Of a stretch of 64,000 bases of DNA, positions 1 through 64,000 are shown in pieces (positions within the stretch are counted from its first letter, which is position 1; every line of letters starts with the position of its first letter). The notes under the pieces are model-generated. The model was not told where the DNA came from and did not search any database. It saw only the letters and a list, made by a program, of their open reading frames with translations. A program made the translations under genes and the position numbers. The stretch is from a virus. Lineage: Duplodnaviria; Caudoviricetes. The stretch is taken from positions 723 through 64,722 of IMG/VR virus record IMGVR_UViG_3300032311_000675; one strand, given 5' to 3'.

Positions 1-3000
1 TTTTATCGTCGTCCTTGTCTCCCTCCATGCTTCTAAACAGAGCCATCAGAATAGCCGTTCCAACAGCTCCCTCGGTCAAGCCAGCTACGGCGTTTTCGTA
101 GTTGGTCAGATCCATAAACCTCTGGCCTTCTTTATTTGTTTTGACTGAATTCATCGCTCCGATTGCTGAATCGGCCAGTCCTACAGGGGTGAAGGCCATC
201 CCTCTTGCCAGCACGTTGTACGAGATCCGAGCGAACAAGGTAAGGCCTCGAAGGATCTGTAATCCCATCGACCCACCGAAGGCCACAGGGGCCGTGACAG
301 CTCTTGCTCCACCCTTGCTCGGGTCAAAGCCCCAGTTTTCGAGGCTCTGGGAGGCGTCGGATATGCCTTTGCTAACTTTATTCAAAGCCCGAGGGATCGC
401 CTTGCCAGCCCTCTTGAATGTAAACGGCTCGTCTTCGTTTGAGGCTACATCCTCGTTAAGGGTCTCACGAGAAGACCGCTCAACTGCAATTTTCCAAGAG
501 TCAGACCCGTACTCGCTGATTTGGTTCCGCACATAGTTAACCATCTCTTGGCCTTTAAGGCCTTTTGCCTTGGCCATTCTGAATGCGATAGATCCTACGA
601 GGGTTTCTGCCGTGAATGATTTGGCGAACTCGTCGGCCGCCAAAAGAGCCCGCAGTGGCAAGCGAATCTTCTTTCCAAAAGAGCCAGGGATCTTTGGATC
701 GTTTTCGTAAAACTTCTGATCGCCTTCGTCCAGCAGGGTCGCATCGGTATGGTCGATGTTGTAGTAGGGCTTTTCGGTATTGAATGCCAAGCGGGCATAC
801 CGCAGTCCGTTAATTACGGAAGGCCACATCGCCATGAAAGCCTCTTTTGCTTCCTCGCTGGCTCCGTTCACAACATCCGACACGCTGGCGTATGGGTTCC
901 CGATTGTTCCGTCTGGAAGCCTCACATTGAGGCCAGCCTTGCCCATGAGGTAAGACATCCCAGCCTCCACCATCCGATAGAATGGGTTAAGAGCTACGAA
1001 AGGAGTCTTCGATACGTTGGCAAGCTGGGTCGATGTGCTGGATACAAGCAGGGCAACGTGGGCTTCAAATACTGCATCACCGACGCTGGCTTGTTTGCCT
1101 TGAGACCTACGAACCATTTGCATGGCCAGTCCGACGTTGCTTGGCTTCCTCCAGTCGAATAAGGAGCTTTTGCCGTCAACATTGTGCCAATCGGACTTGC
1201 CAGAGGTGTCTGACTGCCCTGCGTAGTCAAAACCCATCGCCGCAACGATCTCTGCCAGAATCTCTTCTTTGGTGAGGGGAACCTCATCTGGATTGGCTTC
1301 GATACCCCTAGACCGCAGGGATGCTCCGTTGGCAAATGCGGTCAACTTCGCTTTCAACTGGCTTCTTGTGATCCCTTGGGTCGCAAGCTCTCCAGCCACT
1401 TGGTCAAACCTCTGCTTTGTATTTGTCTCAAGAGATTTCATCAACTGCATCACTCTGGCTGGCTTGATTCCAGCCTGTTTAGCGGCCGCCATCGGAACCA
1501 TCCCAGCCATCACAAGTCGGATCGCCTCGGCGTCCTCTTTGGACATCTGAATTGTGTCCAGAACGTCTTTAGCTGACTTGCTTTCACGGATCTTGAGCTG
1601 GGCGGTATCCCAATCCATCTGCTCAAGGCTTGTGTTTGCTTTCGCCAACTCTGCCTGTAGGGCTTCGATCTTCTTGGCAGATTCCTGTTCTAGGACTTGA
1701 TATTTATCTAACTGATTCGCCCACGCTTGATTGGCGTCTTGGTATTCCTTAATCCGAGCCTCCATATAGGCTCCCCACTTCTGCCATTGTTCGTTTGCGT
1801 TGAAGGCCTCTCCAGCTTGGCTTCTGGCTTTATCCAGTTCGGCTTGAAGGAGGCGGATCTGCTCGTCATTTGCTTCCATCGACCTCTTTTTGAGGGTGGG
1901 GGAGATGGCGTTCCTATATAGTTCATCTGAATCTGGGCTTCTTCTGTAGAGTTCAGCATTAAAGAATGACCGATTCCGCTCATCTGCCGTCATCTGGCTG
2001 TCACGCCCGATCCGCAGGGTTCTTCCAAGATTCGTTCTTTTGATGTCGTTTGCCATTGTGAGAATCGCAATTTTACGAAGTTCCTCTGGGGTCTTGGCTG
2101 TCTTGGCGTCCTCGGCGAGGGCCATGAAGACCGCCGCTTGATTGGTTGCTGATGTCTCAAGAGTGCCTTCGAGTAGATCTGCATAGAGCTGGTCTTTGTG
2201 AGTAGCGACCAAGGCTCTTGCGGCGGCCAGAACGGATGCATCGGTCTCAATGGTATCAATAGGTCGGCGCATTTCTCTGGCTACCCGCTGAACATTGCGG
2301 AACTCGTCGTTTGCAAATGGGCCAGCACTACGGACATCTTGGCCTACATAGGGTGCGCCGACTTCGTAAGGAGCGTTCTCTTCGGATGCCCTTTGGTAGG
2401 TAGCGTCGATTTCTTCGTCGGTAATGACGCTTCCAGACGCACCCAAGAATCGAGCCAATAGGTCATTGAGCGGAGCTTGTTGCGAGCCATTGTTGATCGG
2501 CTCCTCATCTGGCATACGAAGGCCTCGTGAGAACATGCCCAATGATGGGTTCTCATCTCGTAGAGTCTGAGCCTTGTCCCTCATGTCTTTCATGGCTGTA
2601 TATTCTCTTATGTCAGCCGCAGTCATTCCGTATTTATAGGGCTTATTGTTTTCTTCTATTAAGGCATCTCTTTTTAATCGTTCTATTTCCTTGTCGGCCT
2701 TCTGTACCAGTCGATCCATTTGTTGCTTTTTGGTGATCCCTCGTGAAAAGAGCGAGAGTTGCTCCATTTTGGGAACCTCGACCTCTGGTACTGCCGACTG
2801 CTGTTCTAGGACAAGATTCTCTGGCTTTGTGCTTGTCTCCACTTGCATGAGATCTGACTGGAAGGCGATCCCAGGCCATTTCTCTTCACGAGCCTTGTTC
2901 ATCAGCATCGTGTAAAGAGTTTCCTCTTGTGACGACAACTGCTGGGGAGGTATAGGACGATAGTAGCCGTCGTCTTCCTTCTGGTAGGATCCGTGCTTTT

Positions 3001-6000
3001 TCTTGTGTAGCTGTAGGAGCTTGGTCTTTAGGACATCAATGTTGTTCCTGTCCTTGTCTTGGATTTTGATGCCTCGGGCAAACAGGGTGGCCTGTTCCAG
3101 CTTTTTCTCAATGTTCCCTTGGCGAAGATTTTCAACCATCTTCATAAAGTCGAACGGCTGGCTGGATAGTTCCAGAGCGGCCGATTGCCCTTGGGTCAGA
3201 ATGGTCGGCTTGATTGCCGAGTTCTGAATCATTGCGTTCCTAGCTTCTTGAGGAAGTTCGGCCGCCAAGGCTTGCATGTACTCCTTGAGGTTTCCGTTAA
3301 TCTCAATTCCAGCCTGTCCTGGTATCGAGGCCATCTCGGTTTGGAATCGGTTGTCGCTGTACATTTCGGTGACAAATTCGTGAATGTTTCCAAGGCCGTA
3401 GTAGATCGAGCGAACCTTCTGCGGGTCAGTCTGGATGTCTGAAACCTTTGTTCTGAACATCGGTGCAGAGGCACGCACCTTATAGGAAGCGTAAAAGAGT
3501 GGTTCCAGATCCTGCTGACGGAGCTTTTCGATACCACTTGGGGTCAGAACAAGGGTCGTGTTTTGCACTCCGCTTGTTTCCATTCCTTCCAAAGCCTCCT
3601 CGTCGGTCTGGTTCAAGAACACGAAGTCTGGGGATCCCTTGGAGGCCACAAGGCTCATTCCAGAGTTCCGACCCATTGGGCGTGTTCCTTCCAGCCCTTG
3701 ATCCTTTAGGTACTTGAGGAGAGGGAAGGTATTCTCGCTGGTGATTTCGGCCTTCATGTGGATCCCGTCCTGTCCAATCGGTTCTTCGTAAGGAGCCATG
3801 TGGAGGGTCACATCGTAGGTCGAGGCCAGTCCAGTACCGAAGATTGCATCTGCCACAGGGTTTCCAGCCGTATCCTTCGATACGTTAACAGCCGCCAAAT
3901 AGGCCTTAATTAGGGCTTTGAGGGGCTTGTATCCTCCCTTGCTTCCGTTTGCCAAGGGCAGGGGATTACCCTCTGCATCCATCTCGATATCTGGGCGGTT
4001 TGCGTACTCGACAAGTCTATCCAGCTCCTTCTTGCCTGTTGCCGTACCGATTCCTTCTTTGACTAAAAGGTTGTGAGTCAGAACGTGCTTGTATTCATGG
4101 ATTGTTGTTTCAATCGGTTCCCCGCTGTTCTTGATGCCGTGTAGGCTCAAGACAACCATTCCGTTGCCTTCTTTGGCTGGCTTGTAGTACGACCTTACAA
4201 AGCTCGGATCTGGGTTGATTTCGGCTGGGACATAAAGTCCAGCGGTCATCATGCTTTGCTTTGTGTTTGGCGTAGTAAGCAATTTCGCCAAAGCTCTTTG
4301 GCTGGGCAGGGCGTCTGGCTCGTTCGCAACGGCGTTAAGGAGATCCCTAAACAACACGCTATTTCCAGCGTTGCTGTCCAGATAGTTCGCCAAACCACGA
4401 GAGAACAGGGTCATCTGACCCTTGGTTTCTTCGATAGCCTTAAAGCCCTCCATCGGGCTGGCTTCGGTAGGCTCTTCTTTTGCGGTAGGTGCTTCGACCC
4501 CTAGGAAATTTGCATATTTAGATAGCTGACGCTGGAGGCTCTGGATGTGCTTAAACACCCAGAATCTGTCTGGGGCGACTTCGCCATCGAGGTTGCCCAC
4601 GTTCCTAGACTTGTAGGCCTCGGGGGTCTCGGAGATCTGCTGATAGCTCGCCCCGCTGACATACATCATAAAGATCTTCCTGTCGGAATCGGCCAGCGAG
4701 GCCATGACTTTTTCGAGCTTGTCGTAAAGTTCCTTGTTGGATTCTGGGGCTTCTTTTTGAGCCATGTAATCGCCCACGGAGGCTTCTTCTTGTTCGACAT
4801 CGCCCTCTTCGTTGAATGTCCCGCTTATCGGAGCATCTTTTGAGATGGTCTCACGATTCTTGGCTTCCTCTTGCATCTGCTTGATGCGGTTATCAACGGC
4901 AGACAGGATGAAGTTAGGTACGTTCTCAATCAGCTCACCCTTTGTATTCTGTCCGTGGCGATGATTGATCTGTGCCTGTAGGGCGATTGCGTAGTCGTAT
5001 AGGTTCTGGTGGATCTCATCCTCGCCTAAGTTTCCAGCTTCGAGCCATCCGTCATCCGATGCCTTCATCGCCTTGTAGCGAATGTTTCTTCCGATGACTC
5101 CTTCTGGGGAGAAGTCTTTTGCGTTATCGTCGGTCAAGAATCCTTCGACGATTTGCTCTTTGGCTCGGCCTTGACCAGCTTCACGGCGTAGACCCCTTGA
5201 GCGTAGCGAGAACCCATTCTTTGGCCCTCGATACATCCAAGCATCATGTCCTTGATTGATTTTAGCCACGATCATCGTTGCGATGGCGTTGCTGTTGTCT
5301 AATGCCTCTTTCCTGTAACCCTCGTTCTTATCATCGAGGAATGCTTTGTCTGGGATGTAGAGGCTTTGCCCAGAGATCATTGACCCGTCGCTGAACACAA
5401 CAGCCCGAGGTCTGCCTTCCTCGTCGATAATGTTGTCCATTACCTTGCCGACTGGGCCAAGCAGGGATCCTTGGCCTTTGGCTACTTCTGCCTTGAGGTT
5501 TACTAGGTTGTCGGAGTTCACCCCAGCGGGCATCACTACGCCAGTTGTCTTGCCACCATCCTTGGTTGTGAAGGTGGTGACCGCCGCTGGGACATTAGCC
5601 CCGAACATAGAGGAAACGAAATTCGCCCCTGTGAGGAGATTGCCTTCGACCACAAACTGGTCTCTCTGGGTCGCATTCTGCCTTGATCTATCGTAGGTCT
5701 TGCCGAATCCGTCACCCTTACGGCTTTCGGGCATCTTTTCCTCAACGTATCTATTCCAAGAATCTGGATCTAAGGCGTTATCTCCAGTAGTAAGCACCTT
5801 GTTGATTGCCTCGTTGAATACTCGGTTCTCGATCTCAGACTCTTCCATTCCGCTCTCGTGCATCTGAACCGCCATCTCGTATGCAACTGCATTAACCTCT
5901 CGCAGTTGTTCTGGGGGAAGAGTGTCCACGCATAGAAGGCGAGGCCCGCGCATAAAAACGACCAGACCAGATCCGTCCGTGTTGCGATAAATGCCAACTG

Positions 6001-9000
6001 GCAAACTTAGTGGGTCTACGCTTGGGTCACGAGTAGGGGCTTCGTTTTCGCCAATGGGTGACTTGTCTAAAGAAATCTTGAAAGGATTAACGTGAGCAAG
6101 TTCCGATGCCTGTAGCGGGATTCGGACTTTGTTCTCAAACCCAGCCGTCTGGAGGACTAGGTACTGCCGACTTTCGGCGTGAGGGAAGCGGTTGTTCAGC
6201 TCAACACCTACGACATAGGCGGGGATCTGTTTTGTATCCTTGCCGAACCAAGCTCCCTTACCAACGAGGTCTAAGGCTCGTTCCACATTGTACTTGGTCT
6301 CGGCGTACTGCTTCCGAGACTTCTCCAAAGCCCTTACCTTCGCCAGTTGCTCCATCCGTGGGTTGCTTGAAATACGGGCCAGCTTGTCCTTTAGGACAGA
6401 GTCGCTGGCTTTTAAGAAGTCTGATACGGCTGTTTCGGCCTGTTGCTTGGCCTGTTCGAGGGTCGGGATTACCTCTGCCGAGGTCGGAGGAGGGGTCGGG
6501 TTATTGAATCGGTATTTGGCGATGCGGGCTGGTTTAGAAAATGCGTCTTCACCAGACTTGGATTCTGGAACGCTTGTGTTGAAGATCTGTAGGTCTCCAA
6601 GCGTAGTCCAAGCGACTTCGTCGGTATAGTTGGATCCATTTTCTAATGCGTTTTGAGCCTTAAGAAGCGTTGCGGATCCAAAACGCTGTACACCATCCTC
6701 AGATGGTTCGCCCGCTTTGTAAACAAGTGTGTCATTACCGCTGTTTTCGTATAAGAACTTTAGGGTTACTGGCCCAAACACCTCTCCGCCTTTTGGATTT
6801 GCATAGAAATATAATGTATCGAGTTGTTTTTTGTTTGGTAATGCCGTTTTGGCGGGCTTGTCCGAACTCGCAACCCCATACGCATCCCAAGCCTTTTCGT
6901 CAGACAGCTTCTCGGCCTTGTAATCTTTTTCTTGTGATTCCAGCTCGTAGGTTCCGTTCTGCTTGGCGAAATCAACCATCGCAACGTATTCGGCTGTGAT
7001 CTCCTCGAAGAAATGCCTCTGATCCTCGATATCCAAGATCAACGCCTTGTGGATCATCCTTCGCATCCCATCCCCTGGCTCACCCGAAGTTAGGATCTTT
7101 CGGATATCCTCAAACTTCTCGGGGAAGTTCGTTCCAGCTCTGGTGTTGTAGGCCGTTCGTAGCTCTGGTTCGTTAGCCAATACAAGGGCTACGGCGTTGT
7201 CTCCGTAGGTATTTAGCATATCCAGCCCAAGGTTCTCGCCAGCGGCCGTTGCGTCTTTACCAGTCGTCGAAGCACCAAGACGGCGCATCTTCTTCTGGGT
7301 CATCGCCATAATCCGAACTTCGGCAGGGATGTCTTCGCTGTAGATGTAGACAAGTTTGGGCGCACTTTGCTGATTGTTGCGGTTTGTTCTGCCCAAAACT
7401 TGGATTGTGTCGACGATGTCGGGGGCTGGTTGCATCACAATATGGGTTCGTGGAGCTGAACTCTTGTTGCGGGGATCGTCGTGTGCCGACAGCCCAGTCG
7501 AGCCAGTTCGGCTGACGATCAGAACCTTCGTCTGGTCATTGTTACGGAAAGCGATTAGGGAGTTTTGCTTGTCTTGGTCGGTGACGGATCTCTGCGAGAA
7601 AGCACCAGAAGGGGTGACTGCGATGTCACGACCCGATATCTCAGCACTTAGGATCTGCCGTCTTTGCAGTTCAGCACGCAAGGCATCAAATGGGCTGATC
7701 GGGAGCTTGTTGAGGGTCTCGGCATTGTCTTTGATGATTAGAGCCAGATCCTTGAACCCAGTCTCCATTAAGGAGTCGTGAAGCTCGATAGACTTCTGGC
7801 TTACCCAGTTTGGGATGTTGGACTTGCCGTTGCTCTTGTTCCAATCAATCGTGAACTCAAGGGAGGGGGCGTCGCTTTTCTCGTCTTTTGGCCCGATCTT
7901 GACTTTGTTCGTGTTGAGCTTCCTTGCGTACCGCTCCATGAAATCCTTAAAGGTGACTTTTGCGGTCTTGTCGTAGCTTTGAAGGCTTCCGCCCTCCATG
8001 ATCTCCTTGGCGTCCCGAAGGAAGGCTTCGCCTGTCGTGTCCATTGAGATGAACACCTTGCGACCAGCTTTGATTTCAGCCTCGGCCAAGTCTGCTGTGT
8101 CCTTGATTTTAGCTCCAAGAACCATGTTGGCGGCGACATTGTGGAACTGGCCAGAAAGGGGATAGATAAGGGCTTTTGCTTCCGTTCCGTCGTAGGCTTC
8201 CTGTGCATCCTGTACGAGCTGTTGGGTCAGCTTCTTCATCTTTTCGCCGATCTCGATCTGCCTCATTTCACCAAGAATTTCATTGGCGGCATTATGGGCA
8301 TCAATGACCTCTTGCTTGGCTTTGATCGGGGAGGGAATGAATGGGATCTTCTGACCCTTCCAAGTAAATCCACTCTGGAGTCGGAACATCTGCCCAGCTC
8401 GAGACAGCATACTGCTGGTCATCTGCATAAATGGATTTCCGAACCGCTTGGCGAGTCTCTCGAACTCACTTGCGGTAGGAACAGCCATTGGGATGCTGGT
8501 CTTGGGGAAGTAGGTGGCGATGTTGGCGGGGCTTTTGATAGCCGTTGCCGAAGAGAACACCGCTCCTCGTGATTTTGGAATTACGCTTCTAAAGAATTCG
8601 CCGATGGAGCTGTCTGTTCCCGCCGCATTGTGGCTCTCATCCAAGATGAAGATCGCCCTGTCTGCGATTGCATTAAGGGCAGGGATAACATCCTTTTTAG
8701 TTACCGAGGAGATCTGGGCATAGGTCGTAAAGACTGCGTTATGCTCACTTGGCATCTTGCCAGTCTGTGCGGTGAGTCGGAGCTTCTGGATCGGGTTCTT
8801 CATTGTAACTGGGCGACCCTTGCTACGCATCGAACTCCAGTTGTTATTTGTGATGAGAGGCTTGATCTGCCCCTCGAACCCTACGTCCTCGATGTCATCC
8901 AGCATCGCTGGGTACAAAGGCTCGGATTTGGTTACAAAAACAGGGATTAGGCCTTTTTTGAGGGCATAAACGGCCATGATTGACCCAACGATCCGACCCT

Positions 9001-12000
9001 TACCAACACCCATCTCGTGTCCGATAGTAAGGCTTTTGCCTTTCTCAATCTGATTGATGGAAAGGGCGATGGTCTCCAAGGCTTCTGCCGAGAGCCTTTC
9101 CTCGCCGTCATCCCGCTTGAAGATCTTATCGACAGGGATCCCGATCATCTTTGAGACGTACTGCGGGATCGGGCCGACCTCTTTGACCAGCTCGTTAATA
9201 GCAGAGGTCTGTTCGGGTGCGAGGTTGGCAGGGGCTTGTAGCCCTAAAGAGTAGTAGCCATCAATCTTCTTGGATTCTTCTTCTCCAACTGGAGTCCAGC
9301 TCTCTTGTAGCTCGGCCTTTTCTTGGTCTTTGTCGATCTGCTCTTCACGAGGATCTGGGGCAGGGAGGCCTCTGGAGCTTAATCTGGTTTTAGATAGGGT
9401 CTTCTCGACTGCCTTTTGAGCGGCACTTTGAATTGTCTCTCCAAATGAATTCTCTGACGCAATTATTGGAACTCGGTTCCCAAATATATCCGTCTCGCCC
9501 ATGTCCTTGAGGTCTTGAATCTTGGCTTCCAGCTCTGAGGCCAGATTGTTTAGGTAGCTCGATAGCTTTGCGCTGGAATCTCTGAAATCGTAAATAGGCT
9601 GGAAGACGTCGGCGGAAGTCTGGTCGAGGATATTTTCCGCAAGTCCAGGGATCTGGCTTCTGTTGTTCTCGACGAACGACTGCCAATCCTTGGGAGTGTT
9701 TTCGCCACCAGACCTCTTGGCCTCCAGATAGGCCTGTAGTGACTTGGCAATTGGAACAAGCGGGTCGAGCTGGGATGCTTTTTCTGCACCTAGAACCTCT
9801 GTGGCTATCTGCCGTAATGAAACAAGTCGGGTAACTGATTTCGTTAGGGCGGCGGCCAAAGTCTTTACCCCAGCGTTGCTGTTCTCTGGGTCGGTAATGG
9901 CGGAGATGATGATCTTTTCGGAGTCTGTAATCTTGCCGTTATTGGAGCTGGCAATCGCATCAGCGAGAAGGGCGGAGGTTACTCGATCCTTGAAGGCCTT
10001 GGTAAAGCTCTCGTCGTTGTTCCTGTACTGCTGTGGGGATCCAAATATCTCAAAGAACTTCTGCTGAATCGCAACATTTTCTGGGGTTTCCGATAGATCT
10101 CCGTTTTCGTTTTGCTTGATATCTCGGAGTTCTGGGTTGTCCTGTATTTCACGAGCATCCGCAACCGCAAGCTCCTCTGTGGCTAAAGTTCCAGCGTTTG
10201 CCCTTACGGCTAGTCGCCTCAAGAACTGCTTTGGAGTTTTGTTGACGCCAAGCCCAGTTGCCGTCTTGTTGGACTCTTCAAAGCTCGCCATTAGATCCAT
10301 CTCGGTGACCACAATCGGCATCTTCATAGATCGGATCTGTTCGGCCATTTCTGGGAAAACCTCCATCAGCTTGGCTCGATAGGCGGCCGCCCGCTCTGGG
10401 TAGCGACGGAACATTTCCATCATTGCCTTGATTCGTCCGTGACCGCTTACGATTTTGTTTTCAGCAGTAAGGATGGGTGCGCCGTCTCCAGTTGAAGTCC
10501 CTGGCATCGCTTTATCTGGATCCCAGTTGCGAGCCATTGTTTCGATAAGTTCTTTGTACGCCTTTCGATCTTTTCGGTTTCTGGGTTGGATGTCCGTGCC
10601 TTCCATGTCCTTGGCCTCGGTGGCCTCGATGATTTTGGGCGTCCCGATAACTGTTGACCCAGTAAAGCCCTGCGTGAATGCCTTGATCGTATTCTTCTTG
10701 GCTGTTGGGGCGGGTTTGTTTTCGCCCATCATCTTTTTGGTGATTTCAGATTGCGGTACTTCAATCGTGTCCTCGTCCGAGGTCTTGGCGATTTCTTTGA
10801 TTGAGGCTCGGATATCCATGCCAGCCAGTTTGGCCTCCGCCGAGTTCATGCCTGTCGCATCCATAACGAACTTCATGTAGTCAGCATCTCTGCGACTGGG
10901 GTTCGACTGGGCTATGATGTACAAGGCCTTGTCGATGTCGTTATGGAAGTTTAGGGCAAACTGATTTGCTCCGTAAGCGTAACGAGGGCTTGCTCCAGCT
11001 AGGTCTCTAGGAAGTCTTGGAAGCTCGGTTCTTGGTGCTGGCGGAGCAGGGGGAGCAGGGGGAGCAGGGGGAGCGGGGGGAGCGGGGGGAGCGGGCGGAG
11101 CTGGTGGCTCTGGGGGAGTTGGAGGTGCGGGTGGCTCTGATTGTTCCGTGCTTTGATCCGATTCTGCTGTGGCAGGGGCGGTAGGCCTTGGATTTGCTCC
11201 AGTTGAGGGAAGGTTAGGCTGAACTAGGCCACCAGACCTCTTGCCTGTAATGGACGCTGGCGGGACTCCGAGTCCAGCCCAGTCCACCTTCTTGCCTTTG
11301 AGTACATCTTGTATCTTGTTCAGGAGGTCATCCAGTTCTGCTCCGACTTGCGGATTTGCGCTGGAAAGAGCCTTACGCATCCGACTCAAGGCCTTGTACA
11401 CCGACATGATGTACTTTTTGATGGAATTGATTAAGTCACGGACGCTCGATTCAGACTTCTGCATCGTTGTTGTGTCTTTGCCTTGGGCGGAGGCTCTTAG
11501 GTCAATTCTGCTTTCCGTAAGCCCAGACTTGCTTTCGATCTGACCTAATTGACGGAGCATTTCGCTCATTACAACCATCGTCTTGGTGTCGCTTCCACCC
11601 AAGAAGTCCGATATTTCCTCCATGCTCATAGAGGTCGGCATATCTGGGTTGTATAAAGAGATGGAGGAGACCAGCGCAGTTGCTACTTGTGTGTCGCTTT
11701 TGCCTACCTCCAAAATCTTGTTGAAGAGGTCACTCCGCCTCTTGATGTGATAAGGGGCGTACTCCTCTGGCTTTAGTCCGAGGGCTTTAGCCTCAAGGTA
11801 GGAAGACGCAAAGTCGCCAACGTGCAGAAGTTCCTCGTGGAACGCTCTGTTGTTTATCTCTGGGTCTACGGAATCTTGGAAAGCAAACTGGTTTGGATCC
11901 ACCCTTAATGTAAGAGAGCCGTCCTCATTTGGGACGACTTGCATTGAGGTCGATTGGCCTGTGATTTCACCTTCCTCGTAGCCGACCTTAATCCCATCCA

Positions 12001-15000
12001 CCGACAGGCCTTTGGCAATTTCCGAGGTCTTTTCTTTGGCTGACCGCATTCGCTCGATCGTTGTTGTTCCAGCCAGCCGATTCCCAGTCCTCTGGAGGAG
12101 CTTGCTTGGTGAGTTTTCGAGAAGGGGCTTCTCAACCTTTTCTGGTTCGTCTGAGGACCCCTCCGTAGTTGGCATCCCGAGGCTCTCAACTCTTGCCTCG
12201 ATGGCAGGGATCATGCTCTTGATGTTTTCGTAATCGATGATTGAGGGGACGTTCTTAAAGAAATCTTCGGCAAAACTTGGATTTAGGATCGTCGCTCCGT
12301 CTTCTCGTGTCTGGAAGATAGGCATTCCCTTGATCTTGTAAGACCCCATCTCCTCGGTTATCTGGCCTCCAGTAATGATGTAAGAGGCCGCTTTTGCCGC
12401 CTCTCTCTGGCTCAATTCACTTTTGGATGCAGGGACGTCAGATAGCTGGCTGATCTCATTACGGGTGTTGTTTTGGGCTTTTGCCAATGCAGAGATTGTT
12501 TCAGCAACGTGCGCTCTTACTGCGAAGTACTCCATCTCGTCGGCGTTCTCCTTGAGCAAATCCAGCTTGTTGCCGATATTGATAAGCCTGTTTGCGGGCT
12601 TGAGGGCTTCGGGTTCTGGTTCGCTCTTAGATAGTTCGCTCTTAGATTCAGTTCTCCCCTTTTCGATTGCTTGAAGAACTTTTTGTATATTTTGTCGTAG
12701 TCTCTCGGGCGACTCGGGTAGATCCTTTTCAACTGGTGTTACCCCGATTTCACCTAAACCCTTATTAATTGAATTTCCAGACCCAACTGGTTTTCCGCTT
12801 GTTTGTGTGCCTAATTGTGCGTCCAATCTCTCTGCCATCGCTTTTAACTCTGGGGAACCATAATGAGCGTTTATTTGTTCCTGAGTTCCCTTGTTGATCC
12901 AACCATCTTTACCAATACCAAAAACTGGATACCATTTATCTGCCTTTACGTTTTTCTTACCAGCTTTTCCAGTTGATCTGTAAAACGGAATTTTAACCCC
13001 GTTAACATCGACAACCACCATCTCTCGATCCGCAAAACGAACTACTTTTGACTTACCGCTAGTCTTCTTTACAGATTGAGTAGCCTCATCCCATTCTAGA
13101 TTATTTTCGTAAGATATTTCTTCAAGGTTAACTTCTGGCGTTAATGTAGGAGCGACAGCTTCTGCAACTTGCTCAGCTAATGGCCTTGCGTTAAGGACAA
13201 CATCAGAAGGGGATCCAAATCCTTGGCTGTTTGCCCAAGCCTCCCATCCTCCTGGTTCAATGTCTGCCGTGGCTTTTTGAAGCTCGAACGATGCTCCTTC
13301 TTGGGCTTCGTCAGTTGCACCGATCGTGTTAATGAACTCCTGTCCGAACATGACGCTCTTCTCGGCTCCCGCTGTTACTTGAACTGCAAGACCTCCAGTT
13401 GCGGCCGCAATGATAATGCTCCGTGCCACTTCCTCGTTTGGGTCTCTGGCGGGGTCATAGTCTGCAATCTCAATGGCAATCTGATTGAGCCATCTCTGCT
13501 GGAGTCCTTCGGTAACGCCTTCTACTGCTCCACCCTTGATTGACGGCCACAAAAACTTTGACGCAGACAGGGCATATTTAGCCAATAGGTTTCTGGCTTG
13601 GGTGGCTGGGAGCTTGGCGAGGGCGAGCTTTTTGCCCAATCCCAAGGTGAACTTGTCTGAAATTGTATCAATCCCTGCGGCGGGCAGAGCGTAGGTCAAT
13701 GCGGCAACGTGGCTCTGGCTAGGGGTTAATACTATTCCAGTCTTTTTCTGGGCTTCCTCTTGGTCGGCGATTGCCTCGGCATACAGAGACGAGACATTCC
13801 CAAGATATCCAACAGCACCAGACCCAATAGGCCCAAGCGGAGCGGAGGCAACGTAGGTCATCATCTGAGCTGGAAGCTCTGAAATGCCCTTGATAACACC
13901 GCCTGTTACGCTTGCGTTAAAATCATCATCGGTAGGGAATGTCTGGTCGAGCCAATCCCTGTTCTCTTTGGCCGCTTGAGATGCGTTAAGGAAAAACTCT
14001 CCACCGCTACCACCAAGCTGGCGTCCGACCAGTGCGTAGAACCCGCTGGCTTGATCTTGGTTAAACCGAATCGACCCCTTGATCGCTTGGTTAATGGTGT
14101 TCCCAATAAATCCTCGTTTGTCCTTCGGTGCTTTCTGGATCTCCTTGCTGGCCTCGATGGCTACTTTTGTTGGGATCTCTTTGTTCTTCGCCTTTTCCAT
14201 CAGCGAGTCCGTTGGAGCTTCTGGACTGATATCCGCTGGCTTTGGCTTTACCGCTTCGCCAGTTAGGTATTTCCTCTGATTAACAGCTCCAGCGGTCTTG
14301 TTTGCCTCATAGTCAATCTTGGCCTTTTGGCTTTCCGCCTCCTGTTTAGCACTTTCAATAGCATCTTTTTCGAGAGACTGGGCTGATTCGAGGGACTGGT
14401 TGCCCATAATGACGCTTGGCAATTTTCCTTTGAGGTCGGCCTCAAGGACATCAATAGCCCTGCTGGATGCGTCAATTTCATCTTGTGAAGCCCCAGATTT
14501 GATAAGCTCATTGTGTTGGGCAATGGCTAGATCTGTCTTTTTCCGCAACAGAGTCCATACAGCTCTAGCGTTGACGGCGGGCTTTTTAATTTCGTCGGTG
14601 TATTCGGCAAGCTTCTGTTTGCGGTTCTCAAGGTTGGCATCGACTGATTTCTTAACTTGTTCTGCCTCTTGTCGAACTCCCTTGGCTTCCTCTGATTCTG
14701 GGAGGCCAATCATCATTCCGTTAACTACGGATGGGATCATGCCCTCGAGGGCTTTGGGAAGGGCAGGGGCGTCTGGGTCGAGATTGCCTAAATTGAGGGA
14801 CGATGCTGACTTTTGTAGCTCTGCATATATCGGATCATCCTTGGGGTCATTTGACTTGGTGCCGTCAGCTTTGACAATGCCTTGCTTGCGAACGTCTTGA
14901 CCTCTTTGCATGAGGGCGTTGAAGGTTGCTTCTTTTTGCTTTTGCTTCGCAAGTTCCGCTTGGAGCATTTTGTGTTTCGCAAGTTGCGATTCTTTTTCAT

Positions 15001-15850
15001 TTAACTCCTTTGTGCGGGCTTGCTCTTCTTCGGCCATTCTTTTGGCGTATTCCGCTCTTTGATCGTCTGTTGCGTCAGCGGATATTGGAGGCGGGTTGTT
15101 TTTAGCTGTTTCTATTTGGCTCTTAAGATCTCCAATCCCAGCCCGCAACTCGTCTTCGGTTGCCTTTAGGCCTCTGAATGCCTCGCCGTAAATCTTGTTG
15201 TCTCTGCTTGTTCTCTCATCCCTAGCAATCGTGCGAATGGCCTCGTCATCCGAGTCTACCAGTTCATCGATACTCCCGATCCTCTTGGATTTGCGGGTTG
15301 CGTCACGCTCTGGGGTTGCTCCCTCGACTTGGGGTTTGCCCATAGGGACTCGGTAGATTGCGTTGGGGTCTTCGCCGTACTCCTTGTTGCCAGTAGTGAT
15401 CTTAACAGGGACTTCTGGCTTATTGATCGGGCTTCCGAATTCGTCAAACTTTGTTGTGCCGCCTAGCTCGTTTGGAGTTTCCCCAGATCCCCATTCCAGA
15501 GTCGGCATTCCTTTGTTGTCAGATGTGACCTTTGGCTCAACTCCTCCACCAGCTACTTGTCGATGTCTTACGCCAGCGGTATCGAGCGTCCTTTCGGTCT
15601 GGGCATTGGAGCGATCCTCCGAAGCCTTGGCTTCTTGCTTGGCGATCTGGTTAAGTTTGTTTGCATCGCTCCTTGAAATGTATGTCGGGGCAGGGGCGGG
15701 CTTCGGTTGGCTTGCTTCCTGTTCCTCTTGTCGCTTCTTGCGAATCCGAGCCAATAATTTGTCTGCTTCGTCTGGTTCGGGGCCAGCGAAGGCAGTTCCC
15801 TCGATGCGGTTAGGGCGTACCGATGGGTTTAACTCGCTGGGCAAGCCCAT
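1..15850 (-). CDS. Giant polyvalent (DarB/LPD-type) virion-associated polyprotein, >5280 aa, 3' end runs off the window
   Basis: ATG at 15850 lies 3 nt after the upstream stop. Hand translation at many points from 15850 to base 1 stays in one frame (ends ...AILMALFRSMEGDKDDDK). The ORF track shows no long minus ORF here, as expected if there is no stop in the window. Contains helicase, ParB-like, zincin and sigma-like motifs. Confidence 0.9.
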   Translation of the reverse strand, partial: MGLPSELNPSVRPNRIEGTAFAGPEPDEADKLLARIRKKRQEEQEASQPKPAPAPTYISRSDANKLNQIAKQEAKASEDRSNAQTERTLDTAGVRHRQVAGGGVEPKVTSDNKGMPTLEWGSGETPNELGGTTKFDEFGSPINKPEVPVKITTGNKEYGEDPNAIYRVPMGKPQVEGATPERDATRKSKRIGSIDELVDSDDEAIRTIARDERTSRDNKIYGEAFRGLKATEDELRAGIGDLKSQIETAKNNPPPISADATDDQRAEYAKRMAEEEQARTKELNEKESQLAKHKMLQAELAKQKQKEATFNALMQRGQDVRKQGIVKADGTKSNDPKDDPIYAELQKSASSLNLGNLDPDAPALPKALEGMIPSVVNGMMIGLPESEEAKGVRQEAEQVKKSVDANLENRKQKLAEYTDEIKKPAVNARAVWTLLRKKTDLAIAQHNELIKSGASQDEIDASSRAIDVLEADLKGKLPSVIMGNQSLESAQSLEKDAIESAKQEAESQKAKIDYEANKTAGAVNQRKYLTGEAVKPKPADISPEAPTDSLMEKAKNKEIPTKVAIEASKEIQKAPKDKRGFIGNTINQAIKGSIRFNQDQASGFYALVGRQLGGSGGEFFLNASQAAKENRDWLDQTFPTDDDFNASVTGGVIKGISELPAQMMTYVASAPLGPIGSGAVGYLGNVSSLYAEAIADQEEAQKKTGIVLTPSQSHVAALTYALPAAGIDTISDKFTLGLGKKLALAKLPATQARNLLAKYALSASKFLWPSIKGGAVEGVTEGLQQRWLNQIAIEIADYDPARDPNEEVARSIIIAAATGGLAVQVTAGAEKSVMFGQEFINTIGATDEAQEGASFELQKATADIEPGGWEAWANSQGFGSPSDVVLNARPLAEQVAEAVAPTLTPEVNLEEISYENNLEWDEATQSVKKTSGKSKVVRFADREMVVVDVNGVKIPFYRSTGKAGKKNVKADKWYPVFGIGKDGWINKGTQEQINAHYGSPELKAMAERLDAQLGTQTSGKPVGSGNSINKGLGEIGVTPVEKDLPESPERLRQNIQKVLQAIEKGRTESKSELSKSEPEPEALKPANRLINIGNKLDLLKENADEMEYFAVRAHVAETISALAKAQNNTRNEISQLSDVPASKSELSQREAAKAASYIITGGQITEEMGSYKIKGMPIFQTREDGATILNPSFAEDFFKNVPSIIDYENIKSMIPAIEARVESLGMPTTEGSSDEPEKVEKPLLENSPSKLLQRTGNRLAGTTTIERMRSAKEKTSEIAKGLSVDGIKVGYEEGEITGQSTSMQVVPNEDGSLTLRVDPNQFAFQDSVDPEINNRAFHEELLHVGDFASSYLEAKALGLKPEEYAPYHIKRRSDLFNKILEVGKSDTQVATALVSSISLYNPDMPTSMSMEEISDFLGGSDTKTMVVMSEMLRQLGQIESKSGLTESRIDLRASAQGKDTTTMQKSESSVRDLINSIKKYIMSVYKALSRMRKALSSANPQVGAELDDLLNKIQDVLKGKKVDWAGLGVPPASITGKRSGGLVQPNLPSTGANPRPTAPATAESDQSTEQSEPPAPPTPPEPPAPPAPPAPPAPPAPPAPPAPPAPRTELPRLPRDLAGASPRYAYGANQFALNFHNDIDKALYIIAQSNPSRRDADYMKFVMDATGMNSAEAKLAGMDIRASIKEIAKTSDEDTIEVPQSEITKKMMGENKPAPTAKKNTIKAFTQGFTGSTVIGTPKIIEATEAKDMEGTDIQPRNRKDRKAYKELIETMARNWDPDKAMPGTSTGDGAPILTAENKIVSGHGRIKAMMEMFRRYPERAAAYRAKLMEVFPEMAEQIRSMKMPIVVTEMDLMASFEESNKTATGLGVNKTPKQFLRRLAVRANAGTLATEELAVADAREIQDNPELRDIKQNENGDLSETPENVAIQQKFFEIFGSPQQYRNNDESFTKAFKDRVTSALLADAIASSNNGKITDSEKIIISAITDPENSNAGVKTLAAALTKSVTRLVSLRQIATEVLGAEKASQLDPLVPIAKSLQAYLEAKRSGGENTPKDWQSFVENNRSQIPGLAENILDQTSADVFQPIYDFRDSSAKLSSYLNNLASELEAKIQDLKDMGETDIFGNRVPIIASENSFGETIQSAAQKAVEKTLSKTRLSSRGLPAPDPREEQIDKDQEKAELQESWTPVGEEESKKIDGYYSLGLQAPANLAPEQTSAINELVKEVGPIPQYVSKMIGIPVDKIFKRDDGEERLSAEALETIALSINQIEKGKSLTIGHEMGVGKGRIVGSIMAVYALKKGLIPVFVTKSEPLYPAMLDDIEDVGFEGQIKPLITNNNWSSMRSKGRPVTMKNPIQKLRLTAQTGKMPSEHNAVFTTYAQISSVTKKDVIPALNAIADRAIFILDESHNAAGTDSSIGEFFRSVIPKSRGAVFSSATAIKSPANIATYFPKTSIPMAVPTASEFERLAKRFGNPFMQMTSSMLSRAGQMFRLQSGFTWKGQKIPFIPSPIKAKQEVIDAHNAANEILGEMRQIEIGEKMKKLTQQLVQDAQEAYDGTEAKALIYPLSGQFHNVAANMVLGAKIKDTADLAEAEIKAGRKVFISMDTTGEAFLRDAKEIMEGGSLQSYDKTAKVTFKDFMERYARKLNTNKVKIGPKDEKSDAPSLEFTIDWNKSNGKSNIPNWVSQKSIELHDSLMETGFKDLALIIKDNAETLNKLPISPFDALRAELQRRQILSAEISGRDIAVTPSGAFSQRSVTDQDKQNSLIAFRNNDQTKVLIVSRTGSTGLSAHDDPRNKSSAPRTHIVMQPAPDIVDTIQVLGRTNRNNQQSAPKLVYIYSEDIPAEVRIMAMTQKKMRRLGASTTGKDATAAGENLGLDMLNTYGDNAVALVLANEPELRTAYNTRAGTNFPEKFEDIRKILTSGEPGDGMRRMIHKALILDIEDQRHFFEEITAEYVAMVDFAKQNGTYELESQEKDYKAEKLSDEKAWDAYGVASSDKPAKTALPNKKQLDTLYFYANPKGGEVFGPVTLKFLYENSGNDTLVYKAGEPSEDGVQRFGSATLLKAQNALENGSNYTDEVAWTTLGDLQIFNTSVPESKSGEDAFSKPARIAKYRFNNPTPPPTSAEVIPTLEQAKQQAETAVSDFLKASDSVLKDKLARISSNPRMEQLAKVRALEKSRKQYAETKYNVERALDLVGKGAWFGKDTKQIPAYVVGVELNNRFPHAESRQYLVLQTAGFENKVRIPLQASELAHVNPFKISLDKSPIGENEAPTRDPSVDPLSLPVGIYRNTDGSGLVVFMRGPRLLCVDTLPPEQLREVNAVAYEMAVQMHESGMEESEIENRVFNEAINKVLTTGDNALDPDSWNRYVEEKMPESRKGDGFGKTYDRSRQNATQRDQFVVEGNLLTGANFVSSMFGANVPAAVTTFTTKDGGKTTGVVMPAGVNSDNLVNLKAEVAKGQGSLLGPVGKVMDNIIDEEGRPRAVVFSDGSMISGQSLYIPDKAFLDDKNEGYRKEALDNSNAIATMIVAKINQGHDAWMYRGPKNGFSLRSRGLRREAGQGRAKEQIVEGFLTDDNAKDFSPEGVIGRNIRYKAMKASDDGWLEAGNLGEDEIHQNLYDYAIALQAQINHRHGQNTKGELIENVPNFILSAVDNRIKQMQEEAKNRETISKDAPISGTFNEEGDVEQEEASVGDYMAQKEAPESNKELYDKLEKVMASLADSDRKIFMMYVSGASYQQISETPEAYKSRNVGNLDGEVAPDRFWVFKHIQSLQRQLSKYANFLGVEAPTAKEEPTEASPMEGFKAIEETKGQMTLFSRGLANYLDSNAGNSVLFRDLLNAVANEPDALPSQRALAKLLTTPNTKQSMMTAGLYVPAEINPDPSFVRSYYKPAKEGNGMVVLSLHGIKNSGEPIETTIHEYKHVLTHNLLVKEGIGTATGKKELDRLVEYANRPDIEMDAEGNPLPLANGSKGGYKPLKALIKAYLAAVNVSKDTAGNPVADAIFGTGLASTYDVTLHMAPYEEPIGQDGIHMKAEITSENTFPLLKYLKDQGLEGTRPMGRNSGMSLVASKGSPDFVFLNQTDEEALEGMETSGVQNTTLVLTPSGIEKLRQQDLEPLFYASYKVRASAPMFRTKVSDIQTDPQKVRSIYYGLGNIHEFVTEMYSDNRFQTEMASIPGQAGIEINGNLKEYMQALAAELPQEARNAMIQNSAIKPTILTQGQSAALELSSQPFDFMKMVENLRQGNIEKKLEQATLFARGIKIQDKDRNNIDVLKTKLLQLHKKKHGSYQKEDDGYYRPIPPQQLSSQEETLYTMLMNKAREEKWPGIAFQSDLMQVETSTKPENLVLEQQSAVPEVEVPKMEQLSLFSRGITKKQQMDRLVQKADKEIERLKRDALIEENNKPYKYGMTAADIREYTAMKDMRDKAQTLRDENPSLGMFSRGLRMPDEEPINNGSQQAPLNDLLARFLGASGSVITDEEIDATYQRASEENAPYEVGAPYVGQDVRSAGPFANDEFRNVQRVAREMRRPIDTIETDASVLAAARALVATHKDQLYADLLEGTLETSATNQAAVFMALAEDAKTAKTPEELRKIAILTMANDIKRTNLGRTLRIGRDSQMTADERNRSFFNAELYRRSPDSDELYRNAISPTLKKRSMEANDEQIRLLQAELDKARSQAGEAFNANEQWQKWGAYMEARIKEYQDANQAWANQLDKYQVLEQESAKKIEALQAELAKANTSLEQMDWDTAQLKIRESKSAKDVLDTIQMSKEDAEAIRLVMAGMVPMAAAKQAGIKPARVMQLMKSLETNTKQRFDQVAGELATQGITRSQLKAKLTAFANGASLRSRGIEANPDEVPLTKEEILAEIVAAMGFDYAGQSDTSGKSDWHNVDGKSSLFDWRKPSNVGLAMQMVRRSQGKQASVGDAVFEAHVALLVSSTSTQLANVSKTPFVALNPFYRMVEAGMSYLMGKAGLNVRLPDGTIGNPYASVSDVVNGASEEAKEAFMAMWPSVINGLRYARLAFNTEKPYYNIDHTDATLLDEGDQKFYENDPKIPGSFGKKIRLPLRALLAADEFAKSFTAETLVGSIAFRMAKAKGLKGQEMVNYVRNQISEYGSDSWKIAVERSSRETLNEDVASNEDEPFTFKRAGKAIPRALNKVSKGISDASQSLENWGFDPSKGGARAVTAPVAFGGSMGLQILRGLTLFARISYNVLARGMAFTPVGLADSAIGAMNSVKTNKEGQRFMDLTNYENAVAGLTEGAVGTAILMALFRSMEGDKDDDK
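3090..4390 (-). other. Zincin (MPTase-like) metallopeptidase module 2 of the polyprotein
   Basis: TTIHEYKHVLTH (~4100) and distal NIHEFVTEMYSDNRFQ (~3380). Confidence 0.75.
4410..5188 (-). other. Sigma70/ECF-like module of the polyprotein
   Basis: EDEIHQNLY...PNFILSAVDNRIKQM (region 2-like), ISKDAPIS (SLDxP-like), LYDKLEKVMASLADSDRKIFMMYVSGASYQQISE...VFKHIQSLQRQL (region 4 HTH-like). Confidence 0.7.
5210..9360 (-). other. Strawberry-notch-type SF2 helicase module of the polyprotein
   Basis: Walker A IGHEMGVGKGR (~9000), FTTYAQI, ILDESHNAAG (~8635), FSSAT, STGLSAH, IQVLGRTNRNNQ. Confidence 0.85.
9420..10700 (-). other. ddrB-like ParB-superfamily module of the polyprotein
   Basis: IQPRNRKD...DGAPILTAENKIVSGHGRIKAM matches the QPRxR / GAP / SGNGR pattern. 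Confidence 0.7.
11037..11135 (-). repeat. (PPA)n 9-bp tandem repeat encoding a proline linker
   Basis: ggagcaggg/ggagcgggg units translate as PPAPPAPPAPPAPPAPPAP. Confidence 0.9.
11540..12000 (-). other. Divergent zincin-like metallopeptidase module 1 of the polyprotein
   Basis: RAFHEELLH at 11848-11822 with a downstream VVMSEMLRQ helix. Confidence 0.5.
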
Positions 15851-15853
15851 TGA

Positions 15854-17290
15854 CTACGCCTTCCTTGGGAAGGGGCCAGGACCAGCATACTTTTTGTTTA
15901 GTTCGTCTACATATGCTTGCTTCTTTCTTTGCCCACGAGCCTCCGCACTTCTCTTATTGTCTTCACGTTGCCTTACCCCAGCTTCTTTGAAAGCCTCCAT
16001 TCTTTGCTCATACTCGGCTTGCGAGCTTGCTGGCTTATTTGTCATTGGGCCGACAGCCATGCCATCTCCTTCGGCTAATATCGATCCTTCAAGCCTTTTG
16101 TAGCCTCCCAATGGGGCAAGTTCTGGAGGCCTCTCGCTTTGTCTTCGGGACTCGCCGTTGTCTGGCCCATACGGATTGCCAAACAACCTATTGTTTCTTC
16201 TTCGCTCAAAATCAAGTAGTTGTGATTTTTCGTTAAAATCTTTTTTAACTCCCTCTCTGTCTTCTTGTGCCGCTAATATCTCTCTTGAGAGAGCCATGCG
16301 TTCACCAGCATCACGAGTTCGAGACATGGCAACTCCAGCGGCCTCTTGCCTTGCGATTGTCCTGTCGATCGTATCGTGATCCAGTTTTGGCTCTTGCCCC
16401 TCAAAATCTATCTCATCCATTCCTTCTTGTTTTCGGTAAGCGTTAACCCTCTGCATCTGTGCTTGGGGGGACATAAACGAGCTGGCTCTTTTGTCTGAGG
16501 CGGCTCTTGCTTCTTGCCCGCCCTTGTACGAACCAGCATTCGGATCGGCTGGCCCGAAATCTCCAGATCCAACTGACCACCCTTGGTAGGTCACTCCCTT
16601 GTCGGCAGGGCCACCAGTAGGATATACGTCTCGGAAAGGAAGCGGCCGTGGCCCTTTTGAAGTTTCCAGCCGTGGCCCTTTTGAAGTTTCCTTTACTGGA
16701 GTTTTGGTTGGCTCGACTTTCGGGGTCTCCGTTGCGGGAGTCGCTGGAGTCGCGGGAGGGTTAACCGCACCCATTGAAGTGCTTTGAGCTGTTTGAGGTG
16801 TGGACTCTGGGACTCGTGGTTTGTTTTGGACTGGAGCTGGGGGTGTTACTTCTGCTCCTCCGTTGACTGCGTCGGTTAAAGAAGATGATGGAGTCCGTGA
16901 AGTCCTTCCTCGAGAACCACCGCCTTCAAGTGCCGCATATTGAGATCCAGCTTTTTTCTTCATCTCTTCGGATGCCCCCGAAAGATTCATTGTTCCGCCA
17001 GTAAGTTTCCCGTCATCTCCGATTCTTGCGGTAGGTGTGCCAAATACGCTGATTCCAGCACCTTGAAGTGCCGCATATTCTGGGCTGGCTTTTGCCATTC
17101 TGATTCCCTTGGCCGAGCGTCCGTATTTCTCGTAAATGCCCATGACCGCCGCTTGCAAAGTCTCAGCGGACACGTCTTCACCATAATCTACTGGCTCGGG
17201 GCCACTATAAGACGTTTGTTTGGCGCCGCCACCGACGCCTCCTTTGAATTCTTTGTTCCTATAGATTCCAGTTAAATCTTGTAGAGCCAT
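15854..17290 (-). CDS. Low-complexity putative internal virion/ejection protein
   Basis: G/A/P/S-rich ORF between TerL and the giant gene; ATG at 17290 preferred (55 bp from the palindrome). Confidence 0.6.
   Translation of the reverse strand: MALQDLTGIYRNKEFKGGVGGGAKQTSYSGPEPVDYGEDVSAETLQAAVMGIYEKYGRSAKGIRMAKASPEYAALQGAGISVFGTPTARIGDDGKLTGGTMNLSGASEEMKKKAGSQYAALEGGGSRGRTSRTPSSSLTDAVNGGAEVTPPAPVQNKPRVPESTPQTAQSTSMGAVNPPATPATPATETPKVEPTKTPVKETSKGPRLETSKGPRPLPFRDVYPTGGPADKGVTYQGWSVGSGDFGPADPNAGSYKGGQEARAASDKRASSFMSPQAQMQRVNAYRKQEGMDEIDFEGQEPKLDHDTIDRTIARQEAAGVAMSRTRDAGERMALSREILAAQEDREGVKKDFNEKSQLLDFERRRNNRLFGNPYGPDNGESRRQSERPPELAPLGGYKRLEGSILAEGDGMAVGPMTNKPASSQAEYEQRMEAFKEAGVRQREDNKRSAEARGQRKKQAYVDELNKKYAGPGPFPRKA
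16645..16691. repeat. 24-bp-period tandem duplication (ETSKGPRL x2)
   Basis: gccgtggcccttttgaagtttcc occurs at 16645 and 16669. Confidence 0.9.
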
Positions 17291-17339
17291 CTCTAACAAC
17301 TGGACAACAGAGTGTAGGCCTCAACAGATTTTCTGTTGG

Positions 17340-17350
17340 GTGCGACGCAT
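17340..17350. promoter_or_regulatory. Late-type palindrome GTGCGACGCAT
   Basis: Centre 17345 is 55 bp upstream of ATG 17290; TTGAGG at -34. Confidence 0.7.
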
Positions 17351-19095
17351 TAGGAGTAACTGGCGACAGGGGTTCTTGCCATATAGATTGGCTGTAGATC
17401 CTTTGGCAAAGTCCTAACCGCAGATGGGGTGTTGAATCTTGTCGCCCCAGCGATGGTCGTAATTCCAATAGCTATGGCCAAAACATCGTCGTCGTGCCTA
17501 CCAGCGGCCGCCTCGGATCTACCGCTTTCGGTGATAACAAAGGTCTTCAACTCCTCAATGGCGTGACGGCAGAATATGTCGATTCCAGACCCTTTTTCGT
17601 CGTGATCTCTGATAGCTGACGCAAGTTCCTCAATGACAATGCGTCTCGTCTTGTCCGTGGTCTGCCATCCCAAGGCTTTGCTACGTTTAGATTCTCGTAA
17701 ATTAAAGATTTCACGCTGATAAAGGTTAATGCTGGACTCTTTGAGTAGCTCGATCAGAGCCAGTCCTGGGCCGTTGACCTCTGGGACTACTAAACACCCT
17801 CCGTAAAACAGGGAAAGTCTCTCAATAAACTCGGCTAATACGTCAATATCGACTCGGCAGGGAGGTCTGACCCTTGCCACAAGAGCGGGACGGATCCACG
17901 AGCCGTCTGAATCGAAGTATCCAGCCCTTAAAACGACCACAGAGTGGGAATCTGGGTCAGCTCCAGAGACTTGGGAGTTGCCTGTCATACAATCCGCTGA
18001 AATTAGGTATCTGCCGTTCTCTTTTGGGTTTTCCCATATCCACGCCCAGCTTTCGGCCATAGAACAGCTTCTAAATATGGGTTTTGTAAAGTTCGTCGGG
18101 ACGTCGATTGTGCCGTAAATGGGGTCTTTTATGGTTTTTTCGAGGGCGGAGATCCCAGAAAGATCAAACCGAGGCCGTCCAGACGCCAAAAAGCAACTAA
18201 TCGGGTCAGAAGGGTACTCTTGCTCGAATTGTTTAACATCTCCACCGCACTTTTCCTTGATGACTCGACGCCTCCAAGCAAGCTGGTTGTCGGTCAGCGA
18301 AAACTCTTCCTGTAGGGATTGCTCCTTAAAGGACAGCTCAAGAGGTTCAGTTACAGGCTCTTGGTTTTCCTCGAAGTTATGCCAAGCGGCGAAGATTCGG
18401 ATGTATCCGTTTCCTGTTTTTCCGCTCTTGTACTCGTCAAATGTGACCGCACTCTGCCAAGTATTGTAAAAAGCTCCACCAGCTCCGTTCGGGGTGGATT
18501 CCTCGATGACAATGGTGTTGGGCGAGGTGGGTACGCAATTACGAATGGCCAATAGGATCTTTTCACCAGACCGCTCTCCAGCTCGGCGATAGTGGGCGAC
18601 CTCAGAGCAGAGAAGGGCTTGGAGTGTCATGGATCGCCCTGCACCAGGATCGTTGGCGGTTTCCTTGGCAATTCTGCTTCCGTTGGATAGCTCGCCTCTG
18701 GACACGCTGAATGTTTGCCCCCAATCGAGGTTGTCGTTTTCTACATACCGATTGACCATGTTCAGAAGGTTCTGCGAGGTATCCAGCTCGTCACCCAGAA
18801 CACAGGCCGTTGCGTTTTCTGTGCTACGGATAAAATGGGTAATGACGGCGGCCGTGATGGTGCTTGATCCCATCTGCCGAGGCTTCAAGACAACAAGGCG
18901 AATAGGTTTTTGGTTCTTCTTTAGCCAGCGGATGACTTGGGCAACGTGCCTCTGGAGATAGTTAGCCCTTGGGCTTACCAGCTTTGCGTCCTTAGTAAGG
19001 ATCTTGGTGTAGGTCTCCCACCACGCAAGGAAGTCGGCCTGTGCAACCGCTTCGATGGTCTCGATGGTTACTTGCGCTTTTTCTTTTTCGGCCAT
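17350..19095 (-). CDS. terL: Terminase large subunit
   Basis: VLKPRQMGSST Walker A, LLCSEVAHY Walker B, EESTPNG motif III, RNase H-like C-terminus (ISADCMTG...HDDDVLA). Confidence 0.95.
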   Translation of the reverse strand: MAEKEKAQVTIETIEAVAQADFLAWWETYTKILTKDAKLVSPRANYLQRHVAQVIRWLKKNQKPIRLVVLKPRQMGSSTITAAVITHFIRSTENATACVLGDELDTSQNLLNMVNRYVENDNLDWGQTFSVSRGELSNGSRIAKETANDPGAGRSMTLQALLCSEVAHYRRAGERSGEKILLAIRNCVPTSPNTIVIEESTPNGAGGAFYNTWQSAVTFDEYKSGKTGNGYIRIFAAWHNFEENQEPVTEPLELSFKEQSLQEEFSLTDNQLAWRRRVIKEKCGGDVKQFEQEYPSDPISCFLASGRPRFDLSGISALEKTIKDPIYGTIDVPTNFTKPIFRSCSMAESWAWIWENPKENGRYLISADCMTGNSQVSGADPDSHSVVVLRAGYFDSDGSWIRPALVARVRPPCRVDIDVLAEFIERLSLFYGGCLVVPEVNGPGLALIELLKESSINLYQREIFNLRESKRSKALGWQTTDKTRRIVIEELASAIRDHDEKGSGIDIFCRHAIEELKTFVITESGRSEAAAGRHDDDVLAIAIGITTIAGATRFNTPSAVRTLPKDLQPIYMARTPVASYS

Positions 19096-19205
19096 TGCCA
19101 GTAGACTTCCGTGCTTTTACCAGATCCGAAGGTGGCTGTTTTCCACTCTCCGAATTTGTTTTCTCTGCGCTTCTCGGAAAGTCCTTTTGGCTTATTCTTT
19201 TTCAT
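19068..19205 (-). CDS. Small basic protein, 45 aa (not in ORF track)
   Basis: MKKNKPKGLSEKRRENKFGEWKTATFGSGKSTEVYWQWPKKKKRK; start overlaps the upstream stop (TGATG). Confidence 0.6.
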   Translation of the reverse strand: MKKNKPKGLSEKRRENKFGEWKTATFGSGKSTEVYWQWPKKKKRK

Positions 19206-20401
19206 CACGGACAAACCTTAGTGGCTGTGAAGTTTGGCCAAGTAGCCAGCCAAGGCCGAGGCTGGTTGCTGTATACCCTTACAATCTCGCCAATGCCTGC
19301 GCTGTTCTCGTATATCCATGCAGATCCGTCATATCGGACAACCTCATCGCCATATTGATATGTATCAAGGCCGTATGGGGCATACCCGATGGGAGACAGG
19401 AGACGAGGGCCATAAGGCCATATTGCGTTTGCGCCAGTCATTAAGACTTTTGCCGTTGCGTCTGGACAGCTTGGCAATGCCACGCTTCCTCCGTCATAAG
19501 AGGCTATGGGATTTGACACGGCCATAGATGACACGTTGTTTGAAACCGTGTAAAAGGCCAAGGTATCGAAACTTGTGAATGGCGTTGCGTCTATGTGTGT
19601 GAATTTCGAGGAATACCCAGATCCATATATATGGCTGGTTAGTTCAATCGAGCTTGCAATTCTTCTTAGCTTGATGGAGACGTTGTACTCGTTTTGACCG
19701 CCGAATCCACCTACGGAAAAAGTTGAAAGTGGCGTGTATACTCCAGTTGTTGTGCTGAGTAGTGGGGGATTTGCTGTTTCTGTTCTTTTGAGGATCCTGT
19801 TGTCTGCTGGCCCATAACCAAACATATAGCCTGAATATCCATTGAAAACGGCATTGGTTAAGCCGTGGTTGTCATAGTTTATGTACGATCCAACACTATT
19901 GAAGAGTCCAATGCGGATTGCGTTGTTAGACGTAATTGTAAAGCCAGTTCTATCAAGCTTGAGTTTTAAAGAGATGCTCAATACCCCCCCTTGCGCTATC
20001 TGTCTTGGTGTCGGCCTGTATCTAGTCCAACCATTTGCATCCTGCGCGTTTGTGGCGCCTGTATAAACTGGCGCACCGCTGGCCGATGCTGTTTTCTGAT
20101 ACAATCCATGACCCGCAAAGCCTCCGTAAACAATATCCCCCACATTATATGTCTTTGATGCGCTGTATGTCGGATACTGATCCTTCATGCAGTCAAAGTG
20201 ACACAGGCAATGTCTTCCGCTTGCACCAGAGAATATCCTCACTTCGCCATTGCCATAAGCTATTGAGTTGGAATCTCCAGAGTTTGCTCCAGACGTAACC
20301 CATTGTCTGTTTGCAAAGCTACCGCCAGCAGTCAGCATGTCTGAATACAGAGCTACTGGAGCCAACCCGCTAGGGGAGGTGGATAAGCGGTTGCCGAGCA
20401 T
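19205..20401 (-). CDS. Putative virion fibre/lectin-like protein
   Basis: 398 aa, G/S/T/Y/N-rich beta-type composition, lower GC, coupled to the upstream gene. Confidence 0.55.
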   Translation of the reverse strand: MLGNRLSTSPSGLAPVALYSDMLTAGGSFANRQWVTSGANSGDSNSIAYGNGEVRIFSGASGRHCLCHFDCMKDQYPTYSASKTYNVGDIVYGGFAGHGLYQKTASASGAPVYTGATNAQDANGWTRYRPTPRQIAQGGVLSISLKLKLDRTGFTITSNNAIRIGLFNSVGSYINYDNHGLTNAVFNGYSGYMFGYGPADNRILKRTETANPPLLSTTTGVYTPLSTFSVGGFGGQNEYNVSIKLRRIASSIELTSHIYGSGYSSKFTHIDATPFTSFDTLAFYTVSNNVSSMAVSNPIASYDGGSVALPSCPDATAKVLMTGANAIWPYGPRLLSPIGYAPYGLDTYQYGDEVVRYDGSAWIYENSAGIGEIVRVYSNQPRPWLATWPNFTATKVCP

Positions 20402-20682
20402 TAGACGTTCCTGTAGGCGATGACTTTTCCGTTGGTCAAAGTAAAGGACGTGAACGATCCAAAAATCGTAGCCCCAGCGGGAAGGGGAATTGCCGACGCT
20501 GTTGACGGCGTCCAGTTGCTTGCGGTTAGGGTAATGACAGATCCCTCGATAGCCTGGATGGCTCCAAAGTTTCCGTCTGTCTGGGTTGCATCGGCAACGT
20601 ATACTGCTCCGCCTTGTCCGAGGGACAGGCTGGTGTCTTTTGCGACTCCTTCAATGCTTTGATCTTTTACTGATGTTGACAT
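20401..20682 (-). CDS. Small beta-rich virion (decoration-like) protein
   Basis: 93 aa, SD GAGGAG, LPAGATIFGSFTSFTLTNGKVIAY tail. Confidence 0.6.
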   Translation of the reverse strand: MSTSVKDQSIEGVAKDTSLSLGQGGAVYVADATQTDGNFGAIQAIEGSVITLTASNWTPSTASAIPLPAGATIFGSFTSFTLTNGKVIAYRNV

Positions 20683-20701
20683 ATATGTTTTCTCCTCTTG
20701 G

Positions 20702-20905
20702 TTATGACTTCTTCCACCAATCGGCGGAGTCCGTCGGTTTGATTTTTTTTGCTAACGTAGAAATTGTTTTTCTGGCCTCCCGAAGTCCAATGGTAAGGCG
20801 AACGCAGGGAGTTCCGTCTTTATCAAGAAAGCACTCAAGGAATCCCTCGTCGTGAAGGTAGGAGATCGCCGCTAGGGCTTCTTTTTCTCGGTTGTAGCTC
20901 ACCAC
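20702..20905 (-). CDS. Hypothetical protein
   Basis: ORF with SD AGGAG. Confidence 0.6.
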   Translation of the reverse strand: MVSYNREKEALAAISYLHDEGFLECFLDKDGTPCVRLTIGLREARKTISTLAKKIKPTDSADWWKKS

Positions 20906-20914
20906 TCAACTCCT

Positions 20915-21042
20915 AGCCCTAACAACAAGCGGGCGGGGGCCTCCCAAGATAACCGAGTCATGCCGACGTAAGGACCTACGCCTTCAATTCCCGACTGAGG
21001 TGGTTGTCCACCTATCTTGGCCGCCCGCTTGGTGTTAGCGCT
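20915..21042 (-). ncRNA. Candidate structured RNA (~128 nt)
   Basis: Closing stem CTAACACCAAGCGGGCGG..CCAAGATA / TATCTTGG..CCGCCCGCTTGTTGTTAG with inner hairpins AGGTGG-ACAA-CCACCT and GGCGTAG..TTACGTC. Confidence 0.55.
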
Positions 21043-21044
21043 CC

Positions 21045-22724
21045 TCATATGCTTGAGTAGCCTCCAGCGGTAATCAAACTATTGTATCCCCAGTAAAACA
21101 GAGGCACTACTTCACTAAAACCGAAGTAGTGATTACCAGAATCCATTCCAGACCAGTCTGCTGGACTATCTGGATGTTTATACGTCCCACGGATCTCAAT
21201 ATTGTCAATTCGCCAGTTTCCCAATGTCGCCGCTGATGTGCCCCCATACCCAATTATTTGTAATTGCGTATATGTAGAAAGCGGTGCAATTCCTCCAGTA
21301 TTAAAGGAAGCAACTTGCCAAGTGCTTGTGGTTGAAACTGCGGTAACGCCCGAAGTTAATCCGCTTGATGGCGATGATAGACCAGAGTTAATGAACGTCT
21401 GTAGGTTTGTTGGACCAGTCGATGTTGAGCGCGTATAAAATTTGTATTCGGTAATTTTATGCGCTGCCGACGAAAAATCTATTTGGAATCTTGTGCTTGT
21501 ATTTATGTTGTATGCCCCTGCGACAGCAGATGCCAATAGGTTATATCCACCCTGCGGGCTTGCTGACGCAAAGCTAAGTAATGCTGGTGATGGTGAGCTT
21601 CCGTCATTGAATCTTTGAACTGATGGATATGCGTATGAACTGTAATCAATGGACGGCTCCATATATGTTGGCCTCGTGTTTGCCGTGTTGGAAACAGCGA
21701 CAGATCCATCTGGCCCGTTAAATTGGTAAATCAGCTTTGCGGTTACTGGGTTCTCTACATAGTTAAAAAGTTTTGGTGCTGTAGATGTATCTGGGGGCCA
21801 AGTTGGTTCGCCATTCACTCTTCGTATTACGCTTCCAATCCTTCTTTGCTTTTCAGTTGTATCTTCAATAAACGATCTGCGTTGTTGCATTCCAAACATC
21901 TGCTCTGCAGGCGTTGGGCCGTTAGGGCTGTACACAGATCTGTAGACCTTCCCTATAGGGTCCGTGGTAAAGCTTAATGCTATAAAATGCCAGCCCCTTT
22001 TAACTCCAAATGTTGCTGGAGAAAATACGGCTGTTTCATCCTCTGCGTTTACTGCAAGGTTTGTTCCAAGATTGCGAACAAGGGTCATGTGCCCATTCGA
22101 AGTGGGCTGTGTAGATCCGTTGTAGTTGTCTCCAGCAAATAGAGCCGCTGATATGGTTCCAGAATAGTTCTTTACTGGAATCCTTAAGCTAAACTGAACT
22201 GACGCAGTATTTTTGATAAATATAGGAACGTAGTAGATTGGCCTTGATGTTGTTGACCATCCCTCGGTCCCGTCAAAAAGTGTCGGAGAAGATCCGTAGT
22301 TATAGAAGCTTTGCTCCGTTCCTCTTGCGCTAGTCATTGATCCAGAAGGCCAACCAAGCAGGTTTCTGTGAAATATATTTGAGCTGTCGTCTTTGTAAGC
22401 TAGGTAGGCCGTGTCATAAATCCCATGGATATCGGATGTGTCTTGTCGGTGTGTTTCTAAAGCGTCCGATACGTTCGTTTGTGTGGCTAGGTTTGCCGTG
22501 TTTGCTATGCCGTGAACTGACGTAGTGGCAGAGTTATGTGTTGTGATTTTCCCGTCAACCTCTGCGTCTAGTGAGGCTTGGTCGGGAAGGTTGGCTGTAG
22601 GAACTTTAGCGTTTTCGTCCAGCGGGGCATAGCCGTTGGCTTGCCCCTTGTTATCCTTGGACTCGAAATTGCTTCCGCCCGCAGGCGTTATAAAGCCGTC
22701 CGTGTATGGAAGTTGTATTGCCAC
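21045..22724 (-). CDS. Tail fibre / receptor-binding-like protein
   Basis: KGQANGYAPLDENAKVP and H-x-x-x-T-T-x-VHGI fibre-type repeats; beta-rich C-terminus. Confidence 0.7.
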   Translation of the reverse strand: MAIQLPYTDGFITPAGGSNFESKDNKGQANGYAPLDENAKVPTANLPDQASLDAEVDGKITTHNSATTSVHGIANTANLATQTNVSDALETHRQDTSDIHGIYDTAYLAYKDDSSNIFHRNLLGWPSGSMTSARGTEQSFYNYGSSPTLFDGTEGWSTTSRPIYYVPIFIKNTASVQFSLRIPVKNYSGTISAALFAGDNYNGSTQPTSNGHMTLVRNLGTNLAVNAEDETAVFSPATFGVKRGWHFIALSFTTDPIGKVYRSVYSPNGPTPAEQMFGMQQRRSFIEDTTEKQRRIGSVIRRVNGEPTWPPDTSTAPKLFNYVENPVTAKLIYQFNGPDGSVAVSNTANTRPTYMEPSIDYSSYAYPSVQRFNDGSSPSPALLSFASASPQGGYNLLASAVAGAYNINTSTRFQIDFSSAAHKITEYKFYTRSTSTGPTNLQTFINSGLSSPSSGLTSGVTAVSTTSTWQVASFNTGGIAPLSTYTQLQIIGYGGTSAATLGNWRIDNIEIRGTYKHPDSPADWSGMDSGNHYFGFSEVVPLFYWGYNSLITAGGYSSI

Positions 22725-22773
22725 AAATCACACGCTCGAACCTATTACCAAACCAGCAAACAGGATCTGCGGT

Positions 22774-22784
22774 ATGCGTCGTTA
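22774..22784. promoter_or_regulatory. Late-type palindrome (degenerate, ATGCGTCGTTA)
   Basis: Centre 22779 is 55 bp upstream of GTG 22724; TTGCTG at -35. Confidence 0.6.
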
Positions 22785-23051
22785 TCGCATAATCATGTGA
22801 GCTTCTGAATATGCCCAAGCTGGGTTTTTATGGATCTTGTCGTGGCAACCAGAGCAAACCCCTAGAAAGTAACCAGCGTCGGTCAGCCTTTCTCCAAAGC
22901 GACCTCTTTTGTGGTGGATCTGATCGGCGAGTCTGGAATGGCAGACTTCGCACATAGGCTTCTTGTCTAGGTAGTCTTTACGGATCTTTGTGTAGAGCCT
23001 GTTTTGTTTGGCTCGTTTCTTGGACACCCTGCGGAGGGGCGACCTTTTCAA
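22782..23051 (-). CDS. Small HNH endonuclease-like protein
   Basis: CEVC...IHHKRGR...VCSGCHDKIH. Confidence 0.8.
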   Translation of the reverse strand: MKRSPLRRVSKKRAKQNRLYTKIRKDYLDKKPMCEVCHSRLADQIHHKRGRFGERLTDAGYFLGVCSGCHDKIHKNPAWAYSEAHMIMR

Positions 23052-23254
23052 GACTTTGCTATTTGTTTTAGGGCTTCTTGAATTGCGTAGGAAATGACGG
23101 CCTGTCTGTCTTTTTTCAATAACTTCATTCCGCTTTGGAAAAGCCTCTTCTCGGCTACTGCGTCAAAGGTAACGTCGACTTCGACCATTTTCGGAGCTGG
23201 CCGAGATTTGCCAAACTTGATTATCCCGAGATTCTTTTTCACTAGCAGTCCCAC
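23048..23254 (-). CDS. Hypothetical protein
   Basis: ORF coupled to the downstream gene. Confidence 0.55.
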   Translation of the reverse strand: MGLLVKKNLGIIKFGKSRPAPKMVEVDVTFDAVAEKRLFQSGMKLLKKDRQAVISYAIQEALKQIAKS

Positions 23255-23284
23255 TTGCGAAGGCTCTTATTGATTCGGGCTGGA

Positions 23285-23503
23285 CTACTCGGCATAAGAC
23301 TTACGGACGTTTTTCTTGGATAGCTTTGTGGACTGTACTTTTTCTTTCGGAACGAAGTCTCTGATCCTTTCCTTCTTGTATTTCATCTTGTTCCAGTTGG
23401 GATCGTTGATGGAATTATCCGCACCCATTCGCAGGGCGTTATTCTGGTTCTCTGCGTCGGTAGCCATGTAGGCCTCTTCGGGGCCAGCGTATTTGTCGGC
23501 CAT
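23285..23503 (-). CDS. Hypothetical basic protein
   Basis: ORF; ends VRKSYAE, similar to neighbour's LRKSYPE. Confidence 0.6.
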   Translation of the reverse strand: MADKYAGPEEAYMATDAENQNNALRMGADNSINDPNWNKMKYKKERIRDFVPKEKVQSTKLSKKNVRKSYAE

Positions 23504-23506
23504 AAA

Positions 23507-23809
23507 TTACTCTGGGTAAGACTTGCGAAGGTCGATCTTGGGTTTGCTTGCACGAGGCAAAGGCTTTTGCATTGGCCTTTCAGTCTTTTTTGCCATTTGG
23601 GACATTGAGGACATTGATTCAGATAATCCTTCTGCGGCGTTGCTAGATGCGGTGCTATTGAAGTCTTCTTTTTTTGCTTTGTATTTCTTAATAGCAGATT
23701 TCACCCCTTGAGCGGCCGCAACTCCTGGAACAACCGCTCCAGCGATATCGTATCCAGAGAAGCGGGGCTTGCTCATCTCTTCGTTCATTTTGTTCCAGAT
23801 GTCTCCCAT
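23507..23809 (-). CDS. Hypothetical protein (start revised to 23809)
   Basis: MGDIWNKMNEE start avoids overlap with the SET gene and lies 55 bp from the palindrome. Confidence 0.6.
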   Translation of the reverse strand: MGDIWNKMNEEMSKPRFSGYDIAGAVVPGVAAAQGVKSAIKKYKAKKEDFNSTASSNAAEGLSESMSSMSQMAKKTERPMQKPLPRASKPKIDLRKSYPE

Positions 23810-23858
23810 TCGGCGAGAATGGGAAGTCGCTATTTTTCTGAAAGTACTTTTCAGTATT

Positions 23859-23869
23859 AAGCGACGCAT
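23859..23869. promoter_or_regulatory. Bidirectional late-type palindrome AAGCGACGCAT
   Basis: Centre 23864 is 55 bp from ATG 23809 (-) and 54 bp from ATG 23918 (+). Confidence 0.7.
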
Positions 23870-23917
23870 AGCTCCGTGGTGTGTGGTATCGCTTTTTATT
23901 TCAGATATTTGTCTTTG

Positions 23918-24496
23918 ATGGCCGATGTGAAAGAGGCTTGGGACAAGTTGAAGATCGACGGATTCTTCACGCCACACCTACGAGTCAAGGAGGCTGGAAA
24001 CAAGGGGCTGGGAGTTTTTGCAAATATCGATATTGAGAAGGGGAAGCCGATTGAGTTTTGTCATTCCATCGTGATGGAGCATCGCAACCGCTATCAGCAC
24101 GACCCAGAGTTTCGTCGCTACTCTTACTGGGCTAATTGCGATTGTGATGAATGCAAGAAGCACGGATCCCAAGCTGTTCTACCTTTGGGCAATGGTTGTA
24201 TTTACAACTGCGCTGATGCACAGGAGCTGGCGAATTGTGCGTACAAGGTGATTCCCAATCAGAGGTTGGTGGTATTTTTTGCTGTCAAAGATATCAAAGC
24301 AGGGGATGAGATTCTGACTTGGTGGGGGCAGGGGTATTACAACCGATATTGTAAGGCTAGTTCTCCCCCCGATACGAAGGTGGTTGATGGTACAGCGTCG
24401 GCCACTTCTGATTCTTATCCGACATCTCGTACTGAATCTTCGGATCCACGCCCTGTCGAAACTTCGGCAGAAGCAAAAGTCGAGACCAGCCAGTAA
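23918..24496 (+). CDS. SET-domain protein-lysine methyltransferase-like protein
   Basis: KGLGVFANIDIEKG, LPLGNGCIYNC, FFAVKDIKAGDEIL. Confidence 0.85.
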   Translation: MADVKEAWDKLKIDGFFTPHLRVKEAGNKGLGVFANIDIEKGKPIEFCHSIVMEHRNRYQHDPEFRRYSYWANCDCDECKKHGSQAVLPLGNGCIYNCADAQELANCAYKVIPNQRLVVFFAVKDIKAGDEILTWWGQGYYNRYCKASSPPDTKVVDGTASATSDSYPTSRTESSDPRPVETSAEAKVETSQ

Positions 24497-24546
24497 GTTT
24501 GTTAAAGACACTAGGCCTTCCAGACTTGGGGATTCCTGTGAGTAGT

Positions 24547-25185
24547 TTAATCATCTTGGCTTCTCGTTGTTGCTTTCTCCTTTAATACCTTTCGCCACAA
24601 ACGCCAAGCTGTTCCTGGTGAAAGTCCAAGTGTTCGAGACAAGTGACGGACGCTTACCACCTCACCAGAATCAATCACAAGCCTAGCGAGCTGGAGCTGT
24701 TCTTGGGTAACCGATGTAACCCGACCACAATGTACGCCTCGATCCATGGCGGCACGCATCCCAGCTTTGGTACGCTCACGAATCAGATCACGCTCAAACT
24801 CTGCGACGGCCGCAAGCACATTGAGCTGTAACTTGGAGGCGGGGTTCATAGCTCCTCCTGTCGTGTCGATACCTTGGGATGGGACACACAAACCGCAGTC
24901 GTAGGACAGAAGGTCGTTAATCAATCCAGCCAAGTGTTGGGTAGACCTACCAAGCCTATCAAGTTTCCAAGCCAAGATAACTTGGATCTCCTTGTCCATC
25001 GCCGCCCGCATCATCTTGTCCAAGGCTGGGCGTTCTGTAACAGACCCAGATATTCCGTGATCCTCGTAAAAAACAGGAGTCCAACCCCGAGCCTTGCAGA
25101 TCTGGGTAAGGTTATCCTTTTGAAGGTCGGTGTTCTGCTCGTCTGTCGATACTCTTAAATAGATACCAGCATTTGATGTAGTCAT
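24547..25185 (-). CDS. Small serine recombinase (resolvase/invertase) with C-terminal HTH
   Basis: YLRVSTDEQ, KLDRLGRS, AEFERDLIRERTKAG; start revised to MTTSNAG at 25185. Confidence 0.93.
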   Translation of the reverse strand: MTTSNAGIYLRVSTDEQNTDLQKDNLTQICKARGWTPVFYEDHGISGSVTERPALDKMMRAAMDKEIQVILAWKLDRLGRSTQHLAGLINDLLSYDCGLCVPSQGIDTTGGAMNPASKLQLNVLAAVAEFERDLIRERTKAGMRAAMDRGVHCGRVTSVTQEQLQLARLVIDSGEVVSVRHLSRTLGLSPGTAWRLWRKVLKEKATTRSQDD

Positions 25186-25267
25186 ATCCCTGTAGTCCTC
25201 TGGTGTTCCCATTTTTGCGTTCTGGGTGTCCGAATTAAAAAGGGGTACCCTTTCGGACAAGGTTTCT

Positions 25268-25435
25268 GTGACAGAAATCGTGACATAACGGTTTTGTCAC
25301 GCAAATGTCACGCCTTGGTAGTTCTTAATAATTAAGCTATTCCAAAAGCAAGCCGTGACACGTCACGCTCTGTCACGCCCTTGCAACGAAATAATCACGG
25401 GGCAGAAGCCAGAAGCCAGAGGCCAGAAGCTAGAT
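25268..25435. repeat. Iteron-like (C)GTGACA/TGTCACG repeats plus CCAGAAG heptad repeat; candidate origin or res site
   Basis: Seven copies at 25268, 25279, 25295, 25306, 25354, 25361, 25371 in both orientations, followed by AT-rich DNA. Confidence 0.65.
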
Positions 25436-25987
25436 ATACAGGGAGTGGCTGTCGCCACATACGTTCGTGCTTTCTTTATTAAACTCAAATTAGATGGGGT
25501 AGGCAACATTACGCATTCTAACGACTCGGATCGTTTCTAGGGGCATTTAAAAGCGATTGTGGGGCTTTTAATAATAGAGTCTGACGTTAGATTTTATAAG
25601 TAGGGGCTATTAGAAAAAAGGGGGAGGGGGGTTATAGGGTAAAAAAATTTTAGGGGGGGGTGGCTATTTTGAAGCACCAGGAACAAATTGGCGGCAGGGG
25701 GTGGGTGGGCTGTTGAAGTGGGGGAGGGTAGGTATCTATTTCTTTTTATCGTAGAACACGAACGACTGGGATGCGTGAAATTGGGGGTTGGGTAGGGGTG
25801 GCCTCTGGAGATTCGTGCCTGTCGTTGCCTGTGTGTCCTCTAGCGTTCCCTGTGTCCAGCGTCCGAAAGCCTCCCTCAACGGACACCGCCCAAACCGCCC
25901 ACCCTTTCGGACACTCCCGACCCGCCGACCCTCCCCCCATCTCACGCACGACCCCCCAAACGCAAGAAGGGACACCCTTGCCCTTGC

Positions 25988-26269
25988 CTAGTCCAAGGTA
26001 ATCGTTCTGGTCTTGTGGTTTGCCCGCTTAAAGATTGCCAGCCTGTTGCGGGGTTGCGTCTTCAGTTCCGCCCATAGCCTTTCAACCGCTGACAGGTCGG
26101 GCGTTTCCGCACATACAGGCGAAGCGGGCGAAGATATCCACGCCGAGCCGTTTTCTAGTTCTTCTAGGGTGTATTCGTCCTCTGGTAGTCGAAAACTCTG
26201 CCTCGCCAGCTCTAGCCGTGGGTCTTCCTTAAATCCGTTCCACAATGTCTTCCAGTTCGTTGTATTCAT
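25988..26269 (-). CDS. Hypothetical early protein
   Basis: ORF begins at +1 of the early motif. Confidence 0.6.
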   Translation of the reverse strand: MNTTNWKTLWNGFKEDPRLELARQSFRLPEDEYTLEELENGSAWISSPASPVCAETPDLSAVERLWAELKTQPRNRLAIFKRANHKTRTITLD

Positions 26270-26299
26270 ACCCTTGCGTCCTTGCCTGTTGCATAAAGC

Positions 26300-26326
26300 A
26301 AAAAGGGGAGGCCGTAAAGCCTCCCC
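26300..26326 (-). terminator. Intrinsic terminator
   Basis: GGGGAGGC-TTTACG-GCCTCCCC-TTTTT. Confidence 0.8.
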
Positions 26327-26353
26327 CCTTGCGTCCTTTCTGTGTGTGTTGCC

Positions 26354-26749
26354 TTACACGATGCCCGACTCAACCACGCTTACAGGCTGGAAGTGTGTGT
26401 CAATTTCGATGCCGATGCCCAGCCCGCCTTTGATGCTTGCCAGCTCTGACAGGCTAAACGAACCCCACTCTGGGAAGTCTCCGACCACATACCCAAAGCA
26501 AATGTCCGAGCCGTCCCAGTCTTGCACATACCAAGACCACGAGCCGACAGGGTTAAAGAGTTTAACCCGAAAGACTGGGCTTATGGTGTTGCCGTCTTGG
26601 TCTGTGTTTTCGTCGGTCAAGGGCGTTCCCTGCAAACGGCACGCCTTCTGCATCAATTCAAGCTTCCGCTGTCCGTAGGTGATGCCGTTCTGGTTTATAT
26701 GGTCGGCCAAATATACCCCGCCGACCGCTGGGGCTGTTGTTGTGTTCAT
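26354..26749 (-). CDS. DUF2958-like protein
   Basis: VKLFNPVGSWSWYV...CFGYV...EWGSFSLSEL...GIEID.HF. Confidence 0.8.
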   Translation of the reverse strand: MNTTTAPAVGGVYLADHINQNGITYGQRKLELMQKACRLQGTPLTDENTDQDGNTISPVFRVKLFNPVGSWSWYVQDWDGSDICFGYVVGDFPEWGSFSLSELASIKGGLGIGIEIDTHFQPVSVVESGIV

Positions 26750-26958
26750 ACCTTTGAGTCCTCCGCCGTTGCCTTTTCCCTGTCCCGCAGATAATACTGC
26801 TTTTTAAGTTTCTTCTGGTATGCCGTCCAAGGCTTTTCCCCTAACGCATCCTCCCAAGCCTCCGCTATTGTCTCGCCTTCGCCTACCTTCACAAAGCCGA
26901 GCCAGTTCGTCAGACCGCTGACCGCTTCGATGATATACCGCTTGCCGTGTTGGTTCAT
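26746..26958 (-). CDS. Hypothetical protein
   Basis: SD AAAGGAGG. Confidence 0.65.
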   Translation of the reverse strand: MNQHGKRYIIEAVSGLTNWLGFVKVGEGETIAEAWEDALGEKPWTAYQKKLKKQYYLRDREKATAEDSKV

Positions 26959-27007
26959 TTGCCTCCTTTGGTTAGCTTCTTAAAAAGTTTCCGCTGTTTG
27001 TTTAAGG

Positions 27008-27289
27008 TCATCGTGTTGCCTCCCTCGCTTCCGCAACTGCCAAACACTCCGCTAGGGTTGGCTCTTGCCAGTAGGCCTTGCTGAAGGTCACCATCCACGC
27101 CCGATTGAAGGGGTGACGGATGCCACGAAAGACCATCTCACCAGCGGGGTGGCTCTCGCACTCGTCGGTCAAAATCTTAAACTTGCCCGACTTCACCGAG
27201 CCTTCGATTGTGTAGCCGACCCGCCGAGCCTCGCTTATGTAAGGCCGTAGGGCTTCCAGCGTCATCAATTTGATAAATGTATTTTCCAT
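27008..27289 (-). CDS. Hypothetical protein (start revised)
   Basis: SD AAAGGAGA before ATG 27289. Confidence 0.65.
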   Translation of the reverse strand: MENTFIKLMTLEALRPYISEARRVGYTIEGSVKSGKFKILTDECESHPAGEMVFRGIRHPFNRAWMVTFSKAYWQEPTLAECLAVAEAREATR

Positions 27290-27333
27290 TGTTCTCCTTT
27301 GTGGCCGTTGGGGTTGAACCTTGGCCTTTCGTG

Positions 27334-27450
27334 TTAGCTCAACGCCATTTCGCCGTGATACGAACCGCAAAGGTCATACACGGACAGCGTGAGGTCGGTA
27401 GAGGTTTCGTTTTGGGTTTCCGTCCAGTTTAGTTCGTTGTTGTTGCTCAT
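27334..27450 (-). CDS. 38-aa acidic peptide (not in ORF track)
   Basis: MSNNNELNWTETQNETSTDLTLSVYDLCGSYHGEMALS starts at motif +1. Confidence 0.45.
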   Translation of the reverse strand: MSNNNELNWTETQNETSTDLTLSVYDLCGSYHGEMALS

Positions 27451-27477
27451 AGTCTGGAGTCCGTGGGTGTTGCCGTC

Positions 27478-27972
27478 TTAGAGTCTGCTCGCACACACCC
27501 GCCCAATCCCACGCTCAACGCTGTCGGGATCTGTCAGCCTTGCACCGCAGACAATACACCGCCCGATTGCCCGCCCAATCTCTTGGCATTGTGCGAGCGT
27601 GAGACGCATTGATTCGTCAAGGCTTCCCATCGCACCCCGCACGAAATCAAACTTTCCTGTCTGGGTGTTGAGGGTGAGGGCATAGAGATGCCCCGCCGAT
27701 GCTTTCTGGACTCGGTAGACGATGCCCGATGCGTCCCGATACATTCCTTCCGCCTTCGGGGAATTGGTCGGGGTTGGGTTAGCCTCTTGCCATCTGTCGA
27801 GGGCTTGTCGGAAAGCCACCGAGTCGGCATAGCGGTGATTGGGCAGAAAGTTTTCTGCAAACCAACGCAAGGAGGTTGCGGGCATATTTGAAACGGCCAC
27901 GCCCCGCCACTTCCCAACAGGGCAAAGGGCGGAGCGGTAATCTTCTGATAGTGTGTGTGGGTTGTTGTTCAT
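27478..27972 (-). CDS. DUF6011-like Zn-finger protein
   Basis: CIVCGARLTDPDSVERGIGRVC; N-terminal PVGKWRG...SLRW. Confidence 0.75.
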   Translation of the reverse strand: MNNNPHTLSEDYRSALCPVGKWRGVAVSNMPATSLRWFAENFLPNHRYADSVAFRQALDRWQEANPTPTNSPKAEGMYRDASGIVYRVQKASAGHLYALTLNTQTGKFDFVRGAMGSLDESMRLTLAQCQEIGRAIGRCIVCGARLTDPDSVERGIGRVCASRL

Positions 27973-27996
27973 ACCCACGAGTCCGTCCGTGTTGCC

Positions 27997-28101
27997 TCAT
28001 TTCAAAAACTCCAGCCAATCCAACAAGGCCATCCCAATCAGAACGCCGAAGGACAGGACGCACCACCACTTCAACATCTCGGCAAGCCTGTCGTTCGTCA
28101 T
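27997..28101 (-). CDS. 34-aa single-TM protein (not in ORF track)
   Basis: MTNDRLAEMLKWWCVLSFGVLIGMALLDWLEFLK; ATGA coupling, SD GAGGAGG. Confidence 0.55.
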   Translation of the reverse strand: MTNDRLAEMLKWWCVLSFGVLIGMALLDWLEFLK

Positions 28102-28553
28102 TTTGTGACCTCCTCGGCGGGCTGAAAGAAGGGTTTATTTTTCGCTATGATTTCGGCGAGGATGCCTTCTGAATCTTCCGTTTTCTGCCAGTATTCGTGT
28201 TTGCGGAGCTGGTCGTTGTCCAGTCGCTTCCAATCCTTTTCTCCGTCTGGGGATTGTTCGAGAACGACTGCGTCATTTTCAAACGAAATCCTGTATGTGC
28301 CGTTGTCGTAGTTTTCGCAGTCCAACTGACCAAGGATTCCGACCCCGACGCTGGTTGTGCCTCCGAAGAAGTTCCCGATGATTTGTGCGAGCCTTGCGGT
28401 TGCATAGGTTTCATCGTAGAAACGCACCCCGAAGTGTTTTGCGGTCTCGGCAAACGCCAAGACTGATTCCGCACCGCCGTTCCAATGCAGATAGATTCCG
28501 ACTGAGTTTTCCGTTGGCTTTTTTGCCAATGTGATGACTGCTCTGTTTCCCAT
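28098..28553 (-). CDS. Conserved-type phage hypothetical protein (start revised)
   Basis: MGNRAVIT...IYLHWNGG.ESV...DNGTY; SD AAAGGAGA. Confidence 0.7.
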   Translation of the reverse strand: MGNRAVITLAKKPTENSVGIYLHWNGGAESVLAFAETAKHFGVRFYDETYATARLAQIIGNFFGGTTSVGVGILGQLDCENYDNGTYRISFENDAVVLEQSPDGEKDWKRLDNDQLRKHEYWQKTEDSEGILAEIIAKNKPFFQPAEEVTK

Positions 28554-28638
28554 AATTAGATTCTCCTTTGGTTGAGGTTGCTGTTCATATCTTGGAGTCC
28601 TTGTTTGTTGCGTAAATGTTTCGGGGTGTAAGAGTCTT

Positions 28639-28821
28639 TCAGTTTTTCGCCCAACCCCACGAACACAGCTTTTCCATTTCTGCGTCTGCCACGGCTTGAG
28701 CGTCGGAGGTTGTCGCCCCCAAGGCCTCCAGCTCCAGCACCCGCTTCTGCCACAGCTCGTCGGAACAGAAGCCTTCATTGACAGGGGAGCAGTTGAGATG
28801 GCCGTATGTGCAGGGGTTCAC
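28639..28821 (-). CDS. Hypothetical protein
   Basis: Coupled ORF. Confidence 0.55.
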   Translation of the reverse strand: MNPCTYGHLNCSPVNEGFCSDELWQKRVLELEALGATTSDAQAVADAEMEKLCSWGWAKN

Positions 28822-29162
28822 GCCCGACCCACTTTCTTTAGGTAGGACTTGGCTAGGCAGTCGTGCAGGGTTTCAAGCGTTGTCATAACCTTGGCCGAGT
28901 TGAATTCCTTTTGCCTGTCACACTCTCCGACATAGTCGGCAAGGAGCTGAAAAGTATCAGCCAACAGGCAAAGGTCGGGAGCGTGGATTTCATAATGCCA
29001 CCGCCACTTCTGGTCGGGGGTTGCTCGGTGTTGTGAGTCCTTGGTGAGGTGAGCGAGTAGGGAAACCAGCAAATCCATTTGGTCTACTGATTCCGTGTGA
29101 CGCTCTACATCGCCACAAAGTCCTCGGATAGAAGCCCAAGAGAATTTTGGGGGGTAACTCAT
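28818..29162 (-). CDS. Hypothetical protein
   Basis: Coupled ORF, SD GAGGAGG. Confidence 0.6.
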   Translation of the reverse strand: MSYPPKFSWASIRGLCGDVERHTESVDQMDLLVSLLAHLTKDSQHRATPDQKWRWHYEIHAPDLCLLADTFQLLADYVGECDRQKEFNSAKVMTTLETLHDCLAKSYLKKVGRA

Positions 29163-29278
29163 CTCATCACCTCCTCTAATTGTTCCGCCTTGGTAGGCAT
29201 AAGCTCTGCGATGTCAGTTGTCTTGACCGAGAATACCTCTCGGAAAAGTTGGAATACTAAGTCTTGGTTGTCGTTCAT
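29159..29278 (-). CDS. 39-aa protein (start revised)
   Basis: MNDNQDLVFQLF... begins at motif +1. Confidence 0.5.
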   Translation of the reverse strand: MNDNQDLVFQLFREVFSVKTTDIAELMPTKAEQLEEVMR

Positions 29279-29301
29279 ATCGTGGAGTCCGTTGCCGTTG
29301 C

Positions 29302-29352
29302 AAAAAAAGTTGGCGGGATGGGCAGAACAACAACGAACACCCACCCCGCCAA
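29302..29352 (-). terminator. Intrinsic terminator
   Basis: TTGGCGGGGTGGG...CCCATCCCGCCAA-C-TTTTTTT. Confidence 0.75.
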
Positions 29353-29570
29353 TCAAAAACCCGCACAGGATTAAGGGTTGCATCATCGACCCTACTACTC
29401 TCGCAAAAGTCCAGCCTGTGCTTACTTACGGATCACCATTTTACTGGTGACGGAAAGACCAGCTCGACACCCCGCCCACTCCTTACTGACTTCTGGATTA
29501 AATCCAATCGTCTAGCTGGAGCAACCGACAGGCCGCCACCCTTATCCGCTTAACTTATCTGGGTTTTTGA
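29353..29570 (-). ncRNA. Candidate multi-branched ncRNA (~218 nt)
   Basis: Nested stems TCAAAAACCC/GGGTTTTTGA, GGATAAGGGT/ACCCTTAATCC, CGGCCTGT/ACAGGCTG, CCAGCT/AGCTGG, TGGAT/ATCCA, TCACCA/TGGTGA. Confidence 0.65.
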
Positions 29571-29574
29571 AATC

Positions 29575-29721
29575 CTATAATTTTTCTTCCTTCCCATATC
29601 TTTCAATGAACACATCTGTATCCGAACCCTCGGTATCGTAATCTTTTATTGTTACCTCGATTCCCTTGGGCTTTCGGACTAGGTGAGCGACCCCACCACG
29701 GATTTCGACTAACACCTTCAC
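29575..29721 (-). CDS. 48-aa protein (not in ORF track)
   Basis: MKVLVEIRGGVAHLVRKPKGIEVTIKDYDTEG...; GTGA coupling. Confidence 0.6.
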   Translation of the reverse strand: MKVLVEIRGGVAHLVRKPKGIEVTIKDYDTEGSDTDVFIERYGKEEKL

Positions 29722-29921
29722 AGGGAAAAGCCTTTCTTGGTCTGGGCGACCAAATTGTCCACCAGCTCATTAAACTGGTCTGGGGTCACAGATTCTTTTC
29801 GTGTTGCGGGTTGCCCGCCCCACTCCGCCAGAATCCACAACAGGCTTTCCACTTGGTTAATGTTTAGGGAAAAGCTGAACAGGGAAGGCTTTTCCTCGGT
29901 ATGTGTCGCAAGGGCGATCAT
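29718..29921 (-). CDS. Hypothetical protein
   Basis: Coupled ORF. Confidence 0.6.
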   Translation of the reverse strand: MIALATHTEEKPSLFSFSLNINQVESLLWILAEWGGQPATRKESVTPDQFNELVDNLVAQTKKGFSL

Positions 29922-30169
29922 ACGACCTCCTCAAACTTCACCAGCTTGCAACCCTCTGGGATCGTTTGCTTCTCGCCCTCTTTTGCCCCGCTGATCTGCT
30001 CTAGGACTTGCAAGAGCTTCTCGGTAGAGGGACACCACACGGATTGCCAAGATGAGAGGAATAGGTTGCCAGTTGAAACAAGCCACCCGCTTCCATTGTA
30101 AGCATCCAAATGGTTTTTGGATACTTCGACCATCCGCTCTCCGATTGTCATTTTGTAGACCAAGCTCAT
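29918..30169 (-). CDS. Hypothetical protein
   Basis: Coupled ORF. Confidence 0.6.
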   Translation of the reverse strand: MSLVYKMTIGERMVEVSKNHLDAYNGSGWLVSTGNLFLSSWQSVWCPSTEKLLQVLEQISGAKEGEKQTIPEGCKLVKFEEVV

Positions 30170-30573
30170 TGTCTTGCCTCCAAGGTTCTGACGCTGGAAA
30201 AGAAGATGCGGATGAGAATGTCTGCATCCTCCAAGCCTTGACGCACCGCCAAGCCATCACAGGGAATACTCGAAGCCTTGATAAGCTCCAAAGCCCTGCG
30301 GGTAATCCGAATCTCGGTCAAGCACGCACGGAACTTCTCGGCGAACTCCTTGGCAGAAGGAGAGCCTTCGGCCTCGCCGTGACGGAAATACATCGCCGTG
30401 GCAGAGCGGAGCAACATCTCGGAAAGATGTCCACCAGCCCGATCTTCTGGAAGGGAGGCGGAGATTCCCAGCATATTGCTGGTGAATGTCAGAAGCCTGT
30501 CCTTCAAGTCTGGGGAGCGGTGTGTGGGGGGTTGTGGTTGCGGTTGTGGAGTAGATTTTAGTTTGGTTGTCAT
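30166..30573 (-). CDS. Four-helix-bundle protein (23S rRNA IVP family), start revised
   Basis: DLKDRLLTF...QL/MLLRSAT...HGEA..S.S.KEF..K...CL.E...T...L.LI. Confidence 0.8.
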   Translation of the reverse strand: MTTKLKSTPQPQPQPPTHRSPDLKDRLLTFTSNMLGISASLPEDRAGGHLSEMLLRSATAMYFRHGEAEGSPSAKEFAEKFRACLTEIRITRRALELIKASSIPCDGLAVRQGLEDADILIRIFFSSVRTLEARQ

Positions 30574-30595
30574 AGGTTGTAGTCCTTTCGTGTTG

Positions 30596-31162
30596 CTAGT
30601 TTTTCTTTGTGTAAGCGTGAGCCTCAACCTCATCGTATTCCTCAAGGGTCGAGCTGATGCCCAGCTCCTCGTCCAGCTCCTCTGGGGTCTCTTCCTTTTT
30701 GGTGTAGTAGTTGTCGAGGGGAGTATCTCCGTTGGCGTAGAAGTAGGTCTCGCCCCAGAATCCAAAGCCCTCGTCAAGGTAGGTCATACGGATGTCGGCC
30801 TTGATGAGCTTCGCCAGCTTCTCAATGACAGGGCAGGGAGGCGTCCAAGCAGTTTGGAGGCTGATGGAATCTCCGTCGAAGTCCACGGAGTAGCTGTTCC
30901 ACTTCGTCCCCCAGTTTGCGACACACCATTCATACCAAGTCGGGAATCCATATTTTGCTTTGTTGGCATCGTATTGAGCTTGGCGGGTGCGACCTTCCTC
31001 CGTGTTGAGATCCACCGACCCAGAAGTGATGTTCAACTCCTTGGGCATCGGGATGATCTTGTTGAAGTCGAGGAACACCGAGCCTTCGGATGACAGGTAT
31101 TCTTTGACCAGCTTCCGTGCATTGGAAGGGAAGTAGAGTCTGACGCTAGTATGGTTGGGCAT
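30596..31162 (-). CDS. DUF1281/YubB ferredoxin-like protein
   Basis: MPNH...DFNKIIPMP...WYEWCVANWGTKWN...TAWTPP...YLDEG. Confidence 0.8.
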   Translation of the reverse strand: MPNHTSVRLYFPSNARKLVKEYLSSEGSVFLDFNKIIPMPKELNITSGSVDLNTEEGRTRQAQYDANKAKYGFPTWYEWCVANWGTKWNSYSVDFDGDSISLQTAWTPPCPVIEKLAKLIKADIRMTYLDEGFGFWGETYFYANGDTPLDNYYTKKEETPEELDEELGISSTLEEYDEVEAHAYTKKN

Positions 31163-31210
31163 TTGTTTTTCTCCTTTGGTTGGTTGTTATCGTGGAGTCC
31201 TCTGGTGTTG

Positions 31211-31306
31211 CTAACTTTTCCAAACAATCCACCCATAAAAGCAAAGGATGAACAGGGATAACCCTATGAAGAACCATTCTTCGTTGGGGGTAAGGGTGGC
31301 GATCAT
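31211..31306 (-). CDS. 31-aa single-TM protein (not in ORF track)
   Basis: MIATLTPNEEWFFIGLSLFILCFYGWIVWKS; ATGA coupling. Confidence 0.5.
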   Translation of the reverse strand: MIATLTPNEEWFFIGLSLFILCFYGWIVWKS

Positions 31307-31503
31307 TTGGCCTCGGCCTCGGTGAGCTTATTGACGAACTGAAAATCCTTGTAATACACACGCCACTCATCCAAGGCGTGTTCTATATTGACCCATTTCA
31401 TATAGCTTTTTCTGTCGCCCCTTTGGACATAGCCACATACAGCCTCTGGGTGTATTCGGGTGCGAGTCCAGCGATTCACGACTACTTTCCATTTTAAGAT
31501 CAT
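31303..31503 (-). CDS. Hypothetical protein
   Basis: Coupled ORF. Confidence 0.6.
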   Translation of the reverse strand: MILKWKVVVNRWTRTRIHPEAVCGYVQRGDRKSYMKWVNIEHALDEWRVYYKDFQFVNKLTEAEAK

Positions 31504-32084
31504 ATAAACCTATCCTTTGCCCAAAATCTGCATTCCGCATCGGGCGAGCGGGTTTGTGTTTCATATTTGGAAAGGGGGTGTTTGCAGACCACTCCCTCCC
31601 AGACCACTTCTTTTCTCAAAGCATTGACCGCCTTCATCGTCTCAATCGCTTGGACGGCCTCGGACTGCGTGAAGCTCGGTAGGCGGAGGAAACGACCTTT
31701 GGGAATGTCATCCCAAGGACACTCCAGAAGCACAGAGAGCCAGTCTCTGCGTTCGGCGTAAGTCCCATCGCCCACGACATCTAACAAGAGGACTGACCCA
31801 GCTCCTGTCTTGGTGCGTCGGCCAAGCAACTCGCAATCCAGCCAACGCACAGCTCCGAAGTTGTATCCGTCACCCCGAACGACTGACATCACTTGGGAGG
31901 CCATCGAGAAAGGTTTGCCGTGTCTTGACCACACGACCCCATCTTGAAGATCGACCAAGCAACGCCAGCCGTTTGCCTTGCCCTCGAAAGCCCAGTTTGA
32001 AAAGGCTTTGTTCTGACTTGCCCCTCTGCAACTGAATGGTCGCAGGGGGTAAGTCAAAAAGGGCATACGCCTCTCAAGCAACAT
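31500..32084 (-). CDS. Minimal ATP-dependent ligase-like nucleotidyltransferase (adenylation domain only)
   Basis: Motif I EGKANGWR, LDCEL, LLDV, EGVVCK, WAK; no OB domain. Confidence 0.8.
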   Translation of the reverse strand: MLLERRMPFLTYPLRPFSCRGASQNKAFSNWAFEGKANGWRCLVDLQDGVVWSRHGKPFSMASQVMSVVRGDGYNFGAVRWLDCELLGRRTKTGAGSVLLLDVVGDGTYAERRDWLSVLLECPWDDIPKGRFLRLPSFTQSEAVQAIETMKAVNALRKEVVWEGVVCKHPLSKYETQTRSPDAECRFWAKDRFI

Positions 32085-32664
32085 AGATCCTCGCAGGGCA
32101 TACGGCCTGTAACGCCATATTCTGTTCGGGGGTGAGGAGCTTGTGACGCTCGGTGTGGAACTGCTCGGTAGGGAGAAGCCCAGCCTTGATCGTCACCGCC
32201 TCGCCAGCACCGCACTTGGCGACCAGATCCCGAAGGCCATCGACAAAGGCTTGAGCGTGGGTTGCGGGAATCTTCGCACCCTCGACCTTGAAGTCGAAGG
32301 TCTGACGGAATCCCTTCTGGGCAATTTGCTCGCCAACGATGGAGACGAGGGGAGCAGTATCCGTCACCACAGGATAGATCCTCGCACAAGTGATGCGGGC
32401 GATGACATTGTCACCGAGCATCTCTGCCGTTGAGGCGGGCTCTTGGCCTTGGGATGCCCGCTGATTGTTGAGCTTCCAGAACTCTTGGGAAGCGTGTTCA
32501 AGGAGAATACCCTTGGTTGCCTTGAGGACTCCCTCGGCACTCTCAAAGGAGGCCTTGGCTTCCACAAAGCTAGTCACCGCCTCCGCAGGGCAGGGGATGA
32601 TAGGCTTCTCGGTTTTCTTCTTCTTTTCCGTCGTCGTAGTGAATCCAGCTAGGTTGATGTTCAT
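32074..32664 (-). CDS. Hypothetical protein (start revised)
   Basis: MNINLAGF begins at motif +1. Confidence 0.7.
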   Translation of the reverse strand: MNINLAGFTTTTEKKKKTEKPIIPCPAEAVTSFVEAKASFESAEGVLKATKGILLEHASQEFWKLNNQRASQGQEPASTAEMLGDNVIARITCARIYPVVTDTAPLVSIVGEQIAQKGFRQTFDFKVEGAKIPATHAQAFVDGLRDLVAKCGAGEAVTIKAGLLPTEQFHTERHKLLTPEQNMALQAVCPARIYVA

Positions 32665-32689
32665 AAGGTGTAGTCCTTTGGTGTTTCGA

Positions 32690-33085
32690 TTATTCGTCGT
32701 CCGAATAGTCTGTATTGATTGTGATGACTCCGAAGTGGAGAACTCCGTCATCGTTCCAGCACAGGGTTGGGGATTTGAACTCAACCTCCCTGTTGCCGTG
32801 GTCGGGCTGGCCTCCGTAAGCCACAGGGACAAGCCCGATCAACCCAGCATCGACCCCATATTTTCTGCCACCCTTGTCGTAATAAACGCCGTCTCCGTGT
32901 TTTGTGCCAAAGGCAAGGATCTGGTATCCGCCGACCTCGCCCACAGGGTTGCGGAAGTAATCGCAGTTTTCGAGCAGGGGGATCCAGTCATCATCACGGA
33001 TGACATAACAAGGGTCACCCAAGTAATAGCGACCAGCGGGAATAGTAACTTCAAAGGAGGTTTTTGTTTTTATGATTGTTTTCAT
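32690..33085 (-). CDS. Conserved-type phage protein (DUF4241-like)
   Basis: YYLGDPCYV...TKHGDGVY...VDAGLIGLVP. Confidence 0.7.
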   Translation of the reverse strand: MKTIIKTKTSFEVTIPAGRYYLGDPCYVIRDDDWIPLLENCDYFRNPVGEVGGYQILAFGTKHGDGVYYDKGGRKYGVDAGLIGLVPVAYGGQPDHGNREVEFKSPTLCWNDDGVLHFGVITINTDYSDDE

Positions 33086-33118
33086 ATCTGGGAGTCCTTT
33101 GGTGTGGCTACATTCGGG

Positions 33119-33388
33119 CTACAGGATCTCCTCGGCCTCTAGGATTTTAGATGGCGTGAGGATGACCTTCCAGCGGGGGTCTTTTTTGTATTCGTAACAG
33201 GGGCGGAGGGTTTGGCCGTGGCCTTTGAGTCCCAGCCAGCGGGCAGGGGAATAGGCTACATAGTCTCCGTTAGGTAAGACCTCCTCGATCTTGTAGAAAA
33301 AGACCGCACCCTTGTCGTCCGTGATCCTGTATTCGACCCCGCATTTTAGGATCAAGCCCAGGAGAAGTGTTTGAAGGAGTAGCTTCAT
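33119..33388 (-). CDS. Small protein with hydrophobic N-terminus, paralog of the next gene
   Basis: GVEYRIT...FYKIEEVLPNGDYV. Confidence 0.6.
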   Translation of the reverse strand: MKLLLQTLLLGLILKCGVEYRITDDKGAVFFYKIEEVLPNGDYVAYSPARWLGLKGHGQTLRPCYEYKKDPRWKVILTPSKILEAEEIL

Positions 33389-33714
33389 TGAACTTCTGGT
33401 AGCTCTGATTCTGGAATCCAAGTCTTGTTAAGCCTGTTCCAAGAAGTGTCCTCGGCGGCCTTCGGTGGACGGATGAGCTTGGCCTCAGATATGTCGAGGG
33501 CAGATATAACGACCCAGCCCTTGTCCCAAATGATGATTGGAATATGGCCGTTATTATACCCAACGATCTTTTTTGGGCGACGAACGACATAGTCTCCGTC
33601 TGGGGTGACTCCCTCAACCTTGCAGAAGGTAGACCTACCAGAAGTGTGGGTGATCTTATACTCGCCACCGATGGCAAGGATGATGGCTAGGAACAAGGGG
33701 AATAGGCGGTTCAC
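33385..33714 (-). CDS. Small protein with hydrophobic N-terminus
   Basis: GGEYKIT...FCKVEGVTPDGDYV. Confidence 0.6.
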   Translation of the reverse strand: MNRLFPLFLAIILAIGGEYKITHTSGRSTFCKVEGVTPDGDYVVRRPKKIVGYNNGHIPIIIWDKGWVVISALDISEAKLIRPPKAAEDTSWNRLNKTWIPESELPEVQ

Positions 33715-34007
33715 GCCAGATCCCTCATCGTTACGACGCTTTCCGCATCGTTGTAGTCACGAGGCTCGTGGGGATCATTGACCCGCTGTTTGAACAGGTA
33801 CTCCCATCTGACGCCGTCGCCTTCCTCGCCTGTTTCCGTGGAGTAAATGTCGCTCTCCTCGGCAAAGTAGGCGTAATGATATTTCTTGTGGTTGTTGGGG
33901 AACATTTGACGGATGCCACGCTCGAGGATTTGGCGAACAGCCTCCCTGTCGTGCTTGGCGTCAATGGTTAGGCTTACATCTATTTGGAGTCTTACTTCTT
34001 GTTTCAT
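33711..34007 (-). CDS. Hypothetical protein (start revised)
   Basis: MKQEVRLQ begins at motif +1. Confidence 0.6.
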   Translation of the reverse strand: MKQEVRLQIDVSLTIDAKHDREAVRQILERGIRQMFPNNHKKYHYAYFAEESDIYSTETGEEGDGVRWEYLFKQRVNDPHEPRDYNDAESVVTMRDLA

Positions 34008-34282
34008 TATATGGTGTCCTTTGGTGTGGCTATTTTTCGGTACTTTTTGCCAAAAGCTTTGTCCAAGGCTTTCTTTACGCACTCGTTTCTGGAGAAGCCG
34101 ACATTTTCCAAGGGGAACGAGTCGGAAATTGCGTCACCTTTGGTTTCGTTGAACCAATGACGCACTCCGCCTTCAATGTCGGCAAGCAATTCGCAAGCCT
34201 GTTTTTGAGACAAGGTGTTGCCGTGGCGAACTGCGATGTCTTGGACATCTTCCCAAGTGATTTCAAACTTGATGCTGGTCAT
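34007..34282 (-). CDS. Hypothetical protein
   Basis: Coupled ORF. Confidence 0.6.
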   Translation of the reverse strand: MTSIKFEITWEDVQDIAVRHGNTLSQKQACELLADIEGGVRHWFNETKGDAISDSFPLENVGFSRNECVKKALDKAFGKKYRKIATPKDTI

Positions 34283-34551
34283 TTGGCCGTCCCCACAACT
34301 CTGAAGGGTTCTCCACAGACCTCGATAGTGTGGCCGTCCTGTCCGTCATCTACCTCGCCAAGCCGACTGCCGTGAAGCAATCGGTTGAGGAGTTTGACGA
34401 GGTTCGGGGACATAAATCCGTACTCCACAGGCTGGTGAAGGCCGTCGGCCAGCTTTCCGCTGTCGTGGATATCCACCCACACCACCTTGTCGGTTGGGGA
34501 AGCGGGGGGTTGGTAGTTGGGTTTTAGTTTGGTTCGGTTTTTGGTTTTCAT
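34279..34551 (-). CDS. Hypothetical protein
   Basis: ORF in the operon. Confidence 0.6.
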   Translation of the reverse strand: MKTKNRTKLKPNYQPPASPTDKVVWVDIHDSGKLADGLHQPVEYGFMSPNLVKLLNRLLHGSRLGEVDDGQDGHTIEVCGEPFRVVGTAK

Positions 34552-34573
34552 TTGGTTTTCTTTCTTTCTTTGG

Positions 34574-34810
34574 TTAGGTGTGATTTCTGTTTGCAGTGAT
34601 GTCTAAATGCCCAGCTCCGTTGCCCTCGGGGTCACGCATAATCCAAGCCGTGCGAATTGTTCCGTCCTTGGCTCGGAATACCAATCCGTACTCCTCGTCC
34701 CGATGATCCGTGTCGGTGTTTTTCACAATGTCTACGCATGTAGACTTTAGGAGTTGGCCTAGGTACTTGAATGCCCAGTCGGGCTTGTTGGTGTCGGTTA
34801 GGAATATCAT
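34574..34810 (-). CDS. Hypothetical protein (start revised)
   Basis: Begins at motif +1; WIMRDPEGNGAGHLDI tail. Confidence 0.65.
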   Translation of the reverse strand: MIFLTDTNKPDWAFKYLGQLLKSTCVDIVKNTDTDHRDEEYGLVFRAKDGTIRTAWIMRDPEGNGAGHLDITANRNHT

Positions 34811-34832
34811 ATACTGGAGTCCTTTCGTGTTC

Positions 34833-35180
34833 CTAAAATTGCATTTCGGGAAACAATTCGTTCTGTTTGCCATGCCCAGAAAGGTATTTGCGTCCTTGGC
34901 GAACAAATGCCCAAGGATCGTCTACTGGATAGCCAGTCCTCGGGTTTTCGGTGAAAGGTTCTCCAGTAAACAGGGAATGGGCAGAGTCTTTACCCTTCTT
35001 CCCGATGGCTCGGTAATACGAGTGTTCCATAAGGTATTTTGTGAACTGACCAGTAAGCGGGTTGTACCAGTAGCAACGCCATAGCCCGCCACGATTTTTG
35101 ATTCGTCTGGTGACCATCAGCCAAGGGCTGTTCTTCCACGCCTTGAACTTGTGACGGCCTTGAGTGATGTGCTTGTTCAC
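34833..35180 (-). CDS. Hypothetical basic protein (start revised)
   Basis: GTGA coupling to the methyltransferase stop. Confidence 0.55.
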   Translation of the reverse strand: MNKHITQGRHKFKAWKNSPWLMVTRRIKNRGGLWRCYWYNPLTGQFTKYLMEHSYYRAIGKKGKDSAHSLFTGEPFTENPRTGYPVDDPWAFVRQGRKYLSGHGKQNELFPEMQF

Positions 35181-35776
35181 GGATTGGCCTCGAAGAAGGC
35201 TTGAGCAAACCCAGCAGGGGTGAGTGATCGCAGTTCCTTGGTCTTCTCGCTGTTGCCACCCAGCTTTGCCCACATCCAAGAACCCTTCTGCCCCTTGGAG
35301 TTGGTATACATAATCGGTCGTACGGGATTGCGTACAGGAGGCATCTTGAACTTGCCCCAGAGACCAGTTTTCTTGGTGTAAGGATCGCCGTACTGCCAAG
35401 GCTGGAAGTAGGTCGGGCCGAAGTATTCCATTTCTGGATACAGGCTGTTGATGCGACCCACAGGATTCTCGATGACCCACCACTTGGGATCTGTCTTCTG
35501 GATAATCCACATTGTTTTGTGGAGTAGCTTCAACCCCTCGGAGGTGCGTCCGTCCTTATCCTTGGCGGAGAAGTGCCTAGCCCCAGAGACGCAGAAGTGT
35601 GTGCAGGGCGGGGCGGCCAAGATGCCGTGGATCTTTCCAGCCTTATCCAGCCAAGCCTCGGTGATGTCTAAAACATCGTCGCCGTGCTTGATGTCTACTT
35701 GGATAGTTTTGTAGCCAGCCTCGTGATAAGGCCGTGACCACGCACCAGAGTAGTCGAATAGTGACAGGATCGTCAC
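35177..35776 (-). CDS. Short C5-cytosine DNA methyltransferase-like protein
   Basis: ILSLFDYSG, ILAAPPCTHF (catalytic PC), WVIENP, KKTGLWG. Confidence 0.85.
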   Translation of the reverse strand: MTILSLFDYSGAWSRPYHEAGYKTIQVDIKHGDDVLDITEAWLDKAGKIHGILAAPPCTHFCVSGARHFSAKDKDGRTSEGLKLLHKTMWIIQKTDPKWWVIENPVGRINSLYPEMEYFGPTYFQPWQYGDPYTKKTGLWGKFKMPPVRNPVRPIMYTNSKGQKGSWMWAKLGGNSEKTKELRSLTPAGFAQAFFEANP

Positions 35777-36108
35777 CGACAGCCCGCCCCAGTAATACGG
35801 ATTTCGCTTTTGGAGTACTTGACCTCAACAACAGGGGTTTGCGGGGAACACTTGGAGATCTGTTCCGCAAAAGTGCTAGTTACTACACCACCGCTGATGT
35901 CGATGATCGGCTTGTCGCCTTTGCCAGAGACCTTGTATTTCCCCTTGGGGTTGGCGGTAAGCTCAATGACATTTTGGGTGAGGCTGGCGTATCGGTCATA
36001 CCGAGTGCCGACCTCGAACCCCGCCTCCACGAGGCGTTTGCCTTCCAGCCAGATACGGCTCGTTCCCTTGCCGTGGTTAGTTCCGATTATGGTTAGTTGT
36101 GTTTTCAT
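35773..36108 (-). CDS. AbrB/SymE-fold-like protein
   Basis: RIWLEGKRLVEAGFEVG resembles the SymE core. Confidence 0.55.
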   Translation of the reverse strand: MKTQLTIIGTNHGKGTSRIWLEGKRLVEAGFEVGTRYDRYASLTQNVIELTANPKGKYKVSGKGDKPIIDISGGVVTSTFAEQISKCSPQTPVVEVKYSKSEIRITGAGCR

Positions 36109-36136
36109 GAGTTGGAGTCCTCTGGTGTTGCCAAAA

Positions 36137-36484
36137 TCAAGGGAAGGGAACCCAGTCCTCGGGGAAGTCGGTTCGCAGATCCCTCTTGCGCTTGGCCTCG
36201 TCGGCCTGTGCCGTCTCTTTGTCTCGGCGTTTCCTGTGACGCCCTTGAGGAACGTGGCCTTTGGCTGGGTTGAGGTTGGTGATGGCCTTCTCCTTGTTGA
36301 CCCAGATCAAGGTCTCGTGGACTGGGTCGTAAGAGATGACCTCGCCTTCGGAAGCCCAGAGCTTGATGTAGTCCAAGTAGGACTGAGCCTCCTTGAGGTC
36401 GGGGAAGGGGATGGAATAGCCGTCAATCCAGACGTTCCATCTGTTTGCGATATACTTGAGCTTATGTATTCCAACCTGGGCCAT
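36137..36484 (-). CDS. Hypothetical protein
   Basis: Begins at motif +1. Confidence 0.6.
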   Translation of the reverse strand: MAQVGIHKLKYIANRWNVWIDGYSIPFPDLKEAQSYLDYIKLWASEGEVISYDPVHETLIWVNKEKAITNLNPAKGHVPQGRHRKRRDKETAQADEAKRKRDLRTDFPEDWVPFP

Positions 36485-36514
36485 AGGCTGGAGTCCGCAT
36501 CTGTTGTAAAAGCT

Positions 36515-36525
36515 ATGCGTCGCCT
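36515..36525. promoter_or_regulatory. Late-type palindrome ATGCGTCGCCT
   Basis: Centre 36520 is 56 bp upstream of ATG 36576; TTGGCT at -35. Confidence 0.65.
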
Positions 36526-36575
36526 ACACGCAGAAACCTTTTGGCTTACTTGGGGGAATAGTCACATTTCGACCT

Positions 36576-36929
36576 ATGGCATTTAGCGCAACACCATCGG
36601 GCTGGCTGGGAGCGGGTTATACCCTCTCGGGTAGCGGAACTACGGCGGCAATCAATTTCGGGATCAGCGGGAATACCAACGCAACCCTCCCAGAGATCAC
36701 TACTGCCGAGGCCAACGCAACTACTGGCGACATTCGCAAGATTTACTACGGAATAGTGGAACAGCTTTACCAATCCTACCTAGCCAAGGCCACAGCAGAC
36801 AGACCCAACAGGATGACTCTCTCGAAATCCTCAAGCGTTGATGCAACGACTGGGTTAATTACCACCAATTACACCGTTCAGTTCGTTCTGGCCGCTACTG
36901 GGCTGGATGTAACTACTGAATCCGCTTAA
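36576..36929 (+). CDS. Putative small virion structural protein
   Basis: T/A/G/S-rich 117 aa behind a late-type palindrome. Confidence 0.6.
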   Translation: MAFSATPSGWLGAGYTLSGSGTTAAINFGISGNTNATLPEITTAEANATTGDIRKIYYGIVEQLYQSYLAKATADRPNRMTLSKSSSVDATTGLITTNYTVQFVLAATGLDVTTESA

Positions 36930-36945
36930 TTTTCCCACCTTACGC

Positions 36946-36980
36946 TTGACCTCGCTTTTCGTGAAGGTACAAGAAAAGGT
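36946..36980 (+). promoter_or_regulatory. Sigma70-type promoter, likely leaderless
   Basis: TTGACC exactly at -35 of GTG 36981, TACAAG 16 nt later. Confidence 0.45.
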
Positions 36981-37436
36981 GTGAAGCTATATCAGATAGA
37001 GGGAATACCCTCACTTGAGCAGTTGAAGAAGGAGCATCCCTTCACCATTTCTGGAATACTTACCGAGGATGAGAGCCTTGTGGCCTTAGTCGGGCCGAAT
37101 GTGGAAAGCCAGACTTGGACGGCGATGATCTCGATTAAGAAGAATACAGATACTTGGTCGACCAGAGCTTTCCTGTGGTGTCACCCAGAGCCGATGAACA
37201 TCCTTTACGAGAAGTGGGGAGTGGATGTGCAACCTCCGTTCCAATGGGCAAAAATGAAACAGGCACCAGGACACGGACTGGAATGGCAGATCGAGGAGAG
37301 TGCAGGGGATATGACAGACGCTTTAGACAAGACCCTTACGAGCATCACCAAATGCAGACAGGGGACTCGTTTGGCTATGGCTCACTTAAAGGCGGAGGCC
37401 GTCAGACTCCAAGCCAGCCGAGTTAGTCTTAATTAA
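36981..37436 (+). CDS. Hypothetical protein
   Basis: 151-aa ORF. Confidence 0.65.
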   Translation: MKLYQIEGIPSLEQLKKEHPFTISGILTEDESLVALVGPNVESQTWTAMISIKKNTDTWSTRAFLWCHPEPMNILYEKWGVDVQPPFQWAKMKQAPGHGLEWQIEESAGDMTDALDKTLTSITKCRQGTRLAMAHLKAEAVRLQASRVSLN

Positions 37437-37732
37437 AGAATCGTAATCATGCTGGAGGCTTCCAGCAGTTTGAGCTTCGTACTCTTCTCGCCTTTTGGGC
37501 CAAGGATAAGGCCACGCCCACCGACCTTTGTTTTCCCGATAAGGAACTCGCCCTTGTGGCGTTTCGATGGCTCTTTGACCTTCCAGTCTTCGTCCACAAA
37601 TAAAACATCGTTACCAATCCCAATGGCCTCGATATAGCCGCCAACCAGATTTTGGATCCCAGCCAGATCGCCCTTGATTTTGATTTCGCTGATGGCAGGG
37701 GTGGCTTTGGGATCTATTAAAATTGCTCTCAT
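37433..37732 (-). CDS. DUF3846-like protein (start revised)
   Basis: MRAILIDP...LAGIQNLVGGYIE...LFVDED. Confidence 0.75.
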   Translation of the reverse strand: MRAILIDPKATPAISEIKIKGDLAGIQNLVGGYIEAIGIGNDVLFVDEDWKVKEPSKRHKGEFLIGKTKVGGRGLILGPKGEKSTKLKLLEASSMITIL

Positions 37733-37763
37733 ATTTAGAGAGTCCCTTGCTGTTCCGTTTCTT

Positions 37764-37964
37764 TCAACAAATATCAAATAATTGCGTCGCAGAAGTCAGA
37801 AGGATCTCCGCTCCGCTACTATTAACAAAGTCCCACAAGATTTTCGCTATCAATACAGATAAGGTCATCCGTTTTTTAACAGCGTGCTTTTTTAACGCCT
37901 CCTTAAGAAAGCTAGTCGCCCAGAATCCTATAAACTTTCGAGTAGGGTGACGCTTGTTAGGCAT
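37764..37964 (-). CDS. Ribbon-helix-helix (CopG/Arc-like) regulator
   Basis: KFIGFWAT..LKEALKKHAVKKRMTLSVLIAKILWDFV. Confidence 0.65.
   Translation of the reverse strand: MPNKRHPTRKFIGFWATSFLKEALKKHAVKKRMTLSVLIAKILWDFVNSSGAEILLTSATQLFDIC
37782..37792. promoter_or_regulatory. Late-type palindrome TTGCGTCGCAG
   Basis: Centre 37787 is 55 bp upstream of ATG 37732; TTGAAA at -35. Confidence 0.6.
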
Positions 37965-38090
37965 ACCTAGGGCTAGGCAATCAGCTCTTTTTATCAATAG
38001 CAAAAGTATGGTGTTCAACACCTTGCGGTGTTTTCCACCTTTTTTTTTGAGGTTGTGCGATTAACCAATCACCAATTTAATTACAAAAAT

Positions 38091-38714
38091 ATGAGGTTCT
38101 ATTTTATAGATCCTACCGATATCCCCGAAGGGACATCGGGGGTATGTCTAAGCCCTATAATTCATGGCTTTATGACTCTTTCGCACGGATTCGTACACGA
38201 TTGTATGAAGAAATTAAGGTATTGTCCCTCTCGGAGCTTGGTTGATTCTCCGTGGGGAGCGTTACCAGTCGGGTTCAAAGCTGGAGCTGATTGCATCGTG
38301 TTTGAGAAGGATGGCCGTTGGTATGCAAAATCAGAGAGGGGAACTAACACCTATCCGCTCTTCCACGAGGCACAGGTAGAAACAGAGTTCCAGCCTGTCC
38401 TGTCGTGCTGGCGAGGCTCTAGGAAGGGCTGTGTAGACTGCTCCAGAGCCTGTCCAGACATCGACCCCGCAGTCAAAAGACGCCGAGAACTGCAAATGTC
38501 GCCCGCTGTCGTCGCTTCCAAGAGGGCTAAAAAAAGAGTCGAAAGATTTTTGTTGTCATACGAGCCCCATTTAGCAATATCTTCGGAATGTCTCTCCGAG
38601 AAAGTCTCCAATCTGATGAAAGTTTTGGGAGCAAAAGGTGGGAGAGTTAAGAGTGAAAAAAAGCGTCTCGCCGCAAAAGCAAACGCACTCAAACGATGGA
38701 GTGCCAACCGATAG
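38091..38714 (+). CDS. Hypothetical protein with basic KGG-type C-terminus
   Basis: LGAKGGRVKSEKKRLAAKANALKRW; CxxC. Confidence 0.6.
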   Translation: MRFYFIDPTDIPEGTSGVCLSPIIHGFMTLSHGFVHDCMKKLRYCPSRSLVDSPWGALPVGFKAGADCIVFEKDGRWYAKSERGTNTYPLFHEAQVETEFQPVLSCWRGSRKGCVDCSRACPDIDPAVKRRRELQMSPAVVASKRAKKRVERFLLSYEPHLAISSECLSEKVSNLMKVLGAKGGRVKSEKKRLAAKANALKRWSANR

Positions 38715-39042
38715 CTCTCAAATTCGATACAATATTTACTCTCCGCAGAGAGTCCCGCTTGGCATCGACATAGTATTATCTGAGAGTGAAATCGCTCTCC
38801 CAACCGAAAAAAAATCCGAAGTAGAAAAAAAATTTTGGTCAAATGTATCGGTTGGCACTCGCAACCCGTTGAAGGGAACACTCGCTTCCCGACTCTCTCC
38901 ACTCGTACTCGCTAAACGCCTCGGCTTCTCTCTCTGCCAAGTCTTCGAGCTTATCGAAGCTGGCTCAATTATTTGCCGTAACGGACTTATCCCTGCGGAG
39001 GAGGCCGAACGCCTTCTCCAACCCAAAATAGAAAAAGTATAG
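38638..39042 (+). CDS. Possible excisionase-like HTH protein (start uncertain)
   Basis: LSPLVLAKRLGFSLCQVFELIEAGSI...IPAEEAERLL. Confidence 0.45.
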   Translation: MGELRVKKSVSPQKQTHSNDGVPTDSSQIRYNIYSPQRVPLGIDIVLSESEIALPTEKKSEVEKKFWSNVSVGTRNPLKGTLASRLSPLVLAKRLGFSLCQVFELIEAGSIICRNGLIPAEEAERLLQPKIEKV

Positions 39043-39051
39043 GAGAACATC

Positions 39052-39915
39052 ATGACAACTCAGTTAGCAGTTCCAGAAAATCAGTTAGCAGATCCGACTT
39101 TGTTGCATCGTCGCAATATCGCCGTTGCCAACGCCGTCCGTGAAGGGGTGCTTGGCCAGACCATCGAGATCCAAGGAAAGAAATATATCCAGTCCCCAGG
39201 TTGGGCGATGATGGCGAACGCATTTGGTTTTGTAGTCAGCGGTGGCGAGGTTCGCAAGGAAGGCGAAGGGTTTGTTGCCAAAGCCTACCTAAAACGTGTG
39301 GATGACGGAGTAGTGGTAGCAGAAGCCGAAGGATATTGTGACCGCACAGAAACCCGCTGGAAGTCAGCCCCAGAGTATGCAGTTCGCTCAATGGCTCAGA
39401 CTCGTGCGGCGTCCAAGGTTTGTAAGATGGCTCTGGCCTCTTGCGTGCCTTTGATGGGCGTAAAGAACCTCTCTGTCACCCCAGCCGAAGAAGTTCCAGA
39501 AGGTGGCTTCTCTTCTTCCTACGCAAACCAAGCCCCTGTGAAGATCGTCTCTACTCCAGCTCCAGCCCCCAAGCTTGAGATCGTCAAGGAAGAGGAGAAG
39601 TCCCTCAAGAAAGACTTCGCAGAGGCGATTGTTCGGGAAGCCAAGGCGATGCCAAAGCGTGACCCCAACGCCCCGACTCGTGATATGGCTCTGACCTTTG
39701 GGAAGTACAAGGGTCTGACCATTCGCCAAGTTGCCAAGGATGAGGATGGTCTTCGCTACCTCGAATGGCTGGCCTCCCAAGACTTGAAATTGGCCAATGA
39801 CGGCAAGCCTTTCAAAAAGGATGTCGAGCGTAACGAGATCATTGCCGAAGTGCTGATTGAAAACCCCGAGAAACCTCAAGGAGGAGCCGATGAATCTGAT
39901 GACCTCCCCTTCTGA
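39052..39915 (+). CDS. Putative ssDNA-annealing protein with DUF3820-like module and acidic tail
   Basis: IQGKKY...AEAEG.C...RW...YAVRSMAQTRA; FGKYKG...YLEWL; DDLPF end. Confidence 0.7.
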   Translation: MTTQLAVPENQLADPTLLHRRNIAVANAVREGVLGQTIEIQGKKYIQSPGWAMMANAFGFVVSGGEVRKEGEGFVAKAYLKRVDDGVVVAEAEGYCDRTETRWKSAPEYAVRSMAQTRAASKVCKMALASCVPLMGVKNLSVTPAEEVPEGGFSSSYANQAPVKIVSTPAPAPKLEIVKEEEKSLKKDFAEAIVREAKAMPKRDPNAPTRDMALTFGKYKGLTIRQVAKDEDGLRYLEWLASQDLKLANDGKPFKKDVERNEIIAEVLIENPEKPQGGADESDDLPF

Positions 39916-40063
39916 TTTTTCGATCTGGAAAGAACTCCTGTCATGGATCCACACCATCGTCTTTGTCTTGCTTGGCGTAGGGCTGGGGGTGTCGGGTCTC
40001 GTTTTCTTGGTGGCTTGCTTTTGCACAGCCATCGACTGGGTGCGGAAGGAGCTAATAGATTGA
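39890..40063 (+). CDS. Small membrane protein
   Basis: Long hydrophobic segment, SD GGAGGAG. Confidence 0.55.
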   Translation: MNLMTSPSDFSIWKELLSWIHTIVFVLLGVGLGVSGLVFLVACFCTAIDWVRKELID

Positions 40064-40074
40064 AAATAAATAAA

Positions 40075-40257
40075 ATGAAGACTGCCTCAATCAAGGAGGC
40101 CATCGACAGGCTTGAGGCAATGCGAAGCGGTAAGTGGACGGCTGAACAGGACAAGAAGACTTGGACTGAATTCCCAAAAGGTCGGGAGACTGGAAGCCTC
40201 TACTACAAACATCTGCAATCTGAAATACAGGCGAGAGCCTCGGAGGGTGCAATATGA
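40075..40257 (+). CDS. Hypothetical protein
   Basis: Coupled to the downstream gene. Confidence 0.55.
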   Translation: MKTASIKEAIDRLEAMRSGKWTAEQDKKTWTEFPKGRETGSLYYKHLQSEIQARASEGAI

Positions 40258-41339
40258 CATTTGATGACGGACGGATGGGGCTTCCTAGTGCATCGAAGGC
40301 CGAGCGGTGGACAAACTGCGTCGGGTCGGTGCAGTTGGAAGAACTGATCCCAGACGCAGAGCAGGGACCAGAGGCAAGAAGAGGGGATCGGATTCACCTC
40401 GCCTTGGCTGACGGAAAGGTCAATGACCTACCCAACGCCGACGAGGTGGAGTGTGCCGAGCTTTTGCAAGAGATGGAAAAGCAAGCCGTGGAGGCATTCC
40501 GTCTTGAGGTCAAGGCCGTTGACGAAACTTTTAAGGGCAAGCTGACCGCCAGCAGGGAACAGCGACTTGTTTTGAAGCGTGGGGAAACCCCGCTGATGAC
40601 AGGGAAGCCCGACCTTGTTCTGTGGACGGATACCATTGTTAAGCGTGGGCTGATCGTAGACTACAAGACAGGGATGGGGATCGTTCCCACCGAGAAGAGC
40701 CACCAGCTTCGGGTGTTGGCATTCTTGGCGGCGGACGAATACGGACTCGAGGAGGTCTATGTGACTATCCTCCAGCCGAACAACCCGATCGTCTTGCAAA
40801 AGATGACTCGGTCGGAGATCCGACTGGAGCGGGAACGCACCTTGTTGGCCTTGGACAGGATCGCAGACAAGTCTGCCTATCGCCAAGTTGGGCCTTGGTG
40901 TCAGTACTGCAAAGCCACAGGGATCTGCCCAGAGGCACAGGAAGCCACAAAGTCCCTCACGACCACAGGATCAACAGCGGTTATCGACCCCAGCCAGCTC
41001 CCAAGGCTTCTGGAGGTCTGCACCTTGGCTGAATCCGTGATTGAGAATGTTCGCAAGCGGGCAAGGGAGATCCTTGACGCTGGAGGCGAGATTCCTGGTT
41101 GGAAGTTAATCAACAGCAAGCGGAGATCCATCACCAGCTCTGCATCGGCGTATCACCTCATCAAAGAGGCGTTCGGCGAAGAAGTGGCGATGGGTGCTTC
41201 CTCTGTTTCGTTGACGGATGCGACAAGGAGCTTGGCGTCCAAGGCGGGTCTCAAGGAGAAGGAGGCAAAAGCAAAAATCGAGTCGGTGCTGGCCGACATC
41301 ATTGAAATGAAACAATCACAACGACTGATGAGGTCGTAA
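40254..41339 (+). CDS. DUF2800/Cas4-like PD-(D/E)XK exonuclease
   Basis: SAS...W..C.GS, G..IH, GKPD, IVDYKTG, QL, WCQYCKA...CP. Confidence 0.85.
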   Translation: MTFDDGRMGLPSASKAERWTNCVGSVQLEELIPDAEQGPEARRGDRIHLALADGKVNDLPNADEVECAELLQEMEKQAVEAFRLEVKAVDETFKGKLTASREQRLVLKRGETPLMTGKPDLVLWTDTIVKRGLIVDYKTGMGIVPTEKSHQLRVLAFLAADEYGLEEVYVTILQPNNPIVLQKMTRSEIRLERERTLLALDRIADKSAYRQVGPWCQYCKATGICPEAQEATKSLTTTGSTAVIDPSQLPRLLEVCTLAESVIENVRKRAREILDAGGEIPGWKLINSKRRSITSSASAYHLIKEAFGEEVAMGASSVSLTDATRSLASKAGLKEKEAKAKIESVLADIIEMKQSQRLMRS

Positions 41340-41347
41340 GGAGAATT

Positions 41348-41839
41348 ATGGAATCCACATACGAAAAGATTAAGACTCTAGTAGCTGGTTCAGAGGTCAG
41401 TCTTTTGAACGAGCAGATCTGGCAACAGCACAAAACGATCATGTTCCTTGAGGAGCGTGTGACGGCATTTGAGCGAATGATGCACGCCTACACAAGGGTC
41501 ACGATGGATCTAGCAAAAGAGGTTCGCTTTCAGATCACTCTTGAGGGGATGAGAACCACCCCAAGGAAAAGATACGGAAGATCGCCAGAAGAGGTCGCAA
41601 AGCGGTGGGCAGAATGGAAGGCCTTGTCAGATGGAGGTATGCCAGCAATTCAGATTGCAAAACGCTACAAGGTGGACAAGGCAACTGTTACATACGCAAA
41701 GCGAAAAGGGTACACCGTTGTCCCGCATAAAACCAAAAGCTCAGTTCCACAGAGCCTTATCGGTCACGAGCTTGTTTCACTCCCGCCAACCCGCAAAGGC
41801 CCCCGCAGACAGAAAGAACTAATGAGGCTGGCGGCGTGA
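41348..41839 (+). CDS. HTH DNA-binding protein
   Basis: GMPAIQIAKRYKVDKATVTYA. Confidence 0.65.
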   Translation: MESTYEKIKTLVAGSEVSLLNEQIWQQHKTIMFLEERVTAFERMMHAYTRVTMDLAKEVRFQITLEGMRTTPRKRYGRSPEEVAKRWAEWKALSDGGMPAIQIAKRYKVDKATVTYAKRKGYTVVPHKTKSSVPQSLIGHELVSLPPTRKGPRRQKELMRLAA

Positions 41840-42045
41840 AGGCAGACGAAAAGGCAATCAAGGCTCTTTCGAGCCTAAAGGAATCCAACGCCACCTATCT
41901 GGTGTTGGTCGAGTTCCAAGAAAGCCCCGATGTGTTTGTCGACAGCCGTGGAGATCAGACGAAAGGACAGCGAAGCAAGTTCATGCAAGCCCTGTACCAC
42001 CATTGGTCTGGGCAACCCAAAGCAAAGGAGAAAGACGATGAATAG
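41836..42045 (+). CDS. Hypothetical protein
   Basis: Coupled ORF. Confidence 0.6.
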   Translation: MKADEKAIKALSSLKESNATYLVLVEFQESPDVFVDSRGDQTKGQRSKFMQALYHHWSGQPKAKEKDDE

Positions 42046-42310
42046 GCCTCAAAAAACCAAACCCGAGCAAGTCATTGGATCCGCACGGAAGCAGACGAAC
42101 TTCTGGCAGAACGTGGTTGCCCTCTACGCCTTTCGATATGGGGCGATGGAGATCACCGAGGAGTGTGCTTTTGAAGTGCTAAAAAGCACTGAGCAAGCCG
42201 TGGTGGATCTGGATAGGACAGGGGAAAACCTCGTCGTCTCGCTTCGTGGAAACAAGCGGAGCGTCTTGCAGAAACTGAAAGCGTGCTGGCAAACATGGAA
42301 TTCAAACTAA
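42038..42310 (+). CDS. Hypothetical protein (start revised)
   Basis: SD AAGGAG before ATG 42038. Confidence 0.55.
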   Translation: MNRPQKTKPEQVIGSARKQTNFWQNVVALYAFRYGAMEITEECAFEVLKSTEQAVVDLDRTGENLVVSLRGNKRSVLQKLKACWQTWNSN

Positions 42311-42693
42311 ACATCGAACCCAAGACGATTCAGTCTGGTCTCCGCTTCTCTAGCAAGGGCGGTAGGCCAAGGGTGTTCCGTGACTCCTCTTCCAAGGCCT
42401 ATGTGCGGGAGCTGATCTTTGCTTCCAAGCAGTACGCCAAGGAGCAGATCCAAGGACCCCTTCGGTGCGATGTTACTTTTGTACTAAGGCGACCCCAAAG
42501 GCTTAAGGCCAGCGGGCGTCAGCCAGCTCCAGTCCGTCCAGACAGGGACAACCTACTCAAACCACTACAGGACGCCCTTACCCAAGCGATGTTCTGGGTG
42601 GATGACAGCCAGATCGTTGCTGGCGAAACCTTAAAACTATATGCGGGGAAGACAGAAAAGCCCTGCATCGAAGTAAAGATTACAAAACTATGA
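42295..42693 (+). CDS. rusA: RusA Holliday junction resolvase
   Basis: RPDRDNLLKPLQDALT...WVDDSQIV. Confidence 0.9.
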   Translation: MEFKLNIEPKTIQSGLRFSSKGGRPRVFRDSSSKAYVRELIFASKQYAKEQIQGPLRCDVTFVLRRPQRLKASGRQPAPVRPDRDNLLKPLQDALTQAMFWVDDSQIVAGETLKLYAGKTEKPCIEVKITKL

Positions 42694-43487
42694 AACTACC
42701 TTGGATTAAATTCTTCCCATCCGACTGGCTCTCCGACGAAAGCCTTCGCTCTTGCTCGATTGGGGCAAGGGGTCTCTGGATGGATCTACTGGCAATGATG
42801 GCAAAGTCCAATACCCACGGATTCTTGCTGATAGGTGGAACCCCAGCATCCGTGGAGCAAATAGCTCGGATTGTTGGAGAGGATTCCCAGACCACCAGGA
42901 AGTTGCTTGAGGAGCTTGAGGCCAATGGAGTTTTCAGCAGGGACGAAAAGAATGTCGTTTTTTCAAGGAGAATGCGGAGGGATGAAGCTGTAAGGGAGTC
43001 GGATCGGGAACGCCAGATCCGCCACAGATCCAAAGATGCTGAATGTCCCCAAAGGGACATATCCCCAAAGAGTAGCAAGCCTACTCGTGAAGAGTGGCTT
43101 GAGCACGCAAATACCATCAAGGGCTGGAATGCTGGGGATGCGGAGAAGGCTTTTGACTACTACGAAGCCAACGGCTGGAAGCTAGGTGGTCGTAGTGCTG
43201 TCCTAGACTGGAAAGCTTGTGCTAGGAACTGCGCCCGCAGATCCGATTCCTCGGGTGTAAGTCCAAAACAAGTCCAAGCCCAAAAGCCAGCCGTCAAATC
43301 ATCGTGCGACAGCCCTCGGCCAAAGCCGATTGACTACAACTCCGTGGATGTGGTCGTTGGCCTAATCGGAACTGCAGTAAGAGAAAGACTTAGTTTAGCG
43401 ATGCTCCAAGCGTCAACGCCGAAGGCTGTCTGGGAAAGAGCATTCCAGATGGCAAATGCAAATAAGGAGGCCGTATGCCAACGCTAA
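42690..43487 (+). CDS. Phage replication initiator protein
   Basis: PWIKFFPSDWLSD...ARGLWMDLL...SRRM; C-terminal FDYYEANGW...DWKA. Confidence 0.8.
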   Translation: MKLPWIKFFPSDWLSDESLRSCSIGARGLWMDLLAMMAKSNTHGFLLIGGTPASVEQIARIVGEDSQTTRKLLEELEANGVFSRDEKNVVFSRRMRRDEAVRESDRERQIRHRSKDAECPQRDISPKSSKPTREEWLEHANTIKGWNAGDAEKAFDYYEANGWKLGGRSAVLDWKACARNCARRSDSSGVSPKQVQAQKPAVKSSCDSPRPKPIDYNSVDVVVGLIGTAVRERLSLAMLQASTPKAVWERAFQMANANKEAVCQR

Positions 43488-43879
43488 CCACCAGAGAAAA
43501 GGTATCCGAACTATCCAAGAAAAAGACCGAGTGGCTCGAAAACGAGCTGAACTCTCCCGAGATGCAGAAGACCATCCTCTCTGTGTTGAAGGAGGGTCTT
43601 GGAGCAACCAAGTTTCAATGGGACGGACAAAGGCAACAGGCCGACGAGGTCGTGGATTTCCCAACCCGCCTCAAGTCTTGCGAACTTGCCTTGGCCTACG
43701 CCATCGGACGCCCGATGGAACGCCAGCAGATCATGGTCGCTCATCAACAGATTAAGGATCCCGCAGAGCTGGTTAAAGGATCGCCAGCCCTCAAAGAAGC
43801 GCTTCGAGAACTCCTCGATGAGAAAGAAGAAACCCACACCATAAAGTCACAAAACATAAAAGAGGTCACAAAACAATGA
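43475..43879 (+). CDS. Hypothetical protein, possible small terminase-like
   Basis: DFPTRLKSCELALAYAIGRP helix pattern. Confidence 0.45.
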   Translation: MPTLTTREKVSELSKKKTEWLENELNSPEMQKTILSVLKEGLGATKFQWDGQRQQADEVVDFPTRLKSCELALAYAIGRPMERQQIMVAHQQIKDPAELVKGSPALKEALRELLDEKEETHTIKSQNIKEVTKQ

Positions 43880-44190
43880 TATCACAACAAGATCTAACCA
43901 CAGGAATGGTCGCCGCCCTCGGGTTGCGAGTAAAGAAGGTGGAGGAACGAGTCGAAGTCCTTGAAGGGAAGCGTCTCGTAAAGCCCACCGAAACCGATGA
44001 CGATCAACTTGAAAAGGAATGCCAGAATGTTGGCGTTTCGATGGACATCGTCCTACGCCACGACCGATATGGCGTTGGAGCTGATGCCCGATACCAAGTC
44101 GCTCGCAATTTAAGCAAGTTGGGCTGGGACACTCGAAGGATCTCTAGGGTTCTTCGTCGGTCAGTTCGCTCAATCCAGAGGATGATATGA
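43876..44190 (+). CDS. DnaA-C-terminal-like HTH protein
   Basis: ARYQVARNLSKLGWDTRRISRVLRRSVRSI. Confidence 0.55.
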   Translation: MISQQDLTTGMVAALGLRVKKVEERVEVLEGKRLVKPTETDDDQLEKECQNVGVSMDIVLRHDRYGVGADARYQVARNLSKLGWDTRRISRVLRRSVRSIQRMI

Positions 44191-44450
44191 CCGAAGAACT
44201 GCTGTCTAAATACGAGCTTATGTTGAGCAGAGCAAGACGACTTGACGAAGTGTATGCAGATTCCCTTGTGAGCATCTTGCCCCTCAAAGACGAGGAGCAT
44301 TACAGCTGGTTTTTCGACAGGAAAGTACCTTTGTACGAGGAGAGGCTTATTCGCCACCCATTCCTAACCAAAAAGACTCGGCTGTGGATGCGGAAGGTTC
44401 GGGAAATGGAGCTTAATCATAATTTCGTACCCAATTTCAAAATGTTATGA
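44187..44450 (+). CDS. Hypothetical protein
   Basis: Coupled ORF. Confidence 0.55.
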   Translation: MTEELLSKYELMLSRARRLDEVYADSLVSILPLKDEEHYSWFFDRKVPLYEERLIRHPFLTKKTRLWMRKVREMELNHNFVPNFKML

Positions 44451-44773
44451 CCGAACCACTTCAAGCCTTAGACTTTATACGAGACAACGCCTTGCCGTTG
44501 GCACAGGCCAAGGCCAACCGCATCTATCTGGAGGAATTCAGAAAGACCAAGAAGGCGATGCTGATGCGGGATGCCAGCGACGATGGGATGGTCACAATCG
44601 CCGCCCAGGAGCGAGAGGCCTACTCCCACGAAGAGTACCAGAAGCTGTTGCTTGGATTGAAGGAAGCCGTCCAAGAAGAGGAGCGTCTGCGTTGGCTGAT
44701 GATTGGAGCGCAAGCCAAGATCGAGGTCTGGCGGTCGTTTGAGTCATCCAAGCGGGCGGAGATGCGACTATGA
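44447..44773 (+). CDS. Conserved-type helical phage protein
   Basis: LAQAKANRIYLEEFRKTKKA...QEREAY...IEVWRS. Confidence 0.7.
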   Translation: MTEPLQALDFIRDNALPLAQAKANRIYLEEFRKTKKAMLMRDASDDGMVTIAAQEREAYSHEEYQKLLLGLKEAVQEEERLRWLMIGAQAKIEVWRSFESSKRAEMRL

Positions 44774-44976
44774 GCGTGAAGAGATTTTCTAGGCTATTGG
44801 ACAGCCTTGACCATGGGAACAGGCTCCTTCGTGCAGTCTTGAAGTCAGCCCCGACTCCAATGGCTCACACGCTTCAAGAGTGCCTCAATCACTACGAAGC
44901 CGTCACCCTAATGGCAAAAGAGTCGCTTGAGCTTGCCAAGAGGCACAAGGCCAAGGCTCTGGAGGAACGGATGTGA
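44770..44976 (+). CDS. Hypothetical protein
   Basis: Coupled ORF. Confidence 0.55.
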   Translation: MSVKRFSRLLDSLDHGNRLLRAVLKSAPTPMAHTLQECLNHYEAVTLMAKESLELAKRHKAKALEERM

Positions 44977-45494
44977 TTGTTGTCCGTTTAGAGAAGTACG
45001 AAGCCGAGGTGGCTGTCCTAGTAGGTTCGGCTAGAAACAAGTCTGCTCTAAATAAGGAGTCGAAGGACGTATACCCAGTTAACCCTGTTATGTCTTGGGG
45101 TCAGCACGTCGAGGCCGCTGGGGCTGAAATGGCGGTGGCAAAGTACCTAGGTCTTTACTGGGATGGATCCGTGGACACCTACCGATCGGGTAGCGGGGAT
45201 CTGCCCTATACCCAAATTGACGTTAAGCATTCACAGGACGGCAAGTGGAAGGTTAAGGATCGTGATGAAGGAGAACTGATTCTCGTTAAGGGAGTCATGC
45301 CCGAATACACGATTGAGGCCTACTGCATCACGGATGAGGTAAAAAGGGCTTCTGACCCTTGCAAGATGGGCGAATCTAAACTCTGGTTTATTTCGGACAG
45401 GGTAAAGAGAAAGGATCTTGAAGGCCTAAAGAAGACTCTTTGGAGGAGGGCATTTGACGCACGGCAAGCGTCTCCGCCCTGTGAGGTTAAATGA
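44973..45494 (+). CDS. Hypothetical protein, possible PD-(D/E)XK fold
   Basis: AEMAVAKYLG...GDL...IDVK. Confidence 0.6.
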   Translation: MIVVRLEKYEAEVAVLVGSARNKSALNKESKDVYPVNPVMSWGQHVEAAGAEMAVAKYLGLYWDGSVDTYRSGSGDLPYTQIDVKHSQDGKWKVKDRDEGELILVKGVMPEYTIEAYCITDEVKRASDPCKMGESKLWFISDRVKRKDLEGLKKTLWRRAFDARQASPPCEVK

Positions 45495-45664
45495 GGGCTT
45501 TAGCTTGGACTCTCTATTGGATTGGGGACTTCATATCCAACACCATCCTGCGGTTCGGTTGGGGCTATTCGATTTACAACAAGGTCATGGGCTGGTCTTT
45601 AAGCCTTGATAAAGACGAGGCCATTTGGAGGAAGATTAAAAACGAGTCCTCTTGGATTAAATGA
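45491..45664 (+). CDS. 57-aa protein (not in ORF track)
   Basis: MRALAWTLYWIGDFIS...YNKVMGWS; ATGA coupling at both ends. Confidence 0.6.
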   Translation: MRALAWTLYWIGDFISNTILRFGWGYSIYNKVMGWSLSLDKDEAIWRKIKNESSWIK

Positions 45665-45888
45665 CCTCCTACTTACCATCTCCTCGCTGGGTTCAGACGC
45701 CCCTAGGACAGGCTCTATGGATTGCCACCATCGACTACGGAATTTCACATAACCCTATTTACTTGGTCGAGATCTGCTCAACAGGGGAACACCGATGCGT
45801 GGACATGAGGGAGATCCGAGGAATGGAGAATTACACCTTTGATATCAATAGGCCAGAGATGGCCAGAAAGAGAGACGAGTGGCTATGA
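45661..45888 (+). CDS. Hypothetical protein
   Basis: WVQTPLGQA...IDYG. Confidence 0.65.
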   Translation: MTSYLPSPRWVQTPLGQALWIATIDYGISHNPIYLVEICSTGEHRCVDMREIRGMENYTFDINRPEMARKRDEWL

Positions 45889-46205
45889 AAGACATGACAG
45901 AAGACACGAAACACGTTCCATCCATTGCCGAGATGGCTAGTGCGGCCGCCGAGATAACTTGGAGAATTATGAGCAATGGGTCGGCCAAGTCGGCGTTTGG
46001 AGAATGGCTACATAAGGATAAGCCCACCTACGACTACCATATTTGTAGGGCAATCAAACACGCTGTAACTGCCCAGCAACAGATCCACCTCAACGAACCC
46101 CAGCCCGACAATAATGGCGAGACAGCCATTGACCACCTTGAGAGAACTATCGTTCGTGGTCTCTTTGCTTGGTTTCAGCTCAAGAGGAAAATGCCTAGAC
46201 TATGA
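45879..46205 (+). CDS. Hypothetical protein
   Basis: ORF in the operon. Confidence 0.6.
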   Translation: MAMKDMTEDTKHVPSIAEMASAAAEITWRIMSNGSAKSAFGEWLHKDKPTYDYHICRAIKHAVTAQQQIHLNEPQPDNNGETAIDHLERTIVRGLFAWFQLKRKMPRL

Positions 46206-47260
46206 AGGTTTATATCTGGGGCTATCTGCATCAATGCGGTGGGGCGGGACCCGAAACAGGGCACGCCATCGAGCTATTCCGAGACAACGGAGTCGAGGTC
46301 ACTTGTGTTGTTCCACAGGGAACAGATGTCCTTTCAACCCACGAGCCTAGAAGGCGGTACTTGGATTCTCTAGGGGTAGCCACGGAAGCATATAGTCCTG
46401 GTATGTTCAACGACCAGAATGTCTGGTGCTGGTGTGAGGACAGCATTTTTGAGTATCTGGCTAGGCACGAAGAGACTCCTCGGCAAGTTGTGTACTGGCC
46501 CTGTATGAATGTTCTTCGGGACAAGGAGCTAGTAGGCATAGCCAAGACAAAGAATCTAAAGATACTTTGCCAGTCGAACTACCAGCTTGGGGAGCTTGCT
46601 AAACGCCTAAACGAAGTAGGGCTTTCTGCGGATCTCCAGCACGTTTTCCCCTTCTTCAACATTGATAGTAGATGGGGAAGGTTAAGGTTTTCCAATAAGT
46701 CCCTAGATACTCTCAATGTATTAAGAATTGGCAGGGACGATGAACCCTTCAAATACCCAAGGGATATGTGGGATCTGTTCTACAAGGTGACAGCTCCTGT
46801 CGGGGTCACAACAAGACTGAATGTCATTGGATGGGGCAGGGAGGGTGAGGCTCTCTTGGGTGATGTAGGTAAAGAAGGGCATCCATATCACGGCAGAATA
46901 AACGCCGAGCTTATACCTCATATCTACAGCCCATCGACTTTGGCTAACTACTTCCGAGACGCCCACGCTTTATTGATGTGGTATCCAGTACATGAAAATG
47001 CCCCCAGAGTCCTTTTTGAGGCAATTACCAGCGGAGCTGTTGTGGTAGGAGCATCCCACGGAGGCATCCCAGAGTTCGTTAGAGACCAAGAGACTGGCTT
47101 TCTGGTCTCAAGCAATGATGAGGCCTCTCACAGGCTTTCACAGCTTGCCTTTAATCCAAACAAAACAACTCGAATGGCTGAAAATGCCTACGACAATCTC
47201 AAGAAGGGGATTGGATGCCCGAAGTGTGCCTTTGCTAGGTTTAGTGCGGAGTTCCGATGA
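46202..47260 (+). CDS. GT-B (family 4-like) glycosyltransferase
   Basis: ENAPRVLFEAITSGAVVVG..HGGIPEFV.DQETGFLV. Confidence 0.85.
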   Translation: MKVYIWGYLHQCGGAGPETGHAIELFRDNGVEVTCVVPQGTDVLSTHEPRRRYLDSLGVATEAYSPGMFNDQNVWCWCEDSIFEYLARHEETPRQVVYWPCMNVLRDKELVGIAKTKNLKILCQSNYQLGELAKRLNEVGLSADLQHVFPFFNIDSRWGRLRFSNKSLDTLNVLRIGRDDEPFKYPRDMWDLFYKVTAPVGVTTRLNVIGWGREGEALLGDVGKEGHPYHGRINAELIPHIYSPSTLANYFRDAHALLMWYPVHENAPRVLFEAITSGAVVVGASHGGIPEFVRDQETGFLVSSNDEASHRLSQLAFNPNKTTRMAENAYDNLKKGIGCPKCAFARFSAEFR

Positions 47261-47523
47261 AAAGCGAGTGGGCTGTAGCCTTACAGAAACATTTAAGGGA
47301 GAAAGTTGAGCCACCTCCCGCTGGGTGGAAGTCGGTCAAGCAGATCTCCGAAGAGCTTGGCAAATCAGCTTGCCACACCAGCAAGGTAATCAAAAAGATG
47401 ATTAAGCTTGGTCTTGCCGAAACAAAGAGCTACCGATGCTTAATGTCTGAAAATGGTAAAAAAGCACCTTACGGCAGAATGATTCCGCACTACCGCCTGT
47501 TGCCAAAGGCTAAATCTCCTTAA
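47257..47523 (+). CDS. Winged-HTH-like protein
   Basis: PPAGWKSVKQISEELGKS. Confidence 0.6.
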   Translation: MKSEWAVALQKHLREKVEPPPAGWKSVKQISEELGKSACHTSKVIKKMIKLGLAETKSYRCLMSENGKKAPYGRMIPHYRLLPKAKSP

Positions 47524-48256
47524 AATCCATCGGCAAGATCCACTTCCCAGAGATCTGCCTAGCTTGGTAGACGGCAAAGCTACCATCATCAAAGATAAGT
47601 CCATACACCCAGCCATTCTCGTGATTCAGAGTACCAAGCATCGAGCGGTTGTATTCGTAGTCTAGCTGACATAAGCATCCAGCCACCCAGCCTTGTTTGG
47701 GAACAAGCCCCTCGACAGATACGGATTGGATGGTGTGGGTATGTCCCATGATGACATTCTCCCCATAAGACTGGAGGGTTTTGCGGAGGGCATAGACCCC
47801 AGCGGCATATCCGTGAAGGAAGCAAAGGCGACCCTCCCTGTGGATCCCAAGTCTTTTTGAGTAGGGGTAGGTTTTAATCCCAAGGGTCTTACATAGATCG
47901 TCCAGCTCTTGGACTCCTTTGATCGCCGCATCTCGCTTTAGTCCGTCTGATTCGCTTTCGGCCACATCCCATAGTCGCTGACAATGATTTCCACGAAGCC
48001 AGACCTTTGTGCCTTTGCCATCCATCCATTTACTCAAGAACTCGATCCCACAGGCTACGTCATCTGAAAGGCTTTCTGCCTGTTCTGCCTTGTCGGCCTT
48101 CTTCCTCAACCCACGAAAATCAAAGAGGTCTCCGCCCATTATTTTGATATCGGGCTTAAATGCCTCTGAAAATTGGAAGAACTTCTTTGTCACAGCTCTA
48201 TCTTGCATATCTCCGTGGAGGTCGAACCCAGCCATGAACTTTTGGTACTTTTTCAT
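47510..48256 (-). CDS. Calcineurin-like metallophosphoesterase
   Basis: DLH, GDLFD, GNH, HG, GHTH motifs. Confidence 0.85.
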   Translation of the reverse strand: MKKYQKFMAGFDLHGDMQDRAVTKKFFQFSEAFKPDIKIMGGDLFDFRGLRKKADKAEQAESLSDDVACGIEFLSKWMDGKGTKVWLRGNHCQRLWDVAESESDGLKRDAAIKGVQELDDLCKTLGIKTYPYSKRLGIHREGRLCFLHGYAAGVYALRKTLQSYGENVIMGHTHTIQSVSVEGLVPKQGWVAGCLCQLDYEYNRSMLGTLNHENGWVYGLIFDDGSFAVYQARQISGKWILPMDFKEI

Positions 48257-48447
48257 CGGTAGTAGTTGTCGTCCTTTTGAGGCTCAAAACGATCGTCGTA
48301 TCCGTCTCTATCTTTATCCTTAAAATCCCACGGAGTCCGAGTACCAGGACGCTTGCTCCACAGCCAACGAGAGAAGGGAGATCTGTCTTGTTCGGGCTTT
48401 CGCTCCACCCACAACTCAATCAACCCTTTGATGAACTGGGCTATCAT
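48253..48447 (-). CDS. Hypothetical protein
   Basis: Coupled ORF. Confidence 0.5.
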   Translation of the reverse strand: MIAQFIKGLIELWVERKPEQDRSPFSRWLWSKRPGTRTPWDFKDKDRDGYDDRFEPQKDDNYYR

Positions 48448-48935
48448 TTAAGCCAATCTCGGCACACGAGCGTTCGCATCGACCTTTTCCTTCGGTATAC
48501 GCCGTCACCCCCGCCAGCTCCCCGATCCCCAGCAGAGTTAGTATTGCCCTCGATTGTGGTGGCAAAGCCATTCTCGGTTCGCTCAATCAGTCCTGTATGG
48601 GCTATACGGCCAAGGGAACTAAAGTAGATCCCAAAGACGGAAGCAGGGGGTGAGTAGGAGACTCTCTTGCCACCAGCCACCCACGACGGACTCCAGCCTG
48701 TTTTTGGTACTAGGTTGCCATACCCAGCTTCACGGAAGACATAGTAGTTAAAAGCGGCACACCAAGGATTTCCTGGTTCAAGTCCAACCGATGACAGGAT
48801 AATATCTACCTCTGGGCCTGTATTTACTCCCCATTCCTTTACTCCAATCATCTTTCTGGCTTGGACAAGGATGCATCCTCGGTCATCAGCAAAAGACAGG
48901 AAGGGGATTAGGATTAACGCCAGCCAAGAAGGCAT
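48444..48935 (-). CDS. CHAP-domain endolysin with N-terminal signal/SAR-like segment
   Basis: PWCAAF, HTGLI, TIEGNT; MPSWLALILIPFLSFA N-terminus. Confidence 0.85.
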   Translation of the reverse strand: MPSWLALILIPFLSFADDRGCILVQARKMIGVKEWGVNTGPEVDIILSSVGLEPGNPWCAAFNYYVFREAGYGNLVPKTGWSPSWVAGGKRVSYSPPASVFGIYFSSLGRIAHTGLIERTENGFATTIEGNTNSAGDRGAGGGDGVYRRKRSMRTLVCRDWLK

Positions 48936-49264
48936 ACCACGGCTCCTATGAAAAGGACGCACCATAGGCAAAGCACAATGACGAGGCGGGTCGTTCTGCT
49001 GGTGGCTCTCCAGTCCTGTAGCCAGCTCAAGGTATCGATATACTCGTTGATCGAAGGCCACTCCATTTGCACAACAAACCACGCCAGCCATACCGCTAAT
49101 AGGTAGGCAGAAGCCCCAAGGATTAAACCATGCAGGGATCCTCGGTCATACGTCCCAGCCGATGGATCAAACTGCTGGATCAGCGGGGCGGCCGACCAAA
49201 ACACAATTATGGCTATACAAAACGACCCAAGACCTTGGAACTTGGAAAGGAACTTCTTCACCAA
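48914..49264 (-). CDS. Putative holin (3 TM)
   Basis: Three hydrophobic segments next to the endolysin. Confidence 0.6.
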   Translation of the reverse strand: MVKKFLSKFQGLGSFCIAIIVFWSAAPLIQQFDPSAGTYDRGSLHGLILGASAYLLAVWLAWFVVQMEWPSINEYIDTLSWLQDWRATSRTTRLVIVLCLWCVLFIGAVVCLLGWR

Positions 49265-49653
49265 GGGATCCCTACGAACTTTCTAGCCACAAACATAATA
49301 CCACCAAATATGACCCCTCTAAACATCCATAGCCCTAAAGCGATAAGCGCACCTCGATAGATCCAAAGCTCCTTCAAGGCCTTCCGCTGTTTATCCTTCC
49401 AGACCCCAGCGTTCTTAATGGCCTCGTTCTTCTCTTTGACGGCCTCGTCCAGATCCACGGAGGTCTGCTTACAGGCCTGTACGGCACTCTCTAGCTGTGC
49501 CTTGGCTACAACTAGGTGCTTCTTGGCCTCTGGGTTGGCGACAGCGATTGCCTCGTCGATACGAGCTTCCGCTACAGAAAAGTCAGCCGACTGCCGAGGT
49601 GTTGAACACCCGCAAAGCAATACAATTAAAAATGAGATTAAGTACATGTGCAT
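49258..49653 (-). CDS. Lipoprotein with C-terminal TM, unimolecular-spanin-like topology
   Basis: Lipobox-like LLCGC, helical middle, hydrophobic C-terminus. Confidence 0.6.
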   Translation of the reverse strand: MHMYLISFLIVLLCGCSTPRQSADFSVAEARIDEAIAVANPEAKKHLVVAKAQLESAVQACKQTSVDLDEAVKEKNEAIKNAGVWKDKQRKALKELWIYRGALIALGLWMFRGVIFGGIMFVARKFVGIPW

Positions 49654-50261
49654 GGTGTTACAGGAAGATTTGCGAGATTGAGCTGTCCTTGGCCTCCCCA
49701 AGTTCCCTCTTCCTCATCAAAAGTCCTAGAAGCTCGGTCATTTCCCTCTGCGTGTCTCTCAAGTTGCCTAGATTGACCTTTCTTTGTATCGGACTGCCAT
49801 TGCCCGCCCGATTGCTGTTTATTGTCACTCTCTTGAGAAGAGTCAACGGAACCCGCCTTGCCGTTCCGCTTGTCTCCCTCTTGGGTATTTTGAGATTCTT
49901 GACTGATTTCTTTAGTGAGTTCCGCTTGACCTTCTCTTGATGTTTCGTTGTTTTGAGACAAGTTTCCGCTGGATGTGCGAGAGATTGCCCTAGCAGATTC
50001 GATAGATGCGTTTAGGCTCTTCTGGGACTCCGAAGTAACCTCGGAAGAATTATCTGAATCGCTTGAGACAACATTTCTCGTGAGGCCTTGGTGAGCCGAT
50101 GTGACCATGATCTCGAAATCTATTTTTTCTGGCAGATCGACCATCACTCCATTTAAGGGGTTTGCCTGTGTTGCATTTCGCGAGTTGGCAATCCCTCTTC
50201 TTACTTCAAACAGGGAATCACGGATAAATGTATCGAGATCGGAAAGATCAACGATTGTCAT
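49638..50261 (-). CDS. Trypco2-like N-half plus S/E/Q/N-rich tract (paralog of 50953-51543)
   Basis: LDTFIRDSLFEVRRGIANSRNATQANPLNGVMVDLPEKIDFEI. Confidence 0.7.
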   Translation of the reverse strand: MTIVDLSDLDTFIRDSLFEVRRGIANSRNATQANPLNGVMVDLPEKIDFEIMVTSAHQGLTRNVVSSDSDNSSEVTSESQKSLNASIESARAISRTSSGNLSQNNETSREGQAELTKEISQESQNTQEGDKRNGKAGSVDSSQESDNKQQSGGQWQSDTKKGQSRQLERHAEGNDRASRTFDEEEGTWGGQGQLNLANLPVTPCTCT

Positions 50262-50509
50262 CTGTTCCTCCAGTTTATCGCCGCCTCAACAGCAAACCCC
50301 ACCAGCGACCCAACTGCGGATGCGGCCAAAATAAAGAACTTCTTAAACCCCTCAAGTGCCGAAACTCTATTGGCTAGATCGCCAAAGCTTGAGAAGCTCT
50401 TCTCCATAACCTCCTTCATTTCGGTGACATCCTTTGACATGGAAATCATGCGCTCTTCCATTCTTGCCATACGCTCCGACATAAACTCACGATGTTCGGA
50501 TCGGCTCAT
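50258..50509 (-). CDS. Coiled-coil plus C-terminal TM protein (XhlA-like)
   Basis: ERMARMEER...RVSALE...TM. Confidence 0.65.
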   Translation of the reverse strand: MSRSEHREFMSERMARMEERMISMSKDVTEMKEVMEKSFSSFGDLANRVSALEGFKKFFILAASAVGSLVGFAVEAAINWRNR

Positions 50510-50943
50510 GAGACATCTCCTGGGTATTGGACAACAATCGGCACGCTGAACCGAATGACACAACCGATATCGTCCTTTTGAGTTTCAATTCTGCTAGAGA
50601 TTCCAGAGCGACTCGTGCTGGAGGACTGGGATGAGCTAGTGGACGAAGATCCACTAGAGGACTGACTCGAGCTTGAGCTTCCAGAAGTCGAGGAGCTTGA
50701 GGAACTACTTCGGCTTGTCGAAGAACTTGAGCTATTCGAGCTAGATCGGCTACTGCTACTGCTGGAGGAGGAGGAACGACTACTGCTGGAGCTGTTCGAG
50801 GAGGATCGACTAGAGCTATTACTACTGGACGAACTAGAAGATCCGCTTGACGAATTGCTCGAAGACGAAGAATTCGACGAGGATACGCTCGCAGAATTGT
50901 TGGCAACGGATGTATTCTGTGTGTCTACTAATGAGTATCCCAT
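50506..50943 (-). CDS. Poly-serine protein ending in a Trypco2-like C-terminal strand
   Basis: SD AAGGAGG; mixed Ser codons; ends GCVIRFSVPIVVQYP. Confidence 0.7.
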   Translation of the reverse strand: MGYSLVDTQNTSVANNSASVSSSNSSSSSNSSSGSSSSSSSNSSSRSSSNSSSSSRSSSSSSSSSRSSSNSSSSSTSRSSSSSSSTSGSSSSSQSSSGSSSTSSSQSSSTSRSGISSRIETQKDDIGCVIRFSVPIVVQYPGDVS

Positions 50944-50952
50944 AAAGCCTCC

Positions 50953-51543
50953 TTAAATAGAAATCCCCTCAATCTTGCCTGTGTCCGAATCGAATTTGTC
51001 GTATAGTCTCTGGGCATCGTGTCTTTGGAATGTGCATCTGTTTTCAACCTCTCCGTCGCTACTTGCCCCATTGCCCTTACTTCCTTCTGTTGAGCCAGAC
51101 TGAGATTTTCCATTTTCTTTTTCGTTGCTGGTTTCGTCTTCTAAACCTTGAGCAGACTCTTGAGAACTTTGAGATCCGCCTTCATTGCCTACACCTATGC
51201 GGGATGTCTGTTCGGAGTCTTGACCACGAGTCTGCTCTTGGGAATTTGTCGACTCCAGATCACCAGAGACCTTGCTTGAAACAGACGATTCATTGGACGT
51301 GGTGACCCTTGACTCTCTTCCACCTTCGGTGGCCGTTGCCTCAACAAGCCTTTGATAAGAAGATGACTGGTGGGTTTTGAGGAGAGTCATCTCAAAATCA
51401 ATCTTTTCGGGGAGATCCACCATTACCCCTGTGTTTGGATTGGCCTGTGAAGCATTTCGAGACAACGCAATCCCTCTCCGCACCTTGAAAAGGATGTTCT
51501 CGATGACGCTGGCAGAAGAGGCGAGTGGTACGACAAGGGCCAT
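50953..51543 (-). CDS. Trypco2-like N-half plus S/E/Q/G-rich tract
   Basis: IENILFKVRRGIALSRNASQANPNTGVMVDLPEKIDFEM. Confidence 0.7.
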   Translation of the reverse strand: MALVVPLASSASVIENILFKVRRGIALSRNASQANPNTGVMVDLPEKIDFEMTLLKTHQSSSYQRLVEATATEGGRESRVTTSNESSVSSKVSGDLESTNSQEQTRGQDSEQTSRIGVGNEGGSQSSQESAQGLEDETSNEKENGKSQSGSTEGSKGNGASSDGEVENRCTFQRHDAQRLYDKFDSDTGKIEGISI

Positions 51544-51544
51544 A

Positions 51545-52414
51545 CTAGAACCCCACAGGAGTCATCATCTTGTTCATCGCACCGCTGATAGGCTCGTGGT
51601 ACGACTTCAAGAAGGCCAAGGACTCCGATGCCTTCTTTACGACAAGGTTTTTGTCTAGGTCTGGTTTGAGCAGGGAAGTTGTCGCCAGCTCCCCAACGAT
51701 AAGGGGAACTAAGAAGGCCTCAATATCAGAGCTGGGGGTGTAGATCCCAATAGGAATCTGTAGATCCGAGAGAACCAACTGCTGTGGCTCTAGCGAAGCC
51801 GAGAAGCGGATTGAGGAAGCCTTTGTAGGCAAGGGGATGACCCGAACTAAAGCCCTAGCCCCACCGCCAATAGTGTCTCCGAGGTATTCTGCCGTGTAGT
51901 AAGCGGGAAGCCCGCTCTGCCTATAATAAGTAAGGGTGTCTTGGCGTACTGGAGCTTCTGAAAGAAAGGTTAGGCGATGGTCTTCGTCCCAGATTACAGA
52001 CCCTTCGATGCGACGGATTGGTGCCCACAATGGGATCGCATCGTCATAAAGAAGGCCAGTATAGGTTCCAGAAGCCAAAGACCACGGATCACGAAGGGTA
52101 GATCCAATAGCAAGAGGACACTTGCGATCACCGACCTCAAGTGTATCCCCGATCCGTTCGGTATCAGAGGACAGGGTGAGGCCTGTCACATTCCTAGATC
52201 CTTGGGTCAGTCCAACCGACACGCTTACAGGGGCAAGCTGGAACGAGGTGACAGGAGTTGTCTTACGCCCAGAAGGGGCTGAAAAGTAGTATTTTGCAAA
52301 CCCAGCATTGATCGCACCAATTAGTGTAGAGGCTTGGTCTACTGGGATTGAAATTGGATCGTTCGGTAGGTTTGTGAACGAGATTACCCTTTGGGCGAGC
52401 TGTAATGATGTCAT
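51545..52414 (-). CDS. Putative head-tail adaptor / collar protein
   Basis: Position in the structural operon; GLPAYY...RVIPLP pattern shared with the upstream adaptor. Confidence 0.6.
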   Translation of the reverse strand: MTSLQLAQRVISFTNLPNDPISIPVDQASTLIGAINAGFAKYYFSAPSGRKTTPVTSFQLAPVSVSVGLTQGSRNVTGLTLSSDTERIGDTLEVGDRKCPLAIGSTLRDPWSLASGTYTGLLYDDAIPLWAPIRRIEGSVIWDEDHRLTFLSEAPVRQDTLTYYRQSGLPAYYTAEYLGDTIGGGARALVRVIPLPTKASSIRFSASLEPQQLVLSDLQIPIGIYTPSSDIEAFLVPLIVGELATTSLLKPDLDKNLVVKKASESLAFLKSYHEPISGAMNKMMTPVGF

Positions 52415-53088
52415 TTGGCCTCCTCCAGGGTTTTCAACGCCCTGTCATATTCGGCCTTTAACAAAGGCTCTCTCTGTTTGCTTTTATCGGCAAAAAACAA
52501 CGAACTGCTGGATAGGTAGCGGGCGATGGGCAACAGCAGGGTCTCTGCGTAGTTGTGAGGCATCGGGATAATTGTGGAGGCCGAATAATCGCTAGTTGTA
52601 AAGGCAGGGGCTTTAATCGAAACCTCCACGGACAGAGCTGTGCTTGTGGTGGGAGAAGGCACAACAAACATCGTGATCTGGGTGGAATCGGCGGCGTCTG
52701 GGGAAGGCCGTTTCTCGTCTGCAAAGTAGGCTTGGGGTGGCGCACCAGTAAGGGCAGTCAGACTGCCAGCATAAATGGAGGCAAATGAATCGTACTCGCC
52801 TCTTGTGCGGATCGGGCGAAGGCCTACGCCATCAGAAACACGTTTTACAGGGCCGAGAACCGCTTCAACCGAGTCATCGAGCGTGACGTTATTTGAGTTG
52901 GCTGAAATCGTCGCAGTAATCGTCTGGCGTGTGTAGTAATCCAAGAGCCGATGCCCCTTGGCCCAAATGAGTTGTAACGCCGAATTAAGGTCGTTGAATA
53001 TCCGCCTCCGCATGATTTCGGGGGCAGATGCGTTATTAGGGATGCCGAATACTTCATAAATTGCATCTATGGCTTGGGTGACGTTCAT
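52411..53088 (-). CDS. Putative head-tail adaptor
   Basis: LNSALQ...PQAYF...VVPSP...IPMPHNY..LL; follows the capsid gene. Confidence 0.7.
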   Translation of the reverse strand: MNVTQAIDAIYEVFGIPNNASAPEIMRRRIFNDLNSALQLIWAKGHRLLDYYTRQTITATISANSNNVTLDDSVEAVLGPVKRVSDGVGLRPIRTRGEYDSFASIYAGSLTALTGAPPQAYFADEKRPSPDAADSTQITMFVVPSPTTSTALSVEVSIKAPAFTTSDYSASTIIPMPHNYAETLLLPIARYLSSSSLFFADKSKQREPLLKAEYDRALKTLEEAK

Positions 53089-53375
53089 ACAGCCACCGCC
53101 TTGCGAGGCCTCCTAGGCTTTTCCAAAGGGGCAGGGGTTTCATCAATAACAGGCTCATCTTTAAGAATCTTAACTGATGGCCTATAGAAAGCATCTTTCG
53201 TAGCGAAAATATCATCCACCGATGAGGAATCCTCTTGGCTAATAACGCCTCGATTCCAGACATGGGTATTAAATTCGTTGTTCCAGATAAAAGTGTAGTA
53301 CCTACCAGAACCACCAGAGAGTCTGATGGCTGGGTTGTAGCGTGAAGAACCAGTAATTGTGATGACGAGATTCAT
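53085..53375 (-). CDS. Hypothetical protein
   Basis: Coupled ORF after the capsid terminator. Confidence 0.6.
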   Translation of the reverse strand: MNLVITITGSSRYNPAIRLSGGSGRYYTFIWNNEFNTHVWNRGVISQEDSSSVDDIFATKDAFYRPSVKILKDEPVIDETPAPLEKPRRPRKAVAV

Positions 53376-53416
53376 AAAAGGAAAGGCGGGGCCGAGGGTT
53401 TCCCCCCGACCCCGCT
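53376..53416 (-). terminator. Terminator after the capsid gene
   Basis: GCGGGGTCGGGGG-GAAA-CCCTCGGCCCCGC-CTTTCCTTTT. Confidence 0.8.
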
Positions 53417-53427
53417 CTCCAATAGAC

Positions 53428-54990
53428 TTAGACGTTGTCTACGGGCAACACCAAGCCTGCGTAACGAACAGCGTGGTTCAGTACGAGGTAGTTGGGTTGT
53501 TCGCCGTCAACACGGACATAGGGGCTTTGGCCGAATATGCTCGTGATGTAGGTCTTGCGAATGAACTCGCCATCGAACGTCTCTTCGGAACGCTCGCCGT
53601 CCAAGGATCCGTAGCCACGAACTGCGGCCATAGCTCCCAGAACCATCGTGCGACCAATCGGTACGCCCTGTGCGTTACACTCGATCACCAAATCACCGAC
53701 GGCGTGATCGTTAGTGATCTTGCTGTCAGCAAATGCGTTGGCGTTGAGGGTGACGCTTTCGGAGGCATCCCATCCAGTCGAGGCCGTGGCCTTTTTGACT
53801 GCAAGGGTGTTGCTTCCACCAATAGTATCGGTTGATTTAACCAATGCTTTGGTGATGTTCAGCGTGTTTCCGTTGTTGGTGGTGTATTTGTACAAGCCAT
53901 ACTTACCGCTCGACAGGATCAGAACGTATCCAGCCGTGTAGCTCGTCCCGCTGGCTGTGCCAGTAGGATTCGAGAAGTTGATTGCGGTTTCGGTCTGGTC
54001 GGAACCAGTCGGATAGCTGTACCCGCTGAAGAACTTGAAGTACTTCGGAGCGGTTTTGGCGGCGGCAGTAGCAGATCCACCACCCTTGAGGGTGAGGGCA
54101 GTCTTGCTGGCGGCCAAGATATCAGCAGAAGAGCTGACAGCGACGCCCAAGCTGGCTTTGGCGTTGATCGGAGATCCGATCGCACCGAAACCATCGTGGT
54201 CGGCAGGGTCAAACTGACGGATGACGTGACCATCGAGATCAACGTATCCACCAGTGAACTGCTTCGCACCTTCACCTTCAGCGGCGGCGGCGGCGTTCAA
54301 GGCGGCCAGATATTTCGATTCGCTCTTGAGGGAAAGCAAGCCTTCGCCTGTGGAAACGATAACGAACTTCTGGATCTTGTTCTTGCCAACCTGCCCGATG
54401 GTCGCAGGGCGAGCCCCACGAGTGCGGAGTTGCTGACCAGCGGCGATCAAGCCGTCGTAGGAGAGTGTATCGGTGTGCGTCAGCGCATCAATCGAGCCAC
54501 GTCCGTTAGCCTGGTAGTAGTTTTTCGCAGTACCTTTGTGGAGGAACAGCTTCTGGAGGCGTTCGGTTTTCATCCGTCCGAGCCAGTTGCCGAGCATCAC
54601 AGGCACATTGCTCTTCAATTCGCTGGCGAGAGCAGTTTTCTCCTCGAGCCGACGATTGTAAGAGACAGCGTGACGCAAGAAATCCACAGTCAGATTATAA
54701 GATCCGACTCGGAAGTCTTCCGTGTTGTCCTGGATGAGTGTTTCACCCTGCACGCCTTCGCCGTAGAGTTGAGCCATCGTGCGGAACGTGATTTTCGTCC
54801 CTGCACCTTTGCTCAAGTCCCGAACGGACATGACTGGGTAGCTTTCTGTGGGTCCCTCGAACTGCTGAAAGAAATTCTCAGCGGCCTCCGAGAGTTGAAC
54901 CCCTTTCTTCCAAAGTTCGGGAAGAAAATTGGAAGCTTGCGACGAGATATCGCTCGTCGCGTTGTTTGTAGGAATTAAAAGGTTAGCCAT
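53428..54990 (-). CDS. Major capsid protein (N4-gp56/DUF4043 type)
   Basis: DLSKGAGTKITF...GEGVQGE...RHAV; strong SD AGGAGG. Confidence 0.9.
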   Translation of the reverse strand: MANLLIPTNNATSDISSQASNFLPELWKKGVQLSEAAENFFQQFEGPTESYPVMSVRDLSKGAGTKITFRTMAQLYGEGVQGETLIQDNTEDFRVGSYNLTVDFLRHAVSYNRRLEEKTALASELKSNVPVMLGNWLGRMKTERLQKLFLHKGTAKNYYQANGRGSIDALTHTDTLSYDGLIAAGQQLRTRGARPATIGQVGKNKIQKFVIVSTGEGLLSLKSESKYLAALNAAAAAEGEGAKQFTGGYVDLDGHVIRQFDPADHDGFGAIGSPINAKASLGVAVSSSADILAASKTALTLKGGGSATAAAKTAPKYFKFFSGYSYPTGSDQTETAINFSNPTGTASGTSYTAGYVLILSSGKYGLYKYTTNNGNTLNITKALVKSTDTIGGSNTLAVKKATASTGWDASESVTLNANAFADSKITNDHAVGDLVIECNAQGVPIGRTMVLGAMAAVRGYGSLDGERSEETFDGEFIRKTYITSIFGQSPYVRVDGEQPNYLVLNHAVRYAGLVLPVDNV

Positions 54991-55030
54991 TTTAATATCC
55001 TCCTATTCTTTTGTGTTTGTAAGCCTCGCC

Positions 55031-55999
55031 CTACAGCTTGGCCATCAAGAGCTGATACGCCTCTAGGTCGTCCAGTTTGTTAGCCAAGTCTCTAGCATTA
55101 AGCGGGGCTTGTGGAGTTGTGCGGGCGTTACCGCTCGCTGGTTGAATTGACGGAGCCTTGCGGGCGACACTTGGCGAGGGTGCTTTTGCACTAGGGTTGC
55201 GAGGTGCAATCCCAAGCTCATTAGCGGCCATTTGTGTCAGCTTGAATGGCATCGAGGGGTCTTTTACGAGGGGATTCCCTGTATCGACCATAACGTCGAA
55301 GATTTCATTCATCTTCTTAACAAGGGCTGAATCGGCCTTGCCCGCATCGGGATAAAACTCCACGGCACGAGCTTTCGCTTCTTCGATTCCCTTGGCACGT
55401 TGCGTCTGCTGAACATTTTCACGCTCCACGGCCATCTTTTCAGATTTCCGAAGCTCTCTGTTCAGTTTCAGCATCTCGACTTCAAGTTCGGCAACCTTGT
55501 CGAATTCAAGATTCTTAAAAGCGGCGGCTTTCGCCTGTGCTACTTCTTCAATCTTGTTTTCGATGTCGGCGGGAGCTACGAACTGCTCCTCTTGTGCCTT
55601 GGCTGGTTCAGCCTCTCCTTTGACCATGGCCATAGCCTGTTCAAGGGTGAGGTCTGGATTCCTAGCCCGAATCTTGAGAGCTTTGCGTTCATTCTCCGAC
55701 CAGCTTCCGATCCGCACCCTTTCGGGGAGTTCGGCTTCTGCTTCTGGAGTCTCGTCTTCGGCCTTGGGTTCGACTGGAGCTTCCTCGACCGCAGGGGCTT
55801 GTTCAGCCGTAGGCTCTTCCTTGGGAGCCTCTGGAGTCGGGGCGGGTTCCGCCGATTCTTTTAAGCCTTGAACGAGTTCGTGATAAGCACGCTCATCAAG
55901 TGTCGCCACGTTAGATTCCGTCCGTGCAGTAACTTGTGGTTCTGCACCCGTTGTTTGAGGGGTTATCTCGGCTTGCGCCAGAGTGTTATTTTCGCTCAT
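55031..55999 (-). CDS. Scaffolding protein (start revised)
   Basis: E/A/P-rich then coiled-coil, directly upstream of the capsid gene. Confidence 0.75.
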   Translation of the reverse strand: MSENNTLAQAEITPQTTGAEPQVTARTESNVATLDERAYHELVQGLKESAEPAPTPEAPKEEPTAEQAPAVEEAPVEPKAEDETPEAEAELPERVRIGSWSENERKALKIRARNPDLTLEQAMAMVKGEAEPAKAQEEQFVAPADIENKIEEVAQAKAAAFKNLEFDKVAELEVEMLKLNRELRKSEKMAVERENVQQTQRAKGIEEAKARAVEFYPDAGKADSALVKKMNEIFDVMVDTGNPLVKDPSMPFKLTQMAANELGIAPRNPSAKAPSPSVARKAPSIQPASGNARTTPQAPLNARDLANKLDDLEAYQLLMAKL

Positions 56000-56048
56000 G
56001 ACATAAGCCAAAAGATCCATAGCAAGAACGGAAGAGATTTGTTAGTGG

Positions 56049-56059
56049 ATGCGACGCAT
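56049..56059. promoter_or_regulatory. Bidirectional late-type palindrome ATGCGACGCAT (perfect)
   Basis: Centre 56054 is 55 bp from ATG 55999 (-) and 54 bp from ATG 56108 (+). Confidence 0.75.
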
Positions 56060-56107
56060 AGTGATAGGCGAGGTTGCTCGATGGGATCGAGGGAGGATTA
56101 GTTGAGC

Positions 56108-56653
56108 ATGAGCAATATGAAATCCCTTGGCCCGCTAGGGGTTAGTCCAGCGTCTGGGTATGGGTATGTTTCTGGGTCGAATGCCGCAAGGTTTTTTGGT
56201 GAGGGGACTATCACCCCCAAGTTCTTTGCTTGGCACGCATTTTTCCAGATCCGACCAGGAAAGTTTACTGGTAGCGTTATGTCAAAATATTATGTCGGCC
56301 CTAAAGGCTCATTTATTTACGGATCTACAGTTGAAGTTCAAGGCCTTGACGAAGCGCTAACTCCAGCAGGGACAAAGACTTATGTATATATTGAGTGCGG
56401 TGTAACAGATGCGGCGATAACTACCGCTGAAATCAAGGGGTACTCAACTCAAAAGCCCTTGTTTGAGCCAGAGGCCGAACTTGCGGAGCAGACGAAGGTA
56501 CGTCACTTCCTTGGCGTTGTTGTAAAGCAGAGGCCGTTTCCAAAATTTGGGCATAATTTAACCTACCCAGTAATTCAAAGCTCATTTTCTGTCCCAATCG
56601 CCGTCCCTGCGTGTATCAATGGATATCGTGGGGTTCTGATTACAACTTCATGA
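56108..56653 (+). CDS. Putative tail-associated protein
   Basis: First gene of the oppositely oriented late cassette. Confidence 0.6.
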   Translation: MSNMKSLGPLGVSPASGYGYVSGSNAARFFGEGTITPKFFAWHAFFQIRPGKFTGSVMSKYYVGPKGSFIYGSTVEVQGLDEALTPAGTKTYVYIECGVTDAAITTAEIKGYSTQKPLFEPEAELAEQTKVRHFLGVVVKQRPFPKFGHNLTYPVIQSSFSVPIAVPACINGYRGVLITTS

Positions 56654-59214
56654 AGGGCAGACGCACTTCCTTCCAGCGTTTTGGGAGTATGGTCGGAGTT
56701 CAAGGGTCATCTCTTAACAAGTGGCCGAGGGGTTATGAAGTCCGTAGGGACATGGACACACCCATATCCAGCTCTCCTCCAACAGATCAGTCTGATGGCA
56801 AAGGCATTTATAACCTAACGCTAAAAAATAACGACAAGCTTGAATACACGCCGTCAGAGGCCGACATGGGTGAAGAGGTGTATGGATGTATCACATCTGG
56901 ATACACGAAAAACCAGAAAGCTCCTCAAATCGAGTACAATACAGATATCGCTATAGCTAACAGGCGAGAGAGAGAAGATTACGAAGCCGAGAAATATCAC
57001 TTCTCTAGCTCTGGGCGCATTTGGGCAGTTGGAGAGAACCGAGAGGTTGGAAGTGTAGATAGTTCCTGTATCCCTACAGAAAATGTCCCGCTAGTAGCTA
57101 ATTCCAAGTTCAAGATGAAGTTTTGGGATGAAGCAACAAGCAAAATGATAGAAATCCCGAAGGGTGCTGGATTCACTTCTGGAAGTTTGGTTAGGCCGAT
57201 CGCTTTCAGCGATAAGGCTGACAAAATACCGAATGGTGCTGGAGTGGGTGATATGCGTGCCCACACGATTGAGGGCGTACCAATCAAGATTGCTCATGCA
57301 ATCCTAAATCGTTGCAAGGAGGTCTCCCTAACTGGTTCTGTTGATTACACCATAGAAAGAAACAGCAAGGAGTGTGAGGGTCCAACAACAAGCACTTATA
57401 GTTGGACTTCCGAGAGTGGCCCTAATGGATGTCCACCAGGAACGTGCGAGGACACAAGTGGAAGCATCACGCTTACGTGTGTCTCTGAGAAGCAAACTAC
57501 AAAGGTTGGCCTTACTGGCTCGATTGACATGACTGCCTATAGGTACAAGCAACTATCTGATGTTTGGGAAGACCCAACGTCGCTAGATTTATCCCTAAAT
57601 TACTTTTATGGAAGCGTGGAAGATGGTGCTTCGTTAAGGAAAGTCTCACTTTCGAGTTGCGAGCCAGAAACAGACAGCGTCCAAACGCCAATTCCTCCAC
57701 CGACGCTTGAATATATCACTGATTACGACAAGCAGACAAAGTTAAGCTCTGGATGTCTGGTCTACCCGCACTCTAACAACACCATCCTTTGCGCCACGCT
57801 AGAGGACAACCTAAAGACAACTGACTTTACTGCGGATAACTGCATTCCAAGTACGGCAAAGACAACTTACGACCTAATCACAACGCCATACTCATTTTAT
57901 GTCTACGCAAATTATTTTTATGACATAGATAATTTTTTCCCAGACGGAGTTCCTCGTGGCCTCCCGCAGATATGCCCACAGCTTATTGCTGGCCCAAGCC
58001 TTGAAGCTTTTTTTCAAGGTGATGGCTGGGATTTTAGCGGGATTGGAATTGAGGGGCCAGAGCCTTGGTATACTGATAACGACTGCGGAGATAAGGCTCA
58101 AAACTATAAGAACTACAAAATGGATTGGAAAGGTACTGGCCTCAAGAAGGTCATTCTATCTGGAGCGTGCGGAAATGGCTTTGCTGGTATGGGTAAATAT
58201 GACAGGGAGGGTTCTAGCGGTTGCAAATGCGACTCGGGTTGCGAGGCGTGTACAAACAAATACGGAGACTTAAAGTTCAGCTGTGAATGCCAGCCCCTGT
58301 GCAATGATCCAGATTATAGCGGTGGTTTTGATGAAAACCCATGCAATGGCGAGCGCAAGGACAAGTGTGATGGTAATTTCAGGGCTAGGATTGCAATCGG
58401 AAAATATGTCGGAGTCGAAAATTACCCAGAGTACAAACTTTACAATGTTGCGCCAGTTCCGCTTTCAACAAAGGCAACAACAAAGACAGAAGATCTGACT
58501 CTGTGGTGGTTTGCTGCTTTTACGGATATACTTGAGTACGCTTGGTATCTCGAAACTGGATTGCTATCCGTTCCAGTTTTTCTTAACGCTGAAAGCATTA
58601 AGATGCCCTCTGACAATTCTCTAACAAGATATGAGAAAAAAACTGTAGGGAATCTGACAGTCAAATGTGATGACTGGTCAACCACAATACCGCTGTTGGG
58701 CATTTTTGCTATATCCAAAGAGACGGAGTGCATAGGCTCTAGCAACTCTGACGGGTACAACGTAATCGTTGGATCCGAAGCGGGCACACCACGGCAATAT
58801 TGTGTTGGGTGTGACGGGGCGGATTTACAGAGATGCTGTTCGCCAAGCGGATGTAGCGGATCAGAGGGGCAGGGTGATTGTTGCGTGTCAACTTATTGCG
58901 GGATTGATGACCCATGCGGTTATGCTTACAGGTCATCAAAGTATGGGCATGAGTGCGACCAAAACAAAAATGCTGGGGATTGCTCTGGTTCGTGTGAATC
59001 CTCGAATGGAGAGGACTGCGGGTGTTGTGGGTGTAGTTTTGAAGCAGACAACTACTGCGAATCAATATGTCCGCCGATGACAACTTGCAAACCTTACGTT
59101 GTAACCCAGCCATTCAAAGCATTGGGTTGCTACGGCGACGCCCACGAAGAAGACAAACACGAAGCATCAGTAAACCTCACGCTTGAATTCAAACTTTTCA
59201 CAGAAATGGAGTAA
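56650..59214 (+). CDS. Cysteine-rich putative tail/receptor-binding protein
   Basis: About 45 Cys by hand count, clustered (CKCDSGCEAC, CGCCGC); ATGA coupling at 56650. Confidence 0.7.
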   Translation: MKGRRTSFQRFGSMVGVQGSSLNKWPRGYEVRRDMDTPISSSPPTDQSDGKGIYNLTLKNNDKLEYTPSEADMGEEVYGCITSGYTKNQKAPQIEYNTDIAIANRREREDYEAEKYHFSSSGRIWAVGENREVGSVDSSCIPTENVPLVANSKFKMKFWDEATSKMIEIPKGAGFTSGSLVRPIAFSDKADKIPNGAGVGDMRAHTIEGVPIKIAHAILNRCKEVSLTGSVDYTIERNSKECEGPTTSTYSWTSESGPNGCPPGTCEDTSGSITLTCVSEKQTTKVGLTGSIDMTAYRYKQLSDVWEDPTSLDLSLNYFYGSVEDGASLRKVSLSSCEPETDSVQTPIPPPTLEYITDYDKQTKLSSGCLVYPHSNNTILCATLEDNLKTTDFTADNCIPSTAKTTYDLITTPYSFYVYANYFYDIDNFFPDGVPRGLPQICPQLIAGPSLEAFFQGDGWDFSGIGIEGPEPWYTDNDCGDKAQNYKNYKMDWKGTGLKKVILSGACGNGFAGMGKYDREGSSGCKCDSGCEACTNKYGDLKFSCECQPLCNDPDYSGGFDENPCNGERKDKCDGNFRARIAIGKYVGVENYPEYKLYNVAPVPLSTKATTKTEDLTLWWFAAFTDILEYAWYLETGLLSVPVFLNAESIKMPSDNSLTRYEKKTVGNLTVKCDDWSTTIPLLGIFAISKETECIGSSNSDGYNVIVGSEAGTPRQYCVGCDGADLQRCCSPSGCSGSEGQGDCCVSTYCGIDDPCGYAYRSSKYGHECDQNKNAGDCSGSCESSNGEDCGCCGCSFEADNYCESICPPMTTCKPYVVTQPFKALGCYGDAHEEDKHEASVNLTLEFKLFTEME

Positions 59215-59215
59215 T

Positions 59216-59827
59216 ATGAACAAATCAGAACTGGTATGGAACGAAACTGGAATTGTTATGACCCAAGGCCTTATGTGCCTAGAGGTTGACAGGCGAGTTT
59301 TTAAGCTAGATCCAAACTCCCCAGACCAACTGATGCTTGAGCTTGGCCGTACAAAGACCCTCCAGTACGAAAGTTCTAGTAGAACCGCCTATCTCTTTGA
59401 GGCTCCGATGAAGGAAGACGTGCCTCACTTAAGGCCTTTTGTGAAAAGGGGGATGATCGGTAGGTGCTATGAATCAAATGCTTTAACCCATCAGACCATC
59501 ACAAGCGATTGGGTTTGCTCTGTGGATGGCGATATTCTCCCATCTCCTCGGCCTGTCCTTGAGTTGTTTTATAAGGCTCCGTCTCTTGTCCAACAGGCCA
59601 TGTCGTTTGGATCTGCCATAAAAAAGGCTACTTCCGATGGGACTTTAGCGACTAAAGTAAGGCCAGAGACGTTCGCCTTCCGTAAGGAAATCTGTTTTGG
59701 GTGCGAGTACTACGATCCCTCAGCCTTCTTGGGTACTGGAAGGTGCAGGGTGTGTGGGTGTGGGGTTGGAAAACTGCACATGCCGTCCCAGAGCTGTCCT
59801 AAAGGTAAATGGGGTAAAGAAGAATGA
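59216..59827 (+). CDS. Protein with C-terminal Cys cluster (DUF6171-like)
   Basis: RKEICFGC...RCRVCGC...CPKGKW. Confidence 0.7.
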   Translation: MNKSELVWNETGIVMTQGLMCLEVDRRVFKLDPNSPDQLMLELGRTKTLQYESSSRTAYLFEAPMKEDVPHLRPFVKRGMIGRCYESNALTHQTITSDWVCSVDGDILPSPRPVLELFYKAPSLVQQAMSFGSAIKKATSDGTLATKVRPETFAFRKEICFGCEYYDPSAFLGTGRCRVCGCGVGKLHMPSQSCPKGKWGKEE

Positions 59828-61200
59828 TCGTTGTGATGCAGATCTGGGACGGAGACAAGGACGACTCCGTAATGACGGCAAAGGCTGTCAAAGAGGAGTA
59901 CCCCGACTGCCAGCTTGGGATCCTAGCTAATAACTGCGTCCATCCAGAAGAGCTGGAGGGCTATGCTGACTTAATCCATACGACAACCGAGGATGTCTAC
60001 CATGATCGAGCAGGGGGTTTAGCTATCCACGAGCTACTCGTTTTAGGTCTTCGCTTGTCTGGGAAGGTGATCGTTAAGATAGATCCAAACACGGACATAT
60101 CTTTTCAAGAAGGCCTCGAGGAGGAGCTAATCAGGAGCGGGGTGTTCGGTCAGCTTAATATGATCGAAAGAGACCAGTTGCTCGTTTCAGCCAGTATATT
60201 TGCAGTCTCCAGAATCACAGCACGAGAGCTTGTGGATTCCTGTATTCTTCTTGATACGGCCATTCAGAATCCTTCAAAAGGCAACCAAGCAATGCTTCGT
60301 AGGTACTTTAACCCAAAGAAGGGGTTGTCCTCGCACGACTGGCCGATTGCCTATGCCTCATCTGCTTTGGGCATCCCGCACCACTATTCTGGTAAGCTAT
60401 TGAAGGCCTTTCATCACAACCCAAGAGAGCGGGTATCGACAATGATGTTCAAGAAGACTTCCGAGGAGACTTCTAGCGGAATCGTGATTCCTCCAAGTGC
60501 CACAGATTTGCGTTCCGAGATCCTTGCCGAGTCCCCAGAACATATTGGGCTTAACAAGGCCATTGAGTTTCTATCAATGATTTGGGGTAGCGAAGGGGTT
60601 TCCATATCCATGAAGCGTGACCCCGATGCTCGGATGTATATTGGAGATAAGATGGATTCTGATGGGGTTCTTCATCATTCCGCACCCACATTCAACGACA
60701 TAGCAGAAGCCAAGAAGGTGCTTAAAGAAGGTGTGTTTTCTTTCAAGGTAATGAATGCCAAACCAGACAACGGAGCAGGGGTTTCGATGCTTGTCTTGGA
60801 CATTGACCGCCCAGTCCCAGAAGACTGCCAAGCCTCGGTCATCTCAACCTCTCATACCCACTCCCAGATCTTCATGCTGATGGATCAAAACATCACGCAG
60901 GAACAAGCCCTAGAGCTTATCAAAGAAGCCGACTTCGCCGACAAGAGCGGAAGTAAGGCCACAACCTTGCTGGTGGGAGTCCGAGTACCAGGATCTGCGT
61001 CTTACGAGGAGGTTTGCCTACACAATACAACTGAAGACAGATGCACCGCCCATAAGGTTTTGGCTGACGAAAAGGTTCGGCTGGTCAAGCTCGTGGATAA
61101 ATTCTTTACTTACGACGAGGCTCTGGCCGTGATTCGTGGCCTTGCAGAATCCTATAAAGTGCGGCCTCCTGTGACGGAACCAGAGCCAGTACTTCCTTAA
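59824..61200 (+). CDS. Two-domain protein: GT-A-like N-terminus, AEP/RepB-primase-like C-terminus
   Basis: IVKIDPNT...HDW; LVLDID...ISTSHTHSQIF...D...VRVPGS. Confidence 0.5.
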   Translation: MIVVMQIWDGDKDDSVMTAKAVKEEYPDCQLGILANNCVHPEELEGYADLIHTTTEDVYHDRAGGLAIHELLVLGLRLSGKVIVKIDPNTDISFQEGLEEELIRSGVFGQLNMIERDQLLVSASIFAVSRITARELVDSCILLDTAIQNPSKGNQAMLRRYFNPKKGLSSHDWPIAYASSALGIPHHYSGKLLKAFHHNPRERVSTMMFKKTSEETSSGIVIPPSATDLRSEILAESPEHIGLNKAIEFLSMIWGSEGVSISMKRDPDARMYIGDKMDSDGVLHHSAPTFNDIAEAKKVLKEGVFSFKVMNAKPDNGAGVSMLVLDIDRPVPEDCQASVISTSHTHSQIFMLMDQNITQEQALELIKEADFADKSGSKATTLLVGVRVPGSASYEEVCLHNTTEDRCTAHKVLADEKVRLVKLVDKFFTYDEALAVIRGLAESYKVRPPVTEPEPVLP

Positions 61201-61375
61201 CTGCCATATAGGCCGAGTGCCTGTTTTGACGTTCTTCTGGGGTAATTCCCGCCTCTAAAACTGCCTCTTTAAGGCCTTCCAGATGCCTTGAAAGGGTCGG
61301 TAGGTACCACTCGTTGTACCCAGAATTGTCTTTTAACCGCTCTATGAGTGCCAGTTGGCTGGCTGGATCGCTCAT
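61106..61375 (-). CDS. Small portal-adjacent protein (Bbp19-like position)
   Basis: ATGA coupling to the portal; overlaps the convergent gene by 95 nt. Confidence 0.6.
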   Translation of the reverse strand: MSDPASQLALIERLKDNSGYNEWYLPTLSRHLEGLKEAVLEAGITPEERQNRHSAYMAVKEVLALVPSQEAALYRILQGHESRPEPRRK

Positions 61376-63597
61376 GCGGGTGTGGGATTACCGCCAGCTA
61401 GGCCAGCATCAACAGGGACACTTTTCGTTCCACCAACGCTAGGAGCGGGTGAGCTAGGGGATCCAGCTTGGCCGAATACTCGTCCGTCTGGAGTGATTCC
61501 ATTCTGGGTGGGAGGCGGGGCAAAGGGCTGAATGATCGACTCTGCATCCACAATCCCGAGGGCTTTGAGGCTCTGGTTGTAGAACAGGGCGACCTTCTGC
61601 TGAACTTCTGGGGGCAATCCATAGAACTGGGTGACAAGACCCGCCGCTTGAGCGTTGCTCTGGAGCTGTTGCTCTCCGTGGTAGCGGGTCAGAAGGAGTC
61701 GGATATTGATGTTAATATCGGCAATTTCTTCTGGGGTGATTGTCACAAGCTGGACTGCATCGCCTTCCAAGTAGTTGAACATTTCTTTTTTGTTCATGTT
61801 GTCCAACAGGATCAAGACCAGCCGATTGACCACTTGGGACAGGGCTGGCTCCAAGGACATCAAGTACTGCGAGAACATTTCGTTGCCAGCTTGGTCGATG
61901 CTTCGGATGCCAGTAGCCAGCTTGCTCGATGGCAATCCAGAGAACTCTTGGTCGCCACCAGTCATCACGCCCGACTCAAGTTGAACGAGCTGGGTGAAGT
62001 ATTGAAGCATGAAATTGAGATCCTTTTCCTTGGACTCTGGGAGAGCCACATAGGTCAAAGCATCGGCGGCCGCAAAACCTGGGCGGAGGGTATAAGTGCC
62101 TCCCGAATTGAGAATGAGATTTGGATTTGCAGACCCTTCAAAGGTCGCATCTGGACGCCAGAATGTGACTCGCCCGCTTGAGCTTTGGCTGAAATTGAGG
62201 CGGTTAATGGTCAGATCCATGAAGTCTTGCGAGGTCTTGAACTGCTCCACTCCACCCATTCCGTACCAGCGTCCGTCCACAGGGTTCACTCGGACTACTG
62301 TGAAAGGTCTACGGCCATCGGAGGTCACATTTGCCACATACTCGTAGAAGATTGCCCGCTGATTGCGAACATCCAGCAGAAGCATGATTTCTTCGGTGAT
62401 TCCGTCTCCGTTTGCATCGTACCGCAGATAGCATTCTGCAATTTCCATCGTCGGGTTGTTGAAGGTATTGTTTGGCTCGTAAGCCTCGCCACGCTCCGTT
62501 CTGGCCTGTTTAGCACCAGTCTTGGGGATCCCAGACTCGGTTGCAGACAGGCGGATCTGGTCAATCGCCGCTTGGATTCGGAGCATCTCCTCTTCGGGTG
62601 TCTCTTCGCTTTTCGACCCTTTCTTGTTGTAGAGGTCGGCCAGCTCCATAACAGGAGCGTCATAAAGGTGAGCCACAAAGTCGGCATCATCCACAGAGGT
62701 TGCATTGAGTGGGCAAATAAAGTCTTGGTAGTAGACAGGCTCGGCAGTTGGGCCTTCTGAAATGATTGCCCTTCGGCTGATCGTTTGCTCGATGAACACA
62801 GGAACAGGGGGCTGGATCGTGGCCATATCCCGCCTCAAAAGCATAATAGGTTCGCCGATCTCGTTCTGGGCTGGGACAAAGCTGTCCTTATCGGTAATGA
62901 AATCTCCGTCCGTTGCGAGGATTGGCTGGCCGTTTAGATCCACCAGAACCTTGGCATTCCGCTGATAGACTTGCTCTTTTTTAACGTGGGTCGTCTTGAC
63001 CACGCATTCGCCACGGACAAAGGCCAGTTGCAAGGCCATCGCCATGGCATCTTTCACCCCAAGCCTGTTGAACTTGTAGCGAGCATATCGCTCAACCTTG
63101 TCTGCGATGTCCCGATCGGCCGCTCCTTCGGGCAGGGCAGAGAACCAAGGATCTGTGCCAAGGAAGTATTTCTGTGCCTTTGCGATCATTTGCCGAACGA
63201 TACGGCGGGTGACAGGCACGATAAGATTACTCTGCTCGAAGATCCCTCCCATTACCGCTGGACGCCAAGAAACATTGTTTTCGTAGATCCACTCAAAGAT
63301 CTGACGACGACCAAGGAATGTCTCGAAGGCCATCAACGAGGTCGGGTTGGTGTTGTAAGCAGTATTACGGACGATACTTCGCCCCATCTCTACCTCGAGC
63401 TTGCGGAGGCGTTCCCATGCGTGCCGAACCAGCTCCTTTTCTTGCTCTTCGGTCAACTTATAGGCTGTTGGGAAGGCAACCGCAGTAGGGGTTCCGCCAC
63501 CCAAAGCCCGAGCGTTTGGCCCACTTCGGGCAGAATCAAGAGCCTTCTCCAGTTCTTCGGCCTTCTTTACGAGGTTATCTACTTGATTCTCAGCCAT
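61372..63597 (-). CDS. Portal protein
   Basis: P22/T7-like features: RGECVVK, EIAECY, RPF..V...P...WYGMG..E, ATGI; ATG 63597. Confidence 0.9.
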   Translation of the reverse strand: MAENQVDNLVKKAEELEKALDSARSGPNARALGGGTPTAVAFPTAYKLTEEQEKELVRHAWERLRKLEVEMGRSIVRNTAYNTNPTSLMAFETFLGRRQIFEWIYENNVSWRPAVMGGIFEQSNLIVPVTRRIVRQMIAKAQKYFLGTDPWFSALPEGAADRDIADKVERYARYKFNRLGVKDAMAMALQLAFVRGECVVKTTHVKKEQVYQRNAKVLVDLNGQPILATDGDFITDKDSFVPAQNEIGEPIMLLRRDMATIQPPVPVFIEQTISRRAIISEGPTAEPVYYQDFICPLNATSVDDADFVAHLYDAPVMELADLYNKKGSKSEETPEEEMLRIQAAIDQIRLSATESGIPKTGAKQARTERGEAYEPNNTFNNPTMEIAECYLRYDANGDGITEEIMLLLDVRNQRAIFYEYVANVTSDGRRPFTVVRVNPVDGRWYGMGGVEQFKTSQDFMDLTINRLNFSQSSSGRVTFWRPDATFEGSANPNLILNSGGTYTLRPGFAAADALTYVALPESKEKDLNFMLQYFTQLVQLESGVMTGGDQEFSGLPSSKLATGIRSIDQAGNEMFSQYLMSLEPALSQVVNRLVLILLDNMNKKEMFNYLEGDAVQLVTITPEEIADININIRLLLTRYHGEQQLQSNAQAAGLVTQFYGLPPEVQQKVALFYNQSLKALGIVDAESIIQPFAPPPTQNGITPDGRVFGQAGSPSSPAPSVGGTKSVPVDAGLAGGNPTPA

Positions 63598-63631
63598 ATT
63601 CGATTTCAACCATCAATGGCGAGGCGTGCGA

Positions 63632-64000
63632 CTACTTTGTCTGCTTTGCGTCGCCCATTGCATATCTCTGACGGACAATCTGTTCCTCGTATTTGTTGCG
63701 GAGCTTAGAGGCTAGATCTTGAATTCTTTGCTTCTTTTTGTCGGTTGGGTTGGCGATATCGGCTTCGGTAATGTTCACCTCGAACAAGGCCTGTAGCTGG
63801 GGCTGGACAATGGAGTTGAGTGTCTCTTGTTCCCGCAGAGTCAACCGAACCTTCTTTTTGCTGTAGGGATCTGTGATCTCGGCTCTGGGTGAGTTAAGAA
63901 CCCAAGTCTTTCCATCTGTTGAGATCTGTTGCCTGTTGTAGGACTCCACGAACCGATTGAGCTTGGAGGCGGGCTTCTTTTTGTAGACGGCGACAGGGGA
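63632..64000 (-). CDS. C-terminal fragment of a gene entering from outside the window, probably the end of the giant polyprotein
   Basis: Frame open from 64000 (SPVAVYKKKPASKLNRFVESYNR...) to stop at 63632. Confidence 0.65.
   Translation of the reverse strand, partial: SPVAVYKKKPASKLNRFVESYNRQQISTDGKTWVLNSPRAEITDPYSKKKVRLTLREQETLNSIVQPQLQALFEVNITEADIANPTDKKKQRIQDLASKLRNKYEEQIVRQRYAMGDAKQTK
63646..63656. promoter_or_regulatory. Late-type palindrome TTGCGTCGCCC
   Basis: Centre 63651 is 54 bp upstream of portal ATG 63597. Confidence 0.55.

Follow-up and report, generated by a model that had tools for sequence, protein, structure and literature searches.

Recurrent linker motifs as candidate processing sites in a giant phage polyvalent protein with an embedded HExxH segment

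Polyvalent proteins and the giant gene of an uncultured phage

Polyvalent proteins with zincin-like metallopeptidase (MPTase) domains were described by Iyer, Burroughs, Anand, de Souza and Aravind in 2017, who proposed that the peptidase releases domains of these proteins and drew an analogy to RNA-virus polyproteins (PMC5512222). Self-processing of polyvalent proteins is thus a proposal of 2017 and not new here; the self-processing reading given for this locus in a preliminary description is partly supported by the comparative evidence given below, and its viral-polyprotein analogy already stands in the accessible text of that paper. The same text defines no cleavage-site consensus, the words 'cleavage site' occurring there only in the title of a reference, and in the literature that we searched the self-cutting idea is still a prediction without defined sites. 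In phage P1, DdrB, encoded in the darA operon, joins a DdrB-type ParB domain to a C-terminal MPTase and is, by the accessible account, proteolytically processed before head packaging (PMC5512222). The virion RNA polymerase of phage N4, gp50, is reportedly packaged unprocessed despite its MPTase domain (PMC5512222, as far as its text was accessible), which counts against the self-processing reading. A more recent case is phi24B gp47, a polyvalent protein of 2,811 aa with LPD domains, among them LPD38, and a metallopeptidase domain; proteomics detected it in virions, a role as ejection protein was proposed for it, and the accessible part of the preprint reports no processing of it (bioRxiv 10.64898/2026.04.10.717836). 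To that extent gp47 is a precedent for virion packaging of a polyvalent protein. A likeness in working principle only is offered by the MARTX toxins, secreted by bacteria, whose effector modules are exchanged among strains and, once delivered, are cut apart at their linkers by an embedded cysteine protease that a host cofactor activates; no sequence relation is expected in this analogy.

The window (the whole stretch of 64,000 nucleotides analysed here) comes from an uncultured phage with a circular 64.6-kb contig, whose ends overlap by 123 nt and of which 722 nt lie outside the window. One minus-strand ORF of 5,605 aa spans the circular junction: its main part, residues 1–5283, occupies positions 2–15850 (start codon at 15848–15850), and its last in-window part, including the stop, is reached across the junction at 63632–64000. 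The gene sits among late and virion genes with portal-terminase packaging, between the large terminase subunit gene upstream (17350–19095, minus strand) and an SU10-type portal gene directly downstream (61372–63609, minus strand), with genes for a capsid protein and an SU10 adaptor nearby. The giant protein is probably made late, carried inside the capsid and ejected together with the DNA, packaging being read solely from the position of the gene.

Several unrelated enzymatic and binding domains are combined in this one polypeptide, all on the minus strand. Pfam finds a DdrB-like ParB domain (PF18763, E 5e-16) at 10301–10642 and a Strawberry-notch-type SF2 helicase at 6941–9100, the latter from an AAA_34 match at 8393–9100 that scores 25.9 bits, slightly under the cut-off of 27, together with Helicase_C_4 at 6941–7645 (E 8e-25). 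Segment C holds a weak sigma-70 region-4-like HTH at 4628–4723 (Pfam E 0.0024, below cut-off; phrog_1740, E 0.0048). Because the ParB domain, the helicase, the weak sigma-like HTH and an HExxH segment all lie in it, the giant ORF is a phage-type polyvalent protein in the sense of Iyer et al. It shares with the proteins of that study its huge multi-activity polypeptide, a DdrB-type ParB domain, a Strawberry-notch-type SWI2/SNF2 ATPase, an embedded HExxH and a gene among the late and virion genes of a portal-terminase phage; it differs, relative to the accessible text, in an explicit repeated linker motif, in lineage variants of that motif at fixed positions and in an array of small exchangeable units. 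P1 DdrB, compared by description, is far smaller; a single processing event is reported for it, and it has no repeated motif. N4 gp50 is likewise giant and, in the text available, is carried in a podovirus capsid, whereas the window protein bears no sign of an RNA polymerase domain. New here are the explicit consensus of the sites, the way it changes from lineage to lineage and the array of units.

Seven copies of one linker motif

The seven copies of [LM]x[SA]RG[LI] listed in the preliminary description were all recovered in place, in a single minus-strand frame. Site 1, LSSRGL (aa 2157–2162; 9365–9382), lies between the ParB and helicase domains, and site 2, LRSRGL (aa 3549–3554; 5189–5206), at the end of the helicase segment. 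Site 3, LFSRGL (aa 3815–3820; 4391–4408), separates the HTH segment from the peptidase segment, which ends in site 4, LFARGI (aa 4256–4261; 3068–3085). Site 5, LFSRGI (aa 4367–4372; 2735–2752), is where the 111-aa segment E ends and a variable unit region starts; site 6, MFSRGL (aa 4439–4444; 2519–2536), ends the 72-aa unit F (2519–2734, minus strand); and site 7, LRSRGI (aa 4845–4850; 1301–1318), precedes the C-terminal segment H of 755 aa. A consensus site thus recurs between functional units, on both flanks of the putative protease included. The placement at domain boundaries claimed earlier is borne out by Pfam coordinates for the ParB/helicase junction; for the other sites it draws on alignment between lineages and on those parts of a weak AlphaFold model that have low confidence.

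Residue shuffles of the giant ORF give a mean of 0.04 copies, with an analytic expectation of 0.044, and none of 20,000 reaches seven; nor does any for the core [SA]RG[LI], with seven copies against 0.42 expected. The earlier pattern had been defined after seeing the copies, and the recurrence could on that account be put down to chance and a pattern set after the fact. Scans that use no pattern recover the motif as well: among exact 4-mers SRGL ranks behind only the PPAP, PAPP and APPA words that stem from a proline-rich linker, and in a reduced alphabet the 6-mer 'l-f-s-+-G-l' (4 versus 0.03) is the top 6-mer free of proline. The shuffles, these scans, and the conservation of the motif in relatives or its replacement there by other enriched motifs at the same positions effectively refute the explanation by chance. 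Among the other 77 of the 78 ORFs called on the genome, the motif is absent save for one loose match, IGARGL.

Site conservation in close and distant relatives

In 14 close relatives of 73–89% overall identity, all seven sites are kept at homologous positions. The core [SA]RG[LI] is present at site 1 in 12 of the 12 relatives that span it, at sites 2–6 in 14 of 14 and at site 7 in 13 of 13. Between site 5 and a conserved anchor, the 15 proteins carry one to three units of 17–103 aa from several unrelated families, and they differ there by whole units, each with its own motif copy at its end. One relative, P0006, equals another, P0005, plus a 17-aa unit ending in LRARGL, and P0010 combines the 72-aa unit of the window with a 97-aa unit; in relatives, other units stand in place of unit F or alongside it.

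Since the motif borders units that are exchanged among relatives, it might be a junction scar or a DNA-level recombination signal of module shuffling with no role in the protein. Such an origin is highly improbable. As the preliminary description had observed, the codons vary among copies (AGA, AGG, CGT or CGA for Arg; TCC, TCA or TCT for Ser; GGC, GGT or GGG for Gly), so that conservation is at the protein level and little DNA homology is left to recombine on. Junctions that do not vary keep the position of the site across lineages of about 30% identity while its sequence has changed, and some variable inserts, such as aa 2987–3106 inside the helicase segment, have no motif at their edges.

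An exhaustive phmmer search for distant relatives found two proteins of about 5,500 aa, P0016 and P0017, that are about 30% identical to the window protein and carry motifs of their own. The motif of the P0016 lineage is [LMI]xAQRI, and AQRI is the most enriched 4-mer of P0016 (7 versus 0.107 expected) as well as top-enriched in five IMG/VR loci of the same lineage (4–8 versus 0.084–0.096). P0017 has [ST]LxARx[LI]; its [ST]LxAR part occurs 7 times versus 0.40, a count reached in 0 of 1,000 shuffles. Four of the seven window sites fall, in P0016 and P0017 alike, within 0–3 alignment columns of the motif proper to that lineage, and five of the seven within 40 columns in each, a coincidence reached in none of 20,000 random placements; the P0017 motif was set after looking at the aligned sites, and its positional test is therefore partly circular. 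Sites 2 and 4 lie within 0–1 columns of motifs in both proteins. These data argue strongly that the inter-module sites are functional and have changed together with the rest of the protein. A motif that drifts while its positions stay fixed fits a co-evolving, phage-encoded enzyme better than a conserved host enzyme, with the reservation that all parts of the protein diverged among the three lineages, so that the co-variation is not specific to the peptidase. In the window protein, KRSGGL (aa 1537–1542; 11225–11242, minus strand), mentioned earlier as a weaker copy and indeed present, aligns with 'EVAQRS' of the AQRI lineage and is a possible degenerate site; LNARPL (aa 886–891; 13178–13195, minus strand) resembles the P0017-type motif and matches the relaxed pattern [LMI]x[SA]Rx[LIVM].

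Because the sites are kept in 14 relatives, because units bring their own copy and because distant lineages have motifs at the same positions, a role of the motifs as functional sites separating modules fits the comparative evidence. That these are sites of proteolytic processing is, on this evidence, probable.

The HExxH segment and the putative cutting enzyme

Segment D (aa 3821–4261; 3068–4390, minus strand), bracketed by one motif site on each side, is the candidate for the cutting enzyme. The zincin seen in it by the preliminary description holds as far as the motif: HEYKH (4085–4099) is an HExxH that is invariant across lineages, and 22 of 24 examined sequences have HE[YFI][KVI]H, the remaining two being short partial matches. 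All three lineages keep the His, Glu and His of this motif without change, as well as two Glu residues some 240 positions downstream. These Glu (E338 and E342, numbered within the segment) are candidates for the third zinc ligand of a gluzincin-type enzyme; they lie in a predicted helix, where the sequence reads TEMYSD in the window (3353–3370) and 'AETMSN' or 'SETFSN' in the other lineages, a stretch that may resemble the E-x-x-S-D signature of thermolysin-type enzymes. The zincin fold drew no support from Pfam, PHROGs or the PDB: Pfam gave no match to segment D at E up to 1, PHROGs only an unannotated family of 2,639 positions (E 0.0023) and the PDB nothing significant by sequence or by profile, and a language-model search with the peptidase segment was uninformative. 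Both AlphaFold models place HExxH in a predicted helix, as would befit a zincin, at low confidence. They are poor (mean pLDDT 45.9 and 37.9), so that no fold search was meaningful and the zincin fold of segment D stays putative. In the 921-aa model, all five of the sites covered fall in stretches with pLDDT below 50, between better-modelled blocks; as 583 of its 921 residues have pLDDT below 50, this is weak evidence (about 0.1 by chance).

A second peptidase had been suspected at HEELLH (11822–11839, minus strand), an HExxxH variant, and this suggestion is not supported. Its putative metal-binding His residues are not both conserved: the first His is kept in three of 13 pattern-matched sequences and is N, G, S, Q or D elsewhere, with one sequence beyond those 13, P0013, also having it. 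Since this residue is unconserved in relatives, HEELLH is probably not a catalytic zincin motif.

If the sites are cut, the agent could be another protease, either a maturation protease of the phage that escaped recognition or one of the host that acts once the protein has been ejected. Many tailed phages, T4 and phiKZ among them, trim internal head proteins with a prohead protease, several ORFs of the structural module are without family assignment (for example, one of 329 aa upstream of the capsid gene and one of 481 aa upstream of the giant gene), and segment D has no peptidase match by profile or model. Prohead proteases such as T4 gp21 and phiKZ gp175 are separate serine proteases whose short consensus sites direct trimming of capsid-borne proteins, a point of likeness, but they usually cut capsid and scaffold proteins too; the window motif is confined to one protein, and neither the capsid and portal ORFs nor the others called have it. 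Scans of the 20 larger ORFs with Pfam, and of ten of them with PHROGs as well, turned up no other protease, and three motifs in three lineages are not what a host enzyme predicts. We consider cutting by another protease unlikely.

The motifs might instead stay uncut and act, in flexible linkers, as short linear motifs for binding a partner, for instance the sliding clamp of the host or the interior of the capsid or portal. The consensus of the beta-clamp-binding pentapeptide is QL[SD]LF, and three of the seven sites read Q-x-[ST]-L-F just before [SA]RG; all three Q..[LM]F words of the protein are at motif sites (3 versus 0.9 expected), and P0016 has six such words versus 1.2 expected, two of them at its sites. 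The other four sites lack the Q..LF part, so that Q-x-x-[LM]-F is not a feature of each site, and the invariant part, [SA]RG[LI], lies outside the clamp motif. Binding also leaves unexplained the one motif copy at the end of every inserted unit and the sites on both flanks of the HExxH segment, and we regard it as rather unlikely.

Under the processing reading, which we regard as the best one, the modules of the polyvalent protein are joined by short linkers with the signature hydrophobic-x-[S/A]-R-G-[L/I], and these linkers would most likely be cut by the HExxH (zincin-type) segment of the protein itself. The cuts would release at least eight pieces: an N-terminal piece of about 2,160 aa with the ParB domain, the helicase, an HTH/sigma region-4-like piece, the peptidase, a 111-aa piece, the swappable 72-aa unit, a coiled-coil-rich piece of 406 aa and the C-terminal piece of 755 aa. 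From sequence we infer cleavage, the zincin as the cutter, the position of the scissile bond and virion packaging alike, and for the statement as a whole, with the embedded zincin as the cutting enzyme, we hold the chances to be about even. A doubtful extension would have each phage lineage carry its own private pair of zincin and cut-site signature, evolving in concert, in an injected, self-dismantling effector array that might yield at least eight proteins in the first moments of infection; the swappable units of 17–103 aa could then be small anti-defence or host-takeover peptides, and cuts at sites of the Q-x-[ST]-L-F type could leave some fragments with exposed clamp-binding-like tails that direct them to the replisome of the host.

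The family supplies explicit candidate sites and three natural site variants at the same positions, and with them a testable handle on the idea of 2017. Small early effectors might be sought among the short units that lie between sites. As for the C-terminal segment H, none of the Pfam LPD families or peptidase models matched the giant protein at the thresholds used, and the LPD38 model gave no match to this segment at E up to 1; a language-model search with segment H of a close relative (locus L003) returned LPD38-bearing clusters (score 0.96, 25 of 30 matches), a likeness that we treat as a lead only. Processing would allow many proteins to be delivered compactly by a 65-kb phage, from a single gene. 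The giant gene by itself takes up about a quarter of the genome.

The linker motif and the protein that carries it

The hexapeptide [LM]x[SA]RG[LI] recurs along one giant ORF. All seven copies listed in the preliminary description were found where it had placed them, each in the frame of this ORF, with starts at residues 2157, 3549, 3815, 4256, 4367, 4439 and 4845 (sites 1-7, N- to C-terminal); a weaker copy, KRSGGL, starts at residue 1537. In 20,000 shuffles of the protein the motif appeared on average 0.04 times and a count of seven was never reached. Pattern-free scans also recover the motif words: SRGL and, in a reduced alphabet, the 6-mer equivalent of LFSRGL are the most over-represented after PPAP, PAPP and APPA, which stem from a proline-rich linker. 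Chance recurrence was rejected on both grounds. Save for one loose match, the motif is absent from the other 77 called ORFs of the genome. As a feature of this phage polyvalent protein, the recurrence is genuine and statistically robust. Codon usage differs among the copies, as had been claimed, and recombination scars were rejected as their origin because these differences do not fit them. The Arg-Gly codons yield GAGG in four of the seven copies and AGGGG in two, and one copy (CGT GGT) carries neither type of word. Internal translation starts, considered in place of cleavage, were rejected, since no start codon recurs consistently at an appropriate distance.

The ORF is encoded on the minus strand, where it occupies window positions 2-15850 and continues beyond the left edge. 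The ends of the 64,722-nt contig, of which the window comprises bases 723-64722, overlap by 123 nt, so that the genome is a circle of 64,599 nt. Followed across the circle junction, the ORF has 5,605 codons, stops at window position 63632 and accounts for about 26% of the genome. Upstream on that strand lie the large terminase gene (17350-19095) and a 481-aa ORF without a family match, and directly downstream a gene for an SU10-type portal (61372-63609); in the vicinity are genes for a capsid protein (53428-54990), an SU10-type adaptor and, on the minus strand, a CHAP-domain protein (48444-49091) whose CHAP match is below Pfam's cut-off. The phage is a tailed one, and the giant gene sits within its late, structural part. 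Elsewhere the genome encodes a group-1 glycosyltransferase (46202-47260, plus strand), a calcineurin-like phosphoesterase (47510-48256, minus strand) and an ORF with a weak polysaccharide-deacetylase-like match (21045-22724, minus strand); no tRNA genes were found on it.

Within the protein, Pfam recognizes a DdrB-like ParB domain (aa 1737-1850) and, as parts of a Strawberry-notch-type helicase, Helicase_C_4 (aa 2736-2970) and AAA_34 (aa 2251-2486), the latter just below its cut-off. There follow segment C (aa 3555-3820), for which two libraries each gave a weak, sub-threshold match to sigma-70 region 4, and segment D (aa 3821-4261), which contains HEYKH. The roughly 1,500 N-terminal residues and segments E (111 aa), F (a 72-aa unit), G (406 aa) and H had no matches in Pfam or PHROGs. 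Domain set and gene context agree with those of phage-type polyvalent proteins in the available text of Iyer et al. 2017 (PMC5512222). Segment H, the C-terminal 755 aa (window 2-1300 and 63632-64000), has hydrophobic stretches. In a language-model search, the same segment of a close relative (locus L003, 14009-16267) fell near clusters bearing LPD38, a domain of phage polyvalent proteins, with a score of 0.96; since the Pfam LPD38 model itself does not match segment H, this likeness is a lead only. An assemblin-like C-terminal peptidase in this segment found no support in Pfam and PHROG searches. The proline-rich PPAPPAPP linker (aa 1572-1607; window 11030-11137, minus strand) joins the N-terminal region to the ParB part and varies in length and sequence among close relatives. 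At aa ~580-900 (window ~13150-14100, minus strand), inspection by eye found one of two unrelated versions in each close relative, both rich in Gly and hydrophobic residues.

Exchangeable units and lineage-specific motifs

A word-index search retrieved 14 giant relatives with 73-89% identity. The [SA]RG[LI] core is kept at site 1 in 12 of 12 relatives that span it, at sites 2 to 6 in all 14, and at site 7 in 13 of 13 that span it; changes within the motif are confined to S/A, L/I, F/Y and similar exchanges. The stretch from site 5 to the conserved start of segment G consists, in each of the 15 proteins, of one to three units, 17 to 103 aa in length. The window protein has its 72-aa unit here, a 94-103-aa unit of another family is present in 13 of the 15, P0010 has units of both types, and P0011 and P0013 carry additional unrelated ones. 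P0006 equals P0005 plus a 17-aa unit with LRARGL at its end, and one further relative has a 76-aa unit ending in IGSRGL. Units were split at the motif, so that the pieces end in it by construction; the relatives differ, however, by whole units with one motif copy each, and neighbouring units are therefore always separated by a copy, independently of the splitting. Speaking against a simple link between variability and motif is an insert within the helicase segment (aa 2987-3106; window 6533-6892, minus strand) that is hypervariable: it lacks the motif at its edges, and in its place the relatives hold unrelated inserts of very different length, none of them motif-flanked.

With the peptidase segment (segment D) as query, phmmer was run exhaustively against 1.84 billion representatives and returned five proteins only. 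Two of these, the distant P0016 and P0017, have lengths of about 5,500 aa; pairwise identities among them and the window protein are all about 30%, and SRG[LI] enrichment is seen in neither P0016 nor P0017. In P0016, a pattern-free scan gave AQRI as by far the top 4-mer (7 copies versus 0.107 expected), and the same word ranks first in each of five IMG/VR loci of this lineage, with 4 to 8 copies versus 0.084-0.096 expected; the copies follow [LMI]xAQRI. P0017 shows TLHARPL, SLSARQI, TLLARQI, SLFAREL, SLMAREA and SLQARDI at the aligned sites. Its pattern [ST]LxAR, which is post hoc because it was found by inspecting these sites, occurs 7 times versus 0.40 expected, a count reached by none of 1,000 shuffles. 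Reduced to hexamers, all three variants fit hydrophobic-x-[A/S]-(R or Q)-x-hydrophobic.

The variants also share their positions. Aligning four sequences places window sites 3549, 4256, 4439 and 4845 within 0 to 3 columns of the own-lineage motif of P0016 as well as of P0017; five of the seven sites lie at most 40 columns from such a motif in each, and not one of 20,000 random placements did as well. Common to all three lineages is a site spacing of about 1,400-1,500, about 265-273 and 441-464 residues, followed by a variable stretch and an interval of 406-502 residues. The weak copy KRSGGL has EVAQRS as its aligned counterpart in the AQRI lineage and may hence be a degenerate site. One member of that lineage, locus L013, lacks an AQRI site that the other five keep between two units after the peptidase; the total spacing there is retained (265 versus 177+85 residues).

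A further lineage, above all one without HExxH, was not found in IMG/VR or the metagenome collection, and word-index searches for new lineages gave close relatives or contig fragments only. Locus L024, a candidate, proved to be the N-terminal part of P0016, and tblastn against 50,697 phage records produced only three weak helicase matches.

The putative peptidase and the case for processing

In segment D, H-E-x-x-H and two Glu residues about 240 residues downstream are invariant across the three lineages and fall in predicted helices, in AlphaFold2 models of low confidence; a motif site stands at each end of the segment. The models, with mean pLDDT 45.9 for aa 3540-4460 (16 aligned sequences) and 37.9 for the segment alone (9 sequences), are too poor for fold comparison, and a deep alignment is precluded by the small size of the family. 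By sequence or profile, the segment had no usable match in Pfam, PHROGs or the PDB, nor did family and homology searches yield one for segments G and H; for segment D, a language-model atlas gave a weak LPD23 lead only (18% of one cluster's members). P0018, a protein of 1,270 aa without HExxH, aligns with the insert region of segment D in nine separate stretches (E 1e-13), so this insert appears to constitute a separate domain that forms repeats.

The suggestion that HEELLH marks a second peptidase was not borne out: its first His is kept in 3 of 13 pattern-matched sequences, the others having N, G, S, Q or D, and was seen in one sequence beyond these. The HEELLH motif does not form a conserved metal site. 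That the linker motifs lie outside folded domains is borne out only weakly: in the larger model, the five sites covered all fall within low-confidence stretches that separate better-folded blocks, but low confidence applies to 583 of its 921 residues.

A motif that is kept under divergence, brought by every inserted unit, confined to one protein and replaced by another at the same positions is what would be expected of recognition sites for a co-evolving enzyme, and we consider it probable that the motifs are processing sites. Segment D is the only candidate within the protein for the enzyme that recognizes them; for the full mechanism, in which the embedded zincin makes the cuts, we put the chances at about even. 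Another protease might cut instead, and this is possible because several structural ORFs have no family assignment; none was recognized among 20 larger ORFs scanned.

Self-processing, and the analogy with RNA-virus polyproteins, have already been proposed in the available text of Iyer et al. (PMC5512222), which also notes that the N4 virion polymerase, a protein with such a peptidase domain, is packaged whole. In that text the words 'cleavage site' occur only within a reference title, and no polyvalent protein with a defined cleavage consensus was found in the literature searched; the supplement of Iyer et al. may list the family. The novel elements are the consensus of the sites, the three lineage variants of this consensus at unchanged positions, and the array of small units that can be exchanged. 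The processing model is directly testable. As to where the chain would be cut, a position before the invariant last Leu/Ile would fit, given that zincins often prefer a hydrophobic residue at P1'; cleavage after the small residue of the motif is equally possible.

One point favours the motifs serving in binding rather than processing: Q-x-[ST]-L-F, which resembles the clamp-binding pentapeptide, precedes the core at three window sites, and Q..[LM]F is over-represented in P0016 too (6 versus 1.2 expected). It is absent from the other four sites, however, and the clamp-binding motif does not include the invariant core. In addition, Q-x-x-L-F words are found outside the linker motifs, at aa 1735, 2454, 4213 and 4888 of P0016 and aa 3501 of P0017.

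What the first reader, a model, noticed from the sequence alone, without database searches (positions are those of the whole stretch)
4410..5188. Sigma-factor-like module inside a giant virion polyprotein: candidate injected sigma factor
Seen: in the unannotated >5280-aa ORF, a ~265-aa segment shows sigma70-family features in order. These are EDEIHQNLY...NFILSAVDNRIKQM (region 2-like), ISKDAPIS...VGDYM (region 3.2-like) and LEKVMASLADSDRKIFMMYVSGASYQQISE...VFKHIQSLQRQL (region 4 HTH, with an extra insert in the turn). The segment is bracketed by LRSRGL (5206-5189) and LFSRGL (4408-4391). No RNA polymerase or free sigma gene is visible elsewhere in the window, yet 16 non-sigma70 promoter-like motifs are present. 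Known: DarB-like polyvalent proteins are packaged and injected with phage DNA; N4 and crAss-like phages inject whole RNA polymerases. Inference: this phage may inject only a cleavable sigma factor that redirects host core RNAP to its early genes.
Basis: partly seen in the sequence, partly recalled or inferred. Interest (0 to 1): 0.92.

Follow-up and report, generated by a model that had tools for sequence, protein, structure and literature searches.

The report
Sigma-factor module inside giant phage protein
An uncultured 64.7-kb phage carries a real but very diverged sigma-factor domain inside a 5,605-residue multi-domain protein encoded among its head genes, so it may bring its own promoter-recognition factor into the host with its DNA, though packaging, cleavage and RNA-polymerase binding are not shown.

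Summary
Residues 3555-3820 of a 5,605-aa open frame (window 4391-5188, minus strand) form a two-domain sigma70-family module, sigma2-acidic linker-sigma4, ECF-like. NCBIfam sigma70-ECF matches at E 8e-7 and all six families hit are sigma factors. Pfam Sigma70_r4_2 hits 11 of 11 clade members. An AlphaFold model finds sigma2 (Z 7.5) and sigma4 (Z 6.4) structures, and about 30 of the 50 best PDB rows are sigma factors. All HMM scores lie below curated cut-offs, and no region-2 HMM hit was found. The module is under purifying selection (dN/dS 0.07-0.09). It is bracketed by two of seven conserved LxSRG[LI] motifs, against 0.17 expected. It is the only sigma-like sequence in the complete genome, and no RNA polymerase was detected. 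The carrier is a polyvalent-type protein (DdrB-ParB, Strawberry-notch helicase, one HEXXH) inserted between terminase and portal. Injection, cleavage and core binding remain inferred. The GCAACAC-N4-GGACTC motif is real (17 copies) and sits at -23 to -7 from start codons. That fits a -10-type element for leaderless mRNAs, but there is no -35 element, so its link to the module is unproven. The scan has noted sigma modules in head polyproteins of at least eight other phages (unchecked notes). No paper describing this was found in four searches.

The parts
2..15850 (-). Giant open frame. 5283 codons lie in the window, and the full frame is 5605 codons because it runs on past window position 1 and across the record's junction. 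It is a polyvalent-type multi-domain protein.
   Evidence: 14 homologues of 3018-5611 aa
4391..5188 (-). Sigma-like segment, aa 3555-3820 (266 aa), from just after LRSRGL through LFSRGL.
   Evidence: dN/dS 0.07-0.09 over the wider 306-codon P0001 region, window 4349-5266
4853..5134 (-). Sigma2-like helical domain (P0001 residues 45-138).
   Evidence: Model blocks of pLDDT 51-85. 8b3z_A SigE N-terminal domain Z 7.5, rmsd 3.0, 77 aligned; 1sig_A sigma70 Z 7.1. TIGR02937 profile match starts at residue 114. No Sigma70_r2 HMM hit.
4751..4852 (-).
   Evidence: pLDDT under 50 for residues 139-178. Spanned by the TIGR02937 match. Identity with region 3.2 was not tested.
4493..4750 (-). Sigma4-like four-helix domain with HTH (P0001 173-258).
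   Evidence: 3hug_A SigL sigma4 Z 6.4, rmsd 2.3, 71 aligned; 2h27_D sigmaE region 4 Z 5.8. Pfam Sigma70_r4_2 positions 2-34 of 54.
4568..4609 (-). 14-residue insert between the two HTH helices (P0001 220-233).
   Evidence: Secondary structure and pLDDT under 50 at 222-229. The Pfam match stops before it.
5189..5206 (-). LRSRGL motif at the N-terminal border of the sigma segment.
4391..4408 (-). LFSRGL motif at the C-terminal border of the sigma segment.
9365..9382 (-). LSSRGL motif between the ParB-containing N-terminal part and the helicase.
1301..3085 (-). Four further motif copies: LFARGI 3068-3085, LFSRGI 2735-2752, MFSRGL 2519-2536, LRSRGI 1301-1318.
4085..4099 (-). HEYKH, the only HEXXH in the giant protein. 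It lies in the 441-aa segment after the sigma module, which is the most conserved segment (83-95% identity to four relatives).
   Evidence: No family or model support.
10301..10642 (-). DdrB-like ParB domain (aa 1737-1850).
   Evidence: PF18763, E 2e-16, above cut-off
6941..9100 (-). Strawberry-notch-type SF2 helicase (AAA_34/ResIII plus Helicase_C_4; aa 2251-2970).
   Evidence: PF13871 E 2e-25; PF13872 27.2 bits; PF04851
353..889 (-). C-terminal stretch weakly similar to 'internal virion protein D' of a T7-like marine phage.
   Evidence: tblastn 28.3% identity over 179 aa, E 2e-4, KT997847.1
25193..37756 (-). Cluster of 17 copies of GCAACAC-N4-GGACTC. 15 are followed after 6-7 nt by ATG, and 12 of those open ORFs of 78-212 aa.
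17350..19095 (-). Large terminase subunit, two genes upstream of the giant gene on the same strand.
   Evidence: phrog_24361, E 1e-13; tblastn matches to terminases
61372..63609 (-). Portal protein, directly downstream of the giant gene on the circular map.
   Evidence: phrog_1216, E 4e-23; position

Best explanation
SHOWN: the segment is a genuine, strongly diverged sigma70-family module of ECF-like build (sigma2, about 34-residue acidic linker, sigma4 with a 14-residue loop in the HTH turn). It is under purifying selection. It lies inside a 5,605-aa polyvalent-type protein whose gene is inserted between the terminase and portal genes.

INFERRED, in order of decreasing support:
(1) The giant protein is made late, built into the head and expelled with the DNA, like P1 Dar proteins or N4 vRNAP.
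(2) It is cut at the seven conserved LxSRG[LI] sites, probably by the adjacent HEXXH segment, which frees a fragment of about 30 kDa.
(3) That fragment binds host core RNA polymerase through sigma2.
(4) It directs the core to the phage's own promoters, reading GGACTC at -12 to -7 as a -10-type element. Transcripts would then start at the A of the start codon and be translated without a leader.

Step 4 leaves the upstream half of the motif (GCAACAC at -23 to -17) unexplained.
For: Sigma identity:
- TIGR02937 E 8.1e-7 over a collinear stretch from late region 2 to the first HTH helix. All 6 NCBIfam families hit are sigma factors, and 11 of 11 clade members hit.
- Pfam r4_2 in 11 of 11 members.
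- Two PHROG 'RNA polymerase sigma factor' families, weakly: E 0.0048 and 0.12.
- Fold search: sigma2 Z 7.5 and sigma4 Z 6.4 in the right order, with about 30 of 50 rows sigma factors.
- Foldseek: 8 of the top 10 PDB rows are sigma chains, at weak E-values. The named rows among the weak BFVD hits are mostly phage sigma factors.
- The only named Atlas clusters among 30 are Sigma70_r4_2 and r4 (a lead only).

Functional constraint: dN/dS 0.067-0.088 in 5 of 5 pairs.

Carrier:
- DdrB-ParB and Strawberry-notch helicase are above or at cut-off. Both are named among polyvalent-protein domains, and 'jump-start transcription' is a stated theme (PMC5512222; abstract and passages).
- Gene order is TerL, 481-aa gene, giant, portal. 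The nearest isolates have TerL, small ORFs, portal.
- Weak internal-virion-protein-D match.

Sites: 7 motifs against 0.17 expected. They are conserved in 14 of 14 homologues and absent from the capsid, portal and scaffold candidates.

Need for a delivered factor:
- No other sigma or polymerase signal in the complete genome.
- Sigma70-type promoter-like sites in 24000-39500 are at chance level, 10 against 9.7.

Motif as promoter:
- Fixed 6-7 nt to ATG in 15 of 17 copies.
- GGACTC at -12 to -7; T at -1 in 12 of 16 and A at +1 in 14 of 16.
- C at -9 in 16 of 16, where a Shine-Dalgarno would have G, while other genes use GGAGG.
- A 13-bp-stem terminator ends just before one copy.

Precedent: the phiEco32 gp36 sigma reads a single element with the start 6-8 bp downstream (PMC8948821, passages).
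Against: - Every HMM score is below its curated cut-off (17.7 against 25.7; 28.8 against 42.9). There is no Sigma70_r2 hit.
- Only the first 34 of 54 r4_2 positions align, and the recognition helix is displaced by an insert.
- Model confidence is moderate: mean pLDDT 55, with sigma4 blocks at 48-67. All Z scores are under 8, a range the tool calls common for helical models.
- phmmer against 1.84 billion representatives, tblastn against 50,697 phage records and PDB sequence searches found no sigma factor.
- Packaging rests on context and one weak match. Pfam and PHROGs gave no virion family for any part.
- The protease is only an HEXXH string.
- The DNA motif has no information at -36 to -31. 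A phage sigma that does have region 4 (7-11 gp47) reads a bipartite promoter with a 16-nt spacer.
- The motif's upstream half lies where sigma4 on the flap cannot normally reach (established holoenzyme geometry, recalled).
- The host is unknown.
- Module and motif co-occur only within one clade.
Confidence: 0.4

Rival explanations
1. The module is delivered but is not a promoter-specificity factor. It acts as a sigma mimic that occupies host core RNA polymerase, or titrates an anti-sigma or other sigma partner, to shut off or bias host transcription. The GCAACAC-N4-GGACTC elements would then be read by something else.
For: The sigma2 and sigma4 folds are present, but the recognition helix is displaced by a 14-residue insert and only half of the r4_2 profile aligns. 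The DNA motif lacks a -35 element. Polyvalent proteins are mostly made of host-modifying and anti-defence domains (PMC5512222, passages).
Against: No other sigma or polymerase that could read the 17 elements was detected in the complete genome. The GGACTC position at -12 to -7 fits a sigma2-type -10 element.
Confidence: 0.2
2. The giant protein, or at least its sigma segment, is not packaged. It is made late and processed in the producing cell, where the sigma fragment serves as a middle or late sigma factor, like phiEco32 gp36 or T4 gp55. The motif-bearing small genes would not be the earliest class.
For: The gene lies in a late-looking head operon. All characterised phage sigma factors I know of act after synthesis in the infected cell (PMC8948821 passages; PMC7824862 passages). 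The timing of the motif genes was not measured.
Against: The motif is absent from the head, tail and giant genes and is confined to a run of small ORFs opposite the replication genes, which is the usual look of early genes. ParB-DdrB and helicase partners are typical of injected proteins. Burying a late sigma inside a 620-kDa precursor would be costly.
Confidence: 0.12
3. The module is a DNA-binding piece of a pilot or protective protein. Sigma4 (HTH) and sigma2 would bind phage DNA directly, with the ParB domain and helicase, to guide or shield the entering genome, without engaging RNA polymerase.
For: The neighbouring domains are DNA-binding or DNA-translocating. Seven of the 50 fold rows are LuxR/GerE-type HTH regulators that bind DNA on their own. 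The two motif halves are one helical turn apart, which would suit two linked DNA-binding domains.
Against: The sequence match is to sigma families across sigma2-linker-sigma4, not to LuxR-type regulators. Free sigma factors generally bind promoter DNA poorly without core (established knowledge, recalled).
Confidence: 0.13
4. The resemblance is a chance or convergent helical arrangement, and the segment is a linker or structural module with no relation to sigma factors.
For: All HMM scores are below curated cut-offs, Z scores are under 8 and model confidence is moderate. No single-sequence search finds a sigma factor.
Against: Three independent HMM libraries name only sigma families for this stretch. 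The genome-wide E-value is 1.5e-8. Two separate domains hit sigma2 and sigma4 structures in the right order, and 16 of the first 17 rows are sigma factors. dN/dS is 0.07-0.09.
Confidence: 0.05

Closest known systems
Polyvalent proteins of phages and conjugative elements (Iyer, Burroughs, Anand, de Souza, Aravind 2017, PMC5512222; abstract and passages read)
   Same: One very large polypeptide joins unrelated domains: DdrB-like ParB, a Strawberry-notch-type helicase and a possible zincin. It is encoded beside the portal and terminase genes. Processing by an embedded metallopeptidase and 'jump-starting transcription' are themes stated in that paper.
   Different: The word sigma (or the Greek letter) occurs 0 times in that paper's main text, so a sigma module is not among the domains described there. 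The supplements could not be seen. No MuF domain or MPTase family match was found here. The seven-fold LxSRG[LI] motif is not described in the passages I read.
Virion RNA polymerases: N4 gp50 vRNAP and the crAss-like and phiKZ-like virion polymerases (PMC4496689 and PMC13434306, search listing and abstracts only)
   Same: A giant protein encoded in a genome of similar size (N4 about 70 kb; recalled) is carried in the capsid and starts early transcription from non-host promoters.
   Different: No polymerase catalytic domain was found here. PF00940 gave no hit. No DxDGD motif occurs in any frame of 150 aa or more, except in one open frame of 196 aa holding a 188-aa early ORF. No T7-type motif B was found. 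Only the specificity subunit would be delivered, and the host core would do the synthesis.
Free-standing phage sigma factors: phiEco32 gp36 and phage 7-11 gp47 (PMC8948821, abstract and passages), T4 gp55 and jumbo-phage 'minimal' sigmas (PMC7824862, passages)
   Same: A diverged sigma70-family protein re-targets host core polymerase. The gp36 promoters are a single element with the start 6-8 bp downstream, like GGACTC-N6-A here.
   Different: Those are separate genes of roughly 160-370 aa, expressed after infection to drive middle or late genes. This one is an internal segment of a late head-module protein and has no detectable sequence relative outside its clade.
Bacterial ECF (group 4) sigma factors, for example SigE, SigL, SigH, SigW, AlgU and CnrH structures
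   Same: Two-domain sigma2-linker-sigma4 build without sigma3. The best fold matches and the best HMM (TIGR02937) are of this kind.
   Different: Scores are below family cut-offs and there is a 14-residue insert in the HTH turn. The candidate promoter has no -35 element at a 16-17 nt spacing. No anti-sigma partner is evident.
T4 Alt, a packaged ADP-ribosyltransferase that modifies host RNA polymerase (as summarised in PMC5512222, passage)
   Same: A capsid-borne protein changes what host polymerase transcribes at the very start of infection.
   Different: Alt acts by enzymatic modification, not by supplying a subunit.

Membership tests
sigma70 family (ECF-like, group 4 build) | Sigma2 domain fold (regions 2.1-2.4) | tested here: met
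   Model residues 45-138 against 8b3z_A (Z 7.5, rmsd 3.0, 77 of 80 target residues), 1sig_A (Z 7.1) and 3ugo_A (Z 6.7). Model blocks of pLDDT 51-85. Z is under 8, so support comes from the enrichment of sigma rows, not from one score.
sigma70 family (ECF-like, group 4 build) | Region 2 recognised by a sequence profile (Pfam Sigma70_r2) | tested here: not met
   No PF04542 match at E up to 1 in the six-frame genome search; the control rang in 11 of 14 genomes. TIGR02937 aligns only from profile position 49-50, which is late region 2.
sigma70 family (ECF-like, group 4 build) | Sigma4 domain with HTH (regions 4.1-4.2) | tested here: met
   Model 173-258 against 3hug_A (Z 6.4, rmsd 2.3, 71 aligned), 2h27_D, 3vep_D and 8jzt_A. 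Pfam r4_2 positions 2-34 of 54 in 11 of 11 members, all below cut-off. The second HTH helix follows a 14-residue insert.
sigma70 family (ECF-like, group 4 build) | Score above the curated family threshold | tested here: not met
   TIGR02937: 28.8-29.7 bits against 42.9. PF08281: 17.7-20.3 bits for the window's protein against 25.7; bit scores of the other clade members were not returned.
sigma70 family (ECF-like, group 4 build) | Binds core RNA polymerase (beta-prime clamp helices, beta flap) | not testable with these tools
   Needs biochemistry or a reliable complex model with the unknown host's polymerase.
sigma70 family (ECF-like, group 4 build) | Cognate bipartite promoter (-35 and -10 elements, 16-17 nt apart) | tested here: not met
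   The only over-represented element spans -23 to -5, and information content at -36 to -31 is 0.02-0.23 bits. This is not strictly defining, because phiEco32 gp36 uses a single element.
Phage polyvalent proteins (Iyer et al. 2017) | Several unrelated functional domains in one very large polypeptide | tested here: met
   DdrB-ParB, AAA_34/ResIII + Helicase_C_4 and the sigma module in 5605 aa.
Phage polyvalent proteins (Iyer et al. 2017) | Encoded in a virion or packaging gene neighbourhood | tested here: met
   TerL, a 481-aa gene, the giant gene and the portal lie on one strand.
Phage polyvalent proteins (Iyer et al. 2017) | Zincin-like metallopeptidase (MPTase) for processing | tested here: inconclusive
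   One HEXXH (HEYKH, aa 3918) lies in the most conserved segment. There was no Pfam or PHROG peptidase match. The model was unusable, pLDDT 32. The Atlas lead LPD23 is carried by 18% of one cluster.
Phage polyvalent proteins (Iyer et al. 2017) | Delivered into the host with the DNA | not testable with these tools
   The only hint is a 28% identity match, E 2e-4, to an annotated internal virion protein D.
Virion RNA polymerases (N4-like single-subunit; crAss/phiKZ-like two-barrel) | Polymerase catalytic domain and motifs | tested here: not met
   PF00940 gave no hit, though its control was silent. No DxDGD in the giant protein. No R-x3-K-x6-8-Y-G/S motif B. Very diverged polymerases could escape these tests.

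The most novel reading that the evidence does not exclude
This phage starts infection in a third way, beside host-sigma early promoters and injected whole polymerases. An expelled, self-cleaving head polyprotein releases a ready-made sigma factor. That factor captures host core RNA polymerase and reads a compact private promoter (GCAACAC-N4-GGACTC at -23 to -7, with no -35 element). The result is leaderless early mRNAs that need neither a host sigma nor a Shine-Dalgarno sequence. If the scan's unchecked notes on at least eight other phages hold, this would be a widespread, undescribed strategy.
Probability: 0.25. Interest if true: 0.9.

Novelty: new variant of a known kind. Interest (0 to 1): 0.7.

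Why it matters
Phages are known to take over transcription in three ways: using host sigma70 for early genes, making their own sigma or polymerase after entry, or injecting a complete polymerase (N4, crAss-like, phiKZ-like). A capsid-delivered sigma factor would be a missing intermediate, in which only the specificity subunit is shipped and the host's catalytic core is borrowed from the first second.

It would explain how a genome with no recognisable host-type early promoters and no polymerase gene can start. It would add a transcription module to the catalogue of polyvalent-protein domains. It would also supply a compact orthogonal sigma/promoter pair, with leaderless expression, for synthetic biology.

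It predicts that naked phage DNA is not infectious and that early transcription is rifampicin-sensitive yet independent of host sigma. Both predictions are directly testable once a host is found.

Tried and rejected
- Complex prediction of the sigma2 part (A1 residues 40-145) with E. coli beta-prime 215-345 gave no verdict: score 0.02, mark 0.32, controls not run. It counts neither for nor against binding.
- The AlphaFold2 model of the HEXXH segment was unusable, mean pLDDT 32, so no fold search was made with it.
- Pfam and PHROGs on ten and nine separate pieces of the giant protein added no domain beyond ParB, helicase and sigma.
- phmmer and hmmsearch of the module against PDB sequences found only troponin C and rubrerythrin at E above 0.2.
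- hhalign of A1 against E. coli RpoE alone gave probability 0.2. Both sides were too shallow to be informative.
- phmmer against 1.84 billion representatives found only the module's own cluster.
- tblastn against phage records found nothing. blastn of 6 kb against phages and plasmids found nothing.
- Foldseek against PDB and BFVD gave no row at E 0.001 or better.
- Co-variation of module and motif could not be tested:
  - An exact scan of IMG/VR for motif+N6+ATG found 18 stretches. Only three contigs had 2-4 copies, all from the module-bearing clade.
  - Five single-copy contigs examined had 1-2 copies and no module.
  - Five of five clade relatives examined had 5-15 copies on one strand.
  - More diverged relatives (73-81% identity) are not in IMG/VR or the JGI contigs searched.
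- Metatranscriptome contigs (4 runs laid of 9 listed) hold relatives 90-99% alike. They cannot show starts, strand or level, so they give no evidence on transcription starts, and uncovered parts mean nothing.
- A T7-like reading of the motif (GACTC at -11 to -7, recalled from the T7 promoter) was considered. It was dropped because no single-subunit polymerase signal exists and the -6 to -1 bases do not match.
- A Shine-Dalgarno reading of GGAC was considered. It was judged unlikely because C at -9 is invariant, while other genes use GGAGG.
- A clamp-binding reading of Q-x-x-L-F before three of the seven LxSRG sites was considered. It was set aside because SRG[LI] is the conserved part.
- Rfam gave no family in the window, and no tRNA was found.
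- Literature: four full-text searches found no paper on a packaged or injected phage sigma factor. Supplements were closed and may list domains I could not see.

Full report
WHAT THE WINDOW IS. The window is positions 723-64722 of a 64,722-bp IMG/VR virus record with a 123-bp direct terminal repeat, rated complete. G+C is 50.7%. The minus-strand frame from 15850 to 2 is open for 5283 codons in the window. Read round the junction of the record it is 5605 codons.

PHROGs identify a large terminase at 17350-19095, a portal at 61372-63609, a major head protein at 53428-54990 and an exonuclease at 40254-41339. On the circular map the minus-strand order is terminase, a 481-aa gene, the giant gene, portal.

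The nearest terminases among isolates are 28-30% identical: Roseobacter phage CRP-7 and a Manatee Spring podovirus. Both sit two small ORFs, or none, before their portal genes. The giant gene therefore looks like an insertion into a conserved head block. The host is unknown. One homologue carries an NCBI name from a Micrococcales metagenome bin, which is weak evidence.

THE OBSERVATION. I kept the 306-residue stretch window:4349-5266:- as P0001.

Sequence profiles:
- Pfam finds Sigma70_r4_2 at E 0.0029 (17.7 bits, cut-off 25.7), covering profile positions 2-34 of 54.
- NCBIfam finds TIGR02937 (sigma70-ECF) at E 8.1e-7 (28.8 bits, cut-off 42.9) over residues 114-213 = profile 50-141 of 165. The five other families hit are all sigma factors.
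- In the alignment of 11 clade members (A1), 11 of 11 hit Sigma70_r4_2 and 11 of 11 hit TIGR02937.
- A six-frame search of the whole genome gives this place as the only match to PF08281 and TIGR02937 (E 3e-5 and 1.5e-8). It gives no match to Sigma70_r2.
- PHROGs adds two weak 'RNA polymerase sigma factor' families.

Structure. The AlphaFold2 model has mean pLDDT 55, with blocks 41-130 at 51-85 and sigma4 blocks at 48-67. It was searched against 48,161 PDB representatives without Foldseek.
- Sixteen of the first 17 rows are sigma70-family factors. So are about 30 of the 50 rows, by my reading of titles and chain lengths. Seven more are LuxR/GerE-type HTH regulators.
- Residues 45-138 match sigma2 (SigE N-terminal domain Z 7.5, rmsd 3.0, 77 aligned; E. 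coli sigma70 fragment Z 7.1).
- Residues 173-258 match sigma4 (SigL sigma4 Z 6.4, rmsd 2.3, 71 aligned).
- All Z values are below 8, which the tool warns is common for helical models. The weight lies in the enrichment and in two domains matching in the right order.
- Foldseek gave no row at E 0.001 or better. Even so, 8 of its top 10 PDB rows are sigma chains, and the named rows among the weak BFVD hits are mostly phage sigma factors.

Between the domains lies a 34-residue acidic, low-confidence linker. Between the two HTH helices lies a 14-residue insert. The build is thus that of an ECF-type sigma.

The module is strongly constrained. dN/dS is 0.067-0.088 in five of five comparisons with relatives.

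It has no detectable sequence relative outside its own clade:
- 1 cluster at E 0.001 or better among 1.84 billion representatives;
- no tblastn match in 50,697 phage records;
- no sigma factor in PDB sequence searches.

THE CARRIER AND THE BRACKETS. Pfam gives a DdrB-like ParB domain (E 2e-16) and a Strawberry-notch-type helicase (Helicase_C_4 E 2e-25; AAA_34 and ResIII at or above cut-off). Both kinds of domain are listed for the 'polyvalent proteins' that phages and plasmids send into cells with their DNA. That paper names zincin processing and 'jump-starting transcription' as themes, yet does not contain the word sigma in its main text (PMC5512222; abstract and passages).

The pattern [LM]x[SA]RG[LI] occurs seven times: aa 2157, 3549, 3815, 4256, 4367, 4439 and 4845. 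Shuffles of the protein gave 0.17 on average and at most 3 in 2000. It stands at matching places in all 14 homologues. It is absent from the capsid, portal and scaffold candidates. It divides the protein into eight pieces, one of which is exactly the sigma module.

The next piece (441 aa) holds the protein's only HEXXH. It is the most conserved piece, at 83-95% identity to four relatives against 72-88% for the sigma piece. I could not show that it is a peptidase: no family matched and the model failed.

A stretch near the C-terminus matches an annotated 'internal virion protein D' of a T7-like marine phage at 28% identity, E 2e-4. This is the only direct hint of an ejection-protein relationship.

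THE DNA MOTIF. GCAACAC-N4-GGACTC has 20 matches at up to two mismatches against 1.5 expected. Seventeen lie on the minus strand between 25193 and 37756.
- Fifteen of the 17 are followed after 6 or 7 nt by ATG. Twelve of these ATGs open ORFs of 78-212 aa and three open ORFs of 10-39 aa. Two copies lack the ATG, and one of them has a leader with AAGGAG instead.
- A logo of 16 copies shows one contiguous element: an A/T-rich stretch at -30 to -25, GCAACACCAAAGGACTCCA at -23 to -5, T at -1 (12 of 16) and A at +1 (14 of 16). There is essentially no information at -36 to -31.
- GGACTC therefore sits exactly where a sigma70-family -10 hexamer sits if transcription starts at the A of the start codon.
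- The invariant C at -9 argues against a Shine-Dalgarno role, since other genes of the phage use GGAGG 4-8 nt before ATG.
- A 13-bp-stem terminator ends just before one copy.
- Host-type sigma70 promoter matches in this region are at chance level, 10 against 9.7.
- In metatranscriptome contigs from lakes, relatives diverge exactly at the motif and carry other genes behind it, again after 6 nt and ATG (loose ends at 30581 and 31196). These contigs cannot show transcript starts.

I read the element as a promoter for leaderless mRNAs, but this is inferred.

DOES THE MODULE READ THE MOTIF? In favour:
- No other sigma and no polymerase was detected. PF00940 was silent, though its control was also silent.
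- There is no DxDGD motif except in a 188-aa early ORF, and no T7-type motif B.
- A phage sigma that reads a single element with the start 6-8 bp downstream is known (phiEco32 gp36; PMC8948821 passages).

Against:
- The module has a region 4, and the related 7-11 sigma with region 4 reads a bipartite promoter with a 16-nt spacer (same paper).
- Here nothing is conserved at -35, and the second block lies at -23 to -17. From recalled holoenzyme geometry, sigma4 on the beta flap does not reach that position.
- The module and the motif co-occur in five of five clade relatives examined, and nowhere else in IMG/VR in multiple copies. This is one lineage, so it is not a test.
- More diverged relatives could not be reached.

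VERDICT. The sigma module is real (about 0.9). Its carrier being a packaged, expelled polyvalent protein is likely (about 0.7). Cleavage at LxSRG[LI] is plausible (about 0.55). Engagement of host core polymerase is about even. Reading of this particular motif is about 0.3.

Four full-text searches found no description of a capsid-delivered phage sigma factor. Supplements were closed.

The scan's own notebook lists sigma modules in head polyproteins of at least eight other, unrelated phages. These are unchecked AI notes and not independent evidence, but they suggest the fusion recurs.

I class it as a new variant of a known kind: a polyvalent protein carrying a transcription-specificity module. 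It is of high interest because it makes a new take-over strategy directly testable.

Noticed in passing
window 25193-37756, minus strand: The promoter-like element is one contiguous block: an A/T-rich stretch, then GCAACACCAAAGGACTCCA at -23 to -5, then T-1/A+1 of the start codon. It is followed in about nine copies by ATGAACAACAAC-like first codons. It looks like a private promoter for leaderless mRNAs, and its -24/-12-like spacing matches no sigma70-type geometry I know.
   Followed up: partly
window 30581, 31196, 27986, 26737 (read laying loose ends): In lake metatranscriptome contigs, relatives diverge from the window exactly at copies of the motif. They carry different genes behind it, again 6 nt before ATG. 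The motif thus marks the borders of exchangeable early-gene cassettes.
   Followed up: partly
window 29205-30159: The deepest RNA-library contigs (depth 400 in X1, 142 in X5) cover the stretch that includes a gene-poor, reportedly structured region at 29353-29570. Rfam has no family there. Contig depth cannot rank expression.
   Followed up: partly
window 24547-25185, minus strand: The last motif-driven gene begins MTTSNAGIYLRVSTDEQ. From memory this is the N-terminal signature of small serine recombinases (resolvase/invertase type). It hints at site-specific recombination or a temperate habit. It was not run against a family library.
   Followed up: no
giant protein aa 3808-3820, 4249-4261, 4360-4372 (window about 4391-4429, 3068-3106, 2735-2773): Three of the seven LxSRG[LI] sites are preceded by Q-x-x-L-F (QMTLF, QATLF, QLSLF). 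From memory this resembles the bacterial sliding-clamp-binding pentapeptide. If cleavage left it at a C-terminus, the fragments could dock on the clamp.
   Followed up: no
window 30596-31162, minus strand: A 188-aa early ORF contains WGTKWN and DFDGD. DFDGD is the only DxDGD string in any long frame of the genome. The ORF is too small for a polymerase subunit, and its function is unknown.
   Followed up: no
giant protein, a proline-rich tract (about 40 residues) in the N-terminal piece (aa 1-2162); exact coordinates not computed: A run of PPAPPAP repeats forms a proline-rich spacer between the N-terminal region and the ParB-containing region. An HEELLH string (HExxxH, not HEXXH) lies upstream of it.
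   Followed up: no
window 15854-17299 and 15850: The 481-aa gene of unknown function ends 4 nt before the giant gene's ATG, so the two are probably co-translated or coupled. Neither Pfam nor PHROGs names it.
   Followed up: no
window 56102-61200, plus strand: A plus-strand cassette (867-aa and 458-aa proteins with no family match) interrupts the minus-strand head block between the portal and the scaffold and capsid genes.
   Followed up: no

Follow-up and report, generated by a model that had tools for sequence, protein, structure and literature searches.

Mycobacteriophages of Cluster K and Microbacterium phages of Cluster EF carry SAS and ESAS elements, asymmetric sequences found in 10–19 copies per genome, in a single orientation and at non-structural genes only, for which a role in translation has been suggested without proof (PMC3203893, PMC7302621, PMC11373665, PMC12699233). 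As described for the Start-Associated Sequence (SAS), it occurs in 11–19 copies, lies 3–7 bp before the start codon (ATG at 80 of 93 sites), sometimes contains the upstream stop codon, precedes unrelated genes and is absent from the host genome; stoperators are named there as a contrasting case (PMC3203893). The promoters of phiEco32 gp36 have a single box (tAATGTAtA) with the start 6–8 bp downstream, that of phage 7-11 gp47 is GTAAtg-N16-aCTA, and the phage 7-11 sigma factor is only 15% identical to gp36 (PMC8948821). AR9 and phiKZ promoters were detected through motif over-representation and confirmed by dRNA-seq, and phage transcripts are often leaderless (PMC5312081). Polyvalent proteins have been argued to enter with the DNA and to aid early replication or transcription (PMC5512222).

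Here we describe a two-part motif in a 64,000-nt stretch (the window) of a 64.7-kb, circularly assembled virus record. The source is an uncultured lake phage.

An oriented motif array ahead of small genes

The strict pattern (GNNACACNNNNGGACT) gave nine matches, on the minus strand only, compared with 0.07 expected, and at least nine were reached in 0 of 100 shuffles. Under a relaxed pattern, in which GCAACAC is matched at 5 or more of its 7 positions and N4 and GGAC follow, the minus strand has 17 copies, all from 25209 to 37756, and the only other copy is on the plus strand at 57793; 60 first-order Markov simulations of both strands averaged 2.25 copies and gave 6 at most (Table 1). The relaxed form can be written as G(C/G)(A/C)ACAC-N4-GGACT(C/A)C, and the array is limited to 12.5 kb of small genes on one strand. 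The first-pass annotation had counted sixteen copies, and its 15 copies with an ATG and the copy at 31211 stand, with a degenerate copy at 25849 besides; the ACAC that it gave for the upstream half is found in 10 of the 17 copies, the other seven having ACAG, ACGG, ACAA or ACGC.

An ATG follows 15 of the 17 copies (0.05 in simulations), at 12 nt from the first G of GGAC in 13 and at 13 nt in two (ATG at 37732 and 25185), and the base before it is T in 13 of 15 cases, the exceptions being 36108 (C) and 34007 (A). These rules agree with the earlier description, as do the copies inside upstream coding ends, with overlapping stop and start codons (34030 and 26772), the two copies behind intrinsic terminators (hairpins 26330–26301 and 29350–29312, the latter followed by AAC and U7 and stopping one base short of copy 10), and two copies with a separate AAAGGAG. 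At copy 8 (31211) a 26-nt A/C-rich leader with AAAGGAG leads to ATG 31162 of a DUF1281/Api92-like gene. At copy 11 (28611) the ATG at 28588 starts an ORF of just 10 codons, which ends 2 nt before ATG 28553 of a 151-aa gene; an AAAGGAG precedes this second ATG. All 15 motif-led genes start with ATG, and GTG starts occur in 5 of the 21 other minus-strand genes of the region (genes called by eye).

Table 1 Motif copies, adjoining hairpins and the candidate reader in the window
Feature	Coordinates	Strand	Description
Giant ORF	2..15853	-	5,606 aa; runs off the window start, over the circular junction, and ends at window 63632
Sigma region-4-like domain	4490..4765	-	P0020 residues ~198-289, within the giant ORF
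Copy 17	25183..25209	-	7-nt final spacer; ATG of 212-aa serine recombinase, DNA-invertase type
Degenerate copy	25826..25849	-	GGAACGC-N4-GGACACA; non-coding DNA, no ATG; also in G001 and G003
Copy 15	26267..26292	-	GCAACAG-N4-GGACGCA; ATG of 93-aa gene
Intrinsic-terminator-like hairpin	26301..26330	-	13 pairs, T-run; directly upstream of copy 15
Copy 14	26747..26772	-	GCAACGG; within upstream gene's end (ATGA overlap); ATG of DUF2958 gene
Copy 13	27448..27473	-	ATG of 38-aa ORF
Copy 12	27970..27995	-	ATG of DUF6011 gene (164 aa)
Copy 11	28586..28611	-	GCAACAA; ATG of 10-codon ORF
Copy 10	29276..29301	-	GCAACGG; directly behind terminator; ATG of 39-aa ORF
Terminator-like hairpin before copy 10	29302..29350	-	-26.4 kcal/mol, z -4.54; AAC + U7
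Copy 9	30571..30596	-	ATG of 135-aa gene
Copy 8	31188..31211	-	No ATG; predicted +1 is A at 31188
Copy 7	32662..32687	-	ATG of 196-aa gene
Copy 6	33083..33108	-	ATG of 131-aa gene (phrog_20074)
Copy 5	34005..34030	-	GGACACC; within upstream gene's end (TAATG overlap); ATG of 98-aa gene
Copy 4	34808..34833	-	ATG of 78-aa gene
Copy 3	36106..36131	-	GCAACAC-N4-GGACTCC; ATG of 111-aa gene; C at -1
Copy 2	36482..36507	-	ACAACAG-N4-GGACTCC; ATG of 115-aa gene
Copy 1	37730..37756	-	GGAACAG-N4-GGACTCT, 7-nt final spacer; ATG of DUF3846 gene (37732->37436)

Conservation in relatives and a second dialect

Three close relatives carry 12–15 copies each with the same spacing, and among the 51 distinct instances in the four genomes the ATG lies at 12 nt in 41 and at 13 nt in six. 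Variation among these instances falls on the upstream flank, the N4 and the final spacer, and both boxes are invariant or nearly so. Copy 8 is without an adjacent ATG in all four genomes, where two different genes follow it, each with its own leader, and the motif therefore need not adjoin a start codon; the A/C-rich sequence after the predicted +1 is the same whether coding or not. Ends of homology blocks shared with three relatives fall within -15 to +40 of a motif start in 23 of 73 cases (4.8 expected).

In a distant clade (G011), whose giant protein is ~29% identical, the box is (g)CGGAC(G/T)-N6-GTT(T/G)AA(G/T)GGT-ATG, with 12 copies on one strand and 0 on the other (simulated mean 1.25). 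Spacing is identical in 10 of these 12 copies, the upstream box is again at -23 to -17, and ATG is the start of all 12 motif-led genes. The purine run of this second dialect ends 1 nt before the ATG, which leaves no room for a Shine-Dalgarno contact, and non-motif genes of G011 have AGGAGG-type sites 4–10 nt upstream. It is geometry that the two clades have in common, not pairing with rRNA.

Promoters, translation signals and other readings

On balance, the motif copies are probably promoters specific to the phage, with transcription beginning at the ATG or beside it, a reading favoured by the shared geometry, the two copies behind terminators and the two short AAAGGAG leaders. The 26-nt unit would consist of an A/T-rich stretch, G(C/G)AACAC, N4, GGACT(C/A)C, N5-6 and ATG, with boxes at about -23 to -17 and -12 to -6 counted from the A of the ATG. 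GGACTC would then stand at the exact place of a -10 hexamer, with the start at or within 1–2 bases of that A. We infer promoter action on DNA, a +1 at the A of the ATG and leaderless translation from the sequence, and the outcome would be leaderless mRNAs for ~15 small genes of accessory or anti-defence type, plus two short-leader mRNAs with their own AAAGGAG.

This reading is supported because the motif is enriched, limited to one strand and confined to the region of small genes, and because the motif-led genes all start with ATG here and in G011 while other genes partly use GTG; it is strengthened by relatives that keep both boxes while the spacers vary. Two copies stand a single base behind terminator hairpins, and the genes there therefore need a new start. 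The homology-block breaks at the motif add support, since promoter cassettes for module shuffling show the same (PMC2839356). Contigs from four RNA runs (which cannot show starts and may include DNA) cross several copies, with X16 record 9 spanning 26737–27986 and X15 record 2 and X19 record 22 crossing the terminator and copy 10, and these count against promoters. Two further points count against promoters: 15–17 of them within 12.5 kb is dense, and no known sigma architecture matches the 4–6-bp gap between the boxes. The earlier proposal of promoters with boxes at about -23 and -12 and leaderless mRNAs is partly supported and gained from box conservation, the second dialect and the homology breaks; the likeness of its -35 box to that of ECF promoters is one of geometry only, and such a spacer fits no ECF promoter.

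Also in favour of promoters of the phage's own, the region has 9 matches to sigma-70-type promoters versus 10.3 expected. In a scan of species genomes the strict motif had only 14 hits, single and unrelated, and clustered copies were not found in any bacterial species genome scanned. A phage-borne factor would be expected, because the signal is not host-type and is not clustered in those genomes. The only candidate reader found is the sigma region-4-like domain in a virion-type polyvalent protein, the product of the giant ORF (Table 1). The sigma-like fragment of the first-pass annotation holds only to the extent of this region-4-like domain; searches with Pfam, PHROGs and NCBIfam found neither sigma region 2 nor an RNA polymerase, and a DxDGD motif was not found. 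The giant protein also has DdrB-like ParB and helicase domains, and the position of its gene among late structural genes suggests that it may be packaged in the virion. A homologue in one MAG labelled Micrococcales is a host hint only.

The main rival, which we regard as possible though rather unlikely, is a SAS-like translation signal as in actinobacteriophages: an mRNA element inside longer messages, at the ribosome-binding position, that aids or regulates the initiation of translation, possibly by way of a phage or host factor. The properties of the motif match those given for SAS (PMC3203893), although its distance to the ATG is fixed at 12–13 nt where that of SAS is variable, and the Cluster EF consensus GGGAAAGGACCCC has AAAGGAC-CC in common with its proximal half (PMC7302621). 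Most copies have (A/G)AAGGA 9–10 nt before the ATG, a 16S 3'-end complement at a usable Shine-Dalgarno distance, and the extended ribosome-binding site named earlier as an alternative is a possible reading for this clade; however, a C directly 5' of GGAC in 12 of the 51 distinct instances weakens pairing, contact with the rRNA tail is impossible for CT(C/A)C and GCAACAC, neighbouring genes use the canonical AAAGGAG, and the distant clade keeps the geometry with the Shine-Dalgarno-compatible contact absent. The ending of the 10-codon ORF would suit translational coupling, and contigs that traverse the copies are as expected of longer messages, but the copy at 31211 is kept in four genomes with no start codon and the two terminator-abutting copies leave no space for another promoter.

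An operator role is improbable; the copies would then be sites at which a DNA-binding regulator of the phage silences or times these genes, distributed over the operon in a single orientation as the 13-bp 'stoperators' are in Cluster A mycobacteriophages. The copies are numerous, oriented, asymmetric and in short gaps, and a possible regulator, an Arc/CopG-like protein at 37964->37767 (its Arc-like match is weak; PHROGs, E 0.0012), adjoins a palindrome, AACACC-GCAA-GGTGTT, followed by GAACACC (~38010-38040), with AACAC in common with the upstream box. The motif, however, is neither dyad-symmetric nor tandem, as ribbon-helix-helix sites usually are, an operator needs no fixed 12–13-nt distance to the ATG, and genes behind terminators would still be left without a promoter; the same unit could also serve as both operator and promoter. 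Least credible of all is that the motif marks where a long transcript is cut into leaderless monocistronic mRNAs, or where gene cassettes are swapped by recombination: homology-block ends gather at the motif, the array is closed by a serine recombinase gene and RNA contigs cross copies, but the unit has no hairpin or dyad such as the usual endonuclease or serine-invertase sites carry, and family scans gave no evident candidate nuclease. Ordinary homologous recombination would itself be expected to leave breaks at short conserved sequences, as at PeSLs (PMC2839356).

Comparison with described systems

About 15 small accessory genes of this phage are preceded at a fixed distance by a two-part signal of its own, probably to let messages begin at the start codon, and the phage has no recognisable sigma or polymerase gene as a reader. 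The array resembles SAS/ESAS in being asymmetric and confined to one orientation and the non-structural part, in lying a few bases ahead of starts with a strong ATG preference, and in having a second conserved element just upstream, unrelated genes behind and an unproven function (PMC3203893, PMC7302621). It differs in its fixed distance to the ATG, which is 3–9 bp in SAS/ESAS, and in its 7-nt box 4 nt upstream, where those have a SigA-like -35/-10 with 17-bp inverted repeats; the sister clade here has a dialect with no Shine-Dalgarno-like core, and the host, unlike those of actinobacteriophages, is not known as an actinobacterium.

The phiEco32-like sigma promoters are a precedent, and the phage here shares the SU10 type of portal and adaptor. 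Both have a phage-private consensus for one gene class with a box at the -10 position, and the phiEco32-like consensus shifts between related phages along with a very divergent factor (PMC8948821), whereas here a sigma gene is not detectable, the boxes are 4–6 bp apart, the transcripts are predicted to be leaderless, and small accessory genes are served instead of middle or late genes. In its size and its DdrB-like domains the giant protein recalls N4 virion RNA polymerase, T4 Alt and P1 DdrB (PMC5512222), but a polymerase domain was not found in it; the word 'sigma' is absent from the main text of that paper, which thus does not describe a sigma-4-like module in a polyvalent protein.

AR9 and phiKZ early and late promoters likewise have phage-private boxes at a fixed start distance, e.g. 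AACA-N6-T(A/G), but multisubunit polymerases are encoded by these giant phages themselves, and leaders in AR9 measure 26–491 nt (PMC5312081). In the PeSL cassettes of T4-type phages, short promoter units, sometimes paired with hairpins, flank small non-essential genes and serve as joints for gene swaps between related phages; the host holoenzyme reads those promoters, which are of sigma-70-like type, while in the present array a hairpin accompanies only 2 of the 17 copies (PMC2839356).

The motif array and the genes behind it

The array is built of units of the form G(C/G)(A/C)ACAC-N4-GGACT(C/A)C-N5-6-ATG. The strict pattern GNNACACNNNNGGACT matched nine times in the window, always on the minus strand, against 0.07 matches expected, and the relaxed pattern recovered 17 minus-strand copies in the array and one plus-strand copy elsewhere, whereas simulated sequences averaged 2.25 copies and never exceeded 6. 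The first-pass annotation, made from the sequence alone, had described a promoter-like motif confined to the minus strand of this block, and these counts bear it out: an oriented, over-represented consensus before one gene set is one of the features expected of a phage-private promoter class. None of the other over-represented k-mers in the window was convincing. An ATG follows 15 of the copies, lying 12 nt (13 copies) or 13 nt (two copies) from the first G of GGAC, for an expectation of 0.05 such copies; GGACT(C/A)C stops 5–6 nt short of the ATG, GGACTC occupies positions −12 to −7, and the −1 base is T in 13 of the 15 ATG-led copies.

The special cases described in the first-pass annotation were also all recovered. 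The copy at 31211 has no ATG of its own and is followed by a 26-nt A/C-rich stretch with AAAGGAG and then by an ATG at 31162, while the copy at 28611 opens an ORF of only 10 codons, after which AAAGGAG and an ATG at 28553 follow. Copies 29301 and 26292 start directly 3' of terminator-like hairpins, and copies 34030 and 26772 sit within the end of the preceding gene. The hairpins upstream of copies 10 and 15 have the GC-rich stem and subsequent T-run of intrinsic terminators. The motif mends start codons that the longest-ORF rule misplaces, for example at 34007, 32664 and 25185. One of the 17 copies is degenerate and lies in non-coding DNA.

Motif-led genes are small, and those that can be named encode DUF3846, DUF1281/Api92-like, DUF6011 and DUF2958 proteins and a DNA-invertase-type recombinase, which are of the kind typical of early or anti-defence regions in phages and plasmids. 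A C5 methyltransferase and a ligase-like protein come later within motif-led units. The 135-aa motif-led protein, which may resemble the four-helix-bundle protein of 23S rRNA intervening sequences, had no Pfam match at E ≤ 0.5. Between copies 1 and 2, two plus-strand ORFs without a family interrupt the otherwise all-minus block.

Three non-coding features adjoin these genes. One stretch that ends with a strong terminator is kept in relatives, has no family in Rfam, and is covered by contigs of RNA runs from two studies at peak word depths of 400 and 142, both contigs ending at 29205. An abundant non-coding RNA may be made from this stretch. A second region, just upstream of the invertase-type recombinase gene, holds long G-runs and C-runs, repeated GGACAC/GTGTCC words, at least four GTGACA/TGTCAC words and a tandem CTTCTGGC, and may act as an origin, in packaging or as the site of the recombinase. 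The third is a palindrome (AACACC-GCAA-GGTGTT) followed by GAACACC and, on the other strand, a T9 run, placed between a divergent gene of weak Arc likeness and the plus-strand replication module; AACAC is common to this palindrome and the upstream box of the motif.

Coordinates of features in the window and, where indicated, in G011, a complete record of the distant clade
Feature	Position	Strand	Remark
Motif array, copies 1–17	25209–37756	minus	
Degenerate motif copy, one of the 17	25849		
Giant ORF, 5,606 aa	2–15853, across the record junction to 63632–63949	minus	quarter of the genome
G011 two-box motif array	56834–64408 and 366–2351 of G011	plus	loci L074–L077
SET-domain protein gene	23876–24496	plus	Pfam E 1.4e-10
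Non-coding region with G-runs and C-runs	25215–25988		770 bp
Non-coding stretch with terminal terminator	29302–29578	minus	275 nt
Gene of 135-aa motif-led protein	30169–30573	minus	
Two ORFs within the block	36576–37436	plus	117 and 151 aa
Weakly Arc-like gene	37964->37767		
Palindrome	~38005–38045		

The virus record is 64,722 bp long, of which the window leaves out 722 bases; the same 123 bases stand at both ends of the record, indicating a circular assembly. It encodes a terminase, an SU10-type portal and adaptor, a capsid protein, a CHAP endolysin and a recombination/replication module (ExoX-like, DUF2800 nuclease, RusA and DnaD-like proteins), together with a SET-domain protein that is possibly a protein lysine methyltransferase. 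No tRNA genes were found in the window, and Rfam gave no family at gathering score in the window and none at E ≤ 1 in 25100–30000. A megablast of 25000–38000 and a tblastn of the capsid protein had no match in the phage collection, where the helicase part of the giant protein found three records (one Bacteroides and two Acinetobacter phage records) at 23–24% identity. The window DNA or close relatives of it were found in freshwater and lake metagenomes from 15 studies. A partial homologue, protein P0012 (3,018 aa, 75% identical), comes from a metagenome-assembled genome labelled Micrococcales; this is the only hint of a host obtained, and it points to a phage of freshwater Actinobacteria if that binning reflects the host. 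Leaderless mRNAs are common in Actinobacteria, and a G+C content of ~51% occurs among the freshwater members.

Conservation and exchange among relatives

Across viral contigs the strict motif occurred at 24 loci, ~15 of them within a handful of multi-copy contigs; five other viral contigs with one strict match each were set aside as single chance copies. The early regions of three relatives were examined and contain 15, 15 and 12 copies, without exception on the coding strand. A logo of 51 distinct instances favours A/T at −29 to −25, in part an effect of the preceding gene's stop codon, often TAG, which directly adjoins the motif, and then gives GCAACAC at −23 to −17, a purine-rich N4 nearly without T, GGACTCcA at −12 to −5, three free positions, T at −1, the ATG and A-rich codons. 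At orthologous sites both boxes are kept, and the spacers and upstream flank vary.

Homology between these genomes is split into blocks, and 23 of 73 block ends fall within −15 to +40 of a motif start against 4.8 expected, a sample whose ends are not independent of each other as the relatives are closely akin. The motif and ATG of one site are shared by three genomes, two of which have a 10-codon remnant and a Shine-Dalgarno (SD)-led gene behind them; in the third, another gene follows immediately. Taken together, the block ends at the motif and the swapped genes behind one unit indicate that the unit acts as the head of an exchangeable cassette. The promoter-terminator cassettes (PeSL) of T4-type phages are described as behaving in this way (PMC2839356).

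Homologues of the giant protein, 5,300–5,650 aa long, fall into two clades: a close group with 73–97% identity over the segment examined, and a second group at ~29% from contigs of ~65 kb. The equivalent small-gene block of G011, from the second clade, holds 12 same-strand copies of (g)CGGAC(G/T)-N6-GTT(T/G)AA(G/T)GGT-ATG and none on the opposite strand, compared with a simulated mean of 1.25. Spacing is identical in 10 of the 12 copies; at the copy at 60137 the ATG lies 3 nt further away, which predicts a leader of 3 nt. As in the window, the upstream box is found at −23 to −17, T at −1 and A-rich codons after the ATG, with a gap between the boxes of 6 bp here and 4 bp in the window's clade. 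The sole purine run of the G011 motif (AAGGG or AATGG) stops one base short of the ATG, and other G011 genes have AGGAGG-type sites 4–10 nt upstream. Common to the two clades, then, appears to be a two-box signal of their own, set a constant distance before the ATG, and not complementarity to rRNA.

Promoter or translation signal

We consider that the motif is probably a promoter acting at the DNA level, with the transcript starting at or beside the A of the ATG. Transcripts that start on the AUG would require a rigid distance, which makes the fixed spacing an argument for a promoter, as does the position of GGACTC where a −10 hexamer lies. Four genomes keep the copy at 31211 and none has a start codon there, and two copies are flush with terminators, both of which point the same way. 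Start codons are ATG in all 27 motif-led genes (15 in the window and 12 in G011) versus GTG in 5 of 21 other genes called by eye, which again favours a promoter. Host promoters of the sigma-70 type (TTGACA-N16–18-TATAAT-like hexamers) are not enriched in the region, where 24000–39000 has 9 matches for 10.3 expected and no motif copy coincides with one, and this too favours a promoter.

The main rival is a translation signal on the mRNA, akin to the Start-Associated Sequence (SAS) of actinobacteriophages. Cluster K mycobacteriophages are described as carrying 11–19 copies of a 13-bp SAS GGGATAGGAGCCC in one orientation and confined to the non-structural genes (PMC3203893; PMC11373665; PMC12699233). 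These elements lie 3–7 bp before the start codon, which is ATG in 80 of 93 cases, sometimes take in the stop codon of the gene before, and are preceded by another conserved element in about half of the cases (PMC3203893). According to the same accounts a role in translation is suggested and the function is not established (PMC3203893; PMC11373665; PMC12699233). In Cluster EF Microbacterium phages ten copies of GGGAAAGGACCCC are reported at the position of the ribosome-binding site (RBS), and other clusters have further oriented motifs 14–30 bp before start codons (PMC7302621). The window motif has the positional traits of an SAS, an asymmetric element 3–9 bp before the start codon: it stands at the RBS position, in one orientation and within non-structural genes, with ATG at 15 of 15 starts and every copy on the minus strand. 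Its proximal half (c/g)AAAGGACTCC resembles the EF sequence and stands at a usable SD distance, which makes an SAS-like role in translation a serious rival. A 16S-complementary core (AGGAG/AAAGGA) is approached by the A-rich N4 and GGA in most copies, but 12 of the 51 instances have a C in front of GGAC. G011, however, keeps the geometry and not the complementarity to rRNA. The extended RBS that the first-pass annotation had named as an alternative therefore survives in the window's form of the motif and fails in that of G011, which lacks the SD contact, and we regard a translational role as unlikely.

An operator role like that of the stoperators of Cluster A phages would fit the AACACC-containing palindrome adjoining the weakly Arc-like gene that heads the block; as an alternative to a promoter we judge it very improbable, and the two roles could be compatible. 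RNA processing or site-specific recombination at the motif is less probable still.

Available RNA data do not separate a promoter from a translation signal. Six RNA runs contain 22–26% of the sampled words, their sequences being in contig form. The four metatranscriptome runs examined, as contigs, gave neither starts nor ends of transcripts, and stretches that they leave uncovered carry no meaning. Several of their contigs cross motif copies and the terminator at 29350–29302, as expected with read-through transcripts or DNA, and so favour neither reading.

A candidate reader and known promoter classes

In the species genomes scanned, the strict motif occurred as 14 scattered single copies in unrelated taxa, none of them resembling this phage. 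It is therefore no common host promoter in those genomes, and a phage-borne reader is expected. No match to PF04542 was obtained in this phage at E ≤ 10, and sigma region 2, a single-subunit polymerase and a two-barrel polymerase signature were found in none of the frames or proteins scanned. Nothing polymerase-like emerged from the giant protein by Pfam and PHROGs on 600-aa pieces, phmmer against PDB sequences or a DxDGD scan, or from its residues 3001–5046 in the ESM Atlas. This protein carries DdrB-ParB, AAA_34/ResIII and Helicase_C_4 domains, its helicase being of the Strawberry-notch type, and so has unrelated effector domains in one polypeptide within a late/structural gene context, as in the polyvalent proteins of Iyer et al. 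(2017). The DdrB-ParB, Strawberry-notch-type helicase and sigma-4-like parts account for only ~1,300 aa; the first 1,700 aa and the greater part of the last 2,600 aa had no match.

The sigma-like segment lies at about residue 3,700. It scored 17.4 bits against Pfam Sigma70_r4_2 (PF08281), below the cut-off of 25.7, and 28.4 bits (E 1.1e-6) against NCBIfam sigma70-ECF (TIGR02937), below the cut-off of 42.9; the equivalent segment of clade 2 reached 17.8 bits (E 0.002) against sigma70-ECF, also below the curated cut-off. By hhalign against 24 ECF sigmas the probability was 92.3%, over 36 columns of region 4 only. The AlphaFold model of the piece has a mean pLDDT of 41.6, with 60–75 for residues 210–285. 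A structure search independent of Foldseek returned sigma factors in all of its first 17 rows, aligned on region 4, the best being SigL region 4 (Z 8.2, rmsd 2.8, 77 of 80 residues aligned), where a Z near 8 is common among helical models. Foldseek returned no match at E ≤ 0.001, and among 1.84 billion representatives phmmer recovered only the segment's own cluster; the profile reached SigA among PDB sequences at E 0.29, amid noise. In both clades ~15 residues form a loop that separates the two helix-turn-helix helices. Of the sigma-like fragment mentioned in the first-pass annotation, then, the region-4-like part stands and a region 2 was not found; from these profiles and models we accept that the giant protein carries a region-4-like domain and nothing more.

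That polyvalent proteins accompany the DNA into the cell is argued in a paper whose main text does not contain the word sigma (PMC5512222). Because of the gene position and the weak domain call, it can be proposed that the injected giant protein supplies promoter specificity for the 15–17 boxes through this domain, a proposal that we hold to be improbable. The region-4-like domain, perhaps with an adjoining cryptic region 2, would steer the host core RNA polymerase; anti-defence-type genes would then yield leaderless mRNAs seconds after entry, before any phage protein synthesis, and in each of the two clades box and reader would have evolved together. If so, the 4–6-bp gap would set these promoters apart in architecture from those of every known sigma. 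Two sigmas of phiEco32-like phages are reported to share 15% identity, which indicates that phage sigmas can diverge past recognition, and such a sigma can work from a single box with the start 6–8 bp downstream (PMC8948821).

If the units are promoters, a lineage of abundant lake phages drives an accessory block, probably of anti-defence genes, by a private code that also dispenses with the ribosome-binding site. The use of such a code without a recognisable sigma or polymerase gene would raise the question of its reader, which the two dialects, as a natural experiment, make traceable by co-variation. As promoters, the 30-bp units would also be compact, portable expression signals.

Promoters of ECF sigmas have a −35 box (AAC-type) and a −10 box with ~16–17 bp between them, and the ECF likeness seen in the first-pass annotation was lost on this comparison, the boxes being 4 bp apart here and 6 bp in clade 2. 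Sigma-54 promoters carry GG at −24 and GC at −12, ten bases apart; this two-box geometry is similar, and sigma-54 was rejected as the invariant dinucleotides are missing from the logo. GACTC at −11 to −7 matches its placement in the T7 promoter, but a T7-like reading was dropped when no single-subunit polymerase was seen in this phage by a PF00940 search; the control of that search matched nothing either, so that such a polymerase may yet be present. Phages are already known to have private promoters and leaderless messages, and promoter cassettes are known to act as joints for recombination. The absence of an ordinary reader gene, the two-box architecture with its 4–6-bp gap, the pair of dialects in sister clades and the bridge to the unexplained SAS elements are new. 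This last point bears on SAS function in actinobacteriophages, as one gene-start architecture is found here both in a form that looks like a ribosome-binding site and in a sister form unable to be one.
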